Part shown: positions 1 through 64,000 of the stretch, piece by piece
Position numbering within the stretch: position 1 is the first letter of the stretch
Layout: every line of letters starts with the position of its first letter
DNA from: Nannocystis bainbridge
GTDB taxonomy: Bacteria > Myxococcota_A > Polyangia > Nannocystales > Nannocystaceae
Direction of reading: 5' to 3'
Length of the DNA: 64,000 nucleotides
Assembly (NCBI RefSeq): GCF_028368995.1
Contig: NZ_JAQNDL010000005.1
Coordinates: 128,001 to 192,000 of the forward strand
The notes under the pieces: generated by a model
What the model was told of the DNA's origin: nothing
The model's database searches: none
The model's input: only the letters and a program-made list of their open reading frames with translations
Made by a program: the position numbers and the translations under genes

Positions 1-691
1 CCTCCTCGTCGAGCCCGTGCCCGGCGATCCGGTCGACTTCAAGCCGGTCCCGGTGCGCGCCGGCGGCATCGCCTGGTACGGCGACACCCTCTACCTCGCC
101 GACCCGACCCAGGGCCTGCGCGTGTTCGACCTGTCGCGCCTGCTCGAGGTCAACGCCAACGTCGACAAGGTCGGCTACGACCCCAAGGTCGCCGACTACT
201 ACGGCGGCCTCTACTCGTACGTCGCGGTGCAGATCGGCGCCTACAAGCACGCCTCCGCCTGCGCCCCGCGCTTCTCCACCCTCGCGCTCGACCGCAGCAC
301 CAGCCCGCCGGAGCTGGTCGTCGGCGAGTACTGCGACGGCCTCGCTACCTGCGCCAGCGCCATCGGCGGCCGCGTCTTCACCTGGCCGCTCGACCCGGTC
401 AGCGGCCGCCTGCCGTTCGACATCACCTGGGCCAACTCGGCCGCCTACACCGGCGAGACCCAGATCCAGGGCGTCACCCGCAGCGACGGCGCGCTCTACC
501 TGACGAGCAGCGCCCCGCCCGGCGATCCCGGCGCGCTGCACGTGGTCCCCCCCGTCGGCCCCGCCACGGTCCACGGCTGGATCGACACGCCCAGGGCCGT
601 GATGCTCGACGGCGACCGGATCTGGGGCATGTCCGAAAAGTCAGGTGCGAGGTTCGTGTTCGCCGCCGCCCGCTCGGCCTACGAGCAATGA
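1..691 (+). CDS. Hypothetical secreted beta-propeller-like protein, 5' end outside window
   Basis: Open frame from the window edge to TGA at 691 with high GC3. Strand-rich motifs (AGGIAWYGDTLYLAD, QIQGV...LYLTSS). Confidence 0.55.
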   Translation, partial: LLVEPVPGDPVDFKPVPVRAGGIAWYGDTLYLADPTQGLRVFDLSRLLEVNANVDKVGYDPKVADYYGGLYSYVAVQIGAYKHASACAPRFSTLALDRSTSPPELVVGEYCDGLATCASAIGGRVFTWPLDPVSGRLPFDITWANSAAYTGETQIQGVTRSDGALYLTSSAPPGDPGALHVVPPVGPATVHGWIDTPRAVMLDGDRIWGMSEKSGARFVFAAARSAYEQ

Positions 692-849
692 CATGTGCCC
701 GCGGACAGGAGCATGTCCCATCCGCCATGTTCGCATGGACATGTCCTCTCGGACATGTCACGCCAAGGTGAACCCGACCGCAATTCCACGGCCGAGTCAC
801 TCCAGAGCCTCGTGACGCGTGAGCCCGACCGCCTTCGCACGCCCACGGG

Positions 850-921
850 ATGTCTTTCGGGACATGTTCGGTCGCGACCTCGGCATTCGAGCGCGATGTC
901 TTTCGGGACATGTTCGGTCGC
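850..921. repeat. 46-bp-period direct repeat, each copy carrying TGTCTTTCGGGACA
   Basis: ATGTCTTTCGGGACATGTTCGGTCGCG occurs at 850 and 896. Confidence 0.85.
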
Positions 922-1095
922 GGCTTTGGCGTTCGGGCGCGACGCTCGCCGAGTCCGCGATTCGGCCGCGCGTCGCTGTCGGCGCGCGCCCCCGAAAAAT
1001 TGCGACATGTGACAGCCCCGTCGCGGCTTCGCCCTCCGCGCGCCAAATTGTCGCTGAACGGCCCTCGCCTGGCCCCTAAAACCGCGAAAACCCGC

Positions 1096-1111
1096 TGGCA
1101 CGTCTGCTGCA
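1096..1111 (+). promoter_or_regulatory. Putative sigma54 (-24/-12) promoter
   Basis: TGGCACGTCTGCTGCA fits GG-N10-GC and lies just upstream of the ORF at 1127. Confidence 0.5.
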
Positions 1112-1126
1112 ACCGAGGCCCCCCAG

Positions 1127-1576
1127 GTGTCCCCGGTGTCTCAGCGCCTCGTCCGCCCCCTCCTCGATGGCCTCAGCCTGCTCGTGTTCCTGTTCGCCGT
1201 GACGTGCGCCGTGCGCCACATGCTCGGCCCCGGATGCAGCGGCGGCGCCTGCCTCGACAGCGCGCGCGACGAGCTGCAGCACTCGGCCGCGCTGCTGCGG
1301 CAACAGGCCCACCTCGACCTCGACGGCCTGCAGGCCAGCCTGGCCCACCCCGACGCGCTCACCGACCTGCGCGTGCCTGGCCGCCGCGGCCGCCTCGAGC
1401 CGCTCGACCCCTGGCAGCGCCCCCTCGTGCTCCGCCCGCTCGACGGCGAGTGGCTGCTGGAGCTGCGCTCGCGCGGTCAGGACGGCCGCCTCGACACCGA
1501 CGACGACCTCTATTTCCGCATGACCCCCGCCGGCCAGGCGGAATTCGACCCCGGGACCGCGCAGCACCTGCCCTGA
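1127..1576 (+). CDS. Membrane-anchored protein with a GspG-like (T2SS pseudopilin C-terminal) motif
   Basis: N-terminal TM helix. DPWQRP...LRSRGQDGRLDTDDD resembles the GspG C-terminal signature. Confidence 0.55.
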   Translation: MSPVSQRLVRPLLDGLSLLVFLFAVTCAVRHMLGPGCSGGACLDSARDELQHSAALLRQQAHLDLDGLQASLAHPDALTDLRVPGRRGRLEPLDPWQRPLVLRPLDGEWLLELRSRGQDGRLDTDDDLYFRMTPAGQAEFDPGTAQHLP

Positions 1577-1613
1577 AGGCCAGGTCATGGATCCGGCGGC
1601 CTCGACCGCCCGA

Positions 1614-2627
1614 TCAGCCCGAACGCCCGGGCGCCCCGTCGCCGCGCCGCAGCGCCGCCGCGATCGCCTGCGGGTCGAGGCGAAAGATCAGGTCCGTCTC
1701 CACGTACGGGCTGATCGCGCAGCCATCTCCGCCGCGCGGGTGCGGCATCTCGAAGAACGCGCGGGCGAACCCGACCTCGCGGCCGTTGAGGTAGCTACCT
1801 GTCCCCGAGGTCAGGTGGCACGGCACCACCCATCCCTCGGGCATCACCGTGGCGAAGTAGCGCCCCGCGTGACAGGCGGCGCAGTCGTGGAAGCGCGGGG
1901 CCCGGCGCAACCTGCTCAAAAAGCCAGGTGATGCCCCGAGCGGCAGCCCGCGCGCGCGCAGGCGCTCGAGCCGGTCGGCCACCTCGGCCAGCACCGCCGG
2001 CGTCAGGGCCGGGTGCAGCCCCGCCGCGGCGTCGAAGCACTCCTCGTGGGCCGGCTGGAAATACGCCCACACCCCGAGCGACCCGGCCAGCTCCGCGATC
2101 TCCTCGATCCGCCCGACGTTCCACGGCCCCACCACCGTGATCGTCGCCACCGACATGCCGAGCCCGCGCGCCTGCTCGATCGCCGCGATCACCCGCGCGT
2201 ACGAGCCCGGCCGCCGGCGCACCAGGTCGTGCACCGGCTCGGGCCCGTCGAGCGACAGCACCACCATGTCGAGGATGCCCGACATGTCCTTCAGGACATT
2301 GCCCGTGCGCCAGCCGTTGGTGTTCATCGAAGTGAAGCACCCGACCCGCTTGGCGTGGCCGATGATCCGCGGCGCGTCGCGGCGCAGCAGGACCTCGCCG
2401 CCGGAGAAGCTGGCCCGCGCCATGCCGGCCGCCCGCAGTTGATCGATGGCGCCGCAGAACTCGGCGTCGGTCATCTCGTAAGCAGCGCGCTCGGGGATCT
2501 CGCAGTACTCGCAACGAAAGTTGCAACGATGGGTGAGGATGAAGGTGACGCTGAACGGCAGCGCCCGCCCGACCACCCGCGCCGCCCCCAGCCGCACCAG
2601 GTCGCGCGCCTTGGCCAGCGCCGTCAC
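1614..2627 (-). CDS. Radical SAM protein with SPASM/twitch-like C-terminal cysteines
   Basis: CNFRCEYC (CxxxCxxC), SGGE, NTNG and SLDG motifs; C-terminal CAAC...PC...C. Confidence 0.9.
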   Translation of the reverse strand: MTALAKARDLVRLGAARVVGRALPFSVTFILTHRCNFRCEYCEIPERAAYEMTDAEFCGAIDQLRAAGMARASFSGGEVLLRRDAPRIIGHAKRVGCFTSMNTNGWRTGNVLKDMSGILDMVVLSLDGPEPVHDLVRRRPGSYARVIAAIEQARGLGMSVATITVVGPWNVGRIEEIAELAGSLGVWAYFQPAHEECFDAAAGLHPALTPAVLAEVADRLERLRARGLPLGASPGFLSRLRRAPRFHDCAACHAGRYFATVMPEGWVVPCHLTSGTGSYLNGREVGFARAFFEMPHPRGGDGCAISPYVETDLIFRLDPQAIAAALRRGDGAPGRSG

Positions 2628-2689
2628 GCCGCGCCTCCCTGCATCCGCGTCCGCGTCTGCCCCGGCCGCATAAGGTCGCGCCCCGTCAC
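2624..2689 (-). CDS. Mini-ORF 3 (MTGRDLMRPGQTRTRMQGGAA, 21 aa)
   Basis: GTG at 2689 overlaps the upstream TGA. Its own TGA overlaps the radical SAM GTG at 2627. GGAGG precedes the start. Confidence 0.4.
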   Translation of the reverse strand: MTGRDLMRPGQTRTRMQGGAA

Positions 2690-2760
2690 GCCGCCCCTCC
2701 CGACTGCACCGCCCCGCGTCGCAGCCGCTTACGCGCCCGCTCCAGGTCGCGCCCCGTCAT
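2686..2760 (-). CDS. Mini-ORF 2 (MTGRDLERARKRLRRGAVQSGGAA, 24 aa)
   Basis: ATGA/GTGA overlaps at both ends; GGAGGGG SD. Confidence 0.4.
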   Translation of the reverse strand: MTGRDLERARKRLRRGAVQSGGAA

Positions 2761-2840
2761 GCCGCCCCTCCCGACTGCACCGCCCCGCGTCGCAGCCGCT
2801 TAGGCGCCCGCTCCGGCCGCGCCAGGTCGTGCACCGTCAC
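2757..2840 (-). CDS. Mini-ORF 1 (MTVHDLARPERAPKRLRRGAVQSGGAA, 27 aa)
   Basis: GTG overlaps the UbiA stop and the TGA overlaps the next ATG; GGAGGGG SD. Confidence 0.4.
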   Translation of the reverse strand: MTVHDLARPERAPKRLRRGAVQSGGAA

Positions 2841-3745
2841 GCCGCCCCTCCCGGCGCCAGCGCGTAGATCACGGCCCCCGTCGCCAGCGCCAGCGCCCGG
2901 TGCCGCCGCCGCGCCGCCGCCGGATCGACCTGTCCGATCAGCCATGCCCCGAAGACCAGGCCCGCCGCCCCGCACAGGGCCGCCCACGGGCCCAGCAGCA
3001 ACGCCGCGGCCGCCGAACCCGCCAGCGCCAGCCAGCGCCCGGCCGCAGCCACGCCCGCGGGGCCCAGCCACTGCGCCGTCGTGAACACGCGCGCGCGCCG
3101 GTCCTCGGCCTCGTCGGCGCGCTCGTGGACCAGCTGGTTCTGCAGCAGCAGCGCCGTGAACACCAGCGACATGCCCCAAAAGCCAGGTGACCGCGGGGTC
3201 CCGACCAGCCCCAGCAGCGGCGCGAAGATGGCGACGTTGGCCAGCGTGCCGAGCCCCGGCAGCCGCTTGAGCCGCGGCCCGAGGCTGTACAGCGCCCCGG
3301 TCGTCAGGCTCACCGCCGCCGGCCCCAGCCCGCCGCTCTGCCCCGCGACCACCAGCGCCAGCAGCCCGCACGCCAGCGCCGGCACCACCGCCGCGCCGCC
3401 GACCTGCGCGCCGACCAGCGGGTTCTTGCCGCGCCCGTCGCTGCCGCGGTCGCCGTAGGCGTTGAGCCCGTAGGCGCTGGCCAGACACAGCGCGCCGGCG
3501 ACGCAGGCCCAAAGGACAGGTCCCATCGAACATGTCCCCGAGAACATGTCCTGAAGCGGCGCCCCGGCCAGCGGCAGCGGCACGAAGTGGGCCCACTGGC
3601 GCGCCCGCAGGGCCCGCAGCCCGAGCCTCACCCCGGCCCACGCAGGCGGCCTCGCATGGCCGGCGCGGCCGTCCCGGAGGCGCTCGGAGGTGGTCACGCC
3701 CGTCGACGATACCCCGCGAGCTCCCCAGGGTCCACGCCGCGTCAC
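2837..3745 (-). CDS. UbiA-family prenyltransferase (start uncertain: 3745, 3697 or 3631)
   Basis: Multi-TM protein. NAYGDRGSD...KNP and HERADEAEDRRARVFT match the two Asp-rich UbiA loops. Confidence 0.75.
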   Translation of the reverse strand: MTRRGPWGARGVSSTGVTTSERLRDGRAGHARPPAWAGVRLGLRALRARQWAHFVPLPLAGAPLQDMFSGTCSMGPVLWACVAGALCLASAYGLNAYGDRGSDGRGKNPLVGAQVGGAAVVPALACGLLALVVAGQSGGLGPAAVSLTTGALYSLGPRLKRLPGLGTLANVAIFAPLLGLVGTPRSPGFWGMSLVFTALLLQNQLVHERADEAEDRRARVFTTAQWLGPAGVAAAGRWLALAGSAAAALLLGPWAALCGAAGLVFGAWLIGQVDPAAARRRHRALALATGAVIYALAPGGAA

Positions 3746-3749
3746 CGCG

Positions 3750-4841
3750 TCACCCCGACCGCGGACGGCGCGGCAAGTCACGCGATCGACCTCGTCGCCG
3801 CCGCCACCCGATCCCGAGCCCCAACAGCGCCAGCGAGCCCCACGCGGGCCCGTCCTCGCCGATCCGGCAGCCCTTCTCATCCCCGGCCGGCGTCTCGCCG
3901 AACGGCGTGCCGTCCTCGTGCACCGGCGGCGTCAGGCACCCCCACAGCTCGACCTCCTCCGCCGTCACTTCCTCGATGCGCACCCGCGGCTCGCCGACCT
4001 CGTCGCGCCCGAAGCAGCGCGGCGGGCTCGCCACGGATGTCCCATCGACCAGGTCGGTCGCTCCGACGGTCACGCAGTATTCCGCCTGCGCCGCCGCGAA
4101 CGGCACCAGCCATTCCCCATGATGGCGGCCGAACATCTGCGACCGCGCGCCCGCGATCGGCTGCCCCTCCGCGTCGAGGGCCTGGGCCCACACCACGCTG
4201 TTGCCGGCCCGGGCCTCCGGCAGCGCCTCGAGCCCGATCGCCAGCGCCGGCAGCAGCTCGGTCTCGGCCGCCTTGCAGATCGACATCCCGCCGCAGCTGT
4301 CCGGCTCGCGCTCGCAGCAGACATGGTCGCGGCGAGCGCCCTGCGCCTCCGCGGCCGCGAACGACGCGATCGTCGGCGTCGCCAGCGGCGCCAGCGGCTC
4401 GGCCTCGACGACCACCGGGAACGTCACCTCCTGCGTCCCCGACTCGACCGATTCGACGATCGCGGTCGCCTGGTACTGCCCCGCCACCAGCGGCTCGGCC
4501 GGCCGCGCCACCACGACCACCGTCCACAGCGGCGCGCCGAGGTACACCTCTGCCTGCAGCGGCACCAGCTCGATCGTCGTGGCGATCGCCAGCCCGTCGC
4601 GCTCCAGCGTCACGCTCGCCGACGCCGCCGCGTCCGTCAGCTCCGTGGCGAACACGCTGCCGTACAGCGCGACGACCCCGCCCGGCGCCGTGACGAGCCG
4701 CTCGGGCGGGTTCGACAGCTCCCACACCTCGAGCCCGAGGCCCGGCGAACTCGTCGAGCAGGCGTCGGCCCGGCCCGGCGCCAGCGCCATCACGAGTCCC
4801 AAGAGACATGTCCCTAAAAACCTGTCCTGAAGTCTCATCAC
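3750..4841 (-). CDS. Secreted Cys-containing MYXO-CTERM surface protein
   Basis: Signal peptide; C-terminal GC...hydrophobic...WRRRR. Start overlaps the upstream stop (GTGA). Confidence 0.7.
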   Translation of the reverse strand: MMRLQDRFLGTCLLGLVMALAPGRADACSTSSPGLGLEVWELSNPPERLVTAPGGVVALYGSVFATELTDAAASASVTLERDGLAIATTIELVPLQAEVYLGAPLWTVVVVARPAEPLVAGQYQATAIVESVESGTQEVTFPVVVEAEPLAPLATPTIASFAAAEAQGARRDHVCCEREPDSCGGMSICKAAETELLPALAIGLEALPEARAGNSVVWAQALDAEGQPIAGARSQMFGRHHGEWLVPFAAAQAEYCVTVGATDLVDGTSVASPPRCFGRDEVGEPRVRIEEVTAEEVELWGCLTPPVHEDGTPFGETPAGDEKGCRIGEDGPAWGSLALLGLGIGWRRRRGRSRDLPRRPRSG

Positions 4842-6082
4842 GCCCGCCTCCGCCGCCGTCGTCCGGCGAGTAACAGCCCGATCAGCGCCGGCGCGCCGCC
4901 CGACGTCACCGCGCAGCCCGCCTCGCTGTCCTCGACCTCGACCGCGGTCACCGTCGCCTGTAGCGACCAGTCGACCCTGTCGCGCCGGAACGCCAGCGCC
5001 TCACTGAAGCGGTCGGGCGCCCCGGCCAGCTCCCCCGCCCACAACCAGCCGTCGGTCAACGCCAGCGACACGCCGAAGTAGTCCGGCGACTCGTGTCCGA
5101 CCTGCCCCGCGACCTTCCACGTCCCTCCCTCGCGGTGAAGGAAGCGGACGCGCGCCGGATCGCTGTCGTCGTCGGGGTCCTGGTGGAGCGAGATCGCGAT
5201 CGCCGCCCACTCACCGAACAGGGCGTGTGCGCGCCAGTAGCTGGCGTCGGTGAACGCCTCGATCGTCTGCGGCGCCGACCACCCGTCGGCCGTCCGCGAA
5301 TAAAGCCGCATCAACCCCTGCGGCGGCTCGATCGCCAGCAGCGTCGCGCCGTCGAACGCGTAGGCGTCGAGCTGCCCGTACTCGGGGACCGCGTAGGGCA
5401 GCACGCCCTCGAGCTGCCACGCCGTCCCCGCGCGCACCCACGTCTCGAACCCGTCCGGCGTCGGCGCCACCAGCACGCCGCGCGCCATCTGGAACGTCTC
5501 GCCGAATTGCCGCCGCGAGCCTGGCGCCCCGGCCAGGACCTGGCGGGCGACGATACCGGCGTCTGTCTTCTGGAACATGTGGATCTCGCCCGGATCCACC
5601 GCTCCGCCGCGCATCACGTACGGCGTGCCGACGGCGACCCATCCGTCGTCGACGGCGACCCGCGAGAAGTCGTAATCCTCGGCGCCCTCCGGCGGCCTCA
5701 GCTCCGCCAGCTCGGTCCACCCGGCCGCGCTGCGGCCGAACACCCACGCCTGCTCCGCGCCGTCCGAGTCGGCCCTGGCGACCGCCAGCAGGTCGCCCGC
5801 GAGCGCGACGCGGGTCCCGAACTCGGCCCTGAACTGCGGCGCGCGCGGCGTCACCCGCTGTTCGAAGCGCCATGTCCCTTCGACCAGGTGGTAGATGTCG
5901 ACCGCGCCGCCGTCGAATCGCGCGGCGTTGCTGAGCGGCGCGGCGATCGCCACCCGCTCGCCGTCGGCCGCGAGCTCGAGCCCGAAGTCGTCGCCGAGCT
6001 CCCCGGCGCGCGCGACCGCGGGCGCGACGAGCAGCGCGGCGACGACGAGACACCCCGATCGATACGAGCGCATCGTCGCCAC
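4838..6082 (-). CDS. FG-GAP-repeat beta-propeller protein with MYXO-CTERM
   Basis: Repeated FGxxLAL/VAI..GAP-like blades; signal peptide; GCAVT...LLLAGRRRRRRA tail. Confidence 0.75.
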   Translation of the reverse strand: MATMRSYRSGCLVVAALLVAPAVARAGELGDDFGLELAADGERVAIAAPLSNAARFDGGAVDIYHLVEGTWRFEQRVTPRAPQFRAEFGTRVALAGDLLAVARADSDGAEQAWVFGRSAAGWTELAELRPPEGAEDYDFSRVAVDDGWVAVGTPYVMRGGAVDPGEIHMFQKTDAGIVARQVLAGAPGSRRQFGETFQMARGVLVAPTPDGFETWVRAGTAWQLEGVLPYAVPEYGQLDAYAFDGATLLAIEPPQGLMRLYSRTADGWSAPQTIEAFTDASYWRAHALFGEWAAIAISLHQDPDDDSDPARVRFLHREGGTWKVAGQVGHESPDYFGVSLALTDGWLWAGELAGAPDRFSEALAFRRDRVDWSLQATVTAVEVEDSEAGCAVTSGGAPALIGLLLAGRRRRRRA

Positions 6083-6190
6083 AGTATCACGCGGGCCGCG
6101 GGCTTTCGCCGACGCGGCCGTGCCAGCGACGGCCCGTGCGAACGTCGTGCACCCGCCTCGCCGGCCCCGGCATGCCCCACCCCTGGCTCA

Positions 6191-7840
6191 CTAGCACTCC
6201 TCGGCCGCGTCGCTCAGGCAGGTCGCGGTGTACGTCGCTCCGCGCACGCGCGGGCCGGCGCGCCGCAGCTTGAACTCGACGTTGGTGTCGCGGTTGTCGC
6301 ACGGCACCGTCTGCGCGCCGCTGTCCGGATCGTGAACGGCGGTCATGTCGTCACGCGTGCTCGGCGTCAGGCCGCGCGGGTCGGTGAGCACGATGGTGCA
6401 CACGGAGCTGCCCTCGGGGACCGCCCAGTCGTCCTCGCCGACCGGGAGGCACGGCGGCAGGTCGATGACCTCGTCGTCGACGCGCTGCTGGATCTTGCAG
6501 TCGGCGTCGAGCGCCTCGGTCTCGAGGTCGCGGTCGGCGACCATCGTCGTGCCGCACACCGGCCGGAACGCCTTTTCGATCCGCCGGGCGATGCCCTCGA
6601 GCGCCGGCGTGTAGTCGTCCTCGCAGATCGAGTAGAGGTTGCGCGCCTCGCCCGCGAACGCCTCCGCGACGGCCCGCTCGCGCACCGGTGGCACCGCCGT
6701 GCTGCCGCTGCCGTCGCTGCTGTTGACGCAGCCGGGGGCGATGCCGAAGTTCCGGTCCTGCTCCGAGCCGACCTCAGCCTCGGCGTACGGGATCTCGATC
6801 TCGCCGTCCTGATAGCCCGCGGGCACGCCGGCGATCAGGGAGACGAGGACTTCGCGGCTCGGATCGATCAACTGCTTGTCGGCCCGGATCTTCTCCAGCA
6901 GGTCGACGTAGCGCGAGATCGGCCGCAGCACCGCGTCGGCGTCGGCGGCCCCGGGCTCACCGTCGATGCCGAAGTTGGCGGGCTCGCAGCCGGCGTAGAC
7001 CGGCCCCGGCCCGCTGCACTGGACCCCGGCGTTCCAGCAGGTCGCGCTGGTCGGCGACAGCCCGCTCGGGTCCTCCCAGAAGGTCTTGTCGGCGATGAAG
7101 ATGTCCTTGAAGGCAGGTTCATACGAGCAGTCGGTCTCGTCGGTGACCAGCACCACCGACAACAACGCGTTGTCGCGCATGAACCCGTAGTGGTCCTCGC
7201 CGGGCGCCAGCGCCTTCTTCAGCGCCAGGTACATCGACTCGAGCGGCTGCTCGTGACCGCAGCCGTCGATGCCCTGCGGCCCGAAACAGGCGAACGCGTC
7301 GGCCACCTCGACCCCGGCTGGCAAGTTGCTGACGTCGTCGATCTTCTCGATCCACGGCCGCGCGCGCCGCTCGGGGTCGAGGTCGGTCGCCGTCGGCGTG
7401 ATCGCCAGCGCGTCGCCGCCGAGCTTGCACACGTCGGTGCACGCGAACGCGGCGTCGACATCGCCGAACTGGAACGCCCCCTCGCCGAGCCGATCGAGGC
7501 AGCTGCGCAGCACCAGGTCGCCGCCCTCCGGCGTGGTCACGGCCGCCTCGCAGCGCGGGTTGCCGCTGTCGGTGGTGGTCACGCCGATGCGATAGTGGGC
7601 GCCCATCTCGTCGAGCCGGCGGGCGAACGCCTCGAAGTTGCGCGCCAGCCGAGCCTGCTCCTCGGCCATCGAGCCCGAGTTGTCGATGACGAACAGGATG
7701 TCGACGTCGCCGCCCTCGTCGAGCGGGATCCGGACCTCGTTGTTCTCGGTCTTGCAGAGCTCGACCCCCACCACCGGGTGCTCGAGGCAAGCAGTGAGGG
7801 CCACGGATACGAGAGGAAGCAGGGCTGCGCGCGACTTCAT
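6191..7840 (-). CDS. vWA-domain Cys-rich lipoprotein (myxobacterial)
   Basis: Likely start MKSRAALL...LTAC (lipobox). DILFVIDNSGSM MIDAS motif and TDE motif. Confidence 0.8.
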   Translation of the reverse strand: MKSRAALLPLVSVALTACLEHPVVGVELCKTENNEVRIPLDEGGDVDILFVIDNSGSMAEEQARLARNFEAFARRLDEMGAHYRIGVTTTDSGNPRCEAAVTTPEGGDLVLRSCLDRLGEGAFQFGDVDAAFACTDVCKLGGDALAITPTATDLDPERRARPWIEKIDDVSNLPAGVEVADAFACFGPQGIDGCGHEQPLESMYLALKKALAPGEDHYGFMRDNALLSVVLVTDETDCSYEPAFKDIFIADKTFWEDPSGLSPTSATCWNAGVQCSGPGPVYAGCEPANFGIDGEPGAADADAVLRPISRYVDLLEKIRADKQLIDPSREVLVSLIAGVPAGYQDGEIEIPYAEAEVGSEQDRNFGIAPGCVNSSDGSGSTAVPPVRERAVAEAFAGEARNLYSICEDDYTPALEGIARRIEKAFRPVCGTTMVADRDLETEALDADCKIQQRVDDEVIDLPPCLPVGEDDWAVPEGSSVCTIVLTDPRGLTPSTRDDMTAVHDPDSGAQTVPCDNRDTNVEFKLRRAGPRVRGATYTATCLSDAAEEC

Positions 7841-8231
7841 GGCTCCCCTCCGCTGCAAGCCGGTGGCCGCGTTGATCTTTCTCAGGAAATCGCGACGGGC
7901 GGGCCGCCCTCCGTCAACTCGATTGGCCAACTTGATTGCGAAGACAACTCTATTGACATACTGGGGCTTGGAGACCTCACTTTCTAATTCCCGCGATTCT
8001 GCGCCTAAATACAGACTATGAAACAAACGCTCGTGCGATTCGACAACTTGGATGACACCGGCATCCACCTGCAGACCGCTCGAAACCGCTCTTATATAAG
8101 ATATAAGCCAACAGACGAGCCCATCGTTGCGGCCCCGCGCCCACACTCGACCTGTCCCCAAGGACATATTCATCCCGTTCACCGCGCCGGGGAGCCGCTG
8201 TCTCAGTCCCGGCTGCTCCGACTCGCCCTCG

Positions 8232-8339
8232 CTCGCCCGCCGCCCACTCCGACCGTCGCCACCTCGGAGCGCACCGCCCTCGCTCGCCCGTCCGCCGCCC
8301 TCGCCACTCCGGCCGTGGCCACCTCGGAGCGCACCGCCC
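8232..8339. repeat. Imperfect ~57-bp tandem direct repeat
   Basis: cactccg.ccgt.gccacctcggagcgcaccgccc occurs twice. Confidence 0.7.
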
Positions 8340-8452
8340 CGCTCCCTCTTCGGCCGCCTCGCCGACCACACCCGGCCGCCGGCCGCCTCGTGCTCGACCC
8401 CGCCTGCGCTCGCCTGCGGCCTCGCCCGTCGATCTGCTACGATCGCCGCGAC

Positions 8453-9697
8453 GTGCGGCTCGCCTACCTCTCGCACTACTTCCCGCCCGAGTCCAACGCT
8501 CCGGCCGCGCGTGTCCACGAGCTCTCGCGCGCGCTCGTGCGGGCCGGGCACGAGGTCCACGTCGTCACCGGCCAGCCCAACCACCCGCACGGCAAGATCT
8601 ATCCCGGCTACCGCGCCGCCGAGTACCGACGCGAGCGCGTCGACGGCATCGAGGTCCACCGCGTGCCCACGCTCCCGGCCGCCAGCCGCGGCGTCCTGCA
8701 ACGTGGCCTCGGGTACATGTCCCTTCCGACATCCCAGGTCGCCTTCGGGGCCGCGCGCCTGCCCGCCGTCGACCTCGTGCTGGCCACCTCGCCGCAGATC
8801 CTCACCGGCGTCGCCGGGCTCGCGCTGGCCCGCCTGCGCCGGGTCCCGTTCGTGCTCGAGGTGCGCGACCTGTGGCCTGACGGCATCGTCGCCGTCGGCG
8901 CGCTGAAGCCCGGCCACCCGATCGTGCGCGCCCTCGAGGTCGTCGAGCGCGGCCTCTACCGCGGCGCGGCCGGCGTCGTCTCGGTCACCGACAGCTTCGT
9001 CGATCACTTCGTCGCCCGCGGCGTCCCGCGCGAGCGCGTCGCCGTGGTCAAGAACGGCATCGACACCGCCCTGTTCGCCGCCGACGCCGCCCCGGCCCCG
9101 CTGCGGGCCCAGCTCGGGATCCCCGCCGACGCGCTGCTGCTGCTCTACTGCGGCACGGTCGGCATGGCCCAGGACGTCGGTCTGCTGGCCCGCGCCGCCG
9201 CGCTCGCCGGCCCCGCCGACGACCTCCACGTCGTCGTCGTCGGCCACGGCGTCGGCCTCCAGGCCCTGGTCGACGAGGTCGCCGCGCTCGGCGTCGGCGC
9301 TCGCTTCCACATCCTCCCGTCGGTGCCGCGGCGCGACGTCCCGGGCCTCATCGCCGCCGCCGACGTCAGCGCGGTGATCCTGCGCGACGAGCCGACCTTC
9401 GCCCGCTACCTGCCCTCGAAGATCTTCGAGGCCATGGCGATGCGCCAGCCGATCCTGCTCGGGGTCCGCGGCGAGGCCCAGCGCCTGGTCGAAGGGTCAG
9501 GTGCGGGCCTGGCCTTCACGCCCGGCGATCCGGCCGACGCGCTGGCCAAGCTGCGCACGTTCGCGGCGCTCGGTCGCGACGGTCGCGCGCGCATGGGCGA
9601 GGCCGCTCGCGCCCACGTGCTCGCGCATCACGACCGCGACCGCCAGGCCGACGACCTGGCCCGCTTCCTCGCGGGCATCGTCAGGAGCGGCGCATGA
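8453..9697 (+). CDS. Glycosyltransferase family 4 (WbuB-like)
   Basis: HYFPPE, GHEVHVVTGQPNHP, EVRDLWP and PSKIFEAMAM motifs; GTG start at 8453. Confidence 0.9.
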   Translation: MRLAYLSHYFPPESNAPAARVHELSRALVRAGHEVHVVTGQPNHPHGKIYPGYRAAEYRRERVDGIEVHRVPTLPAASRGVLQRGLGYMSLPTSQVAFGAARLPAVDLVLATSPQILTGVAGLALARLRRVPFVLEVRDLWPDGIVAVGALKPGHPIVRALEVVERGLYRGAAGVVSVTDSFVDHFVARGVPRERVAVVKNGIDTALFAADAAPAPLRAQLGIPADALLLLYCGTVGMAQDVGLLARAAALAGPADDLHVVVVGHGVGLQALVDEVAALGVGARFHILPSVPRRDVPGLIAAADVSAVILRDEPTFARYLPSKIFEAMAMRQPILLGVRGEAQRLVEGSGAGLAFTPGDPADALAKLRTFAALGRDGRARMGEAARAHVLAHHDRDRQADDLARFLAGIVRSGA

Positions 9698-10215
9698 CCC
9701 ATCCGCATCGCCCACGCAGCAGCCTCGGGCGCTCGCTCGAGCGGGGCTCGGGCTACATCACCCGCTGGTCGGGCAGCTCGTGGGCGTTCGCGCTGGCGGT
9801 CCTGACGATCGCCCTCTGGCTGGTGACGGGTCCGCTGTTCGGCTTCTCCGACACCTGGCAGCTCGTCATCAACACCGGCACCACCGTGGTCACCTTCTTG
9901 ATGGTGTTCCTGATCCAGCGGGCCCAAAACAAGGAGTCGCTGGCGGTGCAGCTCAAGCTCAACGAGATCGTGGCCGCGCTCGAGGGCGCCTCGAACCGCC
10001 TGATCGACATCGAGAACCTGTCCGAGGCCGAGCTCGGCGTCATCCATCGCCACTATCACACGCTGGCCGAGATCGCGAAGCACGAGAGCGACATCCGCCG
10101 CTCGCACTCGATCGAGGAGGCCCGCCACCGCAGCCGCGCCGGCCACAAGTCGCACCCGCGCGCCAGCCACGGGCCGCCCGAGGCCGGCGACGCCTGCGAG
10201 CCGCGGAAGCCCTGA
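9694..10215 (+). CDS. Low-affinity iron permease (Fet4-like) family protein
   Basis: FGFSDTWQLVINTGTTVVTFLMVFLIQ..QN...QLKLNE signature. Confidence 0.88.
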   Translation: MTHPHRPRSSLGRSLERGSGYITRWSGSSWAFALAVLTIALWLVTGPLFGFSDTWQLVINTGTTVVTFLMVFLIQRAQNKESLAVQLKLNEIVAALEGASNRLIDIENLSEAELGVIHRHYHTLAEIAKHESDIRRSHSIEEARHRSRAGHKSHPRASHGPPEAGDACEPRKP

Positions 10216-10431
10216 CGGGTCGCGCTCGCACCTGTCCCGAGAGACAGCCGCCAGGCCGGTCCCCGCGCGAGGCACATGTCCCGGAAGACAGCTCGCTCCG
10301 CGCCGACGCCGTGGCGCTCGCACATGTCCCGCGGGACAGCCTCACCTACCGCCCGGCCGACCCAATGAGTTCGCCCCCGGAGGCGCTCGCTCGGAGCTCC
10401 CGCGGGGGCGTGCGTCGCCGCGGCGACGGGC

Positions 10432-11679
<1,248 letters not shown>

Positions 11680-11797
11680 CGCCCTGTCGCTTTCCGTGAG
11701 GTGTCCTGGCCAAATAGGCCGGTGGCGCGGTTCGCCGCGGACCGGGGGTATACCACGGCCCCCCGCCCGTCCTGCCCGCGCCCGCGTGCGACCGTGC

Positions 11798-14700
11798 TCA
11801 CCCGCCGCCGGCCACCGCGGGCGCTGCGGCATCTCCGGCGGCGATCTGGCCGCTCTCACGCTCGACCCTGAACGCCTTGCCGTCGAAATGGACGGTGATT
11901 CTTTCGTAGCTCACCGGCCTGCCGAGGGTGTGGCCCTGGTGACGGACCTGCAACGAAGGCCCGCCACCCGCCGGCAGCTGGACCGCGAACAGCCCGGTGA
12001 TCCCGGCGTCGGCGACGTCGCCCGCGAGCGGCGCCGTCGGATCGGCGGTGAGCGCGAGCCGCACGCCGAGGTCGTCCCACACGAGGAAGGTCCAGCTCGC
12101 GGCCCCCGCGAACAGCTGCAGGCGCCCGAGCTCGCGGGCCACGCTGGCCTCGGGGATCTTCGCGTCGGGCGCGGCGAGCAGCCGGGCCAGCAAGACCGCC
12201 GCGTGCAGGCGCGCGAACCGTCGCGGATCGTCGACCCCCGGGCGCCCCTCACCGGCCGCCACTTGTCGCAAGATCCGCAGCCCCTCGTCCACGCGACCCG
12301 CCCCCGCCGCCGCGCGCGCGAGCCGGATCGACGCCGTCGGATCGTCGGGCCGGATCGCCACCAGATCCTCGTACTGCCGGTAGGCCCGCTCGAACCACCC
12401 GTGACGCAGGAAGATGTCGCCGAGCAGCGCGCGGCTCTGCGGGTTGTCGGCGTCGAACTCGACGATCTCCGAGAAGATCCGCTGCGCCTCGTCGACCTGC
12501 GCGTGGGCGACGAACACCTCGCCGATCTGCTGCGCCAGCACCGGCGTCATCAGCCCCTGCTCGCGCAGCAGTCGGCCGCGGGCCAGCGCCTCCTCGAGCT
12601 TGCCCTGCTCGCTCAGCAGCTGGATCAGCCGCCGCTCGCCCTGCGGATCGCCGGGGCTGCGCTGCAGCGCCGCCTGCACCATCTGCAGCTTGCGCGTCGC
12701 CGCGTCGCCGCCGACCACCAGCTGCAGCTGGCGATCGAGGTCGCTCCAGTCGACCCCCGCGCCGAACATCGCCCGCTCGACCGCGCCGATGAGCCCTTGA
12801 TCGACGAGCCGGCGCAACAGCCCGCGCGCCAGGTAATTGCGCGCATCGGGCTCGCCGGAGAAGTGCCCGAGCAGCAGGCCGATGTCGGCCTCGGTCGCCG
12901 CGCGCTCGTGCAGCAGCTGCAGGAACACCCGCTGATCCTTCCACCCGGTGATCTCGCAGCTGCCGGCCGCGGCCTCGTAGGCGTTGAGCGCCGAGAACAT
13001 GTCCGAACGGTCAGCCAGCCGCTTCTGCCACAGGATCCGTCGGTGCCCCAGGCTGCGCGCCGCCGCGTCGGAGCACGGCAACTTGAGCCCGCGCGGCACC
13101 GGCGAGACCACCGGCGGCGGCGGCGGCGTCTTCGGCCTCGCCGTCGTCCCGTTGCCATCGATGTCGAGCAGGCCGCCGATCGGGTCCGGGCTGGGCGCGT
13201 CTTTCTTGCCACCACCCCCGCGCCCCGCCCCCTTGCTCACCGAGGCCGGGCGCCGCGCGTCGTCGGCGACTCGCATCGGCTCCGGCGGCATCTCCTTCAC
13301 CGGCGACCGCTCGGCCTCTTCGGCCGGCTCCGCGTTGGCGAGCGCCCCGCCCGGGGCCATCGGCGCGGTCGAGGGCGGCGGCGGCTCCGATTTGGTCGGC
13401 ATCGCCTCACTCTGCGGTTCGGCCGGCTTGCTCGCGGCCACCGCCGCCGGCGTCTCGTTGACGGTCCGCTCCTCCGATCGCGGCGCCGACTCCATGTCGC
13501 GGCCGCAGCCGAACGGCGCCGAGGCTGCCGCTGCGATCATGCCGACGACCCGGCTGGTCTTTGATTCCTGTCCCTGAAGCCATGTCGCATCGGCGATCAG
13601 CTGCAGCCCGCCGAGCTGCCGCCGGCGCCGCTGGATGCCCTGCTGGGCGTAGGCCGCCTCGCTGTCGAGCGCGAGGAACGAGGTGAACGGGGTCATGAGC
13701 CCGTACTCGAGCCCGAGCGCGAGGATCTTGCCGCGCACCGCCTCGAGCCCGCGGCTGTCGCCGAGCAATCGCTCGACGTAGGCCGCGGCCCACAGCTTGG
13801 GCACCATGCGATCGAGCGAGCCGCCGGCGTACGTCAGCGGGTACTCCTTGGTGAACGCCTCGCCGCCGAGCCGCCCGGAGATCGTGATCTTGTCGGGCAG
13901 GTCGTGGTGCGTGCGCGCCAACATCACCAGCTCCTGCCCGCGCGACAGCTTGCCGCCGGCGCTGACGAACACGTCGTCGAGGCCCTCGCCGAGGCCGAGC
14001 TCGAGGTCGGTGATGGTCGGGGTCTTGAGCGCGCCCGACAGCTCGAGCGCGCGCACCACCGCCTGCTCCGGCCCCTCGACGCGCAGCGCCTCGCCGCCGC
14101 CGACCCGCGCCAATCGCCCGAGCATCGCCGCGTCGATCTCCGAGCCGACCCCGACGGTGTAGAGCCGCGCGCGCGAGCCCGTCATCGACCGCCGCAGCCG
14201 CTCCGCCAGCGCCTCGCCGCTGCGCTCGCCCGACGTCGCCAGGCCGTCGCCGACGTAGACCACCGCCGGCTGCTCGAGCCCGTGCACGCGCGCCAGCGCC
14301 TGCTCGAAGATCGCCCCGAGGTCGGTCGCGCCGCCGGCCGCGTGGGCCGCTACCCGCTCGAGCGCCGCGCTGATCGCCTCGGGCGTCGCCTCGGCCAGCC
14401 CATCCTCGGGGTACAGCACCTTGGCCGCCACGTCGGCGCTCATCACCGCGAACTTGTCGCCCGCCGACAGGCTGCGCAGCAGCGCCTCCGCCACCGCGAG
14501 CTTGGTCTGCTGCTCCGACGGATCGCCGGCCGCCGAGGTGTCGACCACCACCACCACGTCGCCGCGCGGCGCCGGCAATTTCGCCATGTCGAGGTCGGGC
14601 GCGAACCGGACCATCACGAAGCTGGCCTGGTCGCCGCCAGCGCTGAAGCGATTGGCGCGCAGCGGCACCCGCGATCGGTCGGGCTTGCGCGTCAGCTCGA

Positions 14701-16000
14701 GCTCGAAGTCCGCGCGCGGCGTGTAACCCGAGCGGCGCATCGTCACCTGCCGCCCGTCGGTCGACACCCGCGCCTCGCCGAGCGTCGCCAATTCGTAGTC
14801 CAGCTCGAGCCCGCGGCGCAGCTGCACCTCGAGCGAGAACTCCTCGATGCTGGCCGCCTCGCGCCCGCGCGGGGCCGCCAGCGGGTAGCTGTAGCGGCGC
14901 TTGCCCTCGCTCTCGACCATCAGCTGCTGGTAGCGCAGCACCACCCGCCGCTCGCCCGCCGGCGGCACCGGGTAGATGCGGGCCCGCACCGTGCGCGCGT
15001 CGATCCACTCGAGCAGCGCCGGATCGTTGTCACGCCGCACCGCCGCCTCGTAGGTCGCCGCCGCCTGCTTGCGCTCGACGATCTCGCCCTCGACGAGCTG
15101 CCCGTTGGTCTCGAGCGCGAAGCTGACGAGCAGCGCGTCTTCGGGGACCGTGAACCAGTACCAGCCCTCGACCGCCGTGCCCGACGGGTTGAAGAACCGC
15201 TGATCGACCAGGGTCTCGGCGATCTCGTCCTCGAGCGCCACCCGCACCGTCTGCCGCTGGATCGACAGCGGCAGCGCCGGCGTGCCCGCGGGCGCCGAGC
15301 GGTCGACGGCGTACAGCGCCCCCGAGCCCGCGCCCGCGCGCAGGCCACCGCCCGCGCGATCGCCCATGCCGCCGGTCCAGTCGTCCCAGAACGCCACCGG
15401 CTCGACCGTCGGCGCCCCGCCCTGGACCGTCGCCCGCTCGCCCGCCTCGACCTCCGCGCGGCCGCCCGCGGCGCTGACGATCGCCAGCCCCTCGGCGACG
15501 TAGACCTGCGCCTGACCTGACTCGAAGGACAGGCTCGCCCCGCCCGCCGACAGCGACACCTCGGCGTCGCCGACGGTGTGGACCACGGCTTTTTGGCCCT
15601 CCTCGAGCGGCGGCGCCTCGACCCAGATCTGGCCCTCCTGCAGGGCCACGCCGCCGGCGATCTTGACCTTGGTGCCGTCGCGGAGGAACACCCGCGACCC
15701 GTCGCTCAGGCGGATCAGCGCGCGCGCACCGGGCCCGGTGGACAGCTCGGCCGTCTCCGGCAGCGGCGTGCGCGACAGCAGCCGCTCGCTGCCCGACGCG
15801 GTCGCCAGCAGCACCTCGCCGGCGGCCAGCTCGAGGTTGGCGCCGAGCCGCTCGGACTGCACCGGCGGCGGCTTCTTCCACGGCTTGACGATCGCCACCG
15901 CGGTCGCCGAACCGACCGCCAGCAGCAGCAGACCGAGACCGAGCCAGCGCCGATTACGAGGGGATGCGAAGAGACTCGCCACGGCTGCGCAGGATGGCAC
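11798..16000 (-). CDS. Membrane-anchored FecR-like/VIT/vWA/TPR multidomain protein
   Basis: N-terminal TM; VIT-like FFNPSG..VEGWY.F..P; vWA VVDTS; [11 protein letters not shown]; Pro-rich linker; C-terminal TPR-like helices. Confidence 0.75.
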
Positions 16001-16086
16001 GACGCCGCTGACGCCGTCGACCGACAGGCCCGACGCGAACGTCGTTCACCCGGCGTCGATTTTCGCGCCCCGCGGCCCGCCCGGCT

Positions 16087-16722
16087 TTATCGCGCGTCGC
16101 GGCGGCCCTGCTCGATGACGCTGCGCAGCTTCGACACCACCAGATCGAGCGCGACCCGGTTGTCGCCGCCCTCGGGGATGATGAGGTCCGCGCGGCGCTT
16201 CGACGGCTCGACGAATTGCAGGTGCATCGGTCGCACGTGGCGGTAGTACTGCTCGCGCACGGCCTCGAAGGTGCGCCCGCGCTGCTCGATGTCGCGGCGG
16301 ATCCGGCGAAAGATGCGGATGTCCGGATCGGTGTCGACGAACAGCTTGATGTCGAGCTCGTTCCGCAGCCGCTGGTCGACCAGCACCATGATGCCCTCGA
16401 CGATCACCACCGGCGTCGACTCGACCCACCGCGCCTCGGGCAGCCGGCGGTGCGTCTTGAAGTCGTACGCCGGCACCGCGACGCGACCCCCGGCCTTGAG
16501 CGCGATGATGTGCTCGACCAGCAGCTCCGTCTCGAGCGACTCCGGGTGGTCGAAGTTGATGTGACAGCGCTCCTCGTAGGTGAGGTCGGCGCGGTCGCGG
16601 TAGTACGCGTCGTGCTCGATGATCACGACGCCTTCGGGCGGGAGAGAGTCGCCGATCTTGCGCGCCACGGTCGTCTTGCCCGAACCGCTGCCGCCGGCGA
16701 TCCCGATGATCATCGAGCTCAT
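16087..16722 (-). CDS. udk: Uridine kinase
   Basis: IGIAGGSGSGKTT, NFDHP and RRIRRDIEQRGR motifs. Confidence 0.95.
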   Translation of the reverse strand: MSSMIIGIAGGSGSGKTTVARKIGDSLPPEGVVIIEHDAYYRDRADLTYEERCHINFDHPESLETELLVEHIIALKAGGRVAVPAYDFKTHRRLPEARWVESTPVVIVEGIMVLVDQRLRNELDIKLFVDTDPDIRIFRRIRRDIEQRGRTFEAVREQYYRHVRPMHLQFVEPSKRRADLIIPEGGDNRVALDLVVSKLRSVIEQGRRDAR

Positions 16723-17149
16723 GCGGCGCAACGTAGCACGCCGCGCGCCTTCGCGCTTTCCGCGCATGCGCCCTCGCGCGTGCGGGACCGCCGTGAGCTA
16801 CCCTCGCGCGGCCCGTCCGCGGGCGTCGCTCCTCGCCGCAGCAAATCGACCACCACGCCCGCGCGACCGCGACATCTCGCGGCGTGGACACCCATCGCTC
16901 GTGCCCACGATCACCGGCCCGCCGCCGACCCTCCGGCGGCCTCGACCGCGCGACGCAGCGACGCATCCGCCGAGATCCCGGCGCAGTCTTCGCCGCGTCG
17001 CTGCGGGCGGACACATGACCTCCAGGATCCCTCGCCCACGCCCGCCGCGGACCCGCGGGTGACGATCCGAGCCCGCGCCGCCGCGGCGAAAATGACATGT
17101 CCGTTCCGACATGCGCCCTCGGACATGCCCCGAACGACAGGATCGACGC

Positions 17150-18496
<1,347 letters not shown>

Positions 18497-18765
18497 GTCG
18501 CCCGTAGCCTAGCCGACCCGGCGCGCGCCCGCCTGCCCCCCACGGCGCCGGCTCACCCGCGGCCTCGCCAGCGGCTCCTCGCGCCTGCCCCGCCGCCCCG
18601 GATATTGACTTCGCCGCCCGGCCCGGGGACACCCGAAGACACGTGCCCGCCCCGCCCCCGCCCCGCGCCGCCGACCGCCCGCCCGCCGCGCGTGCCCCTT
18701 CGGACATGCCCGATCGGACCGGTCCCGAAGGACCTGTCCTGAGCGACATGCCCGAGGAGCCATCC

Positions 18766-19830
18766 ATGCTGTCGCCGCGCGCCTTCGTCCGCGTGTGGCT
18801 GCCGATCGCCGCCTTCACCGCCCTGCACTACGGCACCGGCATGGAGCACGACTGGGCCCACGACGTCCTGCGGCGCATGTACTACCTGCCGATCGTGCTG
18901 GCCGCCTTCGACCACGGCCTGCGTGGCGGCCTGCTCGCGGCCGCCGTGTCATCGCTGGTCTACCTGCCGCACGCCTTCTCACTGTCGCCCGGGCACCACC
19001 ACGACCCCGGCGGCGGGGTCGACAAGGCGCTCGAGGTGCTCCTCTACAACCTCGTCGGCGCGACCGCGGGCCTGCTCGCCGACCGCGAGCGCAGCCGCCG
19101 GCGCGAATTACAGCGGGCCCTCGCCGACCAGCGGCGGCTCACCCGCGAGCTCGTGCGCGCCGGTCGGCTCTCGGCCCTCGGCGAGGTCGTCGCCGGCCTC
19201 GCCCACGAGATCAAGAACCCGCTGCACGCCCTCGCCGGCACCGCCGAGGTCGTCGGCCCGCTCATCCCGCCCGACGCCGAGGAGCGGCGCATGTGGGACA
19301 TCCACGTCGCCGAGCTGGGCCGCCTGTCGCGCCTCGCCGAGCGCTTCCTGTCGTTCGCTCGCCCGAGCCCGAGCGAGCTGATCGCCCTCGACCTCCGCCG
19401 CGTCGCCGAGCAGGTCGCCGAGCTTTGCGTCGCCGAGGCCCGCGGCAAGCGGGTCGAGGTCGAGCTCGACCTGCCCGAAGCGCCCGTCGCCATCCGCGGC
19501 GACCGCGATCAGCTGGCCAGCCTCGGCCTCCACATCGCCGTCAACGCCCTGCGCGCGATCGCCTCGACCGGTCACCCGGGTCGCCTGCGGATCGCCGCCC
19601 GCGTCGAAGGTGACCACGCGCTGCTGGTCCTCGACAACGACGGCCCGCCGCTGACCGTCAGCGAGCGCCCGCAGCTGTTCACCCCGTTCTACAGCGGCGA
19701 CGCCCAGGGCACCGGCCTCGGCCTCGCCATCGCCGCCCGCGTCGCCGATCAGCACGGCGGCAGCGTCGACGCCGAGAACGCCGGCCTCGGCGTCCGCTTC
19801 ACCCTGCGCCTGCCCCGGCTCGCCGCCTGA
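18766..19830 (+). CDS. Membrane sensor histidine kinase with His-rich sensing loops
   Basis: AHEIKNPL H-box and GTGLGL G2 box; N-terminal TM helices with HY, HDWAHD and GHHHD. Confidence 0.92.
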   Translation: MLSPRAFVRVWLPIAAFTALHYGTGMEHDWAHDVLRRMYYLPIVLAAFDHGLRGGLLAAAVSSLVYLPHAFSLSPGHHHDPGGGVDKALEVLLYNLVGATAGLLADRERSRRRELQRALADQRRLTRELVRAGRLSALGEVVAGLAHEIKNPLHALAGTAEVVGPLIPPDAEERRMWDIHVAELGRLSRLAERFLSFARPSPSELIALDLRRVAEQVAELCVAEARGKRVEVELDLPEAPVAIRGDRDQLASLGLHIAVNALRAIASTGHPGRLRIAARVEGDHALLVLDNDGPPLTVSERPQLFTPFYSGDAQGTGLGLAIAARVADQHGGSVDAENAGLGVRFTLRLPRLAA

Positions 19831-19904
19831 AAGCACATGGCGCCCGGGACATGTCCCGCGCGCCATGGGGTACCTGCGATCCGCAGGGTCTGCGGCACAA
19901 AAGC

Positions 19905-19938
19905 ACATGGCGCTCGGGACATGTCCCGAGCGCCATGT
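19905..19938. repeat. Perfect 34-bp palindrome, with a degenerate copy at ~19835-19867, between convergent genes
   Basis: ACATGGCGCTCGGGACATGTCCCGAGCGCCATGT is its own reverse complement. Confidence 0.9.
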
Positions 19939-19953
19939 CGCTGCGCGCCTCGA

Positions 19954-20598
19954 CTACATCTTCTTGACGTAGGCGGCGACCGCGTCGATCTCTTCCTTCG
20001 ACAGCTTGTCCTTGAACGCCTTCATCTTGGTGCCGTCGACCCCGTCGGCGATCGCCTTGACCACCGCGGCCTTGCTGTGCTTGGACTGCCAGTCCTTCGC
20101 GGCCATGTCTGGGATGTTGTTCTTCTTCTGGACCTCGGCGCCCTTGCCGTCGGCCGCGTGGCAGACCTTGCACTTGCCGTCGTAGATCGCCTTGGCGTCG
20201 ATCTTGGCCGAGGCGTCCTCGGTCTTCTTCGGCTCGGTCTTCTTCGGCTCGGCCTTCTTCGCCTCCGGCGCCTTCGCGTCCGACGCCTTGGCGTCGCCCT
20301 CGGGGGCCTTGGCGTCGCCCGCGGGCGGGGTCGCCTCGGCCGCCTTCGCGTCCTCGGCAGCCTTCGCGTCCGCCGCTGCCTTGGCGTCCTCGGCCGCCTT
20401 CGCGTCCGCTGCCGCCTTCGCGTCCGCCGCCGCCTTCGCGTCCGTCGCCGCCTTCGCGTCCGCTGCCGCCTTCGCGTCGTCGACCTTGGCCTCGACCTTC
20501 TTCTCCTCGGTCTTGGCGCCGCTATCGCAAGCGACCAGCGCCACCGCGGCGCACAGTCCGACGTTGCGGGTGATTCTCAGGACGGTCTTCAGGGTCAT
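19954..20598 (-). CDS. Monoheme class I cytochrome c lipoprotein with (DAKAAx)n linker
   Basis: LVAC lipobox, about 7 DAKAAx repeats, CKVCH and a distal Met (KMKAF). Confidence 0.9.
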   Translation of the reverse strand: MTLKTVLRITRNVGLCAAVALVACDSGAKTEEKKVEAKVDDAKAAADAKAATDAKAAADAKAAADAKAAEDAKAAADAKAAEDAKAAEATPPAGDAKAPEGDAKASDAKAPEAKKAEPKKTEPKKTEDASAKIDAKAIYDGKCKVCHAADGKGAEVQKKNNIPDMAAKDWQSKHSKAAVVKAIADGVDGTKMKAFKDKLSKEEIDAVAAYVKKM

Positions 20599-20878
20599 GT
20601 TCGAACTCCTTATCGGCCCGCGGAGCTGTCGCTAAGGGGCCAGGGCCGCGAATCGTACCGAAGCGTCATGAACGCGACAAGTTACCGTGTGAGGGCGCGA
20701 ACGCGCCGCCCACGTCACACGCGACCTCGTCGTGCGCGTCGTTGCCCGCACCACGCCCAGACCCCTCGTGCTGCCGGGCGCGCCGCTTCACGATCGCGCG
20801 ACCCAACGGCGAAGGCCGCCGCGAGCGAGCTCGGGGCGGCCTTCTGCTGCGCATCGACCGGAGGCCGACGCGCGCGGT

Positions 20879-22447
<1,569 letters not shown>

Positions 22448-23124
22448 CTGTCGTCTCTCCTCGAGGGAAAACCGGAACACGCCGCGCGACCCGGGCGCGT
22501 GTTTGGAGTGGGGGACCGCAAGGTGGTGGGTCGAGTGCTGTACGTCGAGTCGCTCACGCGAAGGAACTGGGGGGACGGGCAACTCACCACGAGGGCTTCG
22601 CCCTCGGCTCTGCCGTTTATGGCACACCGAGCCCCCTGCTGTGAACCCACCCTGCGGGCGTCGCAACACCCAAAACAGGGCCGCCGAGTTGTCGCACACA
22701 ATCGACGAGCACGCGAAAAGGCGGTGAAATCCAGGGCATCGCGACCCCGCCCCGGTCGACCCGGCTGCCGCTCGCCCGGGGCCTCCTGGGGGCTCAGGGA
22801 CCCCGGTAGACACGGTTCTCCCACGCTTTGCACCGACTTCCCCGACGCGGAGCGAATGGGGACCTGCGCGGACAAACCCCGACCCGAAACTACCAACGCG
22901 AACCGCGCCAGACCTTTCGGACAGCTCAGGAAACCGCGGCAAAAGATCGCTCGAGCATCGGCACGCCAACCCACGGACGAAAGCCGTAAATTGCCCCGGC
23001 CAGCCCGCGGGACAGCGGCCCGCTCGGCCGTCCAGCCCACGGGCCATGTCTCGAAGGCCATGACCCCAAGTGCTCGCAACTCTTGCGAGCGACCGCGGCA
23101 CGAGGGCCGCAAAGGACGTCGGAC

Positions 23125-24192
<1,068 letters not shown>

Positions 24193-24281
24193 CCCACCAG
24201 CCGCAGGCGACGCCGGCTCGCAGCGTTGCGACCCGCAGAAATGCGAGCGCGAGCGAACACCGCTCGCGTCGCCTTCACCAC

Positions 24282-24320
24282 AAAAACAAGAGCGGGCGGA
24301 AGCATCGCCTCCGCCCGCTC
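24282..24320 (-). terminator. Intrinsic terminator after the HNH gene
   Basis: GAGCGGGCGGA/TCCGCCCGCTC stem followed by TTGTTTTT on the minus strand. Confidence 0.7.
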
Positions 24321-24334
24321 ACCTCGCCGCTCAT

Positions 24335-24760
24335 TCACGCCGCCTGCGGCAGCTCGCGCTCGAGCAAGAACTTCCACAGCGGCTTGTTGCTCTTGCGCGC
24401 GTTGCAGGGCCGGCAGCACGGCACCAGGTTGTCCGGCTCGTTGCTCCCGCCGCGCGAGCGCGGGATCACGTGGTCCCGGGTCACGCTGCGCCGGTTCAAC
24501 CGCGCGTTGCAGTACGCGCAGAAGGTCAGCACGTTCCACTCGTAGAAGCGGAACTCCCGCGTGAAGCACGGGTCGAGCCGGCCTCGAATCACGTCGGCGA
24601 CGGACGCCTTGATGAACTTGCTCATGTCCCGGAACCGGCCCAGACGCCCGTCACCGTTGCGCAGCGCCTTCCGCCGAAGATGCCGCGCCAGGTAAAAATC
24701 GGGGCCCCGCTCCGGGCGGGTACACAAGGTGTCATAGTGGTTCTTGATAAGCGCTTGCAT
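24335..24760 (-). CDS. HNH endonuclease (McrA-like, CxxC...CxxC)
   Basis: CAYC...[12 protein letters not shown]...[13 protein letters not shown]; strong SD (GGAGGAG). Confidence 0.9.
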
Positions 24761-24804
24761 GGCTCTCCTCCCCCTCTCACCGCTCGCGTGTCACGAACGT
24801 GGAC

Positions 24805-25017
24805 TCAATCGACGTAGGTGAGCGTGCTCCACGTCGGCACCGCCACCGCCCCGCTCGCCCGGAACTCGACCTTCGCCTCGACCTCCATGTCCTCGCCGAC
24901 GAGACGAACCTGGTCGCCCGCGCGGATGCACAGCTCGCCGAGCCGATGCTCGGTCATGGCGATCCGGATGCAGTGGTCCACCGTCCGGTCGTTCAAATTG
25001 GCCTCGATCGTACGCAT
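24805..25017 (-). CDS. Small hypothetical protein (70 aa)
   Basis: GAGGAGG SD immediately after the tRNA 3' end, then ATG. Confidence 0.65.
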   Translation of the reverse strand: MRTIEANLNDRTVDHCIRIAMTEHRLGELCIRAGDQVRLVGEDMEVEAKVEFRASGAVAVPTWSTLTYVD

Positions 25018-25031
25018 ACACACCTCCTCGA

Positions 25032-25104
25032 TGGACAGGGCGGGGTTCGAACCCGCGACCTCCGCGCTGCCAGCGCGGCGCTCTCCCAGCTGAGCTACGA
25101 GCCC
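25032..25104 (-). tRNA. tRNA-Ala(GGC), atypical acceptor stem, no encoded CCA
   Basis: 73-nt cloverleaf: D-stem GCTC/GAGC, anticodon stem CCGCG/CGCGG, loop CT-GGC-AG, TTCGAAC, G3-U70, A73. Mismatches U5/U68 and C6/C67. Confidence 0.88.
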
Positions 25105-25127
25105 GGAACAAACGACATGGATCTCGA

Positions 25128-25200
25128 TGGAGAAGGTCGGACTCGAACCGACGACCTCCTGCGTGCGAAGCAGGCGCTCTCCCGACTGAGCTACGACCCC
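25128..25200 (-). tRNA. tRNA-Ala(CGC), atypical acceptor stem, no encoded CCA
   Basis: 73-nt cloverleaf: anticodon stem CCTGC/GCAGG, loop TT-CGC-AC, TTCGAGT, G3-U70, A73. Mismatches U5/U68 and C6/U67. Confidence 0.88.
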
Positions 25201-25477
25201 GTTTTCGACGCGTCCCCGCGTCGCTACTCACCCGCGGCGACGAACGCCCGTCAGCCGCCGGCGGTCCGCCGATCCGCGCAGCCCGACGATCGATTCGACG
25301 AATGGGCGACATGTCCGAACGGACATGTCACGACATTCGCCGAATCACCGCACAATCGCGGCGACTCGTCTTGCGATTCGGATCAAGGCGACCGCGACAT
25401 CCATCGCGGTCGAGACGCCGACCGACGCCGCGGGGCCGCTCTCGGATTCTCGGATCGGACCGCCCTGCGGTCGCGGA

Positions 25478-25645
25478 TCAGGCGAGACTCTTGAGAAAGC
25501 GCTGGAAACCTCGTCCAGACAACCCCGCGCGATCGGTCTGCCGATCGGCTGCATGGTCCGCCGGCAGCTCCACGGCCGGCATATTCGGTTCGGCGGTGAG
25601 AGTCTGGGGGATCGTGCAGAGAAGGATGTCTTGGACGGGACGCAT
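25478..25645 (-). CDS. Putative small protein (55 aa, MRPVQDILL...GFQRFLKSLA), below the ORF-track cutoff
   Basis: GAGGT SD 7 nt before ATG, directly downstream of a sigma70-like promoter. Confidence 0.5.
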   Translation of the reverse strand: MRPVQDILLCTIPQTLTAEPNMPAVELPADHAADRQTDRAGLSGRGFQRFLKSLA

Positions 25646-25670
25646 GGCGCTTACCTCATGAATGGCCTCA

Positions 25671-25700
25671 ACAGTACCAGCGGCGCGCGGAGCCTGTCAA
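25671..25700 (-). promoter_or_regulatory. Sigma70-like promoter
   Basis: TTGACA-N18-TACTGT with extended -10 TG; A-tract upstream. Confidence 0.65.
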
Positions 25701-25840
25701 GCTCGGTGCATAAAAAAAAGATCGCGACTCCCGACAATCATCATAGGTCGCGGACCCTCGCCGACCCCACCGGCCCGCCGGCTCAATCACGCCACCCCTT
25801 GGCGCGAGCGCGCGCCTCTCTCCGCTGAACCATGTCTTTT

Positions 25841-25887
25841 AAACGAAGAAAGAGATGGAGGCGCGACCGCGTCGCGCCTTCATCTCT
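25841..25887 (-). terminator. Intrinsic terminator of the SRPBCC gene
   Basis: 17-bp near-perfect stem AGAGATG(G/A)AGGCGCGAC followed by a T-rich tract on the minus strand. Confidence 0.75.
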
Positions 25888-25906
25888 CGTTCGGTCTTCA
25901 AGACCG

Positions 25907-26785
25907 TCAGTAGCGGCCCGGCGGATCGCTGGCGGGGAAGGACTCGTCCGACTCGAAGTCGACCCGGTCCTGGAACGACGCGCGGCGCTCCTCGTCGACC
26001 CGCTGCTCCTGCGTCAGGGCGGGCGACGTCGCTTCCTCGCCGGCTTGCTCGCTGACCTCGCCTCGTGCCACGACATGCTCGCTGCGCCACTCGAGGATCT
26101 GCTTGAGGCGCGCGAGATCGCGGCACAGCGCCCGCTGCGAGTCGCGGCCGACGAGGCGCGCGACCCATGCACCGAGGTCGCCGGCCATCGGCTCGTGATA
26201 CAGCCGCACCCACACCTCGGTGCCGCCCGAGGATGTCGCATGGAACTCGACGCAGCCCTCGCAGGCCCGCACCGCGCCTTCACGCGAGCGCCAGCCGATC
26301 CGCTGCCCCTCGACGTCCTGCGTGATCTCGACTTCGACCTCGACCGGCCGGCCGAACGGCCCCTCGGCCATCCAGCTCCAGCCGCCGCGCTCGAGTCGCG
26401 ACACGCGGATCATGTCGGCCATGAACTGCGGCAGGTTCTGGAGGTGACGCCAGAACGCGTACACCTCACCGACCGGCCGATCGATCGTCACCGCGGCCTC
26501 GGCCACCACGGCCCGGCCGGGATCGACGCCGGGATACGGGGCCCCGGGCCGCTCGGTGTCGATCTGCATCGCCCGGTAAAACATGCTCTGACCTGTCACG
26601 CCGCGGCGCATGAGCGAGCCTCCGGCCAGCGCGACCACCAACGAAAGCGGCCACCGGCGCGCCCGCACCAGCCCCCACGCGACCATCCAGGCCCCAGCGA
26701 GCAGCGAAGCGGCGCGCTCGCTCTGGCCGACATTCTGCGCGCAGACCGTGTCTGCGCCACGCACGCATGAGCTCGAATTCTCCAT
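25907..26785 (-). CDS. SRPBCC/cyclase-family protein with N-terminal DUF2892-like TM
   Basis: NVG..ER..S, RGVTG and TIDRP..EVY.FWR...NLPQFM motifs; C-terminal ESFPASDPP. Confidence 0.85.
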   Translation of the reverse strand: MENSSSCVRGADTVCAQNVGQSERAASLLAGAWMVAWGLVRARRWPLSLVVALAGGSLMRRGVTGQSMFYRAMQIDTERPGAPYPGVDPGRAVVAEAAVTIDRPVGEVYAFWRHLQNLPQFMADMIRVSRLERGGWSWMAEGPFGRPVEVEVEITQDVEGQRIGWRSREGAVRACEGCVEFHATSSGGTEVWVRLYHEPMAGDLGAWVARLVGRDSQRALCRDLARLKQILEWRSEHVVARGEVSEQAGEEATSPALTQEQRVDEERRASFQDRVDFESDESFPASDPPGRY

Positions 26786-27320
26786 CGTGGGTCTCCGCCG
26801 AGACCATGGATGCCATCGTCCGGTCGCGCCAGCGGTCGCTGCAATTTCGTCGCGCTGCGGCACGACCACGGTCGAGCTCGCCAGACGGCCGCGACCCCGC
26901 TCGGGCCGCTGCGCCGCCGTTCGCCCCGGTGGTGCATCGCCGGCTGTCCGTTCGGTCAGGTCCAGATCGAGCCCGCAACGAGGTCGCTCTCGTCGCGCTC
27001 CGCCGACCACCGCGCATCCTTCACGGTCCTTCACCCACGCGGGGCGCTCATCTGTCTCTCGAGACATGTCCCCGTCGACCCTCACGGTCCTCGCCGCAGC
27101 GGACCTTGCGCAGGTCGCCCGCGTCCGCCTGCTCGCTGGAGCGAACGGCGCGGCCCTTCGCTTTTGCAGGGCCCGGGTCATCCGCAGGCGCGACGGGCCT
27201 CAAGTCCACCATGATCGCGGCAGCGCATCGACCTCGCGGCCGCGGCTCCTCGGCGCCACCGCGCCGGCGCGCCGGGCCACGAGCGCGAGCGCCCCGCCCA
27301 CGCACAATGTGGGCGCTCCC

Positions 27321-27746
27321 ATGGCCATCACGCTCGACCTCTCGCACGCCCCGCTCGTCCTCTCGAGCTTCGACGGCGACCTGAGCCTGGACGACGTCGA
27401 GGCGTACATCGGCCGCATGGCCGAGGTTCACGATCGCCGCGAGCCGTACGTCAGCGTCATATGGATCGGCCAGTACGCCCGCAACCGCTCGCACACCGAG
27501 CGGATTGGTCGCTGGATCAAGGACACCGAGGACACCGCGCGGCAGTTCTGCCTCGGCGCGACCATGATCAGCCAGTCGACCGGCTTTCGCTTCTTGCTGG
27601 CGACGATCTTCCTGATCCGGCCGATGCCGTGTCCCTACCTGGTCTGCGGGACATGGTCGGAGGCGATCGCCCAGGCCCGCACCCAGGCCCGCGGCGCCGG
27701 CTTCCATTTGCCCGAGCTCGCCAGCCCGTGGCCCCAAGTCGCCTGA
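27321..27746 (+). CDS. STAS/SEC14 (SpoIIAA-like) hypothetical protein
   Basis: PLV...FDG...P.PYLV....EAI pattern typical of this myxobacterial family. Confidence 0.6.
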   Translation: MAITLDLSHAPLVLSSFDGDLSLDDVEAYIGRMAEVHDRREPYVSVIWIGQYARNRSHTERIGRWIKDTEDTARQFCLGATMISQSTGFRFLLATIFLIRPMPCPYLVCGTWSEAIAQARTQARGAGFHLPELASPWPQVA

Positions 27747-27807
27747 GGTCCGGCGAGGCTGCGCGACCTCACTCCGCGCCGCCCTGCCTGCGCGGTACCA
27801 TGGCGAG

Positions 27808-30090
27808 ATGCGCCCTGCCCTCACCTTGCCTGTCTTCTTCGCCCTCGCCGCTTGCGGCGACGACACCGGCACCACCACCGGGGCGACGGCCACCGACAGC
27901 AGCAGCACGACCACCGGGCCGACGTCCTCCCCGACGGCCGCGTCCGAGGGCCTGAGCGACACCGCAGCGCCGACGACCACCAGCGGCGGCAGCGACAGCG
28001 ACAGCGCCTCGACCGGCACCACCGCCGCCCCGACCACCGAGGGCACCACCACCGGCGGCGAGCTCACCTGCGACCAGTCGCCCCACTACCGCGTCGGCGC
28101 GGCGATCCGCGACATCACCGGCCCGTCCGCCGAGCTGGTGATGATGGGCTACTCGATGCCCGAGCAGAAGGCCGAGGGCATCAGCACGCGGCTGTGGGCC
28201 CGCGCCTTTGTCGTCGAGCACCCGTGCAGCGGCACCCGGATCGCCTTCGTCAGCGCCGACCTCGGCCAGGTGTTCCAGGGCGTCCACCTCGAGGTCGTCA
28301 AGCGGCTCAAGGCCAAGCTCGGCGCCGACCGCTACGACTTCGACAACATCGCCCTCTCGGCCACGCACACCCACTCGGGCCTCGGCGGCTTCTCCCACTA
28401 CACCATGTTCAACCTGGCCGTCGGCGGCTACGACCCCGACAACTTCGAGGTCATCGTCGCCGGCATCGTCGACGCCATCGAGGCCGCCGACGCCGGCCTC
28501 GATCACGGCGTCGTCAAGATCGCCCAGGGCCCGCTGCAGGACGCCAATTGGAACCGCAGCCCGCAGGCCTACGCCGAGAACCCCGACCCCGAGCGGGCCG
28601 CCCACGAGGCCGAGATGATGCGCGACACCAACACGGCGATGACCGTGCTCCGGTTCGAGCGCACCGGCGAGGGCGAGCTCGACGGCCAGCCGATCGGCAT
28701 GCTGACCTGGTTCTCCAGCCACGCGACCAGCGTGTCCAACCAGAACCGCCTCGTCAGCGGCGATCACAAGGGCCTCGCCTCCTACTTCATGGAGAAGCAC
28801 TTCGGCGCCGACTACACCGCGCCCGACCCATTCGTCGCCGCCTTCGCCCAGAGCGACGCCGGCGACGTCTCGCCGAGCGAGGTCATCGTCGGCGAGCCGA
28901 AGAACACGGTCGTGCGCCCGTGCGACGACAGCCCCGACCCTGCCTGCGACGACCTCGGCAACGCCGTCGTCCATGGCACCTGGCAGTACGAGCGCGCGCT
29001 CGAGCTGTTCGACGCCGCGGCCGAGCACCTGCGCGGGCCGGCGGCCGGGCGGCTCGCCTTCGTCGACATGGAGGACGTCACGATCGGCCCCGAGTTCACC
29101 GGCGACGACGAGCACACCACCTGTCACGCCGCGATCGGCTTCTCGATCGCCGCCGGCGCCGAGGACGGCGTCGCCGTCGCCTTCATCGAGGAGGGCATCG
29201 TCTACGGCGACCTGCCCAAGGTCACGCTCGTGCCCGAGGACCAGGCCTGTCACGAGGAGAAGACCATCTTGCTGCCGGTCGGCCGCATGCTCCCGTATCC
29301 CTGGTCGCCGACGATCTTGCCGGCCCAGGTGCTGCGCCTCGGCAGCCTCGCCATCCTGCCCGCGCCCTTCGAGGTCACCACGATCTCCGGCCGAAGGCTG
29401 CGCCACTCCGTGCTCGACGCGCTCGCCGGCACCGGCGTCACCCGGGCCGTGGTCGCCGGGCTCTCGAACGGCTACTCGAGCTACGTCACCACCCGCGAGG
29501 AGTACGCCGTCCAGCACTACGAGGGCGCGTTCACGCAGTTCGGCCCGTGGACCCTCGCCGCCTGGCAGCAGGAGTTCTCGCAGGTCGCCGAGGCGCTGCG
29601 CGACGGCGTCCAGGCGCCACACAAGGCCGTCCCGCTCGACCTCAGCGACGACCAGATCCTCAACGTCCCCGGCGTCGTCGCCGACTCGCCGTGCGCCCTG
29701 CTCGACGCCATCCTGTGCCCGTTCGACAAGTTCGGCGACGTCGTCACCCCGCCGCCCGCCAGCGCCGGGCCGGGCGACCTGGTCAAGGTCACCTTCCGCG
29801 GCGCGCACCCTCGCAACAACCTGCGCACCGGCACCGGCTACCTCGAGGTCCAGCGCGACGACGGCGGCACCTGGACCGTCGTCGCCCACGACTGGGACCC
29901 CGAGACGCGGTTCCGCTGGCGGCGCACCGGCGGCGCGCTGAGCCCGACCTCCGAGGTCGACGTCGAGTGGAAACTCCCCGACGACGTCGTGCCCGGCACC
30001 TACCGCATCGTCTACAACGGCGACGCCAGGTCGCTGTTCGCCACCTTCACCCCGATCACGGGCACCTCGCCGACCTTCACCGTCCAGTGA
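27808..30090 (+). CDS. Neutral/alkaline ceramidase, lipoprotein
   Basis: LAAC lipobox, Thr/Ser linker, DITGP, MMGY, RLWARAF, ATHTHSG, GDVSP and YEG motifs. Confidence 0.92.
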   Translation: MRPALTLPVFFALAACGDDTGTTTGATATDSSSTTTGPTSSPTAASEGLSDTAAPTTTSGGSDSDSASTGTTAAPTTEGTTTGGELTCDQSPHYRVGAAIRDITGPSAELVMMGYSMPEQKAEGISTRLWARAFVVEHPCSGTRIAFVSADLGQVFQGVHLEVVKRLKAKLGADRYDFDNIALSATHTHSGLGGFSHYTMFNLAVGGYDPDNFEVIVAGIVDAIEAADAGLDHGVVKIAQGPLQDANWNRSPQAYAENPDPERAAHEAEMMRDTNTAMTVLRFERTGEGELDGQPIGMLTWFSSHATSVSNQNRLVSGDHKGLASYFMEKHFGADYTAPDPFVAAFAQSDAGDVSPSEVIVGEPKNTVVRPCDDSPDPACDDLGNAVVHGTWQYERALELFDAAAEHLRGPAAGRLAFVDMEDVTIGPEFTGDDEHTTCHAAIGFSIAAGAEDGVAVAFIEEGIVYGDLPKVTLVPEDQACHEEKTILLPVGRMLPYPWSPTILPAQVLRLGSLAILPAPFEVTTISGRRLRHSVLDALAGTGVTRAVVAGLSNGYSSYVTTREEYAVQHYEGAFTQFGPWTLAAWQQEFSQVAEALRDGVQAPHKAVPLDLSDDQILNVPGVVADSPCALLDAILCPFDKFGDVVTPPPASAGPGDLVKVTFRGAHPRNNLRTGTGYLEVQRDDGGTWTVVAHDWDPETRFRWRRTGGALSPTSEVDVEWKLPDDVVPGTYRIVYNGDARSLFATFTPITGTSPTFTVQ

Positions 30091-30155
30091 GGTCGCACCT
30101 CGGGACATGTCCTCCAGGGCATGTCCCGGGCGCCATGTCCTTCACGACATGCCCT

Positions 30156-30479
30156 TTACGCCAGGTCGACCGGCCGGAAGCGCGCGAACGGCCGCCCCAG
30201 CTCGGCCACCTCCCCCGGCGCGATCAGCTGGCACACGCCCTCGAGCTGCTGCCACAGCTGTTGCACCACCGGGTTCTCGTGGGCGCGGCGGGCTGCGTCC
30301 TCGGAGGCCCACTCGAACACCTCGAGGATGGTGCCGTCGTTCGCGCGCATCACGATCGGCTCGCGCTCGGTGGCCAGGTCCTGGGCGCGCAGCACCGGCA
30401 GGTGGCCGCGCAGGAGCTCGAGCAGCTCCTCGGCGCGACCGGGGAGGGGGCGGTAGCAGGCGATGACGATGACTCCCAT
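30156..30479 (-). CDS. Small dimeric alpha/beta-barrel (ABM-like) protein
   Basis: YRPLPGR...EVFEWAS..A...AH pattern. Confidence 0.7.
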   Translation of the reverse strand: MGVIVIACYRPLPGRAEELLELLRGHLPVLRAQDLATEREPIVMRANDGTILEVFEWASEDAARRAHENPVVQQLWQQLEGVCQLIAPGEVAELGRPFARFRPVDLA

Positions 30480-30510
30480 TTCACAGCCGTAGCGCGCGGC
30501 CGGGGGGCGG

Positions 30511-31416
30511 TCAAGGACGCGCGGGCGTACGCGACACGCTGGCCGCGTAGATGGCCGCCAGCGACAGCGCCGTGCCAGCGGCCTCGACCATCCCGAACGG
30601 CTCGGCGAACACCAGCACGCCCCACAGCGTGGCCAGCACCGGCTGCAGGAGCAGCAGCAGCGAGCCGCTCGCGGCCGGCACGTGCGGCATGCCGCGCGAG
30701 ATGAGCGCCCAGCCGCCCACGTGCGCGCCGACCCCGAGCAGCAGCAACAGGCCGAAGTCGCTGGAGCTCGCCACCGCCAGCGGCTCGCCGGTCGCCAGCG
30801 CCGCCAGCACCAGCAGCGCCGCCGCCGTCGCGCTCGACACGAACAGTGCCGCCGCGACCCCGAGCGGCCGCTCGCCGCGCTGGGCTGTCCGCAAGGACAG
30901 GTAATAACCGGCGTAGAACACACCCGTCAGCAGGCCCAGCAACACGCCCTGCAGGTGGACCGGGCTGCGCTCCAGCCCCGGCAGCGCCAGCATCGCCGTG
31001 CCGATCAAGGCCAGCAGCGCGCACACCCCGAGCCGCCGCGTCAGCCGCTCGCCGAGCAGCAGCGCCGAGAACAGCGCGACCCAGAACACCTGCGTGTTGG
31101 CCAGCAGCGTCGCCAGACCGGTGCCCGAGTACAGGATGCTCTTGTGCCACACGAACAGGTCGCCGGCGAAGCACGCGCCGGCCAGAGCCGCCCACGCGGT
31201 CGCCGGGCCGCGGCGCACGGCCTGTCCGTTCGGACCTGTCCGCGAGGACAGCCACGCCAGCGGCAGCAGAGCGGCCGCCCCGAGCCCGCAGCGGTAAGCC
31301 CCGATCGCCGCCGGCCCGAGCGCGATCCACTTGACGAACAGCGCCGTCACGCTGATCACCGCCGCCCCGAGAGCGACCAACACCAGCGGCGCGCGCGGGG
31401 GAGAAAGAGGGGCCAT
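30511..31416 (-). CDS. DMT/EamA family transporter
   Basis: About 10 TM helices in two EamA repeats; LLQPVLATLW. Confidence 0.9.
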   Translation of the reverse strand: MAPLSPPRAPLVLVALGAAVISVTALFVKWIALGPAAIGAYRCGLGAAALLPLAWLSSRTGPNGQAVRRGPATAWAALAGACFAGDLFVWHKSILYSGTGLATLLANTQVFWVALFSALLLGERLTRRLGVCALLALIGTAMLALPGLERSPVHLQGVLLGLLTGVFYAGYYLSLRTAQRGERPLGVAAALFVSSATAAALLVLAALATGEPLAVASSSDFGLLLLLGVGAHVGGWALISRGMPHVPAASGSLLLLLQPVLATLWGVLVFAEPFGMVEAAGTALSLAAIYAASVSRTPARP

Positions 31417-31569
31417 CACCAAACGTCAGCCTCGTCGAAGCCCTGCGCGGCGGCTCCGGCGCCCGACCAGCGCGCGCCCGCATCCGCGCGGCCGACACTA
31501 GCCCGCCGGCGGGGTGGGCACAAGCCGCTGGGCACCGCCGCGAGGCTGGCGTAAGGTCGTGAGCTGCCG

Positions 31570-32082
31570 ATGCTGGTGCTCAGCCCCGCCACCGCCCACG
31601 ACCTGCCGGCGCTGCAGGAGATCGAGCGCTCGGCCACCGACCTCTATTACGCGGCCGGCTTCTCGCGCGCTGCGATCGTCGCCCGCGGCCTCGCCGACAT
31701 GCGGGCCCTGATCGGTCAGACCACTCTGTTGCTGGCGCGCGACGGCGACGAAGCGATCGGCTACGTCAGCTACTACCCGCGCGGCCCATACATGCACCTC
31801 GAGGAGATCGCCGTCCGCCGCGACCGCCAGGGCCGCGGCAGCGGGCGCCTGCTGGCCGATCAGGTGCTGGCGGCCGCGCGCGCCGACCCGCAGTGCAGCC
31901 ACCTGTCCCTGGTCGCGTTCTGCCGGGCCGCCTGGGCCCTCCGCCTGTACGACCGCCTCGGCTTCCGCTCGCTGGCCGCCCTGCCCGACCCCCTGCCGCA
32001 CGCCGAGCTGCTGGCCGAGCTGCTGGCCGAGGCCGCCCCGGGCGAGCCGCGACAAGTCATGGTAATGCCGGTCGGGCCGTGA
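31570..32082 (+). CDS. GNAT N-acetyltransferase
   Basis: V...QGRGSGR motif A; LYDRLGF. Confidence 0.88.
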   Translation: MLVLSPATAHDLPALQEIERSATDLYYAAGFSRAAIVARGLADMRALIGQTTLLLARDGDEAIGYVSYYPRGPYMHLEEIAVRRDRQGRGSGRLLADQVLAAARADPQCSHLSLVAFCRAAWALRLYDRLGFRSLAALPDPLPHAELLAELLAEAAPGEPRQVMVMPVGP

Positions 32083-32975
32083 TCCGACGCGACCTCCACC
32101 AGCACAACCGCCTCGCCTGGGACGCCGCCACTCCCGCGCACAGCAGCCACAAGCACGACCAGGCCGGGTTCCTCCGCGGCGGCGGCACCACCCTGTTCGA
32201 CGACGAGGTGCACCTGGTCCTCGGTACAGGTCCCGAAGGCCATGTCCTGGAGGACATCCGCAAGTCCGGCGCGCGCCCGCTGAGCGGCCTGCGCCTGCTG
32301 CACGGCGCGTGCAATGCCGGCCAGGACACCCTGTCGCTGGCGCAGCTCGGCGCGGAGGTCACCGGCGTCGACATCAGCCCGACGGCGATCGCCGCCGCGC
32401 AGACGCTGGCCGAGGAGACCGGCATCCCGGCCCGCTTCGCCGTCGCCGACCTCTACGACTGGCTGCCGGCGCAGGAACCGGAGTTCGACGTCGTCTTCAT
32501 GACCTACGGCGCGCTGCTCTGGATGTCCGACCTCGACGCGCTGTTCGCCGCGCTCGCGGGGGTCCTGAAGCCCGGCGGTCGCGTCGTCGGCCTCGAGTTC
32601 CACCCGCTGGCGATGATGTACGACCAGGGCCGCCTCACCTACCCGTACAGCGGCGGCGCGCACGTGGTCGGCGAGGCCGGCATCGGCGACTACGTCGCGG
32701 CCTCCGGGACCGCGCTGGCGCCGTCCGGCTTCCTCGAGGGCGAGGTCGACTTCAAGAACCCGCACGCCACCCACGAGTTCTCCTGGGGCGTCGCCGACAT
32801 CCTCGGCGCCCAGCTGCGGGCCGGCCTCGTGCTCGAGGTCGTGCGCGAGTACACCTACGCCAACGGCTGCAAGATCTGGCCCGACATGGTCGAACAGCCA
32901 GGTCGCCGCTTCACCACCACCAGCCCGGCCGTCCCGCCGCTCATGCTCGGCTGGTCGTCGCGCCGGCCCGGCTGA
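32079..32975 (+). CDS. Class I SAM-dependent methyltransferase
   Basis: LH..CNAGQDT, VTGVDIS, FDVVF..YGAL.W and LKPGG motifs; GTG overlaps the GNAT stop. Confidence 0.9.
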   Translation: MIRRDLHQHNRLAWDAATPAHSSHKHDQAGFLRGGGTTLFDDEVHLVLGTGPEGHVLEDIRKSGARPLSGLRLLHGACNAGQDTLSLAQLGAEVTGVDISPTAIAAAQTLAEETGIPARFAVADLYDWLPAQEPEFDVVFMTYGALLWMSDLDALFAALAGVLKPGGRVVGLEFHPLAMMYDQGRLTYPYSGGAHVVGEAGIGDYVAASGTALAPSGFLEGEVDFKNPHATHEFSWGVADILGAQLRAGLVLEVVREYTYANGCKIWPDMVEQPGRRFTTTSPAVPPLMLGWSSRRPG

Positions 32976-33104
32976 CACGGTCATACGATGCATGGGACAG
33001 GTTCGGCGCTCGGATGAACCTGTCCCTTCGGACATCTTATCGCCCCGCCGAAACGGCGATGCGCACCTGGCCCATGAGCCAGGTGCGCATCGACACGCCT
33101 CACC

Positions 33105-35484
<2,380 letters not shown>

Positions 35485-35498
<14 letters not shown>

Positions 35499-35829
35499 CG
35501 GGGTCTTCCTCGGGCTCCATCGACGCCATCAAGGGGCACTCTTGTTGGCGCGCGAGCATGTGTACCTGGGCGACCTTCGTCTCGGCGATCTCGTGGGTGT
35601 AGACGCCGGCGACGCCGATGCCATGGTTGTGCACGTGCAACATGATCACCGTGGCTTCGGCTTCGGTCCTGTGAAACACGGTCTGAAGCAGGCGGACGAC
35701 GAACTCCATCGGCGTGTAGTCGTCGTTGTGGAGCAGGACGCGGTACATCCGTGGGCGCTGCGTCTTGCGCTCCGTGCGACTCTTCAGCGCAACACTGCCC
35801 TTGGGGCTGGATTTCTCACGGCTGGACAT
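35485..35829 (-). CDS. clpS: N-degron adaptor ClpS
   Basis: YRVLLHNDDYTPMEFVV...MLHVH..G.GVAG motif. Confidence 0.97.
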
Positions 35830-35912
35830 GCTGCTGGCAACCTAGTGTAGCCCTCGCGCCGGGGCTTTCCACCCCGCCCGCAGGCTGACCTGTGCTAGCG
35901 TACACGAGTCAC

Positions 35913-37094
35913 GTGCCGGATCTGACGAGCCGCACCGTCACAAGCTTGGCGAGCGTCGACGCCGCGTCATGGGACGCGCTCGCTCACGAGGGCTGCCCCT
36001 TTCTAAAGCACGGGTTCCTGCGGGCGCTCGAGCTGTCGGGCTCCGTCGGCGACGAGCCGGGTTGGCGGCCGATCTACGTGCTCGTCGAGCAACACGGCGC
36101 CGCCGGCGCAGGGTCGGCGCCGCGCCTGGTCGGTGCGGCGCCCACGTACGTCAAGCGCCACAGCTACGGCGAGTTCATCTTCGACTGGGCGTGGGCGCGG
36201 GCGGCCGTGCAAGGCGGCCTGCGCTACTACCCCAAGCTGGTGATCGCCGCGCCGATGACCCCGGCCACCGGTCCCCGCATGCTGATCGCCCCCGACTGCG
36301 CGCGCGACGAGATCGTGCCTCGCCTGGTCGCCGGCGTGCGCGACGTCGCGGAGGCCGAGCGCTGTTGGTCGATCCACTGGCTGTTCACGACGGCGCGCGA
36401 GCACGACGAGCTGGCCGCGCTCGAGTTCATGCGCCGCGCCAGCTACCAGTACCACTGGCACAACGAGGGCTACGCCGACTTCGAGGCTTTCCTCGCCACC
36501 ATGACCTCGCGAAGGCGCAAGCAGCTCCGCAAGGAGCGCGCCCGGGCCCGCGAAGGCGTCGACGAGCTCGAGTGGGTCCGCGGCCCCGACCTCGGCCCCG
36601 AGGACCTGGTCGACATCGACCGCTACTACCGCAGCACCGTGCGCGCCTACGGCGGCCTCGACTACCTTCAGACAGGTTTCTTCGACCATGTCCACAAGGC
36701 CATGCCCGAGCAGATGCTGTGGGCCCGGGCCCGTCGCGGCGGCCGGACCATCGCCGGCACCCTCTACTTCGAGACCGACGCGGCGCTGTTCGGCCGCTAC
36801 TGGGGCTGCGACGAGAACGTCCCGTTCCTCCACTTCGAGGCCGCCTACTACGCGGCGATCGAGCGCTGCATCGCCCGCAAGACCCCGCGCTTCGAGGCCG
36901 GAGCGCAGGGCGAGCACAAGCTGCTGCGAGGCTTCGCGCCGGCGCGCACGTACAGCAGCCACTGGTTCCGCCACCCGGGCCTGGCCTCGGCCGTCGGCCG
37001 CTTCCTCGCCGAGGAGTCGGTCGCCGCGCACGAACAGATGCGCGAGCTGGAAGAGTACCTGCCCTTCCGCAGCGAAGAGCCCGAGCCCGAGTGA
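35913..37094 (+). CDS. FemAB-like GNAT-fold protein (DUF482 family)
   Basis: HSYGEFIFDWAWA, YYPKL, GRYWG and FEAGAQGEHKL.RGF motifs. Confidence 0.9.
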   Translation: MPDLTSRTVTSLASVDAASWDALAHEGCPFLKHGFLRALELSGSVGDEPGWRPIYVLVEQHGAAGAGSAPRLVGAAPTYVKRHSYGEFIFDWAWARAAVQGGLRYYPKLVIAAPMTPATGPRMLIAPDCARDEIVPRLVAGVRDVAEAERCWSIHWLFTTAREHDELAALEFMRRASYQYHWHNEGYADFEAFLATMTSRRRKQLRKERARAREGVDELEWVRGPDLGPEDLVDIDRYYRSTVRAYGGLDYLQTGFFDHVHKAMPEQMLWARARRGGRTIAGTLYFETDAALFGRYWGCDENVPFLHFEAAYYAAIERCIARKTPRFEAGAQGEHKLLRGFAPARTYSSHWFRHPGLASAVGRFLAEESVAAHEQMRELEEYLPFRSEEPEPE

Positions 37095-37239
37095 CCCGCG
37101 AGCACGAGTGACCACCGAGCCCGAGCCCGAGTGACCCGCGGCGCGCGCCGAACAAGTCACTCGCCGGCGCGCGCCGAACGAGTCACTCACTCCCGGCGAG
37201 CGACCCGGCGGCTCTTCAGCCCTCGCGTCCTCTCGCCGC

Positions 37240-37951
37240 TTACTCGTGCTCGCGCGACGCCGCGTTCGGATCGAGGTCCTCGAGAAAGCCCCGCGCGAAC
37301 CGGCGGTACGTCATTCGCGTGTCGCGCCGGTGGTCGACCACGACATCGCCCTGGACCTGGATCGTCCGGATCTTGTCGCCGCGCATGCCGCTGCCGGCCT
37401 GGGCCTTGCGTTCCGCGCAGCGACCCGCGCGCTCGGCCTCGCGGCGCTCCGCCGCCAGCCGCGCGCGCAACAGCTCGAGCGCCGTCTCGCGGTTGATGCT
37501 CTGGCTGCGACCGCCGTCGACGCGCACGTGGTGACCGCTCGGCTTGTGGCGCAGGTGCACCGCCGTCGAGGTCTTGTTGCGGTGCTGTCCGCCTTTGCCG
37601 CTGCCGCGGCAGAAATCCTCCTCGAGGTCCTCCGGACGGATCTCCACCGCCATCGCCGCCGCCGGCTCGAGCACCACCACCGTCACCGTGCTCGAGTGGA
37701 CGCGGCCGCGCTTCTCGGTCGGCGGCACCCGCTGCCAGCGATGACCGCCCGCCTCGTCCGCGAACCACCGCCGCGCCGCGCCGCCGGTCGCCTTGAAGCA
37801 CAGGAACCCCGGGCGCGCGTCGATCACCTCGAGGTCAAAGGCGCTCCCGCACGGCCAGCTTCTGGTACACCGCGAACTGCTCGTGCACGAGCAACTTGGC
37901 GTCGTCGCCGCCCTCGGCGGCCCGGATTTCGATGATGAGCGTGGTCTTCAT
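37240..37951 (-). CDS. Class I peptide chain release factor paralogue lacking domain 1, expressed via +1 frameshift (~236 aa)
   Basis: Frame 1 MKTTLIIEIRAAEGGDDA...RERL ends at CTT TGA C (37840-37834). The +1 frame continues DLEVIDAR...EAGGHRWQRVPPTEKRGRVHSS...GSGKGGQHRNKT...RSQSINR...GDKIRT and ends in TAA. Confidence 0.85.
37834..37849 (-). promoter_or_regulatory. prfB-type programmed +1 ribosomal frameshift cassette
   Basis: CGGGAG-CGC-CTT-TGA-C, the same geometry as the canonical prfB AGGGGG-NNN-CUU-UGA-C. Confidence 0.85.
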
Positions 37952-38058
37952 GGCTGCCTGTCCGGCCGCGCCGTCGCAAACGCGAAGCGCCACCCGGGCC
38001 GGCGCGGCCTCGATCCGCGAAGATCGGCTGCACCCGGATGGCGCGAAGGACAGGACGC

Positions 38059-38133
38059 TCAACCGCGACCGACGAGCACGCCGCCGCGCACCTGGAGGGC
38101 GCGGACGGAGCGCAGGCGGATCGCGGCGCGCAT
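38059..38133 (-). CDS. Putative leader peptide (MRAAIRLRSVRALQVRGGVLVGRG, UGA stop)
   Basis: ATG 9 nt after the -10 box; ends immediately before a structured region upstream of the RF paralogue. Confidence 0.5.
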   Translation of the reverse strand: MRAAIRLRSVRALQVRGGVLVGRG

Positions 38134-38142
38134 GACGGGGGG

Positions 38143-38171
38143 ACAATACTCGCGGCCCGGCGGCCAGGCAA
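38143..38171 (-). promoter_or_regulatory. Sigma70-like promoter of the leader/RF-paralogue unit
   Basis: TTGCCT-N17-TATTGT. Confidence 0.6.
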
Positions 38172-38177
38172 GCCGCC

Positions 38178-39740
38178 TCAGCCCGGATCGATCGGCGCGC
38201 ACTTGAACTCGACCTCGATCTCGGCCTCCTTGTCGTTCTGGACCGCGACGCAAGTCTCGGGGCACAGCACCACCTTGCCGTCGTCGAGGTAGAACGAGCC
38301 CGGTCCGCACCCGTCCGCGGCCGGCACCTGCTTGAACACCTCGGCCTCCATCGCTTCCATCGGCGTGAACTTGACCACCACCGAGTCCTCGTCGAGCTCC
38401 TTGCCCTCCGGCGGCGGCGGGATGGCGAAGTCGCACGCGATGGTCGCGTCGGCGATCACCCCGCCGGCCAGCGCCTGGAACAGCGCGTCGTAGGTGTTCG
38501 TGTCGCACAGCGGGAAGCGCAGCGCCCCCGTCGCCACCGACAGGCTCTGGTGACCGATCCCGCCGTTGACCCCGCTCGGGCATTTGGTCGTCACGATCGG
38601 GTCCTCCGCCGAATACGGGTCATCCGCCGGATCGTTGAACGACAGCCCGACGATGCTGTAATAGCTGTAGTTGCGGGTCTCGGGCGTCGGCCCGAAGTGC
38701 AGCGGCGACAGCTCGCGCAGCTTCGCGTCGAACTTCTCGGCCGCGTTGGCCCCGCCGGCGATCGTGTTGTTGTCGTTGTAGTGGTCGTTGCCGTGCGAGC
38801 AGACCACGCGGTCGTCCGACACCTCGACCATGATCTTGAACGCCTCCGGGCGCAGCCACGCCTGCCAGCCCTTCGGCGCGAACTTGAAGAGGTCCTGCTG
38901 GGCCCCGTTGAACGTGTCGAGCATGCGGCACCACGAGTCGGTGCTGTCGATCTCCACGCTGTAATGATAGAACTTGCCCGGGTTGTTGATCGGCTGGCTC
39001 GGCGGATTGGTGCAGCCGCCCTTGGGGATCCCCGACAGCGGCGCCTCGATGCACACCTGCGTCGACGAGTACTTGCCGTAGCGCGAGATGAGGATGACGC
39101 GGTAATCGAGCCCGCTCGCCGCCAAGATCTCGGCGAAGTTGTCGTTGATGTTGTCCTGCACCCCTTTGATCTCGGCCGCCATGCTGCCCGAGTTGTCGAT
39201 CACGACGATGATGTCGACCGGGCGCGGCACCAGCACCGGCACCGCCGACTGGGTCCCGCACGCCGACGGCATCACCTGACACTGCGCGGAGCAGCCGCTC
39301 TCCGGCCCGTTGAGCCAGCCGAAGTCGCACTCCTCGCCCGGGCCCGGCATGCCGTCGCCGCACACCTCGAGCACGCAGCCCACGCCGCAGCCGATGCCGA
39401 TGCCGTTGTGATCGCCCGCGTCGCACGCCTCGCCCGGGTCGACGTTGCCGTCGCCGCAGAACGGCGCCGCCGGCTCCCCCGAGCTCGTGCTGCCCGTCTC
39501 GCCCCCGCTCGTGCTCGCGTCGCCGGTGGACGCGCTGTCCGAGCCGCTGCCCGCGGACGTCGTCCCCGTCCCGGCCGACTGCGACGATTCCATGTCCGTC
39601 GTCGTCGGCAGCGGCGGCGGCGATTGAGTGGCCTCGGTCGTCACGCCGAAGCCGCTCTCGCTCGCCGAAACCTCGGCGCGGTCGCCGTTGCACCCGGCGA
39701 GCAGCGCGACCGTCGTCCCCACTTCGAACATTCTACGCAT
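38178..39740 (-). CDS. Lipoprotein with myxobacterial Cys-rich (DUF4215-like) repeats and vWA domain
   Basis: LAGC lipobox, CGDG..DPGEACD repeats and DIIVVIDNSGSM. Confidence 0.82.
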   Translation of the reverse strand: MRRMFEVGTTVALLAGCNGDRAEVSASESGFGVTTEATQSPPPLPTTTDMESSQSAGTGTTSAGSGSDSASTGDASTSGGETGSTSSGEPAAPFCGDGNVDPGEACDAGDHNGIGIGCGVGCVLEVCGDGMPGPGEECDFGWLNGPESGCSAQCQVMPSACGTQSAVPVLVPRPVDIIVVIDNSGSMAAEIKGVQDNINDNFAEILAASGLDYRVILISRYGKYSSTQVCIEAPLSGIPKGGCTNPPSQPINNPGKFYHYSVEIDSTDSWCRMLDTFNGAQQDLFKFAPKGWQAWLRPEAFKIMVEVSDDRVVCSHGNDHYNDNNTIAGGANAAEKFDAKLRELSPLHFGPTPETRNYSYYSIVGLSFNDPADDPYSAEDPIVTTKCPSGVNGGIGHQSLSVATGALRFPLCDTNTYDALFQALAGGVIADATIACDFAIPPPPEGKELDEDSVVVKFTPMEAMEAEVFKQVPAADGCGPGSFYLDDGKVVLCPETCVAVQNDKEAEIEVEFKCAPIDPG

Positions 39741-40209
39741 TCGCATACGAGCGCACTCTCCCGCTGTCGCCGCGAACATCCCGTTCGTCGGCGCGGCCAG
39801 TCGCGCGGACAATCCGCGATCAGAAGGTGGGTCGAGGTCAGCCCGTGCGCCATCAAGAACCCGTCAGCATCGACGCGCGTGACGCTCTCGACGGTCGTCG
39901 ACGAACCCTCGCCGTGACGCGGACGCACCGTGTTCCGCGGCCGAACGCGGCGCACGGTCGAGGCGCACGACCGACCCGCCGCTGTGACCGTGACCACCCG
40001 AGATCGAAGGCCCGGCCGGCATCAACGCGATCTTGACGACATGACCGATCGGACATGCCCGCGAAGACATTCTCGTTCACGGCGATGGCCGCGCCGAAGT
40101 CACTCGCGGCGGTCGGGCCGCCCGGGTGCGCACCGGTAACCTCGCGCCGCGCGGAGCTTCATGGCCACCCGCTGGTCCGACCTGCGGATCGCCGCATAAC
40201 CACCCGGCG

Positions 40210-40677
40210 ATGTTCGGGCCGACGATCTGGGACCTCCTCGAGCGCGACCACGAGGCCGTCAGCGCGCACCTCGCCGCGCTCCAGGCCGCCTCGGAAGACG
40301 CGGCGCGCGAGCTCTTGCCGGCCCTCGTCTGCGAGCTGACCGCCCACGCGCGGGCCAAGGAGGCCGTCCTTTACGGCCTCCTCTTGCACGACGAGCGGGC
40401 CCGGACGCGGGTCGTCGAGGGCCTCGGAGAGCTCGAGCGGATCCGTGCCGGCCTGAACGATCTCGAGCTGCTCCCGGTCGGCGACGACAAGTGGTCGTTC
40501 CGCCTCGCCGGCCTGGCCGACGTCGTCCGCGGCCACTTCCGGGTCGAGAAGGCCGAGCTGTTGACGCTCGCCCGCCAGGCTTTGAGCGAGGTCCAGGCCA
40601 CCGACCTGGCCACGCGCTACCTCGCCGAGCAGGCGCGGATAAGACGCGACCTGTCCTGTCTCGTCGCGCCGCGCTGA
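40210..40677 (+). CDS. Hemerythrin (HHE)-like protein, degenerate metal ligands
   Basis: LERDH, L.AHA...E..LY and H...E helical pattern. Confidence 0.65.
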   Translation: MFGPTIWDLLERDHEAVSAHLAALQAASEDAARELLPALVCELTAHARAKEAVLYGLLLHDERARTRVVEGLGELERIRAGLNDLELLPVGDDKWSFRLAGLADVVRGHFRVEKAELLTLARQALSEVQATDLATRYLAEQARIRRDLSCLVAPR

Positions 40678-40692
40678 TGTTATCGTCCGCGC

Positions 40693-42822
<2,130 letters not shown>

Positions 42823-42897
42823 TCGCAGACGCGGGCAATCCCGCGCTCCCGCGGCCTCGCATGGACGAGCGCCGCGGCGCTGACCTATCCTGCGATC

Positions 42898-44226
42898 ATG
42901 GTGGATTGTCGGATCGCGGGCTCGCTCGTGCTCGTCGCCGGGGCGAGCGCATGCTCCGTCCCGAACCCGCTGTTCTTGCCCGGCCACGCTGAAGACGCGA
43001 CCTCGAGCGCCGATACGGGCCCGGCCACCACCGGCGACGAGGGCACCACCGGCGGCCCACCCGTCAGCACCGGCGGCGACGAAGCCACTTCGTCGCCCGG
43101 CACCACCGCCGTCGCGCCTGCGTGCGGCAACGGCATCCAGGAGCCCGGCGAGCAGTGCGACGACGGCAACCAGATCGCCGGTGACGACTGCGAGCCCAAC
43201 TGTCGCCCGCTGTTCGCCCCGTGGGATCAACCGATCGAGGGCAGCGAAGACGCCGCCGCGCTCGCTCTCGGCGACCTCGACGGCGACGGCGACGACGACC
43301 TCGTCCTCGGCTTCGCTACCTGCTCGATGGGACAGGCGTGCGCCCGCGTGTGGCACCAGGGCGACGCCGGCTTCGTCGAGGTCGCGCCCATTCCGCTCCC
43401 CGGAGCCCCTGCGCGCCTCTTCATCGCCGACTGGGACGAAGACCAGGTCCCCGACCTGCTCGCCGCCCACACCGCCGGCTTCGTCAGCCTCGCCCTCCTC
43501 GGCACCCTCGATCTGCCGCTCGAGATCCCCTACGCCGGCGACCTCGCGGCCGCCATCGTCGCGCCCATCGACGGCGATGCGCGGCCCGATCTCGTCATCC
43601 CCGACGAGGCCGGGCACAAGGTCTATTACATCCTCGCCAACGGCTTCGGCTTCACCCAGCCGAACACGGTCAACTGCGACCACCCGCCGCGTCACGTCGC
43701 AGTCGCCGACGTCGACGACGACGGCGAGGCCGACCTCGTCTACTCGATCGACCTCGGCCCCGATCCCGGCTTCTCGGTCAAGCCCGGCTTCGAGGGCGCC
43801 GACCTCGGCCCCTTCGTCAGCAACGCCGGCAACGCCAGCGCGCTCGCCATCGGCGAATTCGGCGGCCCGCCGTGGCCCAACGTCGTCTTCAGCGACCCCG
43901 TCGGCAACACCCTGCAGGTGTTCAACAATCAGGGCGGCGGCCAGTTCGAGAAAGCGAGCGACACCATCGACGCCGAGCCCGGCGTGCTGCGGCTCGTGGC
44001 CGCGCGAATCACCACCGACGAATTCGACAACATCCTCGCCCTCGCCCCCGCGGCCCTCCAGATCTTCACCTACGCCGAGGGCAAGATCGTCTCCGGCCCC
44101 TCGCGCAGCTTCGCCGGCACCGCCATCGACTTCCAGGTTGGGCGCCTCGGCGGCGACGATCGCCTCGACCTCGCCGTGCTCACCACCCACGGCGCCTACG
44201 TCCTCGTCAATCAGTCCGGCGAGTGA
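42898..44226 (+). CDS. Lipoprotein with a Cys-rich repeat and FG-GAP/VCBS repeats
   Basis: CGNGI..PGEQCDDGN; repeated GDLDGDG..DL motifs. Confidence 0.8.
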   Translation: MVDCRIAGSLVLVAGASACSVPNPLFLPGHAEDATSSADTGPATTGDEGTTGGPPVSTGGDEATSSPGTTAVAPACGNGIQEPGEQCDDGNQIAGDDCEPNCRPLFAPWDQPIEGSEDAAALALGDLDGDGDDDLVLGFATCSMGQACARVWHQGDAGFVEVAPIPLPGAPARLFIADWDEDQVPDLLAAHTAGFVSLALLGTLDLPLEIPYAGDLAAAIVAPIDGDARPDLVIPDEAGHKVYYILANGFGFTQPNTVNCDHPPRHVAVADVDDDGEADLVYSIDLGPDPGFSVKPGFEGADLGPFVSNAGNASALAIGEFGGPPWPNVVFSDPVGNTLQVFNNQGGGQFEKASDTIDAEPGVLRLVAARITTDEFDNILALAPAALQIFTYAEGKIVSGPSRSFAGTAIDFQVGRLGGDDRLDLAVLTTHGAYVLVNQSGE

Positions 44227-44536
44227 GCGAGCCGCGAACTCGCCCTCTCTCGGTCCGGCCCACTCGCCTCGCGTCCCTGCAGCCCTCCGGTCGAGCCCGC
44301 CGCGCGCCCCTCCTTCGTCCGAGCTTCGATGCGAGCGCGCTCGCGCCCGTCGCACACATGTCCCGAAGGACAGACGGTGCGCAACCGCCTGCACCGATCG
44401 ACCGCACCAGTCCGCGGTCGCGAGCGGCGGCGGGTCCGCGACGTGTGAGATTCGCCAGGGGTTCCGCCGACCCGCCCCGCTTGCGGCGGCGCGCCGCGAT
44501 TTGCCACCATGCGCGCGGAACTCGGCCAGTCCTCCC

Positions 44537-45526
44537 ATGACAGCATCCCACGGTCCCGTCGGCCCCCACACCCCCTCGGGCCGCAAGGTCCTCGTCACCG
44601 GCGCCGGCGGACAGGTCGGCCTCGACCTCCTGCAGGCGCTGCGCTCGCGCGGCGACCAGGTGTTCGCCAGCGACCTCGCGCTGCCGAGCGGCGACGCCGG
44701 TCTCGGCCTCCCGTGGTCGAGCCTCGACGTCACCCGCGCCGAGCAGGTCGACGCCCTCGTCGCCGAGCTGCGCCCCGACGTCATCTACCACCTCGCCGCG
44801 ATCCTCAGCGCCACCGGCGAGCGCGACCCGCTGCGCACCTACGCCGTCAACCAGGACGGCACGCTGCACGTCCTCGAGGCCGCGCGCAAGTTCGGCGTGC
44901 GCCAGGTGATCTTCACCAGCACCATCGCCGTGTTCGGCCCCGGCCTCCCGCCGCTCGTGGGCGACGACGTCTCGCTGCGCCCGACCACCATGTACGGCGT
45001 CACCAAGGTCGCCGGCGAGTTGCTCGGCGAGTACTACAGTCGCCGCCACGGCCTCGATTTCCGCGGCGTCCGCTTCCCCGGCCTGCTGTCGGCCGTGCTG
45101 CCGGGCGGCGGCACCAGCGACTACGCCCCCCTGATGTACTACGAGTCGCTGCGCACCGGCGGCTACGAGGCCTTCTGCCGCCCCGACAGCCAGATCCCGC
45201 TGATGTACATGCCGGACGCCCTGCGCGCCCTCGTCGAGCTGTCGCTCGCTCCGCGTGAGCGGCTCGGCCGCTGCATCTACAACATCGCCGCCTTCTCGCC
45301 GACCGCCCAGGACATCGCCGACGAGGTCGCCCGCGTCGTCCCCGGCGCGCGCATCACCTTCGCGCCGGACCCCGCGCGCCAGGCCATCCTCGACTCGTGG
45401 CCGCGCGCGCTCGACGACGCCTGCGCCCGCCGCGACTGGGACTGGCGCCCGGCCTGGGACCTGGCCAGGATGAGCGACGACCTCACCCCCAAGCTCGCCG
45501 CGCTGGCCGCCCGCGCCGGCAAGTGA
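44537..45526 (+). CDS. SDR-type L-threonine 3-dehydrogenase (NAD-dependent epimerase family)
   Basis: TGAGGQVG, HLAAILSATGE, YGVTK and PGGGTSDY motifs; upstream of kbl. Confidence 0.88.
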   Translation: MTASHGPVGPHTPSGRKVLVTGAGGQVGLDLLQALRSRGDQVFASDLALPSGDAGLGLPWSSLDVTRAEQVDALVAELRPDVIYHLAAILSATGERDPLRTYAVNQDGTLHVLEAARKFGVRQVIFTSTIAVFGPGLPPLVGDDVSLRPTTMYGVTKVAGELLGEYYSRRHGLDFRGVRFPGLLSAVLPGGGTSDYAPLMYYESLRTGGYEAFCRPDSQIPLMYMPDALRALVELSLAPRERLGRCIYNIAAFSPTAQDIADEVARVVPGARITFAPDPARQAILDSWPRALDDACARRDWDWRPAWDLARMSDDLTPKLAALAARAGK

Positions 45527-45560
45527 CCCGAAGTTCGCCTGACCCGAAGGACCTGTCCGC

Positions 45561-46751
<1,191 letters not shown>

Positions 46752-46876
46752 ACATGTCCTGAAGCACCTGTCCTCTCAAACATGTGAGGACGGGCGCCCC
46801 CGCATCGGGGCGATCTCCCGCCGGTCGCTGCAATCGTCGCAGCCGCCCGGCGGTTTCGCGCTTCCTGCGCAGTCCG

Positions 46877-47287
46877 TCAGCGGCTCTTCACGTTGGCGAT
46901 CATCATCAGCACCAGGCAGGCGATGACGGGGATCGCATAGGGCACGACCTTGAGCCCGCCGAGCTCGAAGTTCTGCCAGCCGAGCAGGAACTCGGCGCCG
47001 GCGATCGACCCTGCCACCAGCAGCGCGCCCAGCCGCTCCGGCCAATCGGTCTCGATCTTCAGCCCGATATAGAAGGTGAGCAGCCCGACCGCGCCCGTGA
47101 TCGCCGGGAAGGCCCACGCCGGCAGCCCGGCGATGGCGTCGATGCCCTGCGTCGCCAGCTGCGGGTTGCTGAGCGCCAGGTTGGCCAGGACAGCCACCAG
47201 CACCAATCCCGTGGCGAAGATCAGGTAGGTCCAGACGCGCCCCTTGTGGGTCCGGTGGCTGTGATCGTGCGCGTGCCCTGCTGCCAT
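46877..47287 (-). CDS. Small 4-TM membrane protein with His-rich N-terminus
   Basis: HAHDHSH..H followed by four hydrophobic segments. Confidence 0.65.
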   Translation of the reverse strand: MAAGHAHDHSHRTHKGRVWTYLIFATGLVLVAVLANLALSNPQLATQGIDAIAGLPAWAFPAITGAVGLLTFYIGLKIETDWPERLGALLVAGSIAGAEFLLGWQNFELGGLKVVPYAIPVIACLVLMMIANVKSR

Positions 47288-47513
47288 GTGTTCCTCCGCC
47301 GGCACTGTACCGCGTCCAGTCCGTCACACCGGACCGGCGATGAGACGCGGAACACAGTCAACCTGACCGCGCGGTCTCGGCCACCGGCCAGCGGGCCATC
47401 CCTCGCAATTCCGACGTCCCCCCTTGCCGAGTCTGCCAGTGTCGGGCAGCATGAAATCGTTCGGCTCGGATCCTTCGACGCTCTTAACTGTTCTTTTTCG
47501 TCACGGTACTCCC

Positions 47514-48374
47514 ATGCAACGCAACGCTCTCCGCTGGCTTCATAACCTCCCGCTCCTCTCACTGCTGGCCGCGCCGCTCGTGATCCCCGGCTGTGGCCTG
47601 GCGAAGCTCGATATCGACGGCTACGAGGACGGCGACGAAAAGGGTGAAGGCGGCCAGGGCGAAGAAGAGGGCGGCCAGAACGAGGAAGAGGGCGGCCACG
47701 GTGAAGAGGGCGGCCACGTCCCCGGCGACCCCGGCACCGGCGGCTGGGAAGAAGGCGGCGAGGGCGGCGAGCAGGGCGAGACCGGCATCCCCGACCCTGG
47801 CGAAGAGGGCGGCGAGGAAGGCCAGGCCGAGTGGGGCGGCGAGGAAGAGGGCGGCGAAGGCCCCGGCCCCGGTGAAGAGGGCGGCCAGGAAGGCAACGCC
47901 GAGTGGGGCGGCGAGGAAGAGGGCGGCGAAGGCCCCGGCCCCGGCGAAGAGGGCGGCCAGGAGGGCAACGCCGAGTGGGGCGGCGAAGAGGGCGGCGAAG
48001 GCCCCGGCCCCGGTGAAGAAGGCGGCCAGGAAGGCAACGCCGAGTGGGGCGGCGAAGAAGGCGGCGGCGAAGGTCCCAACCCCGGCGAAGAAGGCGGCGA
48101 GTGGGGCGGCGAGGACGGCGGCCAGACCACCGGCAGCGGCGAGACCACCGGCAGCGGCGAGTGGGGCGGCGAGGAAGGCTTCCCCGGCGAAGAGGGCGGC
48201 GTGCCTGGCGAGGAAGGCGGCGAGTGGGGCGGCGAAGGCGGCAGCGAGGGCGACAACAAGCCGCTCAAGAAGCCCGTCGTCCTCATCGAGAAGCAGTTCA
48301 ACCAGTGCCTCGATTCGGGCAGCGGCTACGACCATTGCGTCGGCCAGCTCGACCTCGCATTGAAGAAGCTCTGA
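47514..48374 (+). CDS. Glu/Gly-rich repetitive lipoprotein
   Basis: Lipobox-like IPGC; repeats of EEGGQEGNAEWGGEEEGGEGPGPG; C-terminal Cys pair; terminator follows. Confidence 0.7.
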   Translation: MQRNALRWLHNLPLLSLLAAPLVIPGCGLAKLDIDGYEDGDEKGEGGQGEEEGGQNEEEGGHGEEGGHVPGDPGTGGWEEGGEGGEQGETGIPDPGEEGGEEGQAEWGGEEEGGEGPGPGEEGGQEGNAEWGGEEEGGEGPGPGEEGGQEGNAEWGGEEGGEGPGPGEEGGQEGNAEWGGEEGGGEGPNPGEEGGEWGGEDGGQTTGSGETTGSGEWGGEEGFPGEEGGVPGEEGGEWGGEGGSEGDNKPLKKPVVLIEKQFNQCLDSGSGYDHCVGQLDLALKKL

Positions 48375-48401
48375 GCTCCCGCGCATCCGCGTGAAACGAG
48401 G

Positions 48402-48431
48402 CGCCGAGGTCCGCACGACCTCGGCGTTTTT
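48402..48431 (+). terminator. Intrinsic terminator
   Basis: CGCCGAGGTC-CGCAC-GACCTCGGCG-TTTTT. Confidence 0.8.
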
Positions 48432-48493
48432 GCGTGGTTCGATCGGCCGAACTTGCGCGGCCCGTCGATGCGCCCGACACTCCGCCTCGAACG

Positions 48494-49621
48494 ATGCAGA
48501 TCACCAGCAACTTCGACGGCGGCAACATCCTCGTCCGCGACATCGCCGATCCGGGCGACGCGCACCTCGAGATCCGGCGCGACAACAGCTCCGAATTCTA
48601 CCAGTGGTTCCACTTCCGCGCCTCGGGCGTGCGTGACACCCCGCTGGCCCTGCACATCGACAACGCCGGCATCAGCAGCTATCCGCCGGGCTGGAAGGAC
48701 TACCAGGCGGTCGCCTCTTACGACCGCGATCAGTGGTTCCGCGTGTCCACCGAGTACGACGGCAAGCGCCTCACGATCCGCCACACTCCCGAGCACGACA
48801 GCGTCTGGTACGCCTACTTCGCGCCCTACTCGCACGAGCGTCACCTGGACCTCGTCGCCGCCTGTCAGACCTCGCCGCAGTGCCGCCACGAGCTGCTCGG
48901 CGCCACCGTCGACGGCCGCGACCTCGACCTCCTCGTCATCGGCGAGCCCGCGGCCGGCAAGCGCGTGTGCTGGATCGTCGCCCGCCAGCACCCCGGCGAG
49001 ACCATGGCCGAGTGGCTGATGGAGGGTCTGCTCGAGCGCCTGCTCGACGACGAAGATCCGGTCGCCCGCCAATTGCTGGCCCGGGCCGTCTTCTACTGCG
49101 TCCCCAACATGAACCCCGACGGCTCGTTCCGCGGCAACCTGCGCACCAACGCCGCCGGCGCCAACCTCAACCGCGAGTGGCAGACCCCCACGCGCGAGCG
49201 CAGCCCCGAGGTCTTTTACGTGCGCCAGCGGATGGAACAGACCGGCGTCGATTTCTGCCTGGATGTCCACGGCGACGAGGCCCTGCCCTACAACTTCATC
49301 GCCGGCCCCGACGGCGTCGCCTCGGTCACGCCGCGGGTCCTCGACCTGCAGGCCGAGTACGAGCGCCTGCTGACGCGCGCGAGCCCCGACTTCCAGACCG
49401 AGCACGGCTACGACGCCGTGGCCCCGGGCGCCGCCAACCTGACGATGTGCACCACCTTCATCGCCGACCGCTTCGGCTGCCTGTCGATGACGCTCGAGCA
49501 GCCGTTCAAGGACACCGTCGACTCGCCCCACGCGCTGTTCGGCTGGTCGCCCGAGCGCTGCCGCAAGCTCGGCCGCGCCAACCTCGACGCGCTGTTCGGC
49601 ATCCTCGACCGCCTGCGCTGA
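48494..49621 (+). CDS. M14 cytosolic (Nna1-like) zinc carboxypeptidase
   Basis: QWFHF, YFAPYS, RQHPGE, NPDG, NLNREW and DVHGDE motifs. Confidence 0.93.
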   Translation: MQITSNFDGGNILVRDIADPGDAHLEIRRDNSSEFYQWFHFRASGVRDTPLALHIDNAGISSYPPGWKDYQAVASYDRDQWFRVSTEYDGKRLTIRHTPEHDSVWYAYFAPYSHERHLDLVAACQTSPQCRHELLGATVDGRDLDLLVIGEPAAGKRVCWIVARQHPGETMAEWLMEGLLERLLDDEDPVARQLLARAVFYCVPNMNPDGSFRGNLRTNAAGANLNREWQTPTRERSPEVFYVRQRMEQTGVDFCLDVHGDEALPYNFIAGPDGVASVTPRVLDLQAEYERLLTRASPDFQTEHGYDAVAPGAANLTMCTTFIADRFGCLSMTLEQPFKDTVDSPHALFGWSPERCRKLGRANLDALFGILDRLR

Positions 49622-49629
49622 GCTCGTGC

Positions 49630-49725
49630 GCGCCTGCCCCTGCGGACAGGCGCGACCGAATCGCAGCGCCTGCCCTTTCGGACAGGCGCGACCGAATCGC
49701 AGCGCCTGCCCGTTCGGACAGGCGC
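49630..49725. repeat. Three 36-bp tandem REP-like hairpin repeats
   Basis: GCGCCTGCCCnTnCGGACAGGCGC at 49630, 49666 and 49702, with an identical linker GACCGAATCGCA. Confidence 0.9.
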
Positions 49726-49732
49726 TCGTCGC

Positions 49733-51742
49733 TCAGCTCTTGCCTGCCCCTTCGGACATCCGCATCACGAACGCGAACTCGATCTTGCGGCGCTGCACGC
49801 TGCTGTCGATCACCTCGACGATCAGGCGGTCGCCGACCGTCAGCGTGAAGCCCGAGCGCTGGCCGACCAGCTTGACCCCGGACGGGTCGAGCTGGAACGG
49901 CTCGCCGCGGTCGCGCTCGAGGTTGCCCGTGCGCACCAGCCCGTCGACGAACGGCCGGTCGACCTGCACGAACGCCCCGGGCGAGCCGATGCCCGACACC
50001 GTCGCCTCGAACCGGTCGCCCACGCGGTCGCGCATGTAGAGCGCCGCGAACAGCGACTTGCTGTCGCGCTCGGCGTCCGCGACCGACCGCTCGCGCTGGC
50101 TGCTGCGGACCGACTGCTCGGCCGTCTGCTCGCGCTGCGGCATCGGCGGCACCGGCTCCGGCCCCGGCAGCCCGCCGATCTTCGCCAGGTGGGCCTTGAG
50201 CACGCGGTGCACGATCAGGTCCGGGTAGCGCCGGATCGGCGACGTGAAGTGCGCGTAGGCGTCGCTGGCCAGCGCGAAGTGGCCGACGTTTTCGACGCTG
50301 TACTGCGCCTGCGCCATCGCCCGCAGCATGAACATGTGCAGCGCGGCGCGGCGCGGGTGATTCTGCGTGCGGTTCAGGAACTTCTGCGCTCCGCGCGGCG
50401 TGGTCAGCTTCTCCGGGTCGGCCGTGGCGCCGAGCGCCTCTGCCACCGTCGCCAGCTGCTCGAGCCGCACCGGGTCGGGCGCCGCGTGGATCCGGTACAC
50501 CAGCGGCAGGTTGGCCCCGACCGCCACGCGTGCGACCGCCTCGTTGGCGGCCAGCATCAGCTCCTCGATCAGGTTATACGCCCGCGCCAGCTCGGCGCTG
50601 GCGCGCGTCGGCACGATGTCGCGGATGCGCTCCGGATCGTCCTGGTCGAGCAGCACCTTGATCTCGGGCACGTTGAGCTCGATCGCCCCGAGCCGCAGCC
50701 GGCGCGCGCGCAGCCGGTCGGCCGCCGCTCGCAGCGCCGCGATCCGCGAGCGGACCTCCGGCGGTTGGGTCGGCTGCGAACCTGTCTCTTCGGACAGCAC
50801 GGCCGCGGCCTCCTCGTAGGTCAGGCGCTTGCGGCTGTGGATGACCGCCGCGCGCAGCACCAGCTCGTCGATCTCGCCGTCGCCCGCCAGGCGGAAGCTC
50901 GCCACCATCGCCAGGCGGTCCTGCTCCGGCACCAGCGAGCACATGTGCGACGACAGGGCCCGCGGCAGCATCGGGATCGAGCGGTTGGGCAGGTAACACG
51001 AGAAGCAGCGCCAGGCCGCCTCGCGGTCGATCGCCGTGCCCTCGCGGACGTAGTGCGACACGTCGGCCACGGCCACGTGCACGCGCACGGCCCCGTGCGC
51101 CCCCTCGCCCGCGATCGCCTCGACGCACACCGCGTCGTCGAAGTCGCGCGCGTCGACCGGATCGATCGTCATGAACTCGAGCCCGCGCAGGTCGGCCCGG
51201 TTCGTCAGGTCCTCCGGCTGCACCGTCTCGGGCACCGCCTCGGCCTCGGCCAGCACGTCGGGCGCGAACTCGGGGTCGATGTTGTACTCGAGCAGGATCT
51301 TCGCCTGCTCGGTCGCCAGCGTGTTCGGCGGCCCCAGCAATCGCTCGATCCGGACCGCCCCGCCGTCGCGCGTATCGATCGGGTAGCGCGTGATCGTGGC
51401 GACCACCACGATGTCCTCCGGGACATGTGTGCCGTCCTCGACGTCCGGTCGCAGCAGCACGCGCGGGTCGTCGCACTCGAGCACGCGGACGCGGCCGATC
51501 CGCCGCACCTGGCCCGTCAGTCGCGTGCGACCGCGGCGCACGATCCGCACGATCTCGCCCTCGAAGCCCTTCTCCGACGGCCAGCTGTAGACCTCGACCT
51601 CATCGCCGTCCAGCGCGCCGCTGAGGCGTCCGCGCGGGATGAAAACAGTTCCTTCACCATCGAGGCGTTCGGCGAACCCGAACCCTCCTGGGTTGACCAC
51701 CAGCCTCGCGGCCGCGGCCCCCTTTTTCTCTTCCTTGCTCAC
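49733..51742 (-). CDS. rnr: Ribonuclease R (RNB family)
   Basis: GFGF cold-shock domain, TIDPVDARDFDDA, IEELMLAAN, HFTSPIRRYPDL and a C-terminal S1 domain. Confidence 0.92.
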   Translation of the reverse strand: MSKEEKKGAAAARLVVNPGGFGFAERLDGEGTVFIPRGRLSGALDGDEVEVYSWPSEKGFEGEIVRIVRRGRTRLTGQVRRIGRVRVLECDDPRVLLRPDVEDGTHVPEDIVVVATITRYPIDTRDGGAVRIERLLGPPNTLATEQAKILLEYNIDPEFAPDVLAEAEAVPETVQPEDLTNRADLRGLEFMTIDPVDARDFDDAVCVEAIAGEGAHGAVRVHVAVADVSHYVREGTAIDREAAWRCFSCYLPNRSIPMLPRALSSHMCSLVPEQDRLAMVASFRLAGDGEIDELVLRAAVIHSRKRLTYEEAAAVLSEETGSQPTQPPEVRSRIAALRAAADRLRARRLRLGAIELNVPEIKVLLDQDDPERIRDIVPTRASAELARAYNLIEELMLAANEAVARVAVGANLPLVYRIHAAPDPVRLEQLATVAEALGATADPEKLTTPRGAQKFLNRTQNHPRRAALHMFMLRAMAQAQYSVENVGHFALASDAYAHFTSPIRRYPDLIVHRVLKAHLAKIGGLPGPEPVPPMPQREQTAEQSVRSSQRERSVADAERDSKSLFAALYMRDRVGDRFEATVSGIGSPGAFVQVDRPFVDGLVRTGNLERDRGEPFQLDPSGVKLVGQRSGFTLTVGDRLIVEVIDSSVQRRKIEFAFVMRMSEGAGKS

Positions 51743-51838
51743 GCGCGTGAAGATGCCGGCGCAATTCCCCCCGCGCAACCCGCGACGACGCGCGGCAAAC
51801 GCACGCGCGCACGATCACGCCGGAACATCGCTTCGGGG

Positions 51839-53173
51839 CTAGCGGAAGGCTCGCAGGTGCCCGTCGTCGCAGCCGACCACGAGCGTCCCGTCGTCCGCGA
51901 TCGCCACGGACGAGTCGATGTCGGCGCCGAGCTCGATCGTCCACAGCACCTTGCCGCGCGGCGAGACCGCGTAGAGCCGCTCGTCCTGGCTGCCGAAGAA
52001 CAGGTTGCCGTTGGCGTCGACGACCGGCGTCGCGTGGATCTTGCCGCCGGTCGGCAGCACCCACTTCACGTCGCCGCCCGCGGACAGCGCGTAGAGATTG
52101 CCGTCGAACGACGTCGCGTAGACCGCCCCGCCCGCGCCGAGCGCGATCGCCGAGCGGATGTCCTTCTGCGCCACGAAGCTCCAGCGCAGGCTGCCATCGG
52201 TGCGCAGCGCGTGGACCCGGCCGTCGTCGGCGCCGACGTAAATCGCCCCGCCGTCGCCGAGCGCCGGGCCGCCGTCGACATCGGCGCGGATCGAGTATGT
52301 CCACTGCATCGCGCCGTCGGCGCTGAGGGCCGTGAACAGCCCGTCCTGGCCGCCGACGTAGATCGTACCGTCGCCCGCCACGATCGGGGCCGCGAACACG
52401 TGCTTGGCCTGGATCGACGCGTCGGCCGGGTAGTGCCAGCGGATCTGTCCCTCGGGACTGATGCGATAGACCCCGTCGGCGCCGAGCACCAGGTCGCCGT
52501 CGGGCGCGATCGTCGGCCCGCCGTCGGCGTCGCAGCGCGCGCCTTCGGGGCCTGGCACCCGCGCGCCGTCGCAGTTGCCGAGCTTCAGCGTCCACGCGAT
52601 CGCCTGCTTCTCGAGGTCGATCGCGTAGAGCGTGTCGTCATCGGCGCCGACGTACGCCCGATTGCCAGCGACCGCGGCCGTGGCCCACACCATCCCGCCG
52701 AGCATCACGTCGAGCACGATCTCGCCGGCGCGCGAACCGCCGAGCGCCACGCCGACGAAGCGTCCGGCGTGCGTCCCGACCAGCGCAGCGGGCTCTCCGC
52801 CGACCTTGGCGAGCGCCGGCGAGGCGAACACCACCGCCCCGAGATCGCGGTCCCACAGCTCTTTGGGCTCGCTGGTCGGCCCTTTCGCCTTCGTCGGGCC
52901 CGCGTGGCCCGGCCCGCCGCGGGCCCAGGCGCCGCTCGCCAGCGCCGGCGCGCGCGACGTTGCAGATACAGCCGCCTCGACCGGTCTGGGGGCCACGCAG
53001 ACCCCTGCCTCGCAGATCCGGTCGCCTTTGCAGTCGGTGTCTTTGGCGCAACCCGGGTCCTGGGTCGTCGGCGCCTCGGTCGGCTCGGTCCACTGACAGC
53101 CGGCGGCGCCCAGCACTCCCGCAAGCGCCAGCGCAAGCCCCGGAACATCGTTACTTCGTCTTCTGCGCGACAC
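51839..53173 (-). CDS. PQQ-like (BamB-type) beta-propeller lipoprotein (start uncertain)
   Basis: AAGC lipobox, a Cys-rich CAKDTDCKGDRIC module and repeated DG.IYVG..DG...A....G...W blades. Confidence 0.85.
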   Translation of the reverse strand: MSRRRRSNDVPGLALALAGVLGAAGCQWTEPTEAPTTQDPGCAKDTDCKGDRICEAGVCVAPRPVEAAVSATSRAPALASGAWARGGPGHAGPTKAKGPTSEPKELWDRDLGAVVFASPALAKVGGEPAALVGTHAGRFVGVALGGSRAGEIVLDVMLGGMVWATAAVAGNRAYVGADDDTLYAIDLEKQAIAWTLKLGNCDGARVPGPEGARCDADGGPTIAPDGDLVLGADGVYRISPEGQIRWHYPADASIQAKHVFAAPIVAGDGTIYVGGQDGLFTALSADGAMQWTYSIRADVDGGPALGDGGAIYVGADDGRVHALRTDGSLRWSFVAQKDIRSAIALGAGGAVYATSFDGNLYALSAGGDVKWVLPTGGKIHATPVVDANGNLFFGSQDERLYAVSPRGKVLWTIELGADIDSSVAIADDGTLVVGCDDGHLRAFR

Positions 53174-53520
53174 TCCAGGAGTCCTTTGGCCGGCGCGACC
53201 AAGTGAGCGAAAACTCTTGCCTTTGCGGCAATCTACCTTCGGCTCGGCTTTGACATCAACATTTTGGGGTGGTACCTGTATCCCGATATTCGCGGGAAAA
53301 AACGCCCCCCAGCGCGAGTTCCCGCGCAGGCCCGGGCGTCGCCCGGCGCCCCCGGGCACCCCGCTCTCTTCGCGGGCGCGCCCTCGGCGCACCACCCCCT
53401 CCCCGCCCCGTGGTCCCATCGATTCACCCTCTGAGCAGCACCCGGACGACGTTCTGTCGCATCCTGGGTCTGGCTCGGATTTCTGGCCCTCCGGGCCGCC
53501 TTTGCGCCTGAGGAGCAAGC

Positions 53521-54429
53521 ATGTCCAGCCAGCCAGCCGCCCAGATCTCTTCCGGGACCGACGAGCCGGTCGAAGAGATCTACTACCGCAAGGGCGACAT
53601 CGACTTTTGTTTCCTGCTGAACCGCCGGCACCACAACCTCCGCGTGTTCGACTACCGCGTCGGCAACTACCAGCAGAAGCGCGACTTCTTCGACCGGATC
53701 GCGCGCGCCGAGGGTCTGCGCAAGGTCTTCACGGTGGTGGAGAAGCAAGACTCGAAGAGCTGGCGCAGCGTCGGCTTCTCGCGCGAGGGTGCGATCCCCG
53801 GTTATTTCCGCACCGCCGACGCCTACATCATGAGTCGCGTCTACACCGAGGACGGTGAGCCGATTCAGGGCGGAGCGCCGAAGATGGGCGCGCCGCTGGC
53901 ATTGCCGGGCAAAGAGGGCAAGGACAAGGACCTCAAGGGCGTGCCCAAGCCGCGCGGCCTGACGGTCGACTTCATCCGCGACCCCGTGCTGCTGCAAGAC
54001 ATCGTCCGCGGCGTCGGCCAGGACGCGCTGTACGCCCCGTTCCGCCGCGGCGTGTTCAACCCCGACCTGGCGATCCACGCCAAGACCGGCAAAAAAGAGT
54101 ACTGGGTCGGCGCCGAGACCGACAGCTCGTTCGGCCACGCCAAGGTCGACATGCTGACGCCGCCGGTGAAGGACATCGAGCTGCCGGTGCTCGAGTACTG
54201 CGTGAAGGCGCTGCTCGACGAGCTCCACAAGCAGGAGACCGCCAGCGTGTTCGCGCTGTGCGCCGCCGACTGGACCCTCAGCAATCAGGTCTACAGCGAG
54301 CTCGGCTTCAAGGTCACCGCGCGGCTCACCGATCACATCACGCGCGCCGACGAATTCGTGGGCGCGCAGCTGTGGCACCGCCGCCTGGCCAACGTCGCCG
54401 CGCCCAAGCTGAGCAGCCTGCTCGGCTGA
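53521..54429 (+). CDS. Tandem GNAT-fold protein resembling beta-lysine N-acetyltransferase (YodP/AblB-like)
   Basis: LRVFDY...KVF...GF.REG.IPGYF...DAYIMSR N-domain; second domain with NQVYSELGF; GAGGAG SD. Confidence 0.6.
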   Translation: MSSQPAAQISSGTDEPVEEIYYRKGDIDFCFLLNRRHHNLRVFDYRVGNYQQKRDFFDRIARAEGLRKVFTVVEKQDSKSWRSVGFSREGAIPGYFRTADAYIMSRVYTEDGEPIQGGAPKMGAPLALPGKEGKDKDLKGVPKPRGLTVDFIRDPVLLQDIVRGVGQDALYAPFRRGVFNPDLAIHAKTGKKEYWVGAETDSSFGHAKVDMLTPPVKDIELPVLEYCVKALLDELHKQETASVFALCAADWTLSNQVYSELGFKVTARLTDHITRADEFVGAQLWHRRLANVAAPKLSSLLG

Positions 54430-54689
54430 TCGCCGCTCGTCCGTCTCGCGCGTGCGCAGCTGCTGCGCACGCGCGGTTCGCATTGGTTCGGCGCCCACGG
54501 GGCTGCCGCTGCGCGCGGCCCGAACACCCGCACAAGCCCGCCGCGAACCTCGCCGGCGCCACTTGACGCATCAGGCGGTGGGTTTACCTTCCCGCCCGAG
54601 CCGTCCCGGAGGCGCCTGCGCGGTCCAAAGCCCGCAGCCGCGCCGGGGTCCACGACAACCCTCCGAATCGTCTTGCCGAAGGTGCCAAC

Positions 54690-56582
<1,893 letters not shown>

Positions 56583-56600
56583 CGCGCGGCCTCCCGGCCT

Positions 56601-56634
56601 GAAGAGCTCCGCGACGACCGTCGCGGGGCTCTTC
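56601..56634. terminator. Hairpin terminator between convergent genes
   Basis: GAAGAGCTCCGCGACG-AC-CGTCGCGGGGCTCTTC. Confidence 0.7.
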
Positions 56635-56672
56635 GCGCTTTCGGACATGTCGCAAGGGACATGTCCGTAAGA

Positions 56673-58517
56673 TCAGTTCGCCTGGCGTCGCCGTCGCAGC
56701 AGCAGCCCGAGCAGCCCGAGCAGGCTGGCAGAGCCTGCCCCTCCGGTCATGTCACTGTGGCAGCCGCAGCCCTCGCCCCCCGTCTGCCCGCCAGTCTCGC
56801 CCGCGCTGTCGCCGGTCTCGCCGCTGCTGCCGGCGCCGCCCGTCAGCGGGCCCGTGACCTCGCCGCCGCCGGTCGTCGGCGCCGTCGTCGTCACCCCGCC
56901 GCTGTCACTCGCGCTGGCGCCCGTGCCGGACGGCTCGGAGGTGCCCGTGCCGCCGTCGGTCGTCGGCTCGACCCCGTAGGCCGTCATCGTCGCGTTCGAG
57001 TCCACCACCAGCGCATTGACCCCGGCGCGGTACTGCAGACGCGCGCTGTTCTCGTACACGCCGGGCGCGCCGAGCTCCACGATCACGCTGACCGTCTTGC
57101 CCTCGCCCTCGCCGAGGTTGCCGAGCTGCCACGTCACCACCCCGTCGACGTGGCTGCCGTCGTCGGTCGCCGACACGAACGTCACTCCGGCCGGCAAGGT
57201 GTCGGTCAGCACCGCGTCGAGCGCGGGCATCACTCCCATGTTGACGAACGTGATGTCGAACGTGACCTCGGGGACATCCGAGGTCGCAGGCGCCGACTTG
57301 GTGACCGAGATCTGCGGCGACCCCTCCGCCGTCGCGCATGGCGCCTCGAACAGCGAGTTGAGGAACAGCCGCGTCCCCTGCGTGGTCGGGTTCTGCGAGA
57401 TCGGCAGGTCCACGTCGTACTCGTGCCCGCCGAGGTAGCTGACCTTGCCCGCCGTCAGGCACGCCGCCGACAGCCCCGGCCCGACCTCCAACCCGGGACA
57501 GATGCCGTCGACGAAGCCGGTCATCCATACGTCGTTGATCCCGATCGACGTCCCCGCCTCGGTGATCATGACGATGTCGCTGCCCTTGTAGCTGTCGCCC
57601 TCGGGCAGGCTGTACGCCGGCTCGCTGCCGCCGACCGACTGGAACGGCCCGTCGAGCTGACCGAACGGCGTGTCGGTCTCGTAGTACTCGTACATGTCCG
57701 GTTGCTGGCCGATGAGGAACCCGTTCGGCGTCAAGAAGTGCCCGTGCGCGGCCAGGTTCTCGAACGCGTTGACCGCCTGACACTCGGCGAACAGGTGCGT
57801 CGGATGGGTCAAGAACTCGCGCATCTCCGCCACGACCTGCTGGTTCTGCTGGGCGTCCTTCACCCCCCAGTGCATCGACATGAACTGGCAGTAGACCGGA
57901 TCGCCTTCAGCGTCGAACAACGCCCCGTCGCGCAGGTTGTCCTCGGTCGGCCCCGAGAGCTCGTCCGGATCCAGCATGTCGGGGCTGGTGTCAGGCCAGC
58001 CGTAGTCGCCGACAGAGTCGGGGATCCCCGCCGCCATCATGTACTTGCGCGCGATCTTCTGGTTGCCGTCGGCCATCATCGCGATCGTCGGCGCCACCAC
58101 CAGCGTCGCCGCGACGTCGCTGGCGAACCCCTCGCTCGCCTCGTGGACCGCCACGTCGGGGTTGTCCTGCTGCCACGCCTCGACGATCGGCAGCGCGTCC
58201 GCGGCGTCGGCCGCGTCGATCACCCACGGCCCGCCGCGGTAGCCGTGGCCGTCGATCGTCGCCCCGCTGGCCACGTCCGTCGCCGAGGTGGTGAAGTCGG
58301 CCTCGGCGTGGCCCTTCCCGGCCTTGATCGCCCAGTGGACCGGCACGCCCTGGCGCAGCAGCTCGTACACGAGCCCATAGGCGCGCAGCATGCCGAGGTC
58401 CTGGTAATCGGTGTCCATCGGGATCACCAGCGAGCCGGCGGCGAAGTCGGCCGCGCTGGCCGGCGCCGGCGCGAGCGCGAGCGCCACGGCGACAGCAGAA
58501 ACTCCTGTACGCATCAT
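56673..58517 (-). CDS. DUF11-domain MYXO-CTERM surface protein
   Basis: Signal peptide; DUF11 (VTKS...LTDTLPAGVTFVSA...VTWQLGNL); GCGC...LLRRRR tail. Confidence 0.82.
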   Translation of the reverse strand: MMRTGVSAVAVALALAPAPASAADFAAGSLVIPMDTDYQDLGMLRAYGLVYELLRQGVPVHWAIKAGKGHAEADFTTSATDVASGATIDGHGYRGGPWVIDAADAADALPIVEAWQQDNPDVAVHEASEGFASDVAATLVVAPTIAMMADGNQKIARKYMMAAGIPDSVGDYGWPDTSPDMLDPDELSGPTEDNLRDGALFDAEGDPVYCQFMSMHWGVKDAQQNQQVVAEMREFLTHPTHLFAECQAVNAFENLAAHGHFLTPNGFLIGQQPDMYEYYETDTPFGQLDGPFQSVGGSEPAYSLPEGDSYKGSDIVMITEAGTSIGINDVWMTGFVDGICPGLEVGPGLSAACLTAGKVSYLGGHEYDVDLPISQNPTTQGTRLFLNSLFEAPCATAEGSPQISVTKSAPATSDVPEVTFDITFVNMGVMPALDAVLTDTLPAGVTFVSATDDGSHVDGVVTWQLGNLGEGEGKTVSVIVELGAPGVYENSARLQYRAGVNALVVDSNATMTAYGVEPTTDGGTGTSEPSGTGASASDSGGVTTTAPTTGGGEVTGPLTGGAGSSGETGDSAGETGGQTGGEGCGCHSDMTGGAGSASLLGLLGLLLRRRRQAN

Positions 58518-58675
58518 GAGGGTTTGTCTCCGCCCGTTGGACAGAATCCCCGGAGGTCGCTCCAACCCAACTTCACGACCTGTCCCTCAGGACATCTTTG
58601 GCGCTCGGTGCTCCACTGTCCCACAGCGGCGCCGCGGCTGTCTCTTTGGACAGATACACTGCCCGGTCAGCGAGC

Positions 58676-59491
58676 TCAGCCGAACACGTCGGCGAACCCG
58701 ACGCCCGGCCCCACATCGCCGGCGGTCGCCACCCAGCGCAGCCCGCTCAGCATCAACTCTTCCTGCACCACCCCTTGCCCGCCGAGGATCGGGTTGGGCG
58801 AGAACAGCAGCACGCGGCCCTTGCCGAACTGCGACGCCGTGATCGCCGGCGTACCCAGCATCTCGCCCGGGCCTGTCCCCTTGGACGCGTTGTAAATCTC
58901 GCCCTCGAACTTCGCCAGCGACACGTACGGCGCGAGCCCCTCGACCTCGACCGGCGTGAAGATCGGCCCGTTGGCGAAGAACAGCTTGAACGGCGCGCGC
59001 CCGGGCGCCGACACGTCGAGGCCCGCGATCCCGCGCTGCCAGAAATCACCGGTCAGGTTGCGGCCGGCGACGATCCGCAGCTTGTGAAATTGATCCTCGC
59101 CCTGCAGCGCCATGTACGCCCCGGCGCACACGCCCACGTAGCCGCCGCCGCCGGCCACGAAGTCCTTCACCCGCTGCTTGCCGTCGTCGCCGAGGTTGCG
59201 CCCCTGGGCCGTGCCGCTGCCGCCCATGAAGACGACGACGTCCTCGTCGCCGAGCGACCCGCCGCGGATGTCCTGCGGGACAGTCACGCGCAGCCGAAAG
59301 CCCTCGTGTTTCTCGAGCAGCTGCTTGGCCGCCGCGAAGGCCACCGGATGGACCCCGCCGGCCTTGTAGAGCGCCACCCGCACCGGCTTCTTCCCGGCCC
59401 GCGCCCGCGCGGGCAACATCGCCCCGATCGCCGCGCCGATGGTCGCTCCGAGGATTTCGCGTCGCCGCAGCACACCCCGAGCCTGCCACAT
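58676..59491 (-). CDS. BPL_N-like class I glutamine amidotransferase-fold protein with Tat signal
   Basis: LRRREILG twin-Arg motif; MGG...G..G...VKDFV..GGGYVGVCAGAY. Confidence 0.8.
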   Translation of the reverse strand: MWQARGVLRRREILGATIGAAIGAMLPARARAGKKPVRVALYKAGGVHPVAFAAAKQLLEKHEGFRLRVTVPQDIRGGSLGDEDVVVFMGGSGTAQGRNLGDDGKQRVKDFVAGGGGYVGVCAGAYMALQGEDQFHKLRIVAGRNLTGDFWQRGIAGLDVSAPGRAPFKLFFANGPIFTPVEVEGLAPYVSLAKFEGEIYNASKGTGPGEMLGTPAITASQFGKGRVLLFSPNPILGGQGVVQEELMLSGLRWVATAGDVGPGVGFADVFG

Positions 59492-59547
59492 CTCCCCGCG
59501 TCGCGCCGCTTCCCGGCCTGCAGACACCCACGAGGTCGGGGGCGCGC

Positions 59548-59934
59548 CTAGTTGCAGATCTTCGTATCGACCAGCGCGGCCGACTCCTGCCAAACGGTGA
59601 CCGCCACGCCGAGGTTCGTCGCCGCGAGGTCGCGCGCGGCCAGCCCGGACTCGTCGGTCGGAGCGACCTGCGCCTTCTTGAGCGCCGCCTGCAACGCCTC
59701 GGTCTGCCGCTTCAGCACCGCGAGCTCGGGGCTCTTGCCGCCCGCCAGCGCCGCGTTCAGCTTCTCGGCCGCCTCGGCCGCCCCCGTCAGCTCCGGATTG
59801 GCGAGCGCCGCTCGCAGCTCGCCGATCAGCGGCTTGGCCTCCTTGCACTCGCCCGGGCCGCAGCCGCCGAGCAGCGTGCCGACGACGACGACGCCCGCCA
59901 GGGAATGAACGGCCCGATTTCTCCACCCTCGCAT
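59548..59934 (-). CDS. Small helical lipoprotein
   Basis: LGGC lipobox; amphipathic helices between two Cys residues. Confidence 0.6.
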   Translation of the reverse strand: MRGWRNRAVHSLAGVVVVGTLLGGCGPGECKEAKPLIGELRAALANPELTGAAEAAEKLNAALAGGKSPELAVLKRQTEALQAALKKAQVAPTDESGLAARDLAATNLGVAVTVWQESAALVDTKICN

Positions 59935-60247
59935 GATCGATCGCAACATTCGAACTCCTGCTCCGCAGACCAGGTAGCCACGTTCGCATGCGCCGGACAA
60001 TCACCGTGGCTGGCGAGCCGGAACCGCGAGCAATGGGCCACGCAGGCGACCTGGACGGCGATTCACGGCTCCATCGAAGGCGCCTCCGCGCCCTCGCATT
60101 CCTGCAAATGTGCCTCGCACCCATGCGAGACCTTCGCCGGTCGTCGCCGGGACAGGGACGCCGCGTACCCCACGAGCGCGACGCACACGCAGAGCGACCC
60201 GTCGATCACGCCCGACGAGCGCGGCCGTCACCGCGGCGTGCCCCGCC

Positions 60248-63200
60248 TCAGCGCAGGAACTTGCCTTTGAGGATCTCGTCGATCTCTTGCAGCATCCCGA
60301 GCATCTGATCGACGCGGTCCTGCAGCCCGCGCACGTCTTGCAGATTGCCCGTGGCCGCGCGCACCAGCGGAATCAGCGTGCGCTCGACGATGGCGACCTG
60401 CTGGGCCAGCAGTTCCTGCACGCCCGCCGGCGGCTCGTTGTGCACATCGACCTTCAGCGTGGCCTGATTGAGGCCCTCGAGCGCGCTGGCGATCCGCCCC
60501 ACGATCGGCCGCGCCCAGTCGAGCCCGCCGGTCGTCGGCGGCGCCACGCTCGGCATCGGCAGCGTCGCCAGCTTCTTGTCCGGCTCCGGCGCCCTCGCCT
60601 GCGCCTGCGCCTGCGCCATCAGCTCGACCAGGCGCGCCTGCTGGGCCATCTGCGCCTGCTGCAGCTCCTTGCCGTTGGCCGCCTCGCGCTCGGACGCCAG
60701 CAGCAGCGAGTCCTTGACCTGTTCGACGCGCTCGGCGAGCACCGACAGCTGCCCGGCCACGCGCACGCCCGGGTCGTCGGCCGCGCCGCCGAGGCTGCGC
60801 ACCCGCTGGAACTCGCGCTTGATCATCGCCCAGCGCTCGGCCCGCTCGCCCTGCAGCCGACCGCGCATCTCGGCCAGCTTGAGCAAGTTCTGCTCGGCCG
60901 CCACCGTGAGCGTCTGCGCCTCGCCGGCGTAGTGGTCGTCGACCAGGCGATCGACCTCTTCGCCGGTCATCGCCGCCGCGACCTTCTCGGCCAGCTTGTT
61001 CATGTTGCGGTAGCTGCCCTGCAGCTTGAACGCCGGCTCGGTGCGGAACTTGTCGTCCATCGCCGCCGACGCGATGTACTCCTGGTTCACGCGCAGCAGC
61101 ACCTCTTGCACGCGGAACAGGTGCTTGACCACGCCGACGACCTCTTGCACCTCGGCGCCGGAGTAGCCGTACGAGAAGTCGGTCGTCGCGACCTCCTCGC
61201 CGCGCGCCATCTTGACGAACCGGTAGACATCGGCCTGCTCGCGGGTCGCCAGCGGCGCCAGCGTGCGGTTCGAGGTCAGCGTGTTCTCGATGTAGCTGAG
61301 CGAGAACGCCTCGCGGTTGCCGCCGAGGATGTCGCCGAGGTTGTAGGTGTCGGCGCGGTTGGCCAGCATGTCGGGGATCTTGAACGCCGCGCCCGACTCC
61401 GTGTACGGGTTGCCCGCCATCACCACGCAGAACTTCTTGCCGCGCAGGTCGTACGTGCGCGAGCGGCCGCGCCACACGCCCTCGATGCGGCGCTGGGCGT
61501 CGCACAGCGAGATGAACTTCTGCAGGAACTCGGGGTTGGTGTGCTGGATGTCGTCGAGGTAGAGCATCACGTTGTTGCCCATCTCGAGCGCCAGGTTGAC
61601 CTTCTCGACCTCCTGCGCCGACGTCGCGTTGGGCGCCTCGGCCGGGTCGATCGACACCACGTCGTGGCCGAGCGCCGGCCCGTTGATCTTCATGAAGACC
61701 AGGCCGAGGCGGTTGGCGACGTACTCCATCAGCGTCGTCTTGCCGTAGCCGGGCGGCGAGATCAGCAGCAGCATGCCCATGCGATCGGTGCGCTTCTGAT
61801 CGCCGGCCGCGCCGAGCTGCTTGGCCATGTTGGCGCCGACCAGCGGCAGGTACACCTCGCTGACCAACTTGTTGCGCACGAACGAGGTCAGCACCTTCGG
61901 CATGAACTCGTCGAGCCGCAGCCGCTTGCGCTCGCGGTCGATGAGCTGCTGACGCAGGCGACGGAACTCGCGGAAGCCCGGCACGCGCACGCGCGCGAAC
62001 TCGCCGAGGCGGCCGAGGAACTCGTCGAGCCGCAGCTCGAGCGTGCGCTCGCGGATCCGCGGGTGCTGGCCCAGGAGGCCGGTGACCTGCGTGCTCTCGA
62101 TCGCGCTCTGGACCTCGCGGTCGAGCTTGCGGTCGGTCAGCGCCAGCGCGGCCGCCTCGACCAGCGCCGACGCCCCCTTGGCCTGCTCCGGCAGCGCCGC
62201 CGCGAACGCCTCGAGCCACGCCTTGACCAGCTCGAAGCGCTCGCGCAGCCTGCCCTCGAGCGCGCGCAGGTCGTCGTCGAGCGCGCGCCGCTTGCCGCTG
62301 GCCTCGAGCGCGTTCAGCAGCTCCTGCCACAGCGTCTGCGCGGCCGCGCTGGTGACGAAGCGCGGCCGCTCGTCGACCAACTCCTCGACCAGATAGTTGC
62401 CCGCGGCGTGGATCTCACCTGACCCGAAGGACAGCCCGGTCTGCTGCGCCCATTCGCCGATCGCCCTGGCCAGCTCGCCGCCGAGCGCCTCGGCCGCGGC
62501 CCCGTGGCCGAACAGCGCGCGCAGCCGGCCGGCGCTCTGGGCCCGCCGATGCCACACCGCCTTGAGCTCGTTGCGGTCGAACCACGCCCAGAACAGGCAG
62601 GCCAGCGCCCGCGGCCCCGGCGACACGCGCAGCAGCCCCGCGGTCGCGTACATCGTCAGCAGCTTGTCGAGGATCAGCGCCGCGTCGCTGTCGTGCAGGC
62701 CGCGCTCATAGCCCTCGTCGTAGCGCTCGGCCGCGAACTTGCGGACCACGTCGACCAGCCCGCCCGCCTCGCGCCCGGCCGCGTGCAGCTTGTCGACCGT
62801 CAGGCCGTGCTCGCCGCGCTCGGCCGCGAACAGCACCGACGCCGCCAGGTACTCGCCGCGGTAGACCTGCTCGATCTCCGAGACCAGCTGCTGGTTCCAG
62901 AACTCCTTCGTCTTGGCGAACTCCGGGTCCTCGACCGTCTCGTAGAAGTCGGTGCCGCCGAGGTGGATCGCCATCGTCCCGTCGCGCGCCACCAGCGTCA
63001 GGTCGAGCACCTGCGTGTTGACGCTGAAGCGGAACGTGCCGAACTTGACGACCTGCGCGCCCTCCTCGAACAGCTCGAGGCGGTCTCGCAGGGCCCGCAG
63101 CGCGTCCTGGCGGGCCGCCGTGATCTTGGTCGAGATCTCGTCGGCCTTGACCGACGCGCCGAACCCCATCAATCGCTCGACCAGCTCCTTGGCCTTGAGC

Positions 63201-64000
63201 ACCATCGCGTCGGCCGCGAAGTAGGCGTTGAGCTCGTCGGCGGTCTTGAAGGTCTGCGCCCGCCGGCCGACGCCCTCGAGGATGCGGTCGGCGGCGGCGA
63301 TGAGGTTCTGCACCCGCGCCTGCCGCTCGTCGAGCAGCGTCTGCTTGCGGGCCTGGAACGCGTCGTGGACCTCCTCGCGCTTGCCCGCGATCTCGCCGAG
63401 GAACTCGTCGAACTCGGAGAATCGACCGGCCAGCTCCTCGAGCTGCACCAGCAGCTTGGCCAGCTGCTCGTCGCATTTCTCGGGCGTGTCGCACAGCGCC
63501 AGCCCCGACGACACCGTCTGGGCGAACAGCTTGAACTGGGCCGCGAACTCGGCCTTGCCCTCGGACGTGAGCAGCTGCTTGCGCACGCTCTGGAAGGTCG
63601 CGCGCACCCGGCCCAGGTGGGCGAACACCGTCGAGATGTCCTCGAGGATCTTCGTCCGCGCCACCGCGTCGCCGACTTGCAGCCCGCTGACCACCTCGGC
63701 CAGCACGTTGAGGCCGTCGCCGACGGCCGCGATGTCCTGCTCGATCGGCTGCAGCTGCGCGGCGTTGTCGACCTTCTCGAGCCTGGCCAGCACCTCGTCG
63801 AGCCGCTTGCCGACGGGGATCAGCGCCTCGCCCTTGACCAGGAACTCGACGCACGCCCGGCTGATGCGGTCGAACTCCTCGACCACCTGCTTCTCGAGCA
63901 CGTCGAGCGCCGCCAGATCGATCGACCGCACCTCGCGGAGGGTGATGACGGCGCCCCGCTGGTTGCGCAGGGCCGTCAGCGCCTGCATGTACTGCTCGAC
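60248..64000 (-). CDS. Large coiled-coil AAA ATPase ('DNA repair ATPase' family), 5' end outside window
   Basis: SPPGYGKTT Walker A, LYLDDIQH Walker B, GNPYTESG..F.IPDMLANRAD; long helical N-terminal part. Confidence 0.85.
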   Translation of the reverse strand, partial: VEQYMQALTALRNQRGAVITLREVRSIDLAALDVLEKQVVEEFDRISRACVEFLVKGEALIPVGKRLDEVLARLEKVDNAAQLQPIEQDIAAVGDGLNVLAEVVSGLQVGDAVARTKILEDISTVFAHLGRVRATFQSVRKQLLTSEGKAEFAAQFKLFAQTVSSGLALCDTPEKCDEQLAKLLVQLEELAGRFSEFDEFLGEIAGKREEVHDAFQARKQTLLDERQARVQNLIAAADRILEGVGRRAQTFKTADELNAYFAADAMVLKAKELVERLMGFGASVKADEISTKITAARQDALRALRDRLELFEEGAQVVKFGTFRFSVNTQVLDLTLVARDGTMAIHLGGTDFYETVEDPEFAKTKEFWNQQLVSEIEQVYRGEYLAASVLFAAERGEHGLTVDKLHAAGREAGGLVDVVRKFAAERYDEGYERGLHDSDAALILDKLLTMYATAGLLRVSPGPRALACLFWAWFDRNELKAVWHRRAQSAGRLRALFGHGAAAEALGGELARAIGEWAQQTGLSFGSGEIHAAGNYLVEELVDERPRFVTSAAAQTLWQELLNALEASGKRRALDDDLRALEGRLRERFELVKAWLEAFAAALPEQAKGASALVEAAALALTDRKLDREVQSAIESTQVTGLLGQHPRIRERTLELRLDEFLGRLGEFARVRVPGFREFRRLRQQLIDRERKRLRLDEFMPKVLTSFVRNKLVSEVYLPLVGANMAKQLGAAGDQKRTDRMGMLLLISPPGYGKTTLMEYVANRLGLVFMKINGPALGHDVVSIDPAEAPNATSAQEVEKVNLALEMGNNVMLYLDDIQHTNPEFLQKFISLCDAQRRIEGVWRGRSRTYDLRGKKFCVVMAGNPYTESGAAFKIPDMLANRADTYNLGDILGGNREAFSLSYIENTLTSNRTLAPLATREQADVYRFVKMARGEEVATTDFSYGYSGAEVQEVVGVVKHLFRVQEVLLRVNQEYIASAAMDDKFRTEPAFKLQGSYRNMNKLAEKVAAAMTGEEVDRLVDDHYAGEAQTLTVAAEQNLLKLAEMRGRLQGERAERWAMIKREFQRVRSLGGAADDPGVRVAGQLSVLAERVEQVKDSLLLASEREAANGKELQQAQMAQQARLVELMAQAQAQARAPEPDKKLATLPMPSVAPPTTGGLDWARPIVGRIASALEGLNQATLKVDVHNEPPAGVQELLAQQVAIVERTLIPLVRAATGNLQDVRGLQDRVDQMLGMLQEIDEILKGKFLR

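Follow-up and report, generated by a model that had tools for sequence, protein, structure and literature searches.

REP/BIME elements of the gamma-proteobacteria, which are associated with RAYT transposases, are palindromic units of about 20 nt that run to hundreds or thousands of copies and cluster 3′ of genes and in convergent gaps; the REP palindrome is imperfect and carries a conserved tetranucleotide, GTAG or CGTC, at its head. The uptake sequences of the Pasteurellaceae (USS) and Neisseria (DUS) are genus-specific, occur about once per 1–3 kb and accumulate by substitution, lying in variable protein segments when within genes and as inverted pairs near terminators when between them. HIP1 (GCGATCGC) and the alternate cyanobacterial iterated palindromes are short words of one lineage, over-represented tens- to hundreds-fold in and between genes, and the conservation of orthologous sites is attributed to selection or a continuing process (PMC5861425, PMC4390886). 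The dyad ATGT-N8-ACAT is given as the canonical operator of the PadR family, including LmrR, PadR and LadR, in PMC4517056 and PMC10295242.

The Nannocystis palindrome described here, which was not found in the literature searched, resembles each of these in part. With REP/BIME it shares a palindromic form of about 20 nt including flanks, abundance, clustering, a position after genes and a copy number that varies among relatives. With USS/DUS it shares frequency, genus specificity, a place in variable segments within genes, an intergenic presence and an origin by substitution, although USS/DUS are oriented, non-palindromic and free of phased arrays, whereas the Nannocystis motif is palindromic and arrayed. 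It resembles HIP1 in the traits listed above; HIP1, however, is a contiguous 8-mer that is accompanied by cognate orphan methyltransferases, whereas the Nannocystis motif is bipartite with a fixed, apparently unread 4-bp centre and could be linked to no methyltransferase in the genomes searched. It also differs from HIP1 in its strict 14-bp phasing, its ninefold higher density between genes and its 3′-end bias. Read as ATGTCC-N4-GGACAT, the extended unit has the ATGT-N8-ACAT geometry of the PadR operators.

Anatomy and abundance of the palindrome

The window, the whole 64-kb stretch of DNA analysed here, contains 26 copies of TGTC-N6-GACA, against 0.79 expected from 100 dinucleotide-preserving shuffles, none of which reached 26 (largest count 4). 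The original prediction of a hyper-abundant palindrome had listed 25 of these starts, all of which are exact matches, and had estimated fewer than one per 64 kb by chance; the 26th starts at 59269. Genome-wide (11 Mb), TGTC-Nk-GACA is present in 3,663 copies at k = 6 and in 29–155 for any other k in the range 0–14, which confirms both the abundance and its specificity for one spacing. CRP/FNR-type sites, of which that of MrpC (GTGTC-N8-GACAC) is reportedly an example, place TGTC and GACA 8 bp apart; k = 8 gave only 29 copies, the lowest count of the scan.

The full unit reads (A)CATGTCC-NNNN-GGACATG(T) and has about 6,200 copies in the genome with no more than one mismatch. Exact TGTCC-N4-GGACA is found 1,987 times, compared with 2–16 for the versions with N2, N3, N5, N6 or N7, and ATGT-Nk-ACAT 2,000 times at k = 8 and 16–63 times at k = 4–7 and 9–12. 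The six-nucleotide spacer had been described as fixed in length and free in sequence; its length is indeed fixed, but its freedom is incomplete, since most copies begin it with C or T and end it with G or A. Beyond about 4 bp, the flanks in the position table carry just a 14-bp echo of adjacent units, and no conserved MITE-like flank surrounds them. No REP head tetranucleotide was seen either, the table holding only the palindrome and its neighbour echo. MITEs have a conserved interior and flanks, terminal inverted repeats and a target-site duplication; here the flanks are unconserved, centres are unrelated even in adjacent units, and some in-gene copies arose without an indel.

Units are phased at exactly 14 bp, as had been claimed: pairs spaced by 14, 28, 42, 56, 70 and 84 bp number 485, 274, 165, 58, 28 and 16 in the genome. 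The head-to-tail junctions reported between abutting copies (GACATGTC) are also real: the genome has 2,237 of them, and the window 14 where 0.90 would be expected. Adjacent units share an identical centre in 3.9% of cases, against 1.7% for random pairs, and because neighbouring centres are unrelated in this sense the arrays are not recent copies.

Arrays in the window take several forms. At 694–762, just 3′ of a plus-strand gene ending at 691, degenerate units accompany an exact one (742–755), with junctions at 738 and 752; the segment 735–762 folds as DNA at −9.2 kcal/mol. Four phased units (period 14, 4.1 copies) fill 30104–30160 in a convergent gap and include the exact unit 30136–30149. 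Exact units with a junction on either side lie at 25312–25325, with two tRNA genes some 110 bp away, and within 56641–56668 (unit 56648–56661), again in a convergent gap. Longer tandem repeats may carry the unit as well: the 46-bp repeat at 849–942 (2.0 copies) holds one exact unit per copy (851–864 and 897–910), and the 36-bp repeat at 49630–49725 (2.7 copies), 3′ of an RNase R gene, holds one degenerate unit (TGCCCCTTCGGACA) per copy.

Placement at gene ends and the case for a hairpin

The motif occurs both within and between genes, as first reported, with 1,336 of the 3,663 exact copies inside predicted genes (gene calls are from a crude home-made caller). Units are nevertheless ninefold denser between genes than within them, and 62% of exact copies fall in the non-coding 16% of the genome. 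The original prediction missed a strong bias towards gene 3′ ends, where units are about four times commoner than at 5′ ends: the median distance is 71 nt after the upstream stop and 192 nt ahead of the next start, and units occupy 57% of convergent gaps (57–68%), compared with 27% of co-directional and 16% of divergent ones. A crude look revealed no ori/ter pattern.

In the window, convergent gaps hold three exact units at 10233–10338 (starting at 10233, 10277 and 10325) and a single one at 33021–33034; a separate conserved GC-rich hairpin adjoins the former. Co-directional gaps hold an exact unit at 44359–44372, 133 bp past the upstream stop and kept in position in 5/5 close species with varying centres, and two at 58581–58652 (starting at 58581 and 58639). 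Further exact units occupy intergenic gaps at 8153–8166, at 27053–27066 and at 17098–17111, where close species keep the arms and have the centre replaced, and one at 18735–18748 abuts the predicted start of gene 18748–19830.

Such a 3′-end-biased distribution is unlike that of usual operator sites and matches the textbook pattern of REP elements and terminators. The units could be REP/BIME-like stem-loops of DNA or RNA that form after genes, have been spread by slippage or an enzyme not yet recognised, and serve in the roles proposed for E. coli REPs, namely stabilising mRNA 3′ ends, providing gyrase sites or aiding termination. Apart from the placement itself, the clustering and arrays fit this reading, as do arrays found as in-frame insertions (below) and the differing copy number of orthologous gaps, the three units at 10233–10338 being matched by 1, 1, 0 and 0 in four other species. 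Folded as DNA together with their flanks, the best units reach −8 to −11 kcal/mol, and complementary double changes exceed independence 1.25–2.8-fold at the three inner stem pairs checked and about 7.5-fold, as C:G, at the outermost pair. The innermost pair 5–8 has no complementary double changes, single-arm changes dominate among variant units, and base-pair covariation is weak. Moreover, hairpins accept loops of 3–6 nt and here loop length is constant while loop sequence is free; adjacent centres are unrelated and flanks unconserved. REP/RAYT elements are strictly extragenic, and 36% of exact Nannocystis copies lie in genes, some of them by substitution without an indel. Finally, the Y1/RAYT transposase (PF01797), present in 17 of the 41 genomes searched, gave no hit in G000 or the 10 other Nannocystis genomes (0/11), nor in G011 or G013. 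On this balance a REP-like origin is unlikely.

Intrinsic bidirectional terminators, or some other RNA-level signal, would show the same order of convergent, co-directional and divergent occupancy, and a perfect palindrome would give the same stem on either transcript. Intrinsic terminators combine a stable GC-rich stem with a U-tract; the unit 20-mers have a median fold of only −7.3 kcal/mol, against −20 to −25 for other hairpins of the same gaps, many exact units form no stable hairpin (10270–10297 folds at −1.4 kcal/mol), and no U-tract follows, with 2.02 T downstream and 2.00 on the mirror side of 617 units. Units do not replace terminators. Strong non-unit hairpins, in a comparison matched for sequence searched, are equally frequent in gaps with and without units (0.79/0.76, 0.79/0.83 and 0.92/0.89 in convergent gaps). 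The centre has no asymmetry relative to the transcribed strand, and no unit matched an Rfam family. One of the five stem pairs does have more G·U-compatible variants on the sense strand (111 vs 76, p = 0.013), but the pooled comparison in co-directional gaps (316 sense vs 277 antisense) is not significant. Together with the conservation of the 1,336 in-gene copies, this makes an RNA-level signal extremely improbable.

Copies within genes and constraint on the arms

Within predicted genes, the k = 6 count of 1,336 compares with 15–118 at other k. Synonymous-codon shuffles gave 87–102 copies (about 94) and codon-order shuffles 39–63, with five replicates of each type, an excess of about 14-fold over the synonymous null. 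All three reading frames are used (670/563/103, against 0–35 for the frame-matched controls k = 0, 3, 9 and 12), and the motif is written with otherwise rare codons. A Pfam check of the seven window genes holding units placed nine copies inside genes with Pfam domains.

Some of these copies arose by substitution within conserved domains, without any indel. The two-unit phased array at 17456–17496 (exact unit 17476–17489), in the AAA+ lid of a sigma-54 activator gene, was built in this way and encodes a 10-residue stretch directly preceding another 10-residue stretch. The exact unit at 8718–8731 in a GT4 glycosyltransferase gene encodes Y-M-S-L-P-T-S where outgroups read Y-A-A-M-P-T-A. In the RNase R gene, the unit at 51412–51425 encodes H-V-P-E-D-I in a variable segment, again with no indel, and is retained in 6 core-clade genomes and missing from 10 more distant ones. 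Other copies lie in lineage-specific in-frame insertions: three phased units at 32215–32256 (exact unit 32243–32256) make up part of a 21-codon segment of a methyltransferase gene that is found only in Nannocystis (G000, G009) and is absent in G002, G011 and G013, and the RNase R unit at 50783–50796 adjoins a 4-codon insertion relative to outgroups. In-frame insertion of phased units suggests an insertion or expansion process beyond selection on point mutations, and these insertions, which the original prediction missed, keep some such process in play. An EamA transporter gene holds an exact unit at 30886–30899 and a two-unit array at 31221–31250 (exact unit 31237–31250).

The arms of the unit are constrained. 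In a three-species design correcting for ascertainment (89 sites), arms evolve 1.6–2.4 times more slowly than flanks, and the centre does not. Arm changes amount to 23/813 on one branch, against 240/3645 in flanks (0.028 vs 0.066; p = 1e-5), and to 39/829 against 280/3685 on the other (0.047 vs 0.076; p = 0.003); third codon positions alone give 7/228 vs 74/920 and 13/234 vs 103/949. Sites are retained in 53/59 (0.90) and 53/66 (0.80) of cases, where neutral simulation gives means of 0.65 and 0.58. The unit at 59269–59282, in the minus-strand gene 58676–59473 and absent from the original list, has identical arms in 5/5 close species and a different centre in all five. The unit at 2285–2298 in the minus-strand radical-SAM gene (1614–2627) keeps its position in 5/5 close species, two of which show one arm change, and individual sites do decay through synonymous changes in some species.

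These data bear on a HIP1- or uptake-like molecular drive, by which a biased process—methylation-linked mismatch repair, biased gene conversion, or preferential uptake or recombination of motif-bearing DNA—would write the motif into all DNA with no function at single sites. HIP1-like words are short palindromes at least 15-fold over-represented in coding and non-coding DNA, and the counts here are 3,663 vs 29–155 overall and 1,336 vs about 94 in genes; their sites are conserved beyond neutrality, as the retention values are. Hyper-abundance in one lineage, the use of all frames and of rare codons, and continuing synonymous decay fit a drive, and so does persistence at orthologous places, a reported feature of HIP1 (PMC5861425). 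A blind drive does not predict the concentration of 62% of exact copies in the non-coding 16% or the fourfold 3′-end bias, and strict 14-bp phased arrays are foreign to HIP1 and uptake sequences. An HsdM/HsdS pair, kept in all 11 Nannocystis genomes searched, could supply methylation. Its HsdS, however, should read an asymmetric target because its two TRDs look unlike by eye, and HsdS is found in motif-free genera too and is lacking in G011; Vsr was found in just 1/10 Nannocystis and 0/9 sister-genus genomes. A drive of this kind seems to us somewhat unlikely.

On one branch the 4-bp centre outpaces the flanks (32/278 vs 240/3645, p = 0.003), with changes in bursts of 2–4 nt, which is not predicted by a passive binding site. 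The centre might instead be the target of an enzyme positioned by the arms, through restriction-modification, a nicking or homing nuclease, or the 4-bp staggered cut of a recombinase or type IIA topoisomerase. Type IIA topoisomerases cut with such a stagger, and positive supercoils build up between convergent genes, where the units accumulate; the two-fold symmetry about an unread 4-bp centre would also suit such an enzyme. The second branch did not repeat this acceleration (21/267 vs 280/3685), and the length of the centre never varies, which error-prone break repair would not guarantee. Restriction targets are normally avoided rather than enriched in genomes, and no candidate enzyme was found. 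A centre-acting enzyme appears very improbable.

Taxonomic spread and a dimeric-protein reading

In a survey covering 59 family genomes, the motif is restricted to Nannocystis and two sister genera. Exact 16-mers occur in 10/10 Nannocystis genomes (25–652), in 4/4 of genus g2 (23–34) and in 5/5 of genus g4 (11–102), and 40 genomes of 11 other genera have 0–1 each; the core Nannocystis clade carries about 6,000–9,000 copies. The sister-genus genome G011 has few copies. In at least 7 of its 20 loci examined, a site lies 16–51 nt ahead of a predicted start codon; the surrounding DNA is AT-richer and the palindrome is extended to about 22 bp.

Several of the G011 sites are placed as PadR operators are, just upstream of genes. 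In the core clade the comparison is less close: PadR operators are a handful of promoter sites, whereas the Nannocystis motif counts thousands, mostly at 3′ ends and arrayed, and the A of ATGT is conserved in 58% of units, with C there in 37%. Nor is a PadR-family reader encoded wherever the motif is abundant. PF03551 is patchy in the genus, with hits in 4/11 Nannocystis genomes (G003, G005, G007, G010) and none at E ≤ 0.001 in the other seven, among them G000 and G001, the latter a single-contig genome with 576 exact 16-mers.

The original prediction preferred a dimeric protein or a HIP1-like system to an RNA hairpin or a mobile element, and this preference is partly upheld. Fixed spacing, weak covariation, the lack of strand asymmetry, of a U-tract and of RAYT in 11/11 genomes, substitutions within domains, arm constraint and the operator-like sites of the sister genus all favour it; against this, profile searches of Nannocystis and sister genomes identified no reader protein or methylase, and the in-frame array insertions leave room for an insertion process.

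We favour, tentatively and with slightly less than even confidence, the reading that the motif, whose geometry is that of a PadR operator, is recognised by a dimeric DNA-binding protein and has been amplified genome-wide. A protein probably reads the palindrome. The unit would be a double-stranded DNA site for a two-fold symmetric, probably dimeric, protein, with one TGTCC arm per monomer and an unread centre. The sister genera have it in tens of copies, in G011 several of them near gene starts like an ordinary operator, and it would have been multiplied in the core Nannocystis clade. New copies may have come by point substitution, conserved protein domains included, and through phased 14-bp arrays that grew or were inserted, along which adjacent dimers could sit side by side and perhaps bind cooperatively. 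Selection, or a continuing drive, keeps the two arms, and copies accumulate where they are least harmful or most useful: 3′ of genes, above all between convergent genes.

The role in Nannocystis may be the marking or insulation of transcription-unit ends, or the organisation of the nucleoid. A bolder and distinctly improbable version is that an ordinary dimeric-regulator operator has broken loose in Nannocystis and become a system that amplifies itself across the genome, with a reader that also cuts, nicks or distorts the 4-bp centre. The centre would then be mutable, templated repair would seed phased 14-bp units in intergenic DNA and in frame in genes, and the arrays would serve as transcription-unit boundaries. 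If true, this would be a new way for a bacterial genome to write and keep a short DNA signal.

Abundance and anatomy of the palindrome

All 25 TGTC-N6-GACA starts listed in the original prediction are exact, and one more copy at 59269 brings the total in the window to 26, against 0.79 expected from 100 dinucleotide-preserving shuffles, none of which yielded more than 4. The head-to-tail junction word GACATGTC, reported alongside them, is present 14 times in the window against 0.90 expected. The scan over spacer lengths that the prediction had called for, run across the genome holding the window (11.05 Mb in 5 contigs, G+C 71.5%), returned 3,663 copies at a spacer of six and 29–155 at each other length from 0 to 14. 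The full unit, as read from a position table of the copies, is (A)CATGTCC-NNNN-GGACATG(T)—two arms, TGTCC and GGACA, around a four-base centre—with no conserved flanks beyond an echo of adjacent units. The spacer had been described as fixed in length and freely varying in sequence; the first part stands and the second does so only in part, as the centre mostly opens with C or T and closes with G or A. Another word, GAGTCAC, is not enriched here (3 vs 9.8 expected).

Genome-wide, TGTCC-N4-GGACA is found 1,987 times exactly, 4,258 times with one mismatch and 7,530 times with two, while five control spacings gave 2–16, 98–322 and 2,058–5,923, a comparison that puts the family of units at about 6,000–9,000 members. 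The claimed 14-bp phasing is borne out: units with at most one mismatch form 485, 274, 165, 58, 28 and 16 pairs at 14, 28, 42, 56, 70 and 84 bp, and a phased neighbour is present for 23% of 2,608 in-gene and 42% of 3,483 intergenic units, the background chance being 0.0012 per position. The palindrome is real and the finding strong. As far as we searched it is also undescribed, with no account of the motif strings or of a Nannocystis or myxobacterial palindrome in the literature covered, outside which lay most subscription journals and supplements.

Placement, selection and origin of copies

Genes were called with a home-made, crude codon-usage caller (8,030 genes, 84% coding), by which 2,281 exact copies are intergenic (1.31/kb), 1,336 lie in genes (0.14/kb) and 46 cross gene edges. 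When gaps of 30 bp or more are counted, a unit with at most one mismatch is found in 57% of 1,256 convergent, 27% of 3,441 co-directional and 16% of 1,419 divergent gaps, against 1% in each class for an N5-spacer control; in co-directional gaps the median distance from unit to upstream stop is 71 nt, against 192 nt to the next start. Inside genes the spacer of six is again singled out (1,336 copies vs 15–118 at other lengths), with enrichment in all three frames and nulls of 87–102 after synonymous and 39–63 after codon-order shuffling. The nine in-gene copies of the window are spread over seven genes that each carry a clear Pfam domain (radical SAM, GT4, sigma-54 activator, EamA, methyltransferase, RNase R and ThuA/BPL_N-like), so the in-gene copies are not an artefact of over-called ORFs. 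Counted per 50 kb, units are over-dispersed (variance 162, mean 28), and their density follows G+C (r = 0.57), the unit-poorest stretches being lower in G+C. A crude look at dependence on origin and terminus revealed no density gradient along the contigs (39–176 units per 200 kb), and the sole GC-skew switch found lies within contig C3.

Selection was assessed at 89 sites aligned in three species, a change being scored in one only where the other two agree, with the rule applied alike to arms, centres and flanks; this design was adopted because picking sites in the present genome can alone halve the apparent arm rate. The resulting arm constraint is smaller than with sites so chosen, and still significant. 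On the branches of two congeners, G005 and G001, arms changed at 23/813 (0.028) and 39/829 (0.047) positions and flanks at 240/3645 (0.066) and 280/3685 (0.076), with p = 1e-5 and 0.003, respectively; third codon positions gave 7/228 and 13/234 in arms against 74/920 and 103/949 in flanks. Sites were retained in 53/59 cases (0.90) on the first branch and 53/66 (0.80) on the second, above both the means (0.65 and 0.58) and the maxima (0.76 and 0.74) of 200 neutral simulations.

The centre changed at 32/278 positions (0.115; p = 0.003 vs flanks) on the G005 branch and 21/267 (0.079; not significant) on the G001 branch. It is at least unconstrained and outpaces the flanks on one branch only, so that acceleration is suggestive only; its changes often come in bursts of 2–4 nt. 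Loop inversion accounts for none of them (0/107 aligned sites). That the unit is the target of an enzyme acting at its centre, the reading on which such changes bear, we hold to be very unlikely. Of the candidate readers and enzymes (Y1 transposase, HsdS/HsdM, PadR and Vsr), none co-occurs with the motif. Vsr was found in 1/10 Nannocystis and 0/9 sister-genus genomes. An HsdM/HsdS pair is kept in 11/11 Nannocystis genomes (C1:2005000-2009000 here), with no adjoining HsdR recognised by Pfam or NCBIfam, and is a possible orphan Type I methyltransferase. The two target-recognition domains of HsdS differ in appearance (translation, by eye), which predicts an asymmetric target, and HsdS is also found in motif-free genera and absent from one motif-bearing sister-genus genome (G011).

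The origin of in-gene units was followed at five sites compared with outgroups. The two-unit array of the sigma-54 activator is translated as D-V-L-A-D-M-S-S-R-(T/P/A), directly ahead of a conserved 10-residue stretch, and distant Nannocystis carry A-V-L-A-E-L-A-R-R-S of equal length at this place, the array having been made by about 14 substitutions in 30 nt; either unit has decayed through synonymous changes in some of five close species. The GT4 gene has Y-M-S-L-P-T-S in place of Y-A-A-M-P-T-A without an indel. Being built by substitution, these copies cannot be transpositions. One RNase R site, translated as H/P-V-P-E-D-I in a variable segment and likewise without an indel, is kept in the six core genomes, five of which use the rare codon CCT and the present one CAT. 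A second RNase R site adjoins a 4-codon insertion, and the methyltransferase unit lies within a 21-codon segment seen only in Nannocystis, made up of three phased units both here and in a distant congener, all centres differing between the two. Both substitution and array insertion or expansion thus occur. For the radical-SAM gene, no orthologue was found in the outgroups. Between genes, the number of copies turns over quickly: in five species the orthologues of one convergent gap hold 3, 1, 1, 0 and 0 units, alongside a conserved ordinary GC-rich hairpin.

Tandem duplication as the origin of arrays was rejected, as the centres of adjacent units are unrelated (3.9% identical vs 1.7% for random pairs); three-unit, frame-preserving runs are not preferred within genes. 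The densest clusters (9–12 units; C2:2066860-2067347, C2:1217435-1217808 and C5:660088-660635) are 36–60 bp tandem repeats with one unit per repeat, several within large predicted genes in which the unit encodes P-V-P-E-D-like peptide repeats. In the window, a 36-bp repeat at 49630-49725 (2.7 copies, 95% match), directly 3' of the RNase R gene, contains a degenerate unit in each copy. Other tandem repeats there—intergenic at 2673-2823 (71 bp x 2.1) and 8224-8363 (60 bp x 2.2), and 72/141-bp repeats at 47739-48098 within a gene rich in G-G-E-E-type codons—are not built from the 14-bp unit.

Onset within the family

A stricter 16-mer, ATGTCC-N4-GGACAT, was counted in 59 genomes of the family, with its reversed pattern as a control that gave 0–1 in every genome. 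The present genome holds 652, and nine other Nannocystis genomes at least 80% complete hold 25–576; within the genus, counts run from 389–652 in the six genomes closest to ours to 16–78 in distant or fragmented ones. Two sister genera, the nearest to Nannocystis by RNase R identity, carry 23–34 per genome (4/4 genomes) and 11–102 (5/5 genomes), and 0–1 each are found both in 40 genomes of 11 other genera of the family and in sixteen genomes from other families. Four fragmented Nannocystis bins (G002, G004, G006 and G008; 260–1,440 contigs) have 16–55 exact 16-mers against 389–652 in near-complete genomes, and assembly breaks at arrays, to which the units probably contribute in metagenome bins of the genus, may account for part of this deficit. 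The count of 22 in one sister-genus genome (G013) overstates its free sites, since 8/10 loci examined are near-identical copies of a single multi-copy element that carries the 16-mer ATGTCCCTCAGGACAT in its coding region. The window region itself was seen in 20 public sequencing runs, all as assembled contigs of soil, wetland or root metagenomes, with no raw RNA reads of a culture among them.

In G011 (from the sister genus with 23–34 copies per genome; local G+C 0.54–0.64), 20/23 exact sites were examined with crude ORF calls. The palindrome there reaches about 22 bp (A-A/T-C/T-ATGTCC-N4-GGACAT-G-T-T) with AT-rich centres, lies 16–51 nt 5' of a predicted start codon in at least 7/20 loci and at one site directly precedes a Shine-Dalgarno-like AGGAGG. 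Genes 3' of sites include two DUF4215, eCIS_core, 7TMR-DISM adenylate/guanylate cyclase, TonB_C and fatty-acid desaturase genes and some ORFs without a family; adjoining ORFs with a Pfam match encode secreted or surface proteins, signalling proteins and enzymes, with no DNA-binding family among the 20 ORFs in a Pfam search. The G011 site thus has the look of an ordinary operator that would serve a small regulon. The palindrome sits just 5' of the two DUF4215 cysteine-rich protein genes and the eCIS_core-domain gene, which may form a small regulon of secreted proteins.

Hairpin, drive or duplex site

Recognition of the unit as duplex is favoured over a hairpin on four counts. Its loop length never varies, although a hairpin would accept others. 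In most variants a single arm is altered; complementary double changes are only modestly above independence, for instance at pairs 2-11 (146 vs ~86) and 4-9 (127 vs ~101), with no excess at pair 5-8. Many exact units lack a stable stem (−1.4 kcal/mol as DNA for window 10270-10297), while the best units with flanks reach −8.5 to −10.9 kcal/mol as DNA and the RNA 20-mer has a median of −7.3. Finally, no feature follows the transcribed strand, the composition of the centre being complement-symmetric.

A terminator or RNA signal, which placement at gene 3' ends might suggest, is most improbable, and the prediction's doubt about an RNA hairpin is supported, as tests of asymmetry, G.U strand, U-tract, hairpin replacement and Rfam gave RNA no support. 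Single changes compatible with G.U pairing number 316 in sense and 277 in antisense, with one of five pairs nominally significant, and T content 3' of units equals that on the mirror side. Nor are units what serves as terminator in these gaps: non-unit hairpins of −20 kcal/mol or below are equally common in gaps with and without units once matched for sequence searched; an apparent replacement of hairpins by units in the unmatched comparison disappeared after matching and was an artefact. An Rfam search of the window returned two tRNAs only, on the minus strand at 25032-25104 and 25128-25200 (55.9 and 60 bits); about 110 bp away, at 25312, there is an exact unit flanked by a junction on either side.

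The 3'-end bias, the stems of the best units and the excess of complementary changes would also fit a REP-like hairpin element, a reading we consider distinctly unlikely. The prediction had doubted a mobile element, and the analysis supports that doubt: Y1/RAYT transposase was found in 0/11 Nannocystis genomes, and conserved flanks and centres shared between adjacent units are wanting too. The unit lacks defining features of REP/RAYT elements, MITEs, intrinsic terminators, CRP-type sites and a PadR regulon.

Among described phenomena the closest is cyanobacterial HIP1, which according to PMC5861425 is 15–300-fold over-represented, is conserved both inside ORFs and between them and has no known function, and which PMC4390886 links to cognate methyltransferases; recent work is reported to tie it to transformation and type IV secretion. 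Abundance, lineage restriction, occurrence in genes and conservation are common to both, and a HIP- or uptake-sequence-like drive would account for the unit on this model. We rate it as rather unlikely. Unlike HIP1, the unit is bipartite with a fixed, unread centre, forms 14-bp arrays and has REP-like placement at gene 3' ends.

Our preferred reading, held tentatively, is that the unit is the predicted site of a dimeric reader of duplex DNA, amplified from an ancestral operator: such an operator would have been multiplied genome-wide into sites of this protein. No telling candidate lies beside the densest arrays, which sit in repetitive coding or intergenic DNA. CRP/MrpC geometry places N8 between TGTC and GACA, and that spacing is the least frequent of all, with 29 copies. 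The 16-mer can also be written ATGT-N8-ACAT, and ATGT-Nk-ACAT is enriched at k = 8 only (2,000 vs 16–63). This is the canonical inverted repeat of the PadR-family repressors LmrR, PadR and LadR in the cited passages of PMC4517056 and PMC10295242. PF03551 (PadR) has no match at E ≤ 0.001 in our genome or in G001 (single contig, 576 sites), matches are present in only 4/11 Nannocystis genomes, and weak ones in ours resemble HxlR-type proteins by eye. The unit is therefore like a PadR operator in geometry, and its putative reader no recognisable PadR protein.

Few features of bacterial genomes have gone unexplained for as long as hyper-abundant short motifs, HIP1, REP and uptake sequences among them. 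The anatomy of the unit is unusually informative, with a bipartite geometry that is fixed, arrays in phase, a strong bias to 3' ends and selection that can be measured on the arms, and its phylogenetic onset is clear, from tens of copies in two sister genera to thousands in cultivable Nannocystis species; together these make the question testable. Signals at the DNA level here reshape protein sequence that is otherwise conserved, the lid of the sigma-54 activator being an example, and the units would matter when Nannocystis, which are natural-product producers, are engineered genetically.

Follow-up and report, generated by a model that had tools for sequence, protein, structure and literature searches.

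A short RF1-type release-factor gene of Nannocystis with a prfB-like frameshift site conserved among its relatives

In the 64-kb window from Nannocystis bainbridge (the whole stretch of 64,000 nucleotides that was analysed), two overlapping reading frames together encode a class-I release factor of RF1 type that lacks domain 1. The frames meet at a SD-N3-CUU-UGA-C site, and since this site is conserved in relatives, it very probably serves a programmed +1 frameshift and is not an error. CUU-UGA-C frameshifting has hitherto passed for a feature of prfB only. Here, the same cassette appears to gate another release-factor family, with about 100 different members in bacteria and huge phages, which marks it as a portable regulatory module. 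We found no published description of the short RF1-type family or of its frameshift, including in excerpts of PMC1586002, PMC5009743, PMC6514570, PMC12829566, PMC3711429 and PMC12421855; Table S1 of the last (prfA pseudogenes) may bear on this point.

Two reading frames of one RF1-like protein

The gene is located on the minus strand, as are all features described below. The first frame, ORF0 (37835-37951), starts with the ATG at 37951 and comprises 38 codons followed by TGA (translation MKTTLIIEIRAAEGGDDAKLLVHEQFAVYQKLAVRERL*). Over this length (37835..37951) it provides the first strand and helix alpha-5 of release-factor domain 2 (MKTT..EIRAAEGGDDAKLLV..RERL). The alpha-5 tip, EIRAAEGGDDA at codons 8-18 (37898..37930), is the counterpart of EIRxGTGGEEA in an alignment to RF1 structures; from the literature on RF1–ribosome structures, we take this tip to read the first base of the stop codon in RF1. 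ORF0 ends in CGG GAG CGC CTT TGA C, in which an SD-like GGGAG (37844..37848) is separated by the 3-nt spacer CGC from the shift site CTT TGA C (37834..37840, with CTT at 37838-37840, TGA at 37835-37837 and C at 37834). The +1 frame, ORF1 (37240..37836), continues for 198 codons plus the terminal TAA (37240..37242) and contains the remainder of domain 2, domain 3 with its GGQ motif, and domain 4. Its translation reads DLEVIDARPGF...GGHRWQRVPPTEKRGRVHSS...GGQHRN...RSQSINR...GDKIRT... before the TAA.

One 4-base step at CTTT would yield a 236-aa product with the junction ...RERL-DLEVIDAR. Residues 76-78 of this joined protein (37717..37725) are PPT, which lies within QRVPPTEKRGRVHSS and corresponds in position to the PxT 'tripeptide anticodon' of RF1; the loop aligns with QRVPVTESGGRIHTS of Thermotoga maritima RF1. 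The catalytic motif for peptidyl-tRNA hydrolysis, GGQ, occupies residues 120-122 (37585..37593) and is invariant in our alignment A1.

Both frames form one colinear RF1-like protein with domains 2-4 of RF1 and without domain 1. The joined protein covers positions 105-319 of the 347-position RF1 model NF001859 without interruption (E 7.5e-57), and it also aligns to residues 88-304 of T. maritima RF1 (PDB 1rq0). ORF0 by itself matches positions 105-137 of the RF1 model, and ORF1 corresponds to positions 172-321 of the NCBIfam RF1 model. Among the Pfam domains, PCRF and RF-1 are matched, with PCRF 159-194 and RF-1 falling in ORF1. The fold of the protein follows from its sequence matches to solved RF1 structures (E 4e-39). 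The original prediction had described the 38-codon frame ending in CTT TGA C with an SD-like motif 3 nt upstream, its +1 continuation, and a 236-aa product with PPT and GGQ but no domain 1; coordinates, translations and the model alignment, unbroken from position 105, agree with it on each point. The shift site was also correctly placed inside domain 2, where it falls at the codon of the conserved Trp of RF1.

RF1 (prfA) is the best sequence match by both the model and the PDB RF1 chains, and the loop QRVPPTE..GR.H(S/T)S, the GGxD alpha-5 tip, GGQ and domain 4 are common to the two proteins. In contrast to RF1, the short factor is devoid of the first ~100 residues (domain 1), through which canonical factors make contact with RF3 and the L11 stalk, and it scores below the RF1 cut-offs of both NF001859 (193 bits vs 400) and TIGR00019 (175.5 vs 423). 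Its clade is separate from full-length RF1 and RF2 in quick IQ-TREE and FastTree trees, whose roots are arbitrary and in which the position of RF2 within RF1 is not meaningful. Furthermore, the gene needs recoding, whereas no programmed frameshift was found in prfA by the survey of PMC12421855. The same genome also has a normal prfA. With PrfH (RFH, the partner of RtcB2) the short factor shares the status of class-I paralogue, the missing domain 1 and a sporadic distribution. However, it keeps the RF1 decoding loop and had an rtcB neighbour at no locus examined. An identity with PrfH, already dismissed in the original prediction, was rejected at 70.2 bits against the TIGR03072 cut-off of 166.65 (E 1.4e-7 to the PrfH structure 7sa4). 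ArfB (YaeJ) consists of a stand-alone GGQ domain with a basic tail at its C-terminus and does not contain a domain for codon recognition. It was rejected as well: the match is weak (4.4e-11) and covers 36 residues around GGQ only, whereas the short factor contains the PCRF domain and has domains 2 and 4.

The terminal TAA is unusual in its surroundings, as had been noticed, for TGA terminates 24/24 long high-GC3 ORFs of the window; TAA is the stop codon read by RF1 and RF2 alike. The sequence GGAGNNNCTTTGAC is found once in the 64-kb window, against 0.04 occurrences expected from shuffles, and twice in the 11-Mb genome. The second copy (C4:711627) was discarded as an ordinary gene end which is followed by a TetR gene. 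A promoter and terminator scan of 37000-38400 found none. In nr, the Nannocystis entry is limited to the downstream ORF, named 'peptide chain release factor-like protein' (196 aa), in line with the truncated annotation that had been anticipated. Databases thus list the truncated downstream ORF alone, and this annotation error is a systematic one.

The shift site among relatives

The family was compiled from bacterial genomes, metagenomes and viral contigs as 103 unique sites. CTT-T-stop is found at the same codon in 102 of them, a GGAG-type SD-like 4-mer in the same place in 83, and C after the stop (+4) in 86. The SD-like motif is absent in 20/103, for instance in sites with CTCCAC and CACAAACGT. 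The stop itself is UGA in 77, UAG in 21 and UAA in 5 sites. Along the tree, the stop has switched repeatedly between UGA and UAG, and the decoding tripeptide does not change alongside. This tripeptide (n=53) is PPT in 35 members, PPN in 9, PPS in 3, SPT and PET in 2 each, and PPG and SST in 1 each; it is uncorrelated with the stop at the shift site, PPT being paired with TGA 25, TAG 9 and TAA 1 times. The Leu codon invariably has T as its third base (54/54), while other third positions are variable, and third codon positions within the SD-like motif are better conserved than third positions elsewhere. In addition, codon periodicity changes frame exactly at the shift site.

Within the genus, family and class, 12 loci were compared: ten carry GGGAG-NNN-CTTTGA(C/G), one GGGGGGT-CTT-TAG-C, and one two homopolymer deletions. 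A scan of genome contigs returned 80 loci, mostly canonical RF1, of which the six of highest identity (L035-L039, L047) were examined and all showed the same break; the remaining 74 (37-45% identity) were assumed to be RF1. The break recurred in 3/3 loci from the phylum sample. The same +1 shift is needed at 36/80 metagenome loci, in a scan whose peptide pattern lay well away from the shift site, and at 54/80 viral loci (80 examined of at least 412 viral relatives). Relatives in the protein database number 2,586. An in-frame stop takes the place of the frameshift as a 'gate' at 13/80 metagenome and 11/80 viral loci. The +1 architecture persists down to ~45% protein identity, and the E[IV]RAAEGGxDA motif is kept down to ~50%. 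Three in-frame members (P0105, L182 and L120) are nested in the frameshifted clade and have lost the CTT (CTC or GTC). A terminal TAA closes 29/47 genes from bacteria and metagenomes and 24/50 viral ones.

Two explanations would do without recoding. The frame break could be an assembly indel or the mark of a pseudogene, and one orthologue (G007; genome 80% complete, in 2 contigs) indeed has two 1-nt deletions at homopolymers and a different frame pattern; this copy may be noisy assembly or dead. For the gene as such, the explanation is hardly credible in view of the same +1 CTT-T-stop architecture across 103 unique sites with identities down to ~45%, of purifying selection and codon periodicity in each frame, on both ORF0 and ORF1, and of independent soil-metagenome contigs from three runs which span the site with 0 gaps. 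One of these runs (X17), labelled metatranscriptomic and flagged as probable DNA, served as a contig source only. Nor are all these records copies of one erroneous sequence. Alternatively, the downstream frame might be translated on its own by re-initiation or an independent start at the GTG 3 codons past the shift, giving a 195-aa protein without the first 38 residues. Gene callers and nr do give a 196-aa downstream ORF. Nevertheless, this is very improbable: codons -4 to +8 around the shift contain no ATG, GTG or TTG in 78/103 unique sites, the invariant CTT-T serves no purpose in re-initiation, the 38 residues hold the conserved alpha-5 tip and a domain 2 strand, and the natural in-frame members fuse both parts. 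Taken together, the sequence comparisons confirm that the two-frame gene is neither an error nor a pseudogene. The sequence checks named in the original prediction thus came out in its favour, as the site is kept at the same position in homologues, and neither an indel nor a set of purely in-frame homologues was found.

Proposed regulation by the shift site

The cassette closely resembles that of prfB. In both, an internal SD of GGAG type is set 3 nt before a P-site CUU, with a stop codon in the A site and a weak +4 C; in both, the ORF0 product alone would not be functional, and in-frame relatives have lost the signals. Accordingly, the Nannocystis gene combines ORF0 and a +1 continuation with CUU-U before the stop, an SD ~3 nt upstream and C after the stop. 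The pairing of UGA with an RF2 product, specific to prfB, is found only by half: the stop is UGA but the product is RF1-like, without domain 1 and with PPT instead of SPF. Furthermore, the prfB shift site lies in domain 1 and not in domain 2, and the short family carries UAG or UAA in part of its sites, whereas the prfB motif has 98.6% TGA and TAG in 0/8,164 genomes according to PMC12421855. This 2025 survey of >12,000 genomes reports no TAG in the prfB motif and no programmed shift in prfA. For prfB, it is established that CUU-U-stop frameshifting depends on release-factor supply (PMC5009743, PMC12421855). The prfB of the Nannocystis genome carries its own site, CGGAGG CAT CTT TGA C, which indicates that the ribosomes of this organism handle the cassette.

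We propose the following sequence of events. Ribosomes would start at ATG 37951 and read 38 codons until CUU occupies the P site and UGA-C the A site, with GGGAG three bases upstream paired to the anti-SD of the 16S rRNA. If RF2 reads UGA slowly, peptidyl-tRNA-Leu would slip from CUU to UUU (+1), and translation would resume at GAC and run to the TAA at 37240. Since the slip competes with termination at the gate stop, the amount of full-length factor should rise when termination is slow and stay low otherwise. The RF1-like decoding loop (Q-R-V-P-P-T-E...H-S/T-S, with the GGxD tip) makes release at UAA and UAG, with no need for RF3, the most likely activity of the product, and its own TAA would keep its synthesis independent of RF2. 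The gene would then be the fourth class-I release-factor paralogue of Nannocystis, read via recoding and made under termination stress as an auxiliary terminator; we regard this as probable. Taken separately, a coupling of expression to termination efficiency is somewhat better than an even prospect, and stop-codon-dependent release by the factor is evenly balanced. Frameshifting in vivo, its dependence on RF2, and both the activity of the product and its codon specificity are what we infer. A look for RNA runs that contain the gene yielded none. Codon specificity is uncertain given that the T of PxT is replaced by N, S or G in 13/53 members.

Two other modes of regulation have to be weighed against this proposal. 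In one, the short factor would itself terminate at its shift-site stop and limit its own synthesis, with the canonical release factors as bystanders. This is the logic of prfB, the only characterised case of the cassette; moreover, the stop is UAG or UAA in 26/103 sites, readable by an RF1-type decoder, and a factor reading all three stops would explain the tolerance of any stop. However, UGA is present in 77/103 sites, including the Nannocystis gene, and by the tripeptide-anticodon rule a PxT loop of RF1 type is not expected to read UGA. The tripeptide also fails to co-vary with the stop. As the truly autoregulated prfB does not share the tolerance of UAG (TAG in 0/8,164 genomes in PMC12421855), self-regulation is doubtful, and we consider it unlikely. 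In the other, the shifty stop would act as a constitutive throttle which senses nothing and lets only a constant small share of initiations yield a potentially harmful factor. The acceptance of any stop codon and the in-frame stop gates (13/80 metagenome, 11/80 viral loci) would fit, and a release factor without domain 1 may be toxic when abundant; over-production toxicity is described in PMC12421855 for RF2, less so for RF1. Yet frameshifting at a stop codon inherently competes with a release factor, so that, going by the prfB literature, some sensing is unavoidable, and the weak +4 C (86/103) and SD (83/103) point to selection for a responsive, efficient site and not a mere leak. A weak promoter or RBS would also be a simpler means. 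A pure throttle is thus rather unlikely.

The original prediction went further and regarded the gene as a sensor of RF2 shortage. For the Nannocystis gene the UGA fits. Across the family, however, UGA in 77, UAG in 21 and UAA in 5 sites mean that RF2-specific sensing cannot be the general logic. The reading as an RF2 sensor is not fully supported. The gate would respond to termination at the stop codon that it happens to have, or would only throttle expression, with RF2 being relevant for the Nannocystis gene only. The notion of a backup for RF2 is further weakened as an RF1-type factor would not relieve stalls at UGA.

Occurrence of the family and gene neighbourhood

The short RF1-type family is rare in Myxococcota (4/401 sampled genomes) and common in huge phages, where it is sited among tRNA genes. 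The family is mainly one of huge phages, whereas in Nannocystis it is represented by a stable gene of the chromosome. This distribution and the frameshift site of the genome's own prfB had both been overlooked in the first reading. A virus-borne termination-factor gene whose reading needs recoding has a parallel in Mimivirus and Megavirus. These, however, are genes of eukaryotic viruses, which by the abstract of Jeudy et al. 2012 (PMC3521657) mix bacterial and eukaryotic termination schemes.

Tentatively, and with less confidence than for the single gene, recoding-gated short RF1-type factors could form a widespread, unrecognised termination-stress system of huge phages and some bacteria, which takes over release without RF3. 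As gates they would use either an in-frame stop or a +1 shift, the latter at CUU-UGA, CUU-UAG or CUU-UAA. Synthesis of the factor would be confined to conditions in which the canonical machinery fails to terminate at the gate codon, e.g. by release-factor depletion, inhibition, or stop-codon suppression in phage-host conflict. The factor would then release at the remaining stops with no need for RF3. If so, the gene of Nannocystis would be a cellular copy that has been domesticated and links an RF1-type backup to the activity of RF2. More generally, the cassette suggests that the supply of a class-I factor lacking domain 1 follows the efficiency of termination, and it opens a direct way to test how termination capacity is monitored in cells and phages.

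Besides the short gene, the Nannocystis genome has separate prfA and prfB genes, as the original prediction had asked to be confirmed, and an rtcB-prfH pair (C1:2904656-2906346); the prfH-like gene of this pair matches TIGR03072 along its entire length with 158 bits. The six RtcB matches of the genome are on C1 and C2 and none is on C5, in agreement with the stated lack of rtcB in the window. Among 36 flanking ORFs of six loci, a Pfam scan found no RtcB and no partner gene conserved beyond the genus. The Nannocystis gene is next to FemAB_like and ClpS/ClpA, and other loci have Dus, TatD, a methyltransferase and kinases; the neighbourhood gives no hint of the function of the short factor. With a view to the in-frame TGA class, ORF lengths under code 4 and code 11 were compared. 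They do not discriminate between the codes at GC-rich loci; at L145, L149, L157 and L175, the neighbouring ORFs are unchanged between the codes, which argues for the standard code.

Anatomy and relationships of the two-frame gene

The gene under study lies on the minus strand and is divided between two reading frames. The upstream frame (ORF0, 37835-37951) opens with an ATG at 37951, comprises 38 codons reading MKTTLIIEIRAAEGGDDAKLLVHEQFAVYQKLAVRERL and stops at a TGA (37835-37837). This stop is preceded by the slippery codon CTT (37838-37840) and, across a 3-nt spacer, by the SD-like motif GGGAG (37844-37848); a C follows at 37834, and the local sequence is CGG GAG CGC CTT TGA C. The +1 frame, open from 37836, reads DLEVIDARPGF...GGHRWQRVPPTEKRGRVHSS...GKGGQHRNKT...RSQSINR...GDKIRT... 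and ends in TAA (37240-37242). Translation with one four-base step at CTTT yields a product of 236 aa. A single copy of the pattern GGAGNNNCTTTGAC is present in the window; shuffled sequences give an expectation of 0.04. The 11-Mb genome holds two copies; the second (G000:C4:711627-711640, locus L319) closes a monooxygenase-like gene in the ordinary way (..APGEVL*), and a TetR-family gene comes next.

The joined protein aligns with the RF1 model NF001859 in a single stretch (positions 105-319 of 347, E 7.5e-57), and its 193 bits fall short of the cut-off of 400. The RF2 model gives 112 bits, far below the RF1 match, and the ArfB model matches the GGQ region only. Pfam recognizes the C-terminal half of PCRF and the RF-1 domain. 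The best matches among solved structures are RF1 chains (T. maritima 1rq0, E 4e-39, query 5-216 against residues 88-304), while the PrfH structure 7sa4 reaches just 1.4e-7. Domain 1 is absent, since the protein begins four residues ahead of the RF1 alignment start. The 38 residues of ORF0 align with the RF1 strand and helix bearing the EIRxGTGGEEA tip, the shift-site leucine aligns to the conserved tryptophan in '..KGW' of RF1, and the decoding loop QRVPPTEKRGRVHSS is nearly identical to the RF1 loop QRVPVTESGGRIHTS. Judged by these alignments, both frames encode parts of a single protein. No NCBIfam model covers the family. In nr, as the original prediction expected of annotation, the gene is represented only by a truncated ORF, the 196-aa downstream frame named 'peptide chain release factor-like protein', with 92%-identical proteins from Nannocystis.

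The window corresponds to C5:128001-192000 of the 11.05-Mb assembly, which also encodes a full-length prfA with PAT and GGQ, and a prfB (L003, on G000:C1) with its own frameshift, whose ORF0 MNDAAHILPEHNKVTEQLARLAHRLNELRRHL* ends CGGAGG CAT CTT TGA C. A PrfH-like gene (L005) scores 158 bits with TIGR03072 over model positions 2-200, just below the cut-off of 166.65; it lies directly 3′ of an RtcB gene at C1:2905312-2906346, and the pair spans G000:C1:2904656-2906346. Since all three are separate genes, the gene under study adds a fourth class-I paralogue and is distinct from PrfH; its own score with the PrfH model is 70 bits.

Conservation of the shift site

Within a set of 41 genomes, the own included, orthologue-level matches occur in nine of the ten other genomes of the genus, in one more genus of the same family and in a single genome from another family of the class. 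All start at query residue 30-39, the position of the break. There, ten of 12 loci read GCGGGAG-NNN-CTTTGA(C/G) with variable spacers and flanks, and a relative with 49% identity (G032) reads GGGGGGT-CTT-TAG-C. The SD-like motif and CTT-stop are thus kept at the same position across relatives, which argues against an indel error as the origin of the break. Homopolymer deletions are seen in G007 alone, whose copy (L006, G007:C2:912969-913583) carries two single-base deletions (AA to A; shift-site TTT to TT) and an altered frame pattern; this genome is 80% complete in 2 contigs, and the copy reflects either a noisy assembly or decay. Contigs from three soil runs span the site gap-free, one belonging to a ~94%-identical relative that differs nearby only in its spacer codon. 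Because the best-matching run may itself be the sample from which the genome came, this support is weak, though consistent.

Beyond these relatives, a species-genome collection returned 80 loci. The six further loci examined all carry CTT TGA (Nannocystis, two Sandaracinaceae, a Myxococcales MAG, a 'proteobacterium' MAG and a MAG labelled Bacteroidales); the remaining 74 looked like canonical RF1. In the phylum, only 4 of 401 evenly sampled genomes, the own included, carry the gene (E<=1e-40). The three others read CGT CTT TGA C, two with a longer ORF0: in L116 and L117 (Myxococcota) an insert of 15-35 residues lies 5′ of the shift site, the insert of L117 being a threefold repeat, MRPASTA.

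Metagenome contigs were scanned for DNA encoding EKRGRxx[TS]ST[VI]TV, 41 codons 3′ of the shift, so that sampling was blind to the shift site. At least 120 stretches were obtained and 80 were made into loci: 36 require a +1 shift (TGA 24, TAG 11, TAA 1; one with CCT in place of CTT), 13 are interrupted by an in-frame TGA and not by a shift, five lack domain 1 and are open in frame (the odd L164 among them), 18 carry a canonical RF1-type motif and eight are unscorable. The sole site with CCT TGA C (L139) is preceded by CGGGGGCGT. Among IMG/VR viral contigs, relatives number at least 412. The 80 best come from contigs 5 to 619 kb long and comprise 54 with a +1 shift, 11 with an in-frame stop, three open and 12 unscorable.

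Pooling and dereplication left 103 unique shift sites (53 bacterial-plus-metagenome, 50 viral). CTT occupies the P site in 102, the stop is TGA, TAG or TAA in 77, 21 and 5, a C stands at +4 in 86 and an SD-like 4-mer upstream in 83; 78 have no ATG, GTG or TTG in codons -4 to +8 around the shift. Column-wise counts over 54 unique sites show CTTT invariant save one base, third codon positions in frame 0 upstream and frame +1 downstream, and unusually conserved third positions in the SD. The in-frame members P0105 (protein database), L182 and L120 nest in the frameshifted clade with CTC or GTC replacing CTT; the shift looks ancestral and secondarily lost, as in prfB.

The loci with an in-frame stop are domain-1-less RF1-type genes that need no frameshift, found in metagenomes (L127, L133, L136, L141, L145, L149, L156, L157, L167, L169, L175, L192, L197) and viral contigs (L239, L240, L281, L287, L288, L301, L302, L304, L306, L315, L317). 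The stop is TGA in 23 of the 24 and TAG in L239. At nine of the 13 metagenome loci the conserved tryptophan of 'G-W' has given way to the TGA; in L239 and L240 the stop stands exactly at the position of the shift-site stop. Because code 4 leaves the neighbouring ORFs of L145, L149, L157 and L175 unchanged, this class looks like a gene-specific read-through gate and not a recoded genome.

Proposed mechanism and regulation

Because the anatomy of the gene is that of the prfB cassette, which prfB of the same genome also uses, +1 slippage is very probably the mechanism here. Peptidyl-tRNA-Leu would slip from CUU to UUU, a step that competes with termination at UGA-C and is aided by SD-anti-SD pairing. 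In the portions of PMC5009743 and PMC12421855 available, the outcome of the prfB shift depends on the supply of the stop-reading factor, which for the gene under study is RF2. As RF1 decoding elements and GGQ are kept and the RF3-binding domain is absent, we expect RF3-independent peptide release of the UAA/UAG type.

The original prediction took the gene for a sensor of RF2 shortage. This fits the gene insofar as its own stop is UGA, and it is supported by the terminator: TAA, which RF1 can also read, is indeed rare, all 24 long ORFs of the window ending in TGA, and coupling to RF2 scarcity would fit. TAA is also the most frequent terminator of the family among dereplicated bacterial, metagenome and viral sites. 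The proposal does not extend to the family in general, in which the shift-site stop switches repeatedly between UGA and UAG on the tree (mapped on it, TAG takes 10 changes, no fewer than four of them forced). The tripeptide does not track these changes, the T of PxT is replaced by N, S or G in 13 of 53 members, and an RF1-type backup would not relieve UGA stalls, which counts against the simple story. For these reasons autoregulation by an omnipotent factor and a throttle that merely limits a toxic protein are both live rivals of RF2 sensing.

In the full-text portions available of the PrfH paper (PMC1586002), the 2016 recoding review (PMC5009743), a release-factor evolution survey (PMC6514570), the 2026 PrfH-CT paper (PMC12829566), the GeneTack survey (PMC3711429) and the 2025 prfB survey (PMC12421855), among other literature, we found no description of the family or its recoding. 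Section 2.4 of PMC6514570 names only RF1, RF2, ArfB and PrfH as bacterial factors; the parts of PMC12421855 available report TAG in none of 8,164 prfB motifs and prfA without programmed frameshift. The cassette itself is already known; new, as far as we found, are its deployment by an RF1-type family that lacks domain 1, the relaxed stop choice and the phage-bacterium distribution.

Distribution between phages and bacteria

In a FastTree phylogeny of 150 rows, canonical RF1/RF2 form a separate clade (98% local support). Bacterial-genome copies are interspersed among viral-contig copies, the label needing 10 changes, at least five forced by well-supported branches; the Nannocystaceae clade (97%) adjoins viral contigs with 88-89% support. 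Of the 12 viral loci inspected, eight have tRNA genes, as many as 8 of them, within 2.5 kb. In these eight loci (L239, L240, L243, L246, L250, L251, L259, L264; contigs 58 to 619 kb long) the gene sits inside or beside tRNA arrays, and the other neighbours are mainly ORFans. Only four of 25 viral neighbour ORFs have any Pfam family: DNA methylase, LAGLIDADG endonuclease, GNAT and a thaumatin-like protein. Among GenBank huge phages, the unannotated LR745208.1 (485 kb) carries CGGAGGGGT CTT TGA C at the equivalent place; in LR745206.1 (635 kb) a pair of in-frame stops replaces the shift.

The Nannocystis window holds no tRNA array, the nearest tRNAs being 12 kb off, and the gene's neighbours are cellular (FemAB_like, ClpS, ClpA, lipoprotein), FemAB_like and ClpA recurring at another Nannocystis locus. 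The copy is therefore read as a gene stably resident in the chromosome of the genus, from a mostly phage-borne family.

The spacer that separates the release-factor gene from the convergent FemAB-like gene (37077-37254) is built of two copies each of the direct repeats GAGCCCGAGCCCGAGTGACCCGCG and CGGCGCGCGCCGAAC(A/G)AGTCACTC, together with five inverted-repeat pairs; a scan revealed no T-tract terminator in it. A soil-metagenome contig from run X3 omits 35 nt (37219-37253), so that the gene's final codons and its TAA are missing; strain variation between the two arms of an inverted repeat (pair I1) is the probable cause.

Follow-up and report, generated by a model that had tools for sequence, protein, structure and literature searches.

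The window, a stretch of 64,000 nucleotides from Nannocystis bainbridge (GCF_028368995.1, NZ_JAQNDL010000005.1:128001-192000; positions are counted from its first letter), carries on its minus strand the gene of an RF1-like release-factor paralogue (37240..37951). The ATG (37949..37951), placed by the sequence and by comparison with relatives, opens a frame of only 38 codons that ends GGGAG-CGC-CTT-TGA-C and then continues in the +1 frame. The joined 236-residue product consists of the C-terminal part of PCRF and a complete RF-1 domain (Pfam assignments), and is without domain 1. No NCBIfam model reaches its cut-off with the paralogue, the best being RF1, with 162.5 bits against a cut-off of 400. 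The PrfH equivalog TIGR03072 is also not matched (61.9 bits against a cut-off of 166.65), and the RtcB-type gene that would be expected directly upstream of PrfH is not found at the window locus; that PrfH (RF-H) is to be recognized by an upstream partner gene is taken from the available part of PMC1586002. The internal frameshift site (37834..37848; GGGAG, CGC, CTT TGA C) has every element of the prfB-type cassette: an SD-like element, a 3-nt spacer, CUU, a stop codon, a following C and a continuing +1 frame. It would constitute the first regulatory layer of this gene. The same site is found at codon 35-48 in 39 of the 44 loci listed, the exceptions being L006, L052 and three unshifted copies. 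The paralogue loci are chromosomal and lie among housekeeping genes; some follow tRNA genes.

The DNA upstream of the ATG is densely furnished. Following the minus strand towards the gene, a -35-like hexamer, TTGCCT (38166..38171), read in the sequence and having a TTGnnn counterpart at the same place in relatives, is separated by a 17-nt spacer from a -10-like hexamer, TATTGT (38143..38148), which itself lies 9 nt before the ATG of a leader ORF of 24 codons and a TGA stop (38059..38133; ATG at 38133, TGA at 38061-38059), the tail of which is kept in the group of sequences most like the window's (the window's group). Within the last leader codons, 5-17 nt 5' of the stop, lies a strand (38066..38078) that an RNAalifold consensus identifies as a putative anti-RBS. 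The heptamer CCTGTCC (38048..38054), 4 nt past the leader stop, is a possible second partner of the RBS, being the exact complement of the SD-like GGACAGG (37963-37957), which is contained in the RBS strand (37955..37968) and ends 5 nt before the main ATG. Between the two lies a long stem with a variable apical part (37987..38044). Its arms, 38044-38033 and 37998-37987, are 12 nt each and 92% complementary, and it encloses an inner hairpin (38026-38011) in which CGATC (38026-38022) faces GATCG (38015-38011). Finally, an invariant 10-nt element, CGGCGCGGCC (37964..37973), is 100% complementary to GGCCGCGCCG at 38009-38000. The promoter-like pair, the 24-codon ORF ending in UGA, the exact complementarity of CCTGTCC to the SD-like element and the long stem with its inner hairpin had all been pointed out in a first-pass annotation of this DNA, and each is present as described there.

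Several of these sequence items are unremarkable when taken alone. The 246-nt leader contains 18 inverted-repeat pairs of at least 7 nt, so that single repeats do not exceed chance, and CCTGTCC occurs 34 times in the 64-kb window. The single-sequence fold of the leader has z = -1.66, with 10 of 200 shuffles folding equally well, and the 7-bp helix of CCTGTCC with GGACAGG does not form in the leader's minimum-energy structure. A consensus promoter scan of the leader region calls no promoter (the hexamers match 8 of 12 consensus positions, which is below threshold), a terminator scan of the same region is negative, with no U tract following the long stem, and Rfam covariance models yield no match to the leader at E values up to 1; the one Rfam match that was obtained (E = 0.73) lies on the opposite strand, inside the coding region. 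The gene upstream, whose stop is 134 nt from the long stem, belongs to no Pfam family and gives only a weak match to a cysteine-rich repeat. What lifts these items above chance is their conservation in relatives.

Paralogue loci for comparison were drawn from 41 related genomes, from 401 genomes of the class (45 with a paralogue-type match), from a second family in its entirety (138 genomes, 30 with a match), from the window's own family (73 genomes, 26 with a match) and from metagenome contigs; the 74 loci with at least 300 nt of upstream sequence constitute the comparison set. A strict rule that demands TTGnnn, 16-18 nt, TAnnnn, an ATG or GTG 6-11 nt later and an ORF of 5-50 codons finds its object in 42 of the 74 upstream regions but nowhere in the 74 reverse complements, shuffles yielding an average of 1.4 per 74, numbers to be read with the proviso that the loci are related to one another and that counts across them overstate independence. 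Looser criteria and inspection bring the loci with a leader ORF to 62 of 74, some of these ORFs having been picked among candidates by the likeness of their peptide tails, a choice that was not blind. The recurrence of the hexamer pair supports a promoter directly upstream of the leader. In most loci 6-11 nt separate the -10 hexamer from the leader start and, because the start is so near, the leader ORF would be leaderless or nearly so. GUG can serve in that capacity, as is known from mycobacteria.

The 12 loci with no recognizable leader ORF are of three kinds. In L041, L042 and L095 the main ATG itself is located about 9 nt after a -10-like hexamer; in L080 and L110 the paralogue directly follows tRNA genes; in the remainder it follows another gene. 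Elsewhere, leader ORF and promoter are conserved even where the upstream genes differ.

The leader peptides fall into families that are recognized by their C-terminal ends: ..GVL[VL]GRG in the window's group, ..LP[AS]WHG, ..L[RH]E-x, ..SPLRKT and, in the three unshifted gene copies of a single genome, ..LLDRL. Within families the last 4-8 residues are conserved through synonymous codon changes. In the window's group the entropies at the three codon positions of the last eight codons are 0.25, 0.25 and 0.71, compared with 1.30 in the 24 nt after the stop. Two more tail families have entropies of 0.48/0.17/0.89 and 0.53/0.14/0.94, the third positions again varying most, and in all three families the 24 nt past the stop are more variable (1.2-1.5). 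The fourth family tested, ..L[RH]E-x, has no codon periodicity (0.93/1.05/1.08). The shortest leader, at L016, has 7 codons. This pattern of variation supports a real leader ORF that bears the signature of translation, and the short upstream ORF that the first-pass annotation had read in one sequence has homologues in most of the loci compared.

The distance from the leader stop to the main ATG takes values of 107, 113, 120, 125 and 127 nt in relatives. Since these gaps differ by non-multiples of three, the open frame upstream of the main ATG is not coding, and an N-terminal extension of the paralogue from TTG 38146 is ruled out on the same ground. Two ways of connecting the leader frame to the gene were likewise rejected. 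The window's leader frame stays open for 36 codons past its UGA and ends in a TGA overlapping the main ATG, so that read-through could be imagined to deliver ribosomes to the start, but this phase is found in only 5 of the 10 relatives in the window's group; for a +1 frameshift at the leader stop that would fuse the leader to the main ORF, neither the phase nor the open frame is conserved.

Base pairing was analyzed most closely in the window's group, as an alignment of nine sequences (L001, L007-L011, L097, L099 and L100). Both in a tight cut and with flanks (the whole leader and 45 nt of coding sequence), RNAalifold assigns the SD strand (37968-37955) a partner in the final codons of the leader ORF (38078-38066). 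The predicted helix of leader codons and SD has 12 bp, and 95.4% of its alignment cells are paired, compared with 18-51% in controls in which the strands are slid and with 3 of 500 shuffles doing equally well. One pair, G38073-C37960, is compensated in all nine sequences, as CG in five and GC in four: the C/G difference between SD-like elements GGACAGG and GGAGAGG is matched throughout by a G/C difference in a leader codon, a compensation that represents a single evolutionary event on the tree. The helix of CCTGTCC with GGACAGG, which had been proposed as the anti-RBS pairing, fares less well in the same nine sequences: 80.6% of cells are paired, with 49 of 500 shuffles equal; the central pair forms in six of nine (GC in four, CG in two, unpaired in three), and in L010 the SD-side base has changed while CCTGTCC has not, leaving a mismatch. 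In L001 and L006-L009, nevertheless, the RBS has its best ungapped complement in CCTGTCC. All nine sequences retain the long stem, in which one pair is compensatory (AU in four, GC in three). The CGGCGCGGCC and GGCCGCGCCG strands are invariant or nearly so in this alignment (A3), hence without covariation; their pairing may be the alternative that forms in the open state. In this group, comparison of homologous leaders, the check that had been suggested for the original proposal, supports sequestration of the RBS and the long stem, with the partner strand moved from CCTGTCC into the last leader codons; neither the CCTGTCC helix nor the single-sequence fold stands out.

Both candidate partners of the RBS lie between about 15 nt upstream and 12 nt downstream of the leader stop. 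The footprint of a ribosome with a stop codon in its A site spans roughly that stretch, and the two strands would both be inside it when the leader stop is being read.

A second lineage, the short-leader group (n = 13), has a predicted structure of its own, derived by eye and for that reason leaning towards these particular sequences. It comprises 24 pairs and takes the whole leader ORF into a hairpin that holds the main start at its base. The first bases of the leader pair with the GUCAU of the main start, the last ten leader bases pair with a block downstream, and a hairpin directly follows the leader stop. Pairing extends to 79.5% of the cells of this structure, compared with 28-45% in slid controls; in nine of the pairs both bases vary, and 1 shuffle in 500 is equal. 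The two terminal pairs, joining the leader start codon to the main start region, are kept in 13 of 13. Here it is the 5' part of the leader that is paired with the RBS, a partner that a ribosome at the leader stop would cover only in part. A covariance model of the short leader finds one match per genome in 16 of 138 genomes, 13 of these matches being the training loci themselves; of the three others, two are new and lie directly upstream of paralogue exons at contig ends, and one, weak (E = 2.7e-4), lies between unrelated genes. Sequestration of the RBS is accordingly a feature that covariation supports in two lineages, in each with a partner strand other than the one first put forward.

The remaining groups and the tests made across loci are less consistent. 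No clear anti-RBS could be discerned among the ..WHG-tail relatives (A4) or in the ..LRKT-tail group (A5), and RNAalifold yielded little on MAFFT alignments of those two groups and of the short-leader group; conservation in homologues, on which the original proposal had been made to depend, holds for the upstream ORF (62 of 74) and is divided for the pairing. The stretch from the leader start to 15 nt past the stop contains the best ungapped complement to the RBS in 46 of 62 loci (30.4 expected), and that from 21 nt before to 15 nt past the stop in 28 of 62 (18.8 expected, P = 0.007), figures to which the proviso on related loci again applies. In the distant loci L016 (CCTTTC with GAAAGG) and L058 (CCTTC), an anti-SD that can be read by eye follows immediately on the leader stop. 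Keeping the stop footprint unpaired in an equilibrium model of 40 loci takes the mean unpaired fraction of the RBS from 0.38 to 0.41; seven loci rise by more than 0.1 and none falls. In the window's group two of the seven sequences so treated open (L001, the window's own locus, from 0.35 to 0.66, L007 from 0.04 to 0.37) and five show no opening of the SD. The energy of the duplex between stop footprint and RBS is no better than that of dinucleotide shuffles (mean z = +0.1; 2 of 62 below -1.64). Partners of the RBS that are predicted from single sequences shift as 3' sequence is added, and a classification of loci by RBS partner from base-pair probabilities has been set aside because of that dependence on 3' length.

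The leader stop codons form a restricted set. Among 62 leaders, 40 end in UGA, 22 in UAG and none in UAA, so that every one of them ends, as termination-arrest leaders do, in a stop that is specific to one release factor. The neighboring bases are also far from random when 3186 long, GC3-rich ORFs of the window's genome serve as background: T precedes the leader stop in 47 of 62 (6.8% of the background), C follows it in 49 of 62 (31%), and the last leader codon is CTT in 8 of 62 (0.5%). The base after the window's own leader stop is G, not C. With T before and C after, the leader stop copies the U-URR-C context of the internal frameshift site; UGA followed by C is a weak stop (10.1101/2024.09.24.614795, in the part available).

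The two stops of a locus, moreover, tend to be of one type. Leader stop and frameshift stop agree in 51 of the 58 informative loci (33 TGA/TGA, a count that leaves out L006 with its disrupted frameshift site, and 18 TAG/TAG); the other seven are six discordant loci and one in which a TAA site accompanies a TAG leader. The protein tree provides nine independent pairs that differ in the frameshift stop, and between their members the leader has changed in the same way in about 5.3, in the opposite way in 0 and not at all in 3.7. With a median p of 0.06 this phylogenetic test is borderline, and we take concerted changes of the two stops to be suggested by the tree, not decisively established. The decoding motif of the paralogue does not track the stop type, ..RVPP[T/N]EKRGRVH.. 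being the same in TGA-type and TAG-type loci. Since both stop types are accompanied by the same decoding region, the identity of the stop codon more likely reports on the cell's RF1 or RF2, and less on the paralogue itself.

We propose, with moderate confidence, that the region works as a translational attenuator, one by which the time that ribosomes spend at the end of a short leader ORF is measured. Transcription would begin a few nucleotides before the leader start codon, making the leader ORF leaderless or nearly so. In a leader with no ribosome on it, the last codons (38078-38066) would be paired with the SD-bearing strand (37968-37955), CCTGTCC just past the stop would possibly serve as a second partner of the RBS strand, and the conserved long stem would hold the leader-end and RBS strands together. 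A ribosome that waits with the weak, RF2-specific UGA in its A site would cover both partners, and the main RBS would be free for the duration of that wait. Slow termination would in this way bring about more initiation on the paralogue, and the same slow termination would bring about more +1 frameshifting at the internal CUU-UGA-C. What the comparison shows is that leader ORF, stop context and pairing are conserved; where transcription begins, that ribosomes pause and that expression responds are inferred. The switch in the leader would act in series with the internal frameshift as a second sensor of slow termination. In its general logic this is the mechanism that the first-pass annotation had in mind: the SD partner lies inside the footprint of a ribosome at the leader stop, and the leader would act in series with the frameshift. 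The types of the two stops, as seen above, mostly agree. A more elaborate version, in which the two stops constitute a codon-matched, two-stage AND gate for one slow release factor that switches on a back-up lacking domain 1, is tentative, and we think it rather unlikely.

Under that version, the gate of the short-leader lineages may open a single time for each transcript, while the RNA is being made, since in the complete RNA the start codon of the leader is itself concealed. In a simpler reading, any translation of the leader melts the helix, termination is not sensed at all, the stop context is incidental or serves some other purpose, and the regulated step is use of the leaderless start, for example in response to growth state. 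If the start codon of the short leader pairs with the main start region, then access to the 5' end could be what limits; the location of the leader start 6-11 nt after the -10 hexamer in most loci is equally compatible with such a reading, as is the finding that a partner for the RBS is present somewhere in the leader ORF in 46 of 62 loci and near the stop in only 28. What this simpler reading leaves unexplained is the absence of UAA from the leader stops, their U-stop-C context (47 and 49 of 62, against 6.8% and 31%), the conserved peptide tails, and an agreement of leader and frameshift stops that extends to 51 of 58 loci with 0 opposite changes on the tree; we judge it unlikely. The peptide tails would find their explanation if the leader encoded a peptide that arrests the ribosome by preventing its own release at the stop, either constitutively or in response to a small molecule or a termination-inhibiting antibiotic, with the paralogue induced as a back-up or resistant factor. 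There are precedents for this in PepNL and TnaC (PMC11890864 and PMC8429421, as far as the available parts of these papers go), and the conservation of the last 4-8 residues despite synonymous changes, repeated in several distinct tail families, is in its favor. The tails (..GRG, ..WHG, ..LRE-x, ..LRKT) differ so much, however, that no single arrest motif is evident; the 7-codon leader of L016 is short for an interaction with the exit tunnel, the tail codons of the window's group are constrained by RNA pairing as well, and nothing points to a ligand. An arrest peptide is, in our estimate, quite unlikely.

The role originally assigned to CCTGTCC, that of the functional anti-RBS in a helix that encloses the long stem and comes open when a ribosome is at the leader UGA or reads through it, has in its favor the exact 7-nt complementarity (the best ungapped one in L001 and L006-L009), a location within about 12 nt of the stop, where a terminating ribosome would cover it, and the anti-SD that directly follows the leader stop in L016 and L058. 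Its pairing is nonetheless matched by 49 of 500 shuffles at 80.6% of cells, the central pair is confined to six of nine sequences, the helix does not appear in the window's minimum-energy fold, and the phase that the read-through route calls for is not conserved. The SD-side change in L010 is uncompensated in CCTGTCC but compensated in the leader codons, as it is in 9 of 9 sequences. That CCTGTCC is the operative strand we consider very unlikely. There is, lastly, the prospect that no regulatory leader exists and that a chance ORF in GC-rich DNA happens to precede a stem that is the upstream gene's terminator. GC-rich DNA is indeed full of open frames and inverted repeats, a fold z-score of -1.66 is unexceptional, and the stem lies just 134 nt downstream of that gene's stop. 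Against this, ORF and promoter are conserved where the upstream genes differ, the strict rule picks out 42 of 74 upstream regions and not one of the 74 reverse complements, the sequences are conserved with a codon period, there is neither a U tract nor a predicted terminator, and the model of the leader RNA matches once per genome, at the paralogue. We regard chance as a negligible prospect.

The attenuator that we favor, a gauge of ribosome dwell at the leader stop, would combine the logic of three known kinds of system: erm/cat attenuation, the termination-stage pause of TnaC, SpeFL and PepNL, and the stop context of prfB. In ermC and cat attenuation a strand of the translated leader ORF hides the downstream RBS, and a ribosome that is held in the leader sets the RBS free. 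The likeness here is that a short leader ORF would provide one strand of the helix hiding the RBS. Of the two components, a translated short upstream ORF is indicated by comparative evidence (its position, promoter and codon periodicity), and the pairing of a leader segment with the RBS by covariation in two groups, with none clear in two others and with negative energy tests. The differences are that the pause in the present case would take place on the stop codon, with release-factor activity governing it, instead of being a drug-dependent arrest of elongation, that the leader ORF appears to be leaderless, and that the regulated gene itself encodes a release-factor paralogue.

Tryptophan or ornithine is what the TnaC, SpeFL and PepNL systems respond to, and the effect of tnaC and speFL is exerted by way of Rho-dependent termination of transcription; SpeFL, like TnaC and PepNL, is a leader that arrests at the termination stage. 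What the present leaders share with PepNL and TnaC, to judge from the available parts of PMC11890864 and PMC8429421, is the short leader, the conserved C-terminus and, on our reading, a ribosome that would be kept at a release-factor-specific stop. They differ in that no ligand is indicated, the output appears to be unmasking of an RBS, and the tails belong to several unrelated families. With prfB the common element would be the quantity that is sensed, dwell at a weak, release-factor-specific stop in U-URR-C context. In contrast to prfB, what follows at the leader would be the start of translation on a downstream ORF and not a shift of frame, and the factor that is sensed need not be the gene's own product, the decoding motif being the same in TGA-type and TAG-type loci. 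The stop is also UAG in 22 of 62 leaders, whereas TAG was found in 0 of 8160 prfB motifs (survey of 10.1101/2024.09.24.614795, available part). The available part of a 2016 review of recoding (PMC5009743) mentions a release-factor gene of a giant virus and describes a UAG/RF1 counterpart of the early in-frame read-through stop as unknown. A full-text literature search turned up no account of the paralogue, nor of any leader in which release-factor activity is read and initiation gated by it, and the available parts of PMC1586002, PMC5009743 and 10.1101/2024.09.24.614795 mention neither.

That bacteria gauge their RF2 activity by way of the prfB frameshift is known; a leader through which release-factor activity controls initiation would add to that. 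If the mechanism holds, it provides a compact natural sensor of the rate of termination, specific for UGA or for UAG, that could be reused, and the family already offers about 60 natural variants, concerted UGA/UAG switches among them, as ready-made controls. It would also place an RF1-like paralogue under two serial termination sensors, which would tie the role of the paralogue to failing termination. The codon-matched AND gate considered above, if it exists, might protect against natural products, the cell's own or those of its neighbors, that trap or inhibit RF1 or RF2, and it would amount to a dedicated termination-stress response of these large-genome myxobacteria.

The stop codon at the internal frameshift site of the paralogue is not the same in all of its orthologues. 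The window copy reads CTT-TGA-C; in many orthologues (among others, those at loci L016, L037, L038, L042-L044, L046, L048, L051, L053, L054, L061, L064 and L065) CTT-TAG-C takes its place, and the locus L074 has CTT-TAA-C. For prfB itself, a published survey (10.1101/2024.09.24.614795) gives TAG in 0 of 8160 motifs. Compared with closely related loci, L006, the paralogue locus of genome G007, lacks one base at each of two places around the frameshift site, and this abolishes the CTT-TGA-C arrangement; the deletions could be an assembly error (the genome is 80%-complete) or a genuine change. Genome G054 carries three copies of the paralogue (L040, L066 and L067), all in a single frame and without any frameshift. 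Each of the three retains an 8-codon leader ORF, ending in CTT-TGA-C or CTC-TGA-C; a second small ORF overlaps the leader ORF and ends 14 nt further on, at TAG-C. As for other release-factor genes, genome G000 has two that are full-length, each one open frame whose matched part spans 357-364 aa, as well as an additional GGQ-domain match; release-factor/GGQ matches lie at C4:478961-479647, C1:146983-147624 and C1:2904656-2905066.

A ribosome reading through the UGA of the window's leader ORF (37949-38061, minus strand) would meet 36 open codons before terminating at a TGA that overlaps the main ATG of the paralogue (ATGA). The phase of this read-through frame is common to only 5 of the 10 sequences of the window's group.

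The heptamer CCTGTCC, designated an anti-RBS at 38048-38054 in the first-pass annotation, is a frequent word: together with its complement it occurs 34 times in the whole window, against 10.5 expected from shuffles. Some of these copies are evenly spaced (three, 36 nt apart, at 49644, 49680 and 49716, near 49.7 kb); other examples lie at 31221 and 31235, and at 46739 and 46767. A further perfect complement, of 10 nt, is formed by CGGCGCGGCC and GGCCGCGCCG (37964-37973 and 38000-38009), with no or almost no variation across 9 sequences. In the open state, this pairing could engage the 5' half of the RBS strand (37955-37968). On the other side of the gene, in the convergent intergenic region 3' of the paralogue stop (37095-37239, minus strand), there are several direct repeats of an approximately 25-nt motif (containing GTCACTCGGGCTCGGGCTC and GTGACTnGTTCGGCGCGCGCC).

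The region upstream of the paralogue differs among lineages, some of which have tRNA genes directly 5' of it: a tRNA-Ser(GCT) at L080 (1290-1378), the last of a six-tRNA array, another tRNA-Ser(GCT) at L088 (851-933) and three tRNA-Lys at L110 (301-674). At L061 and L073 a tRNA-like stretch, in which ARAGORN calls no tRNA, lies in this position, and the leader ORFs that were assigned to these two loci are therefore doubtful. Upstream of the paralogue at L041, L042 and L095 (perhaps also at L075) there is no leader ORF; the main ATG follows a -10-like hexamer at a distance of about 9 nt, without a Shine-Dalgarno sequence, and the paralogue mRNA of these loci may therefore be leaderless.
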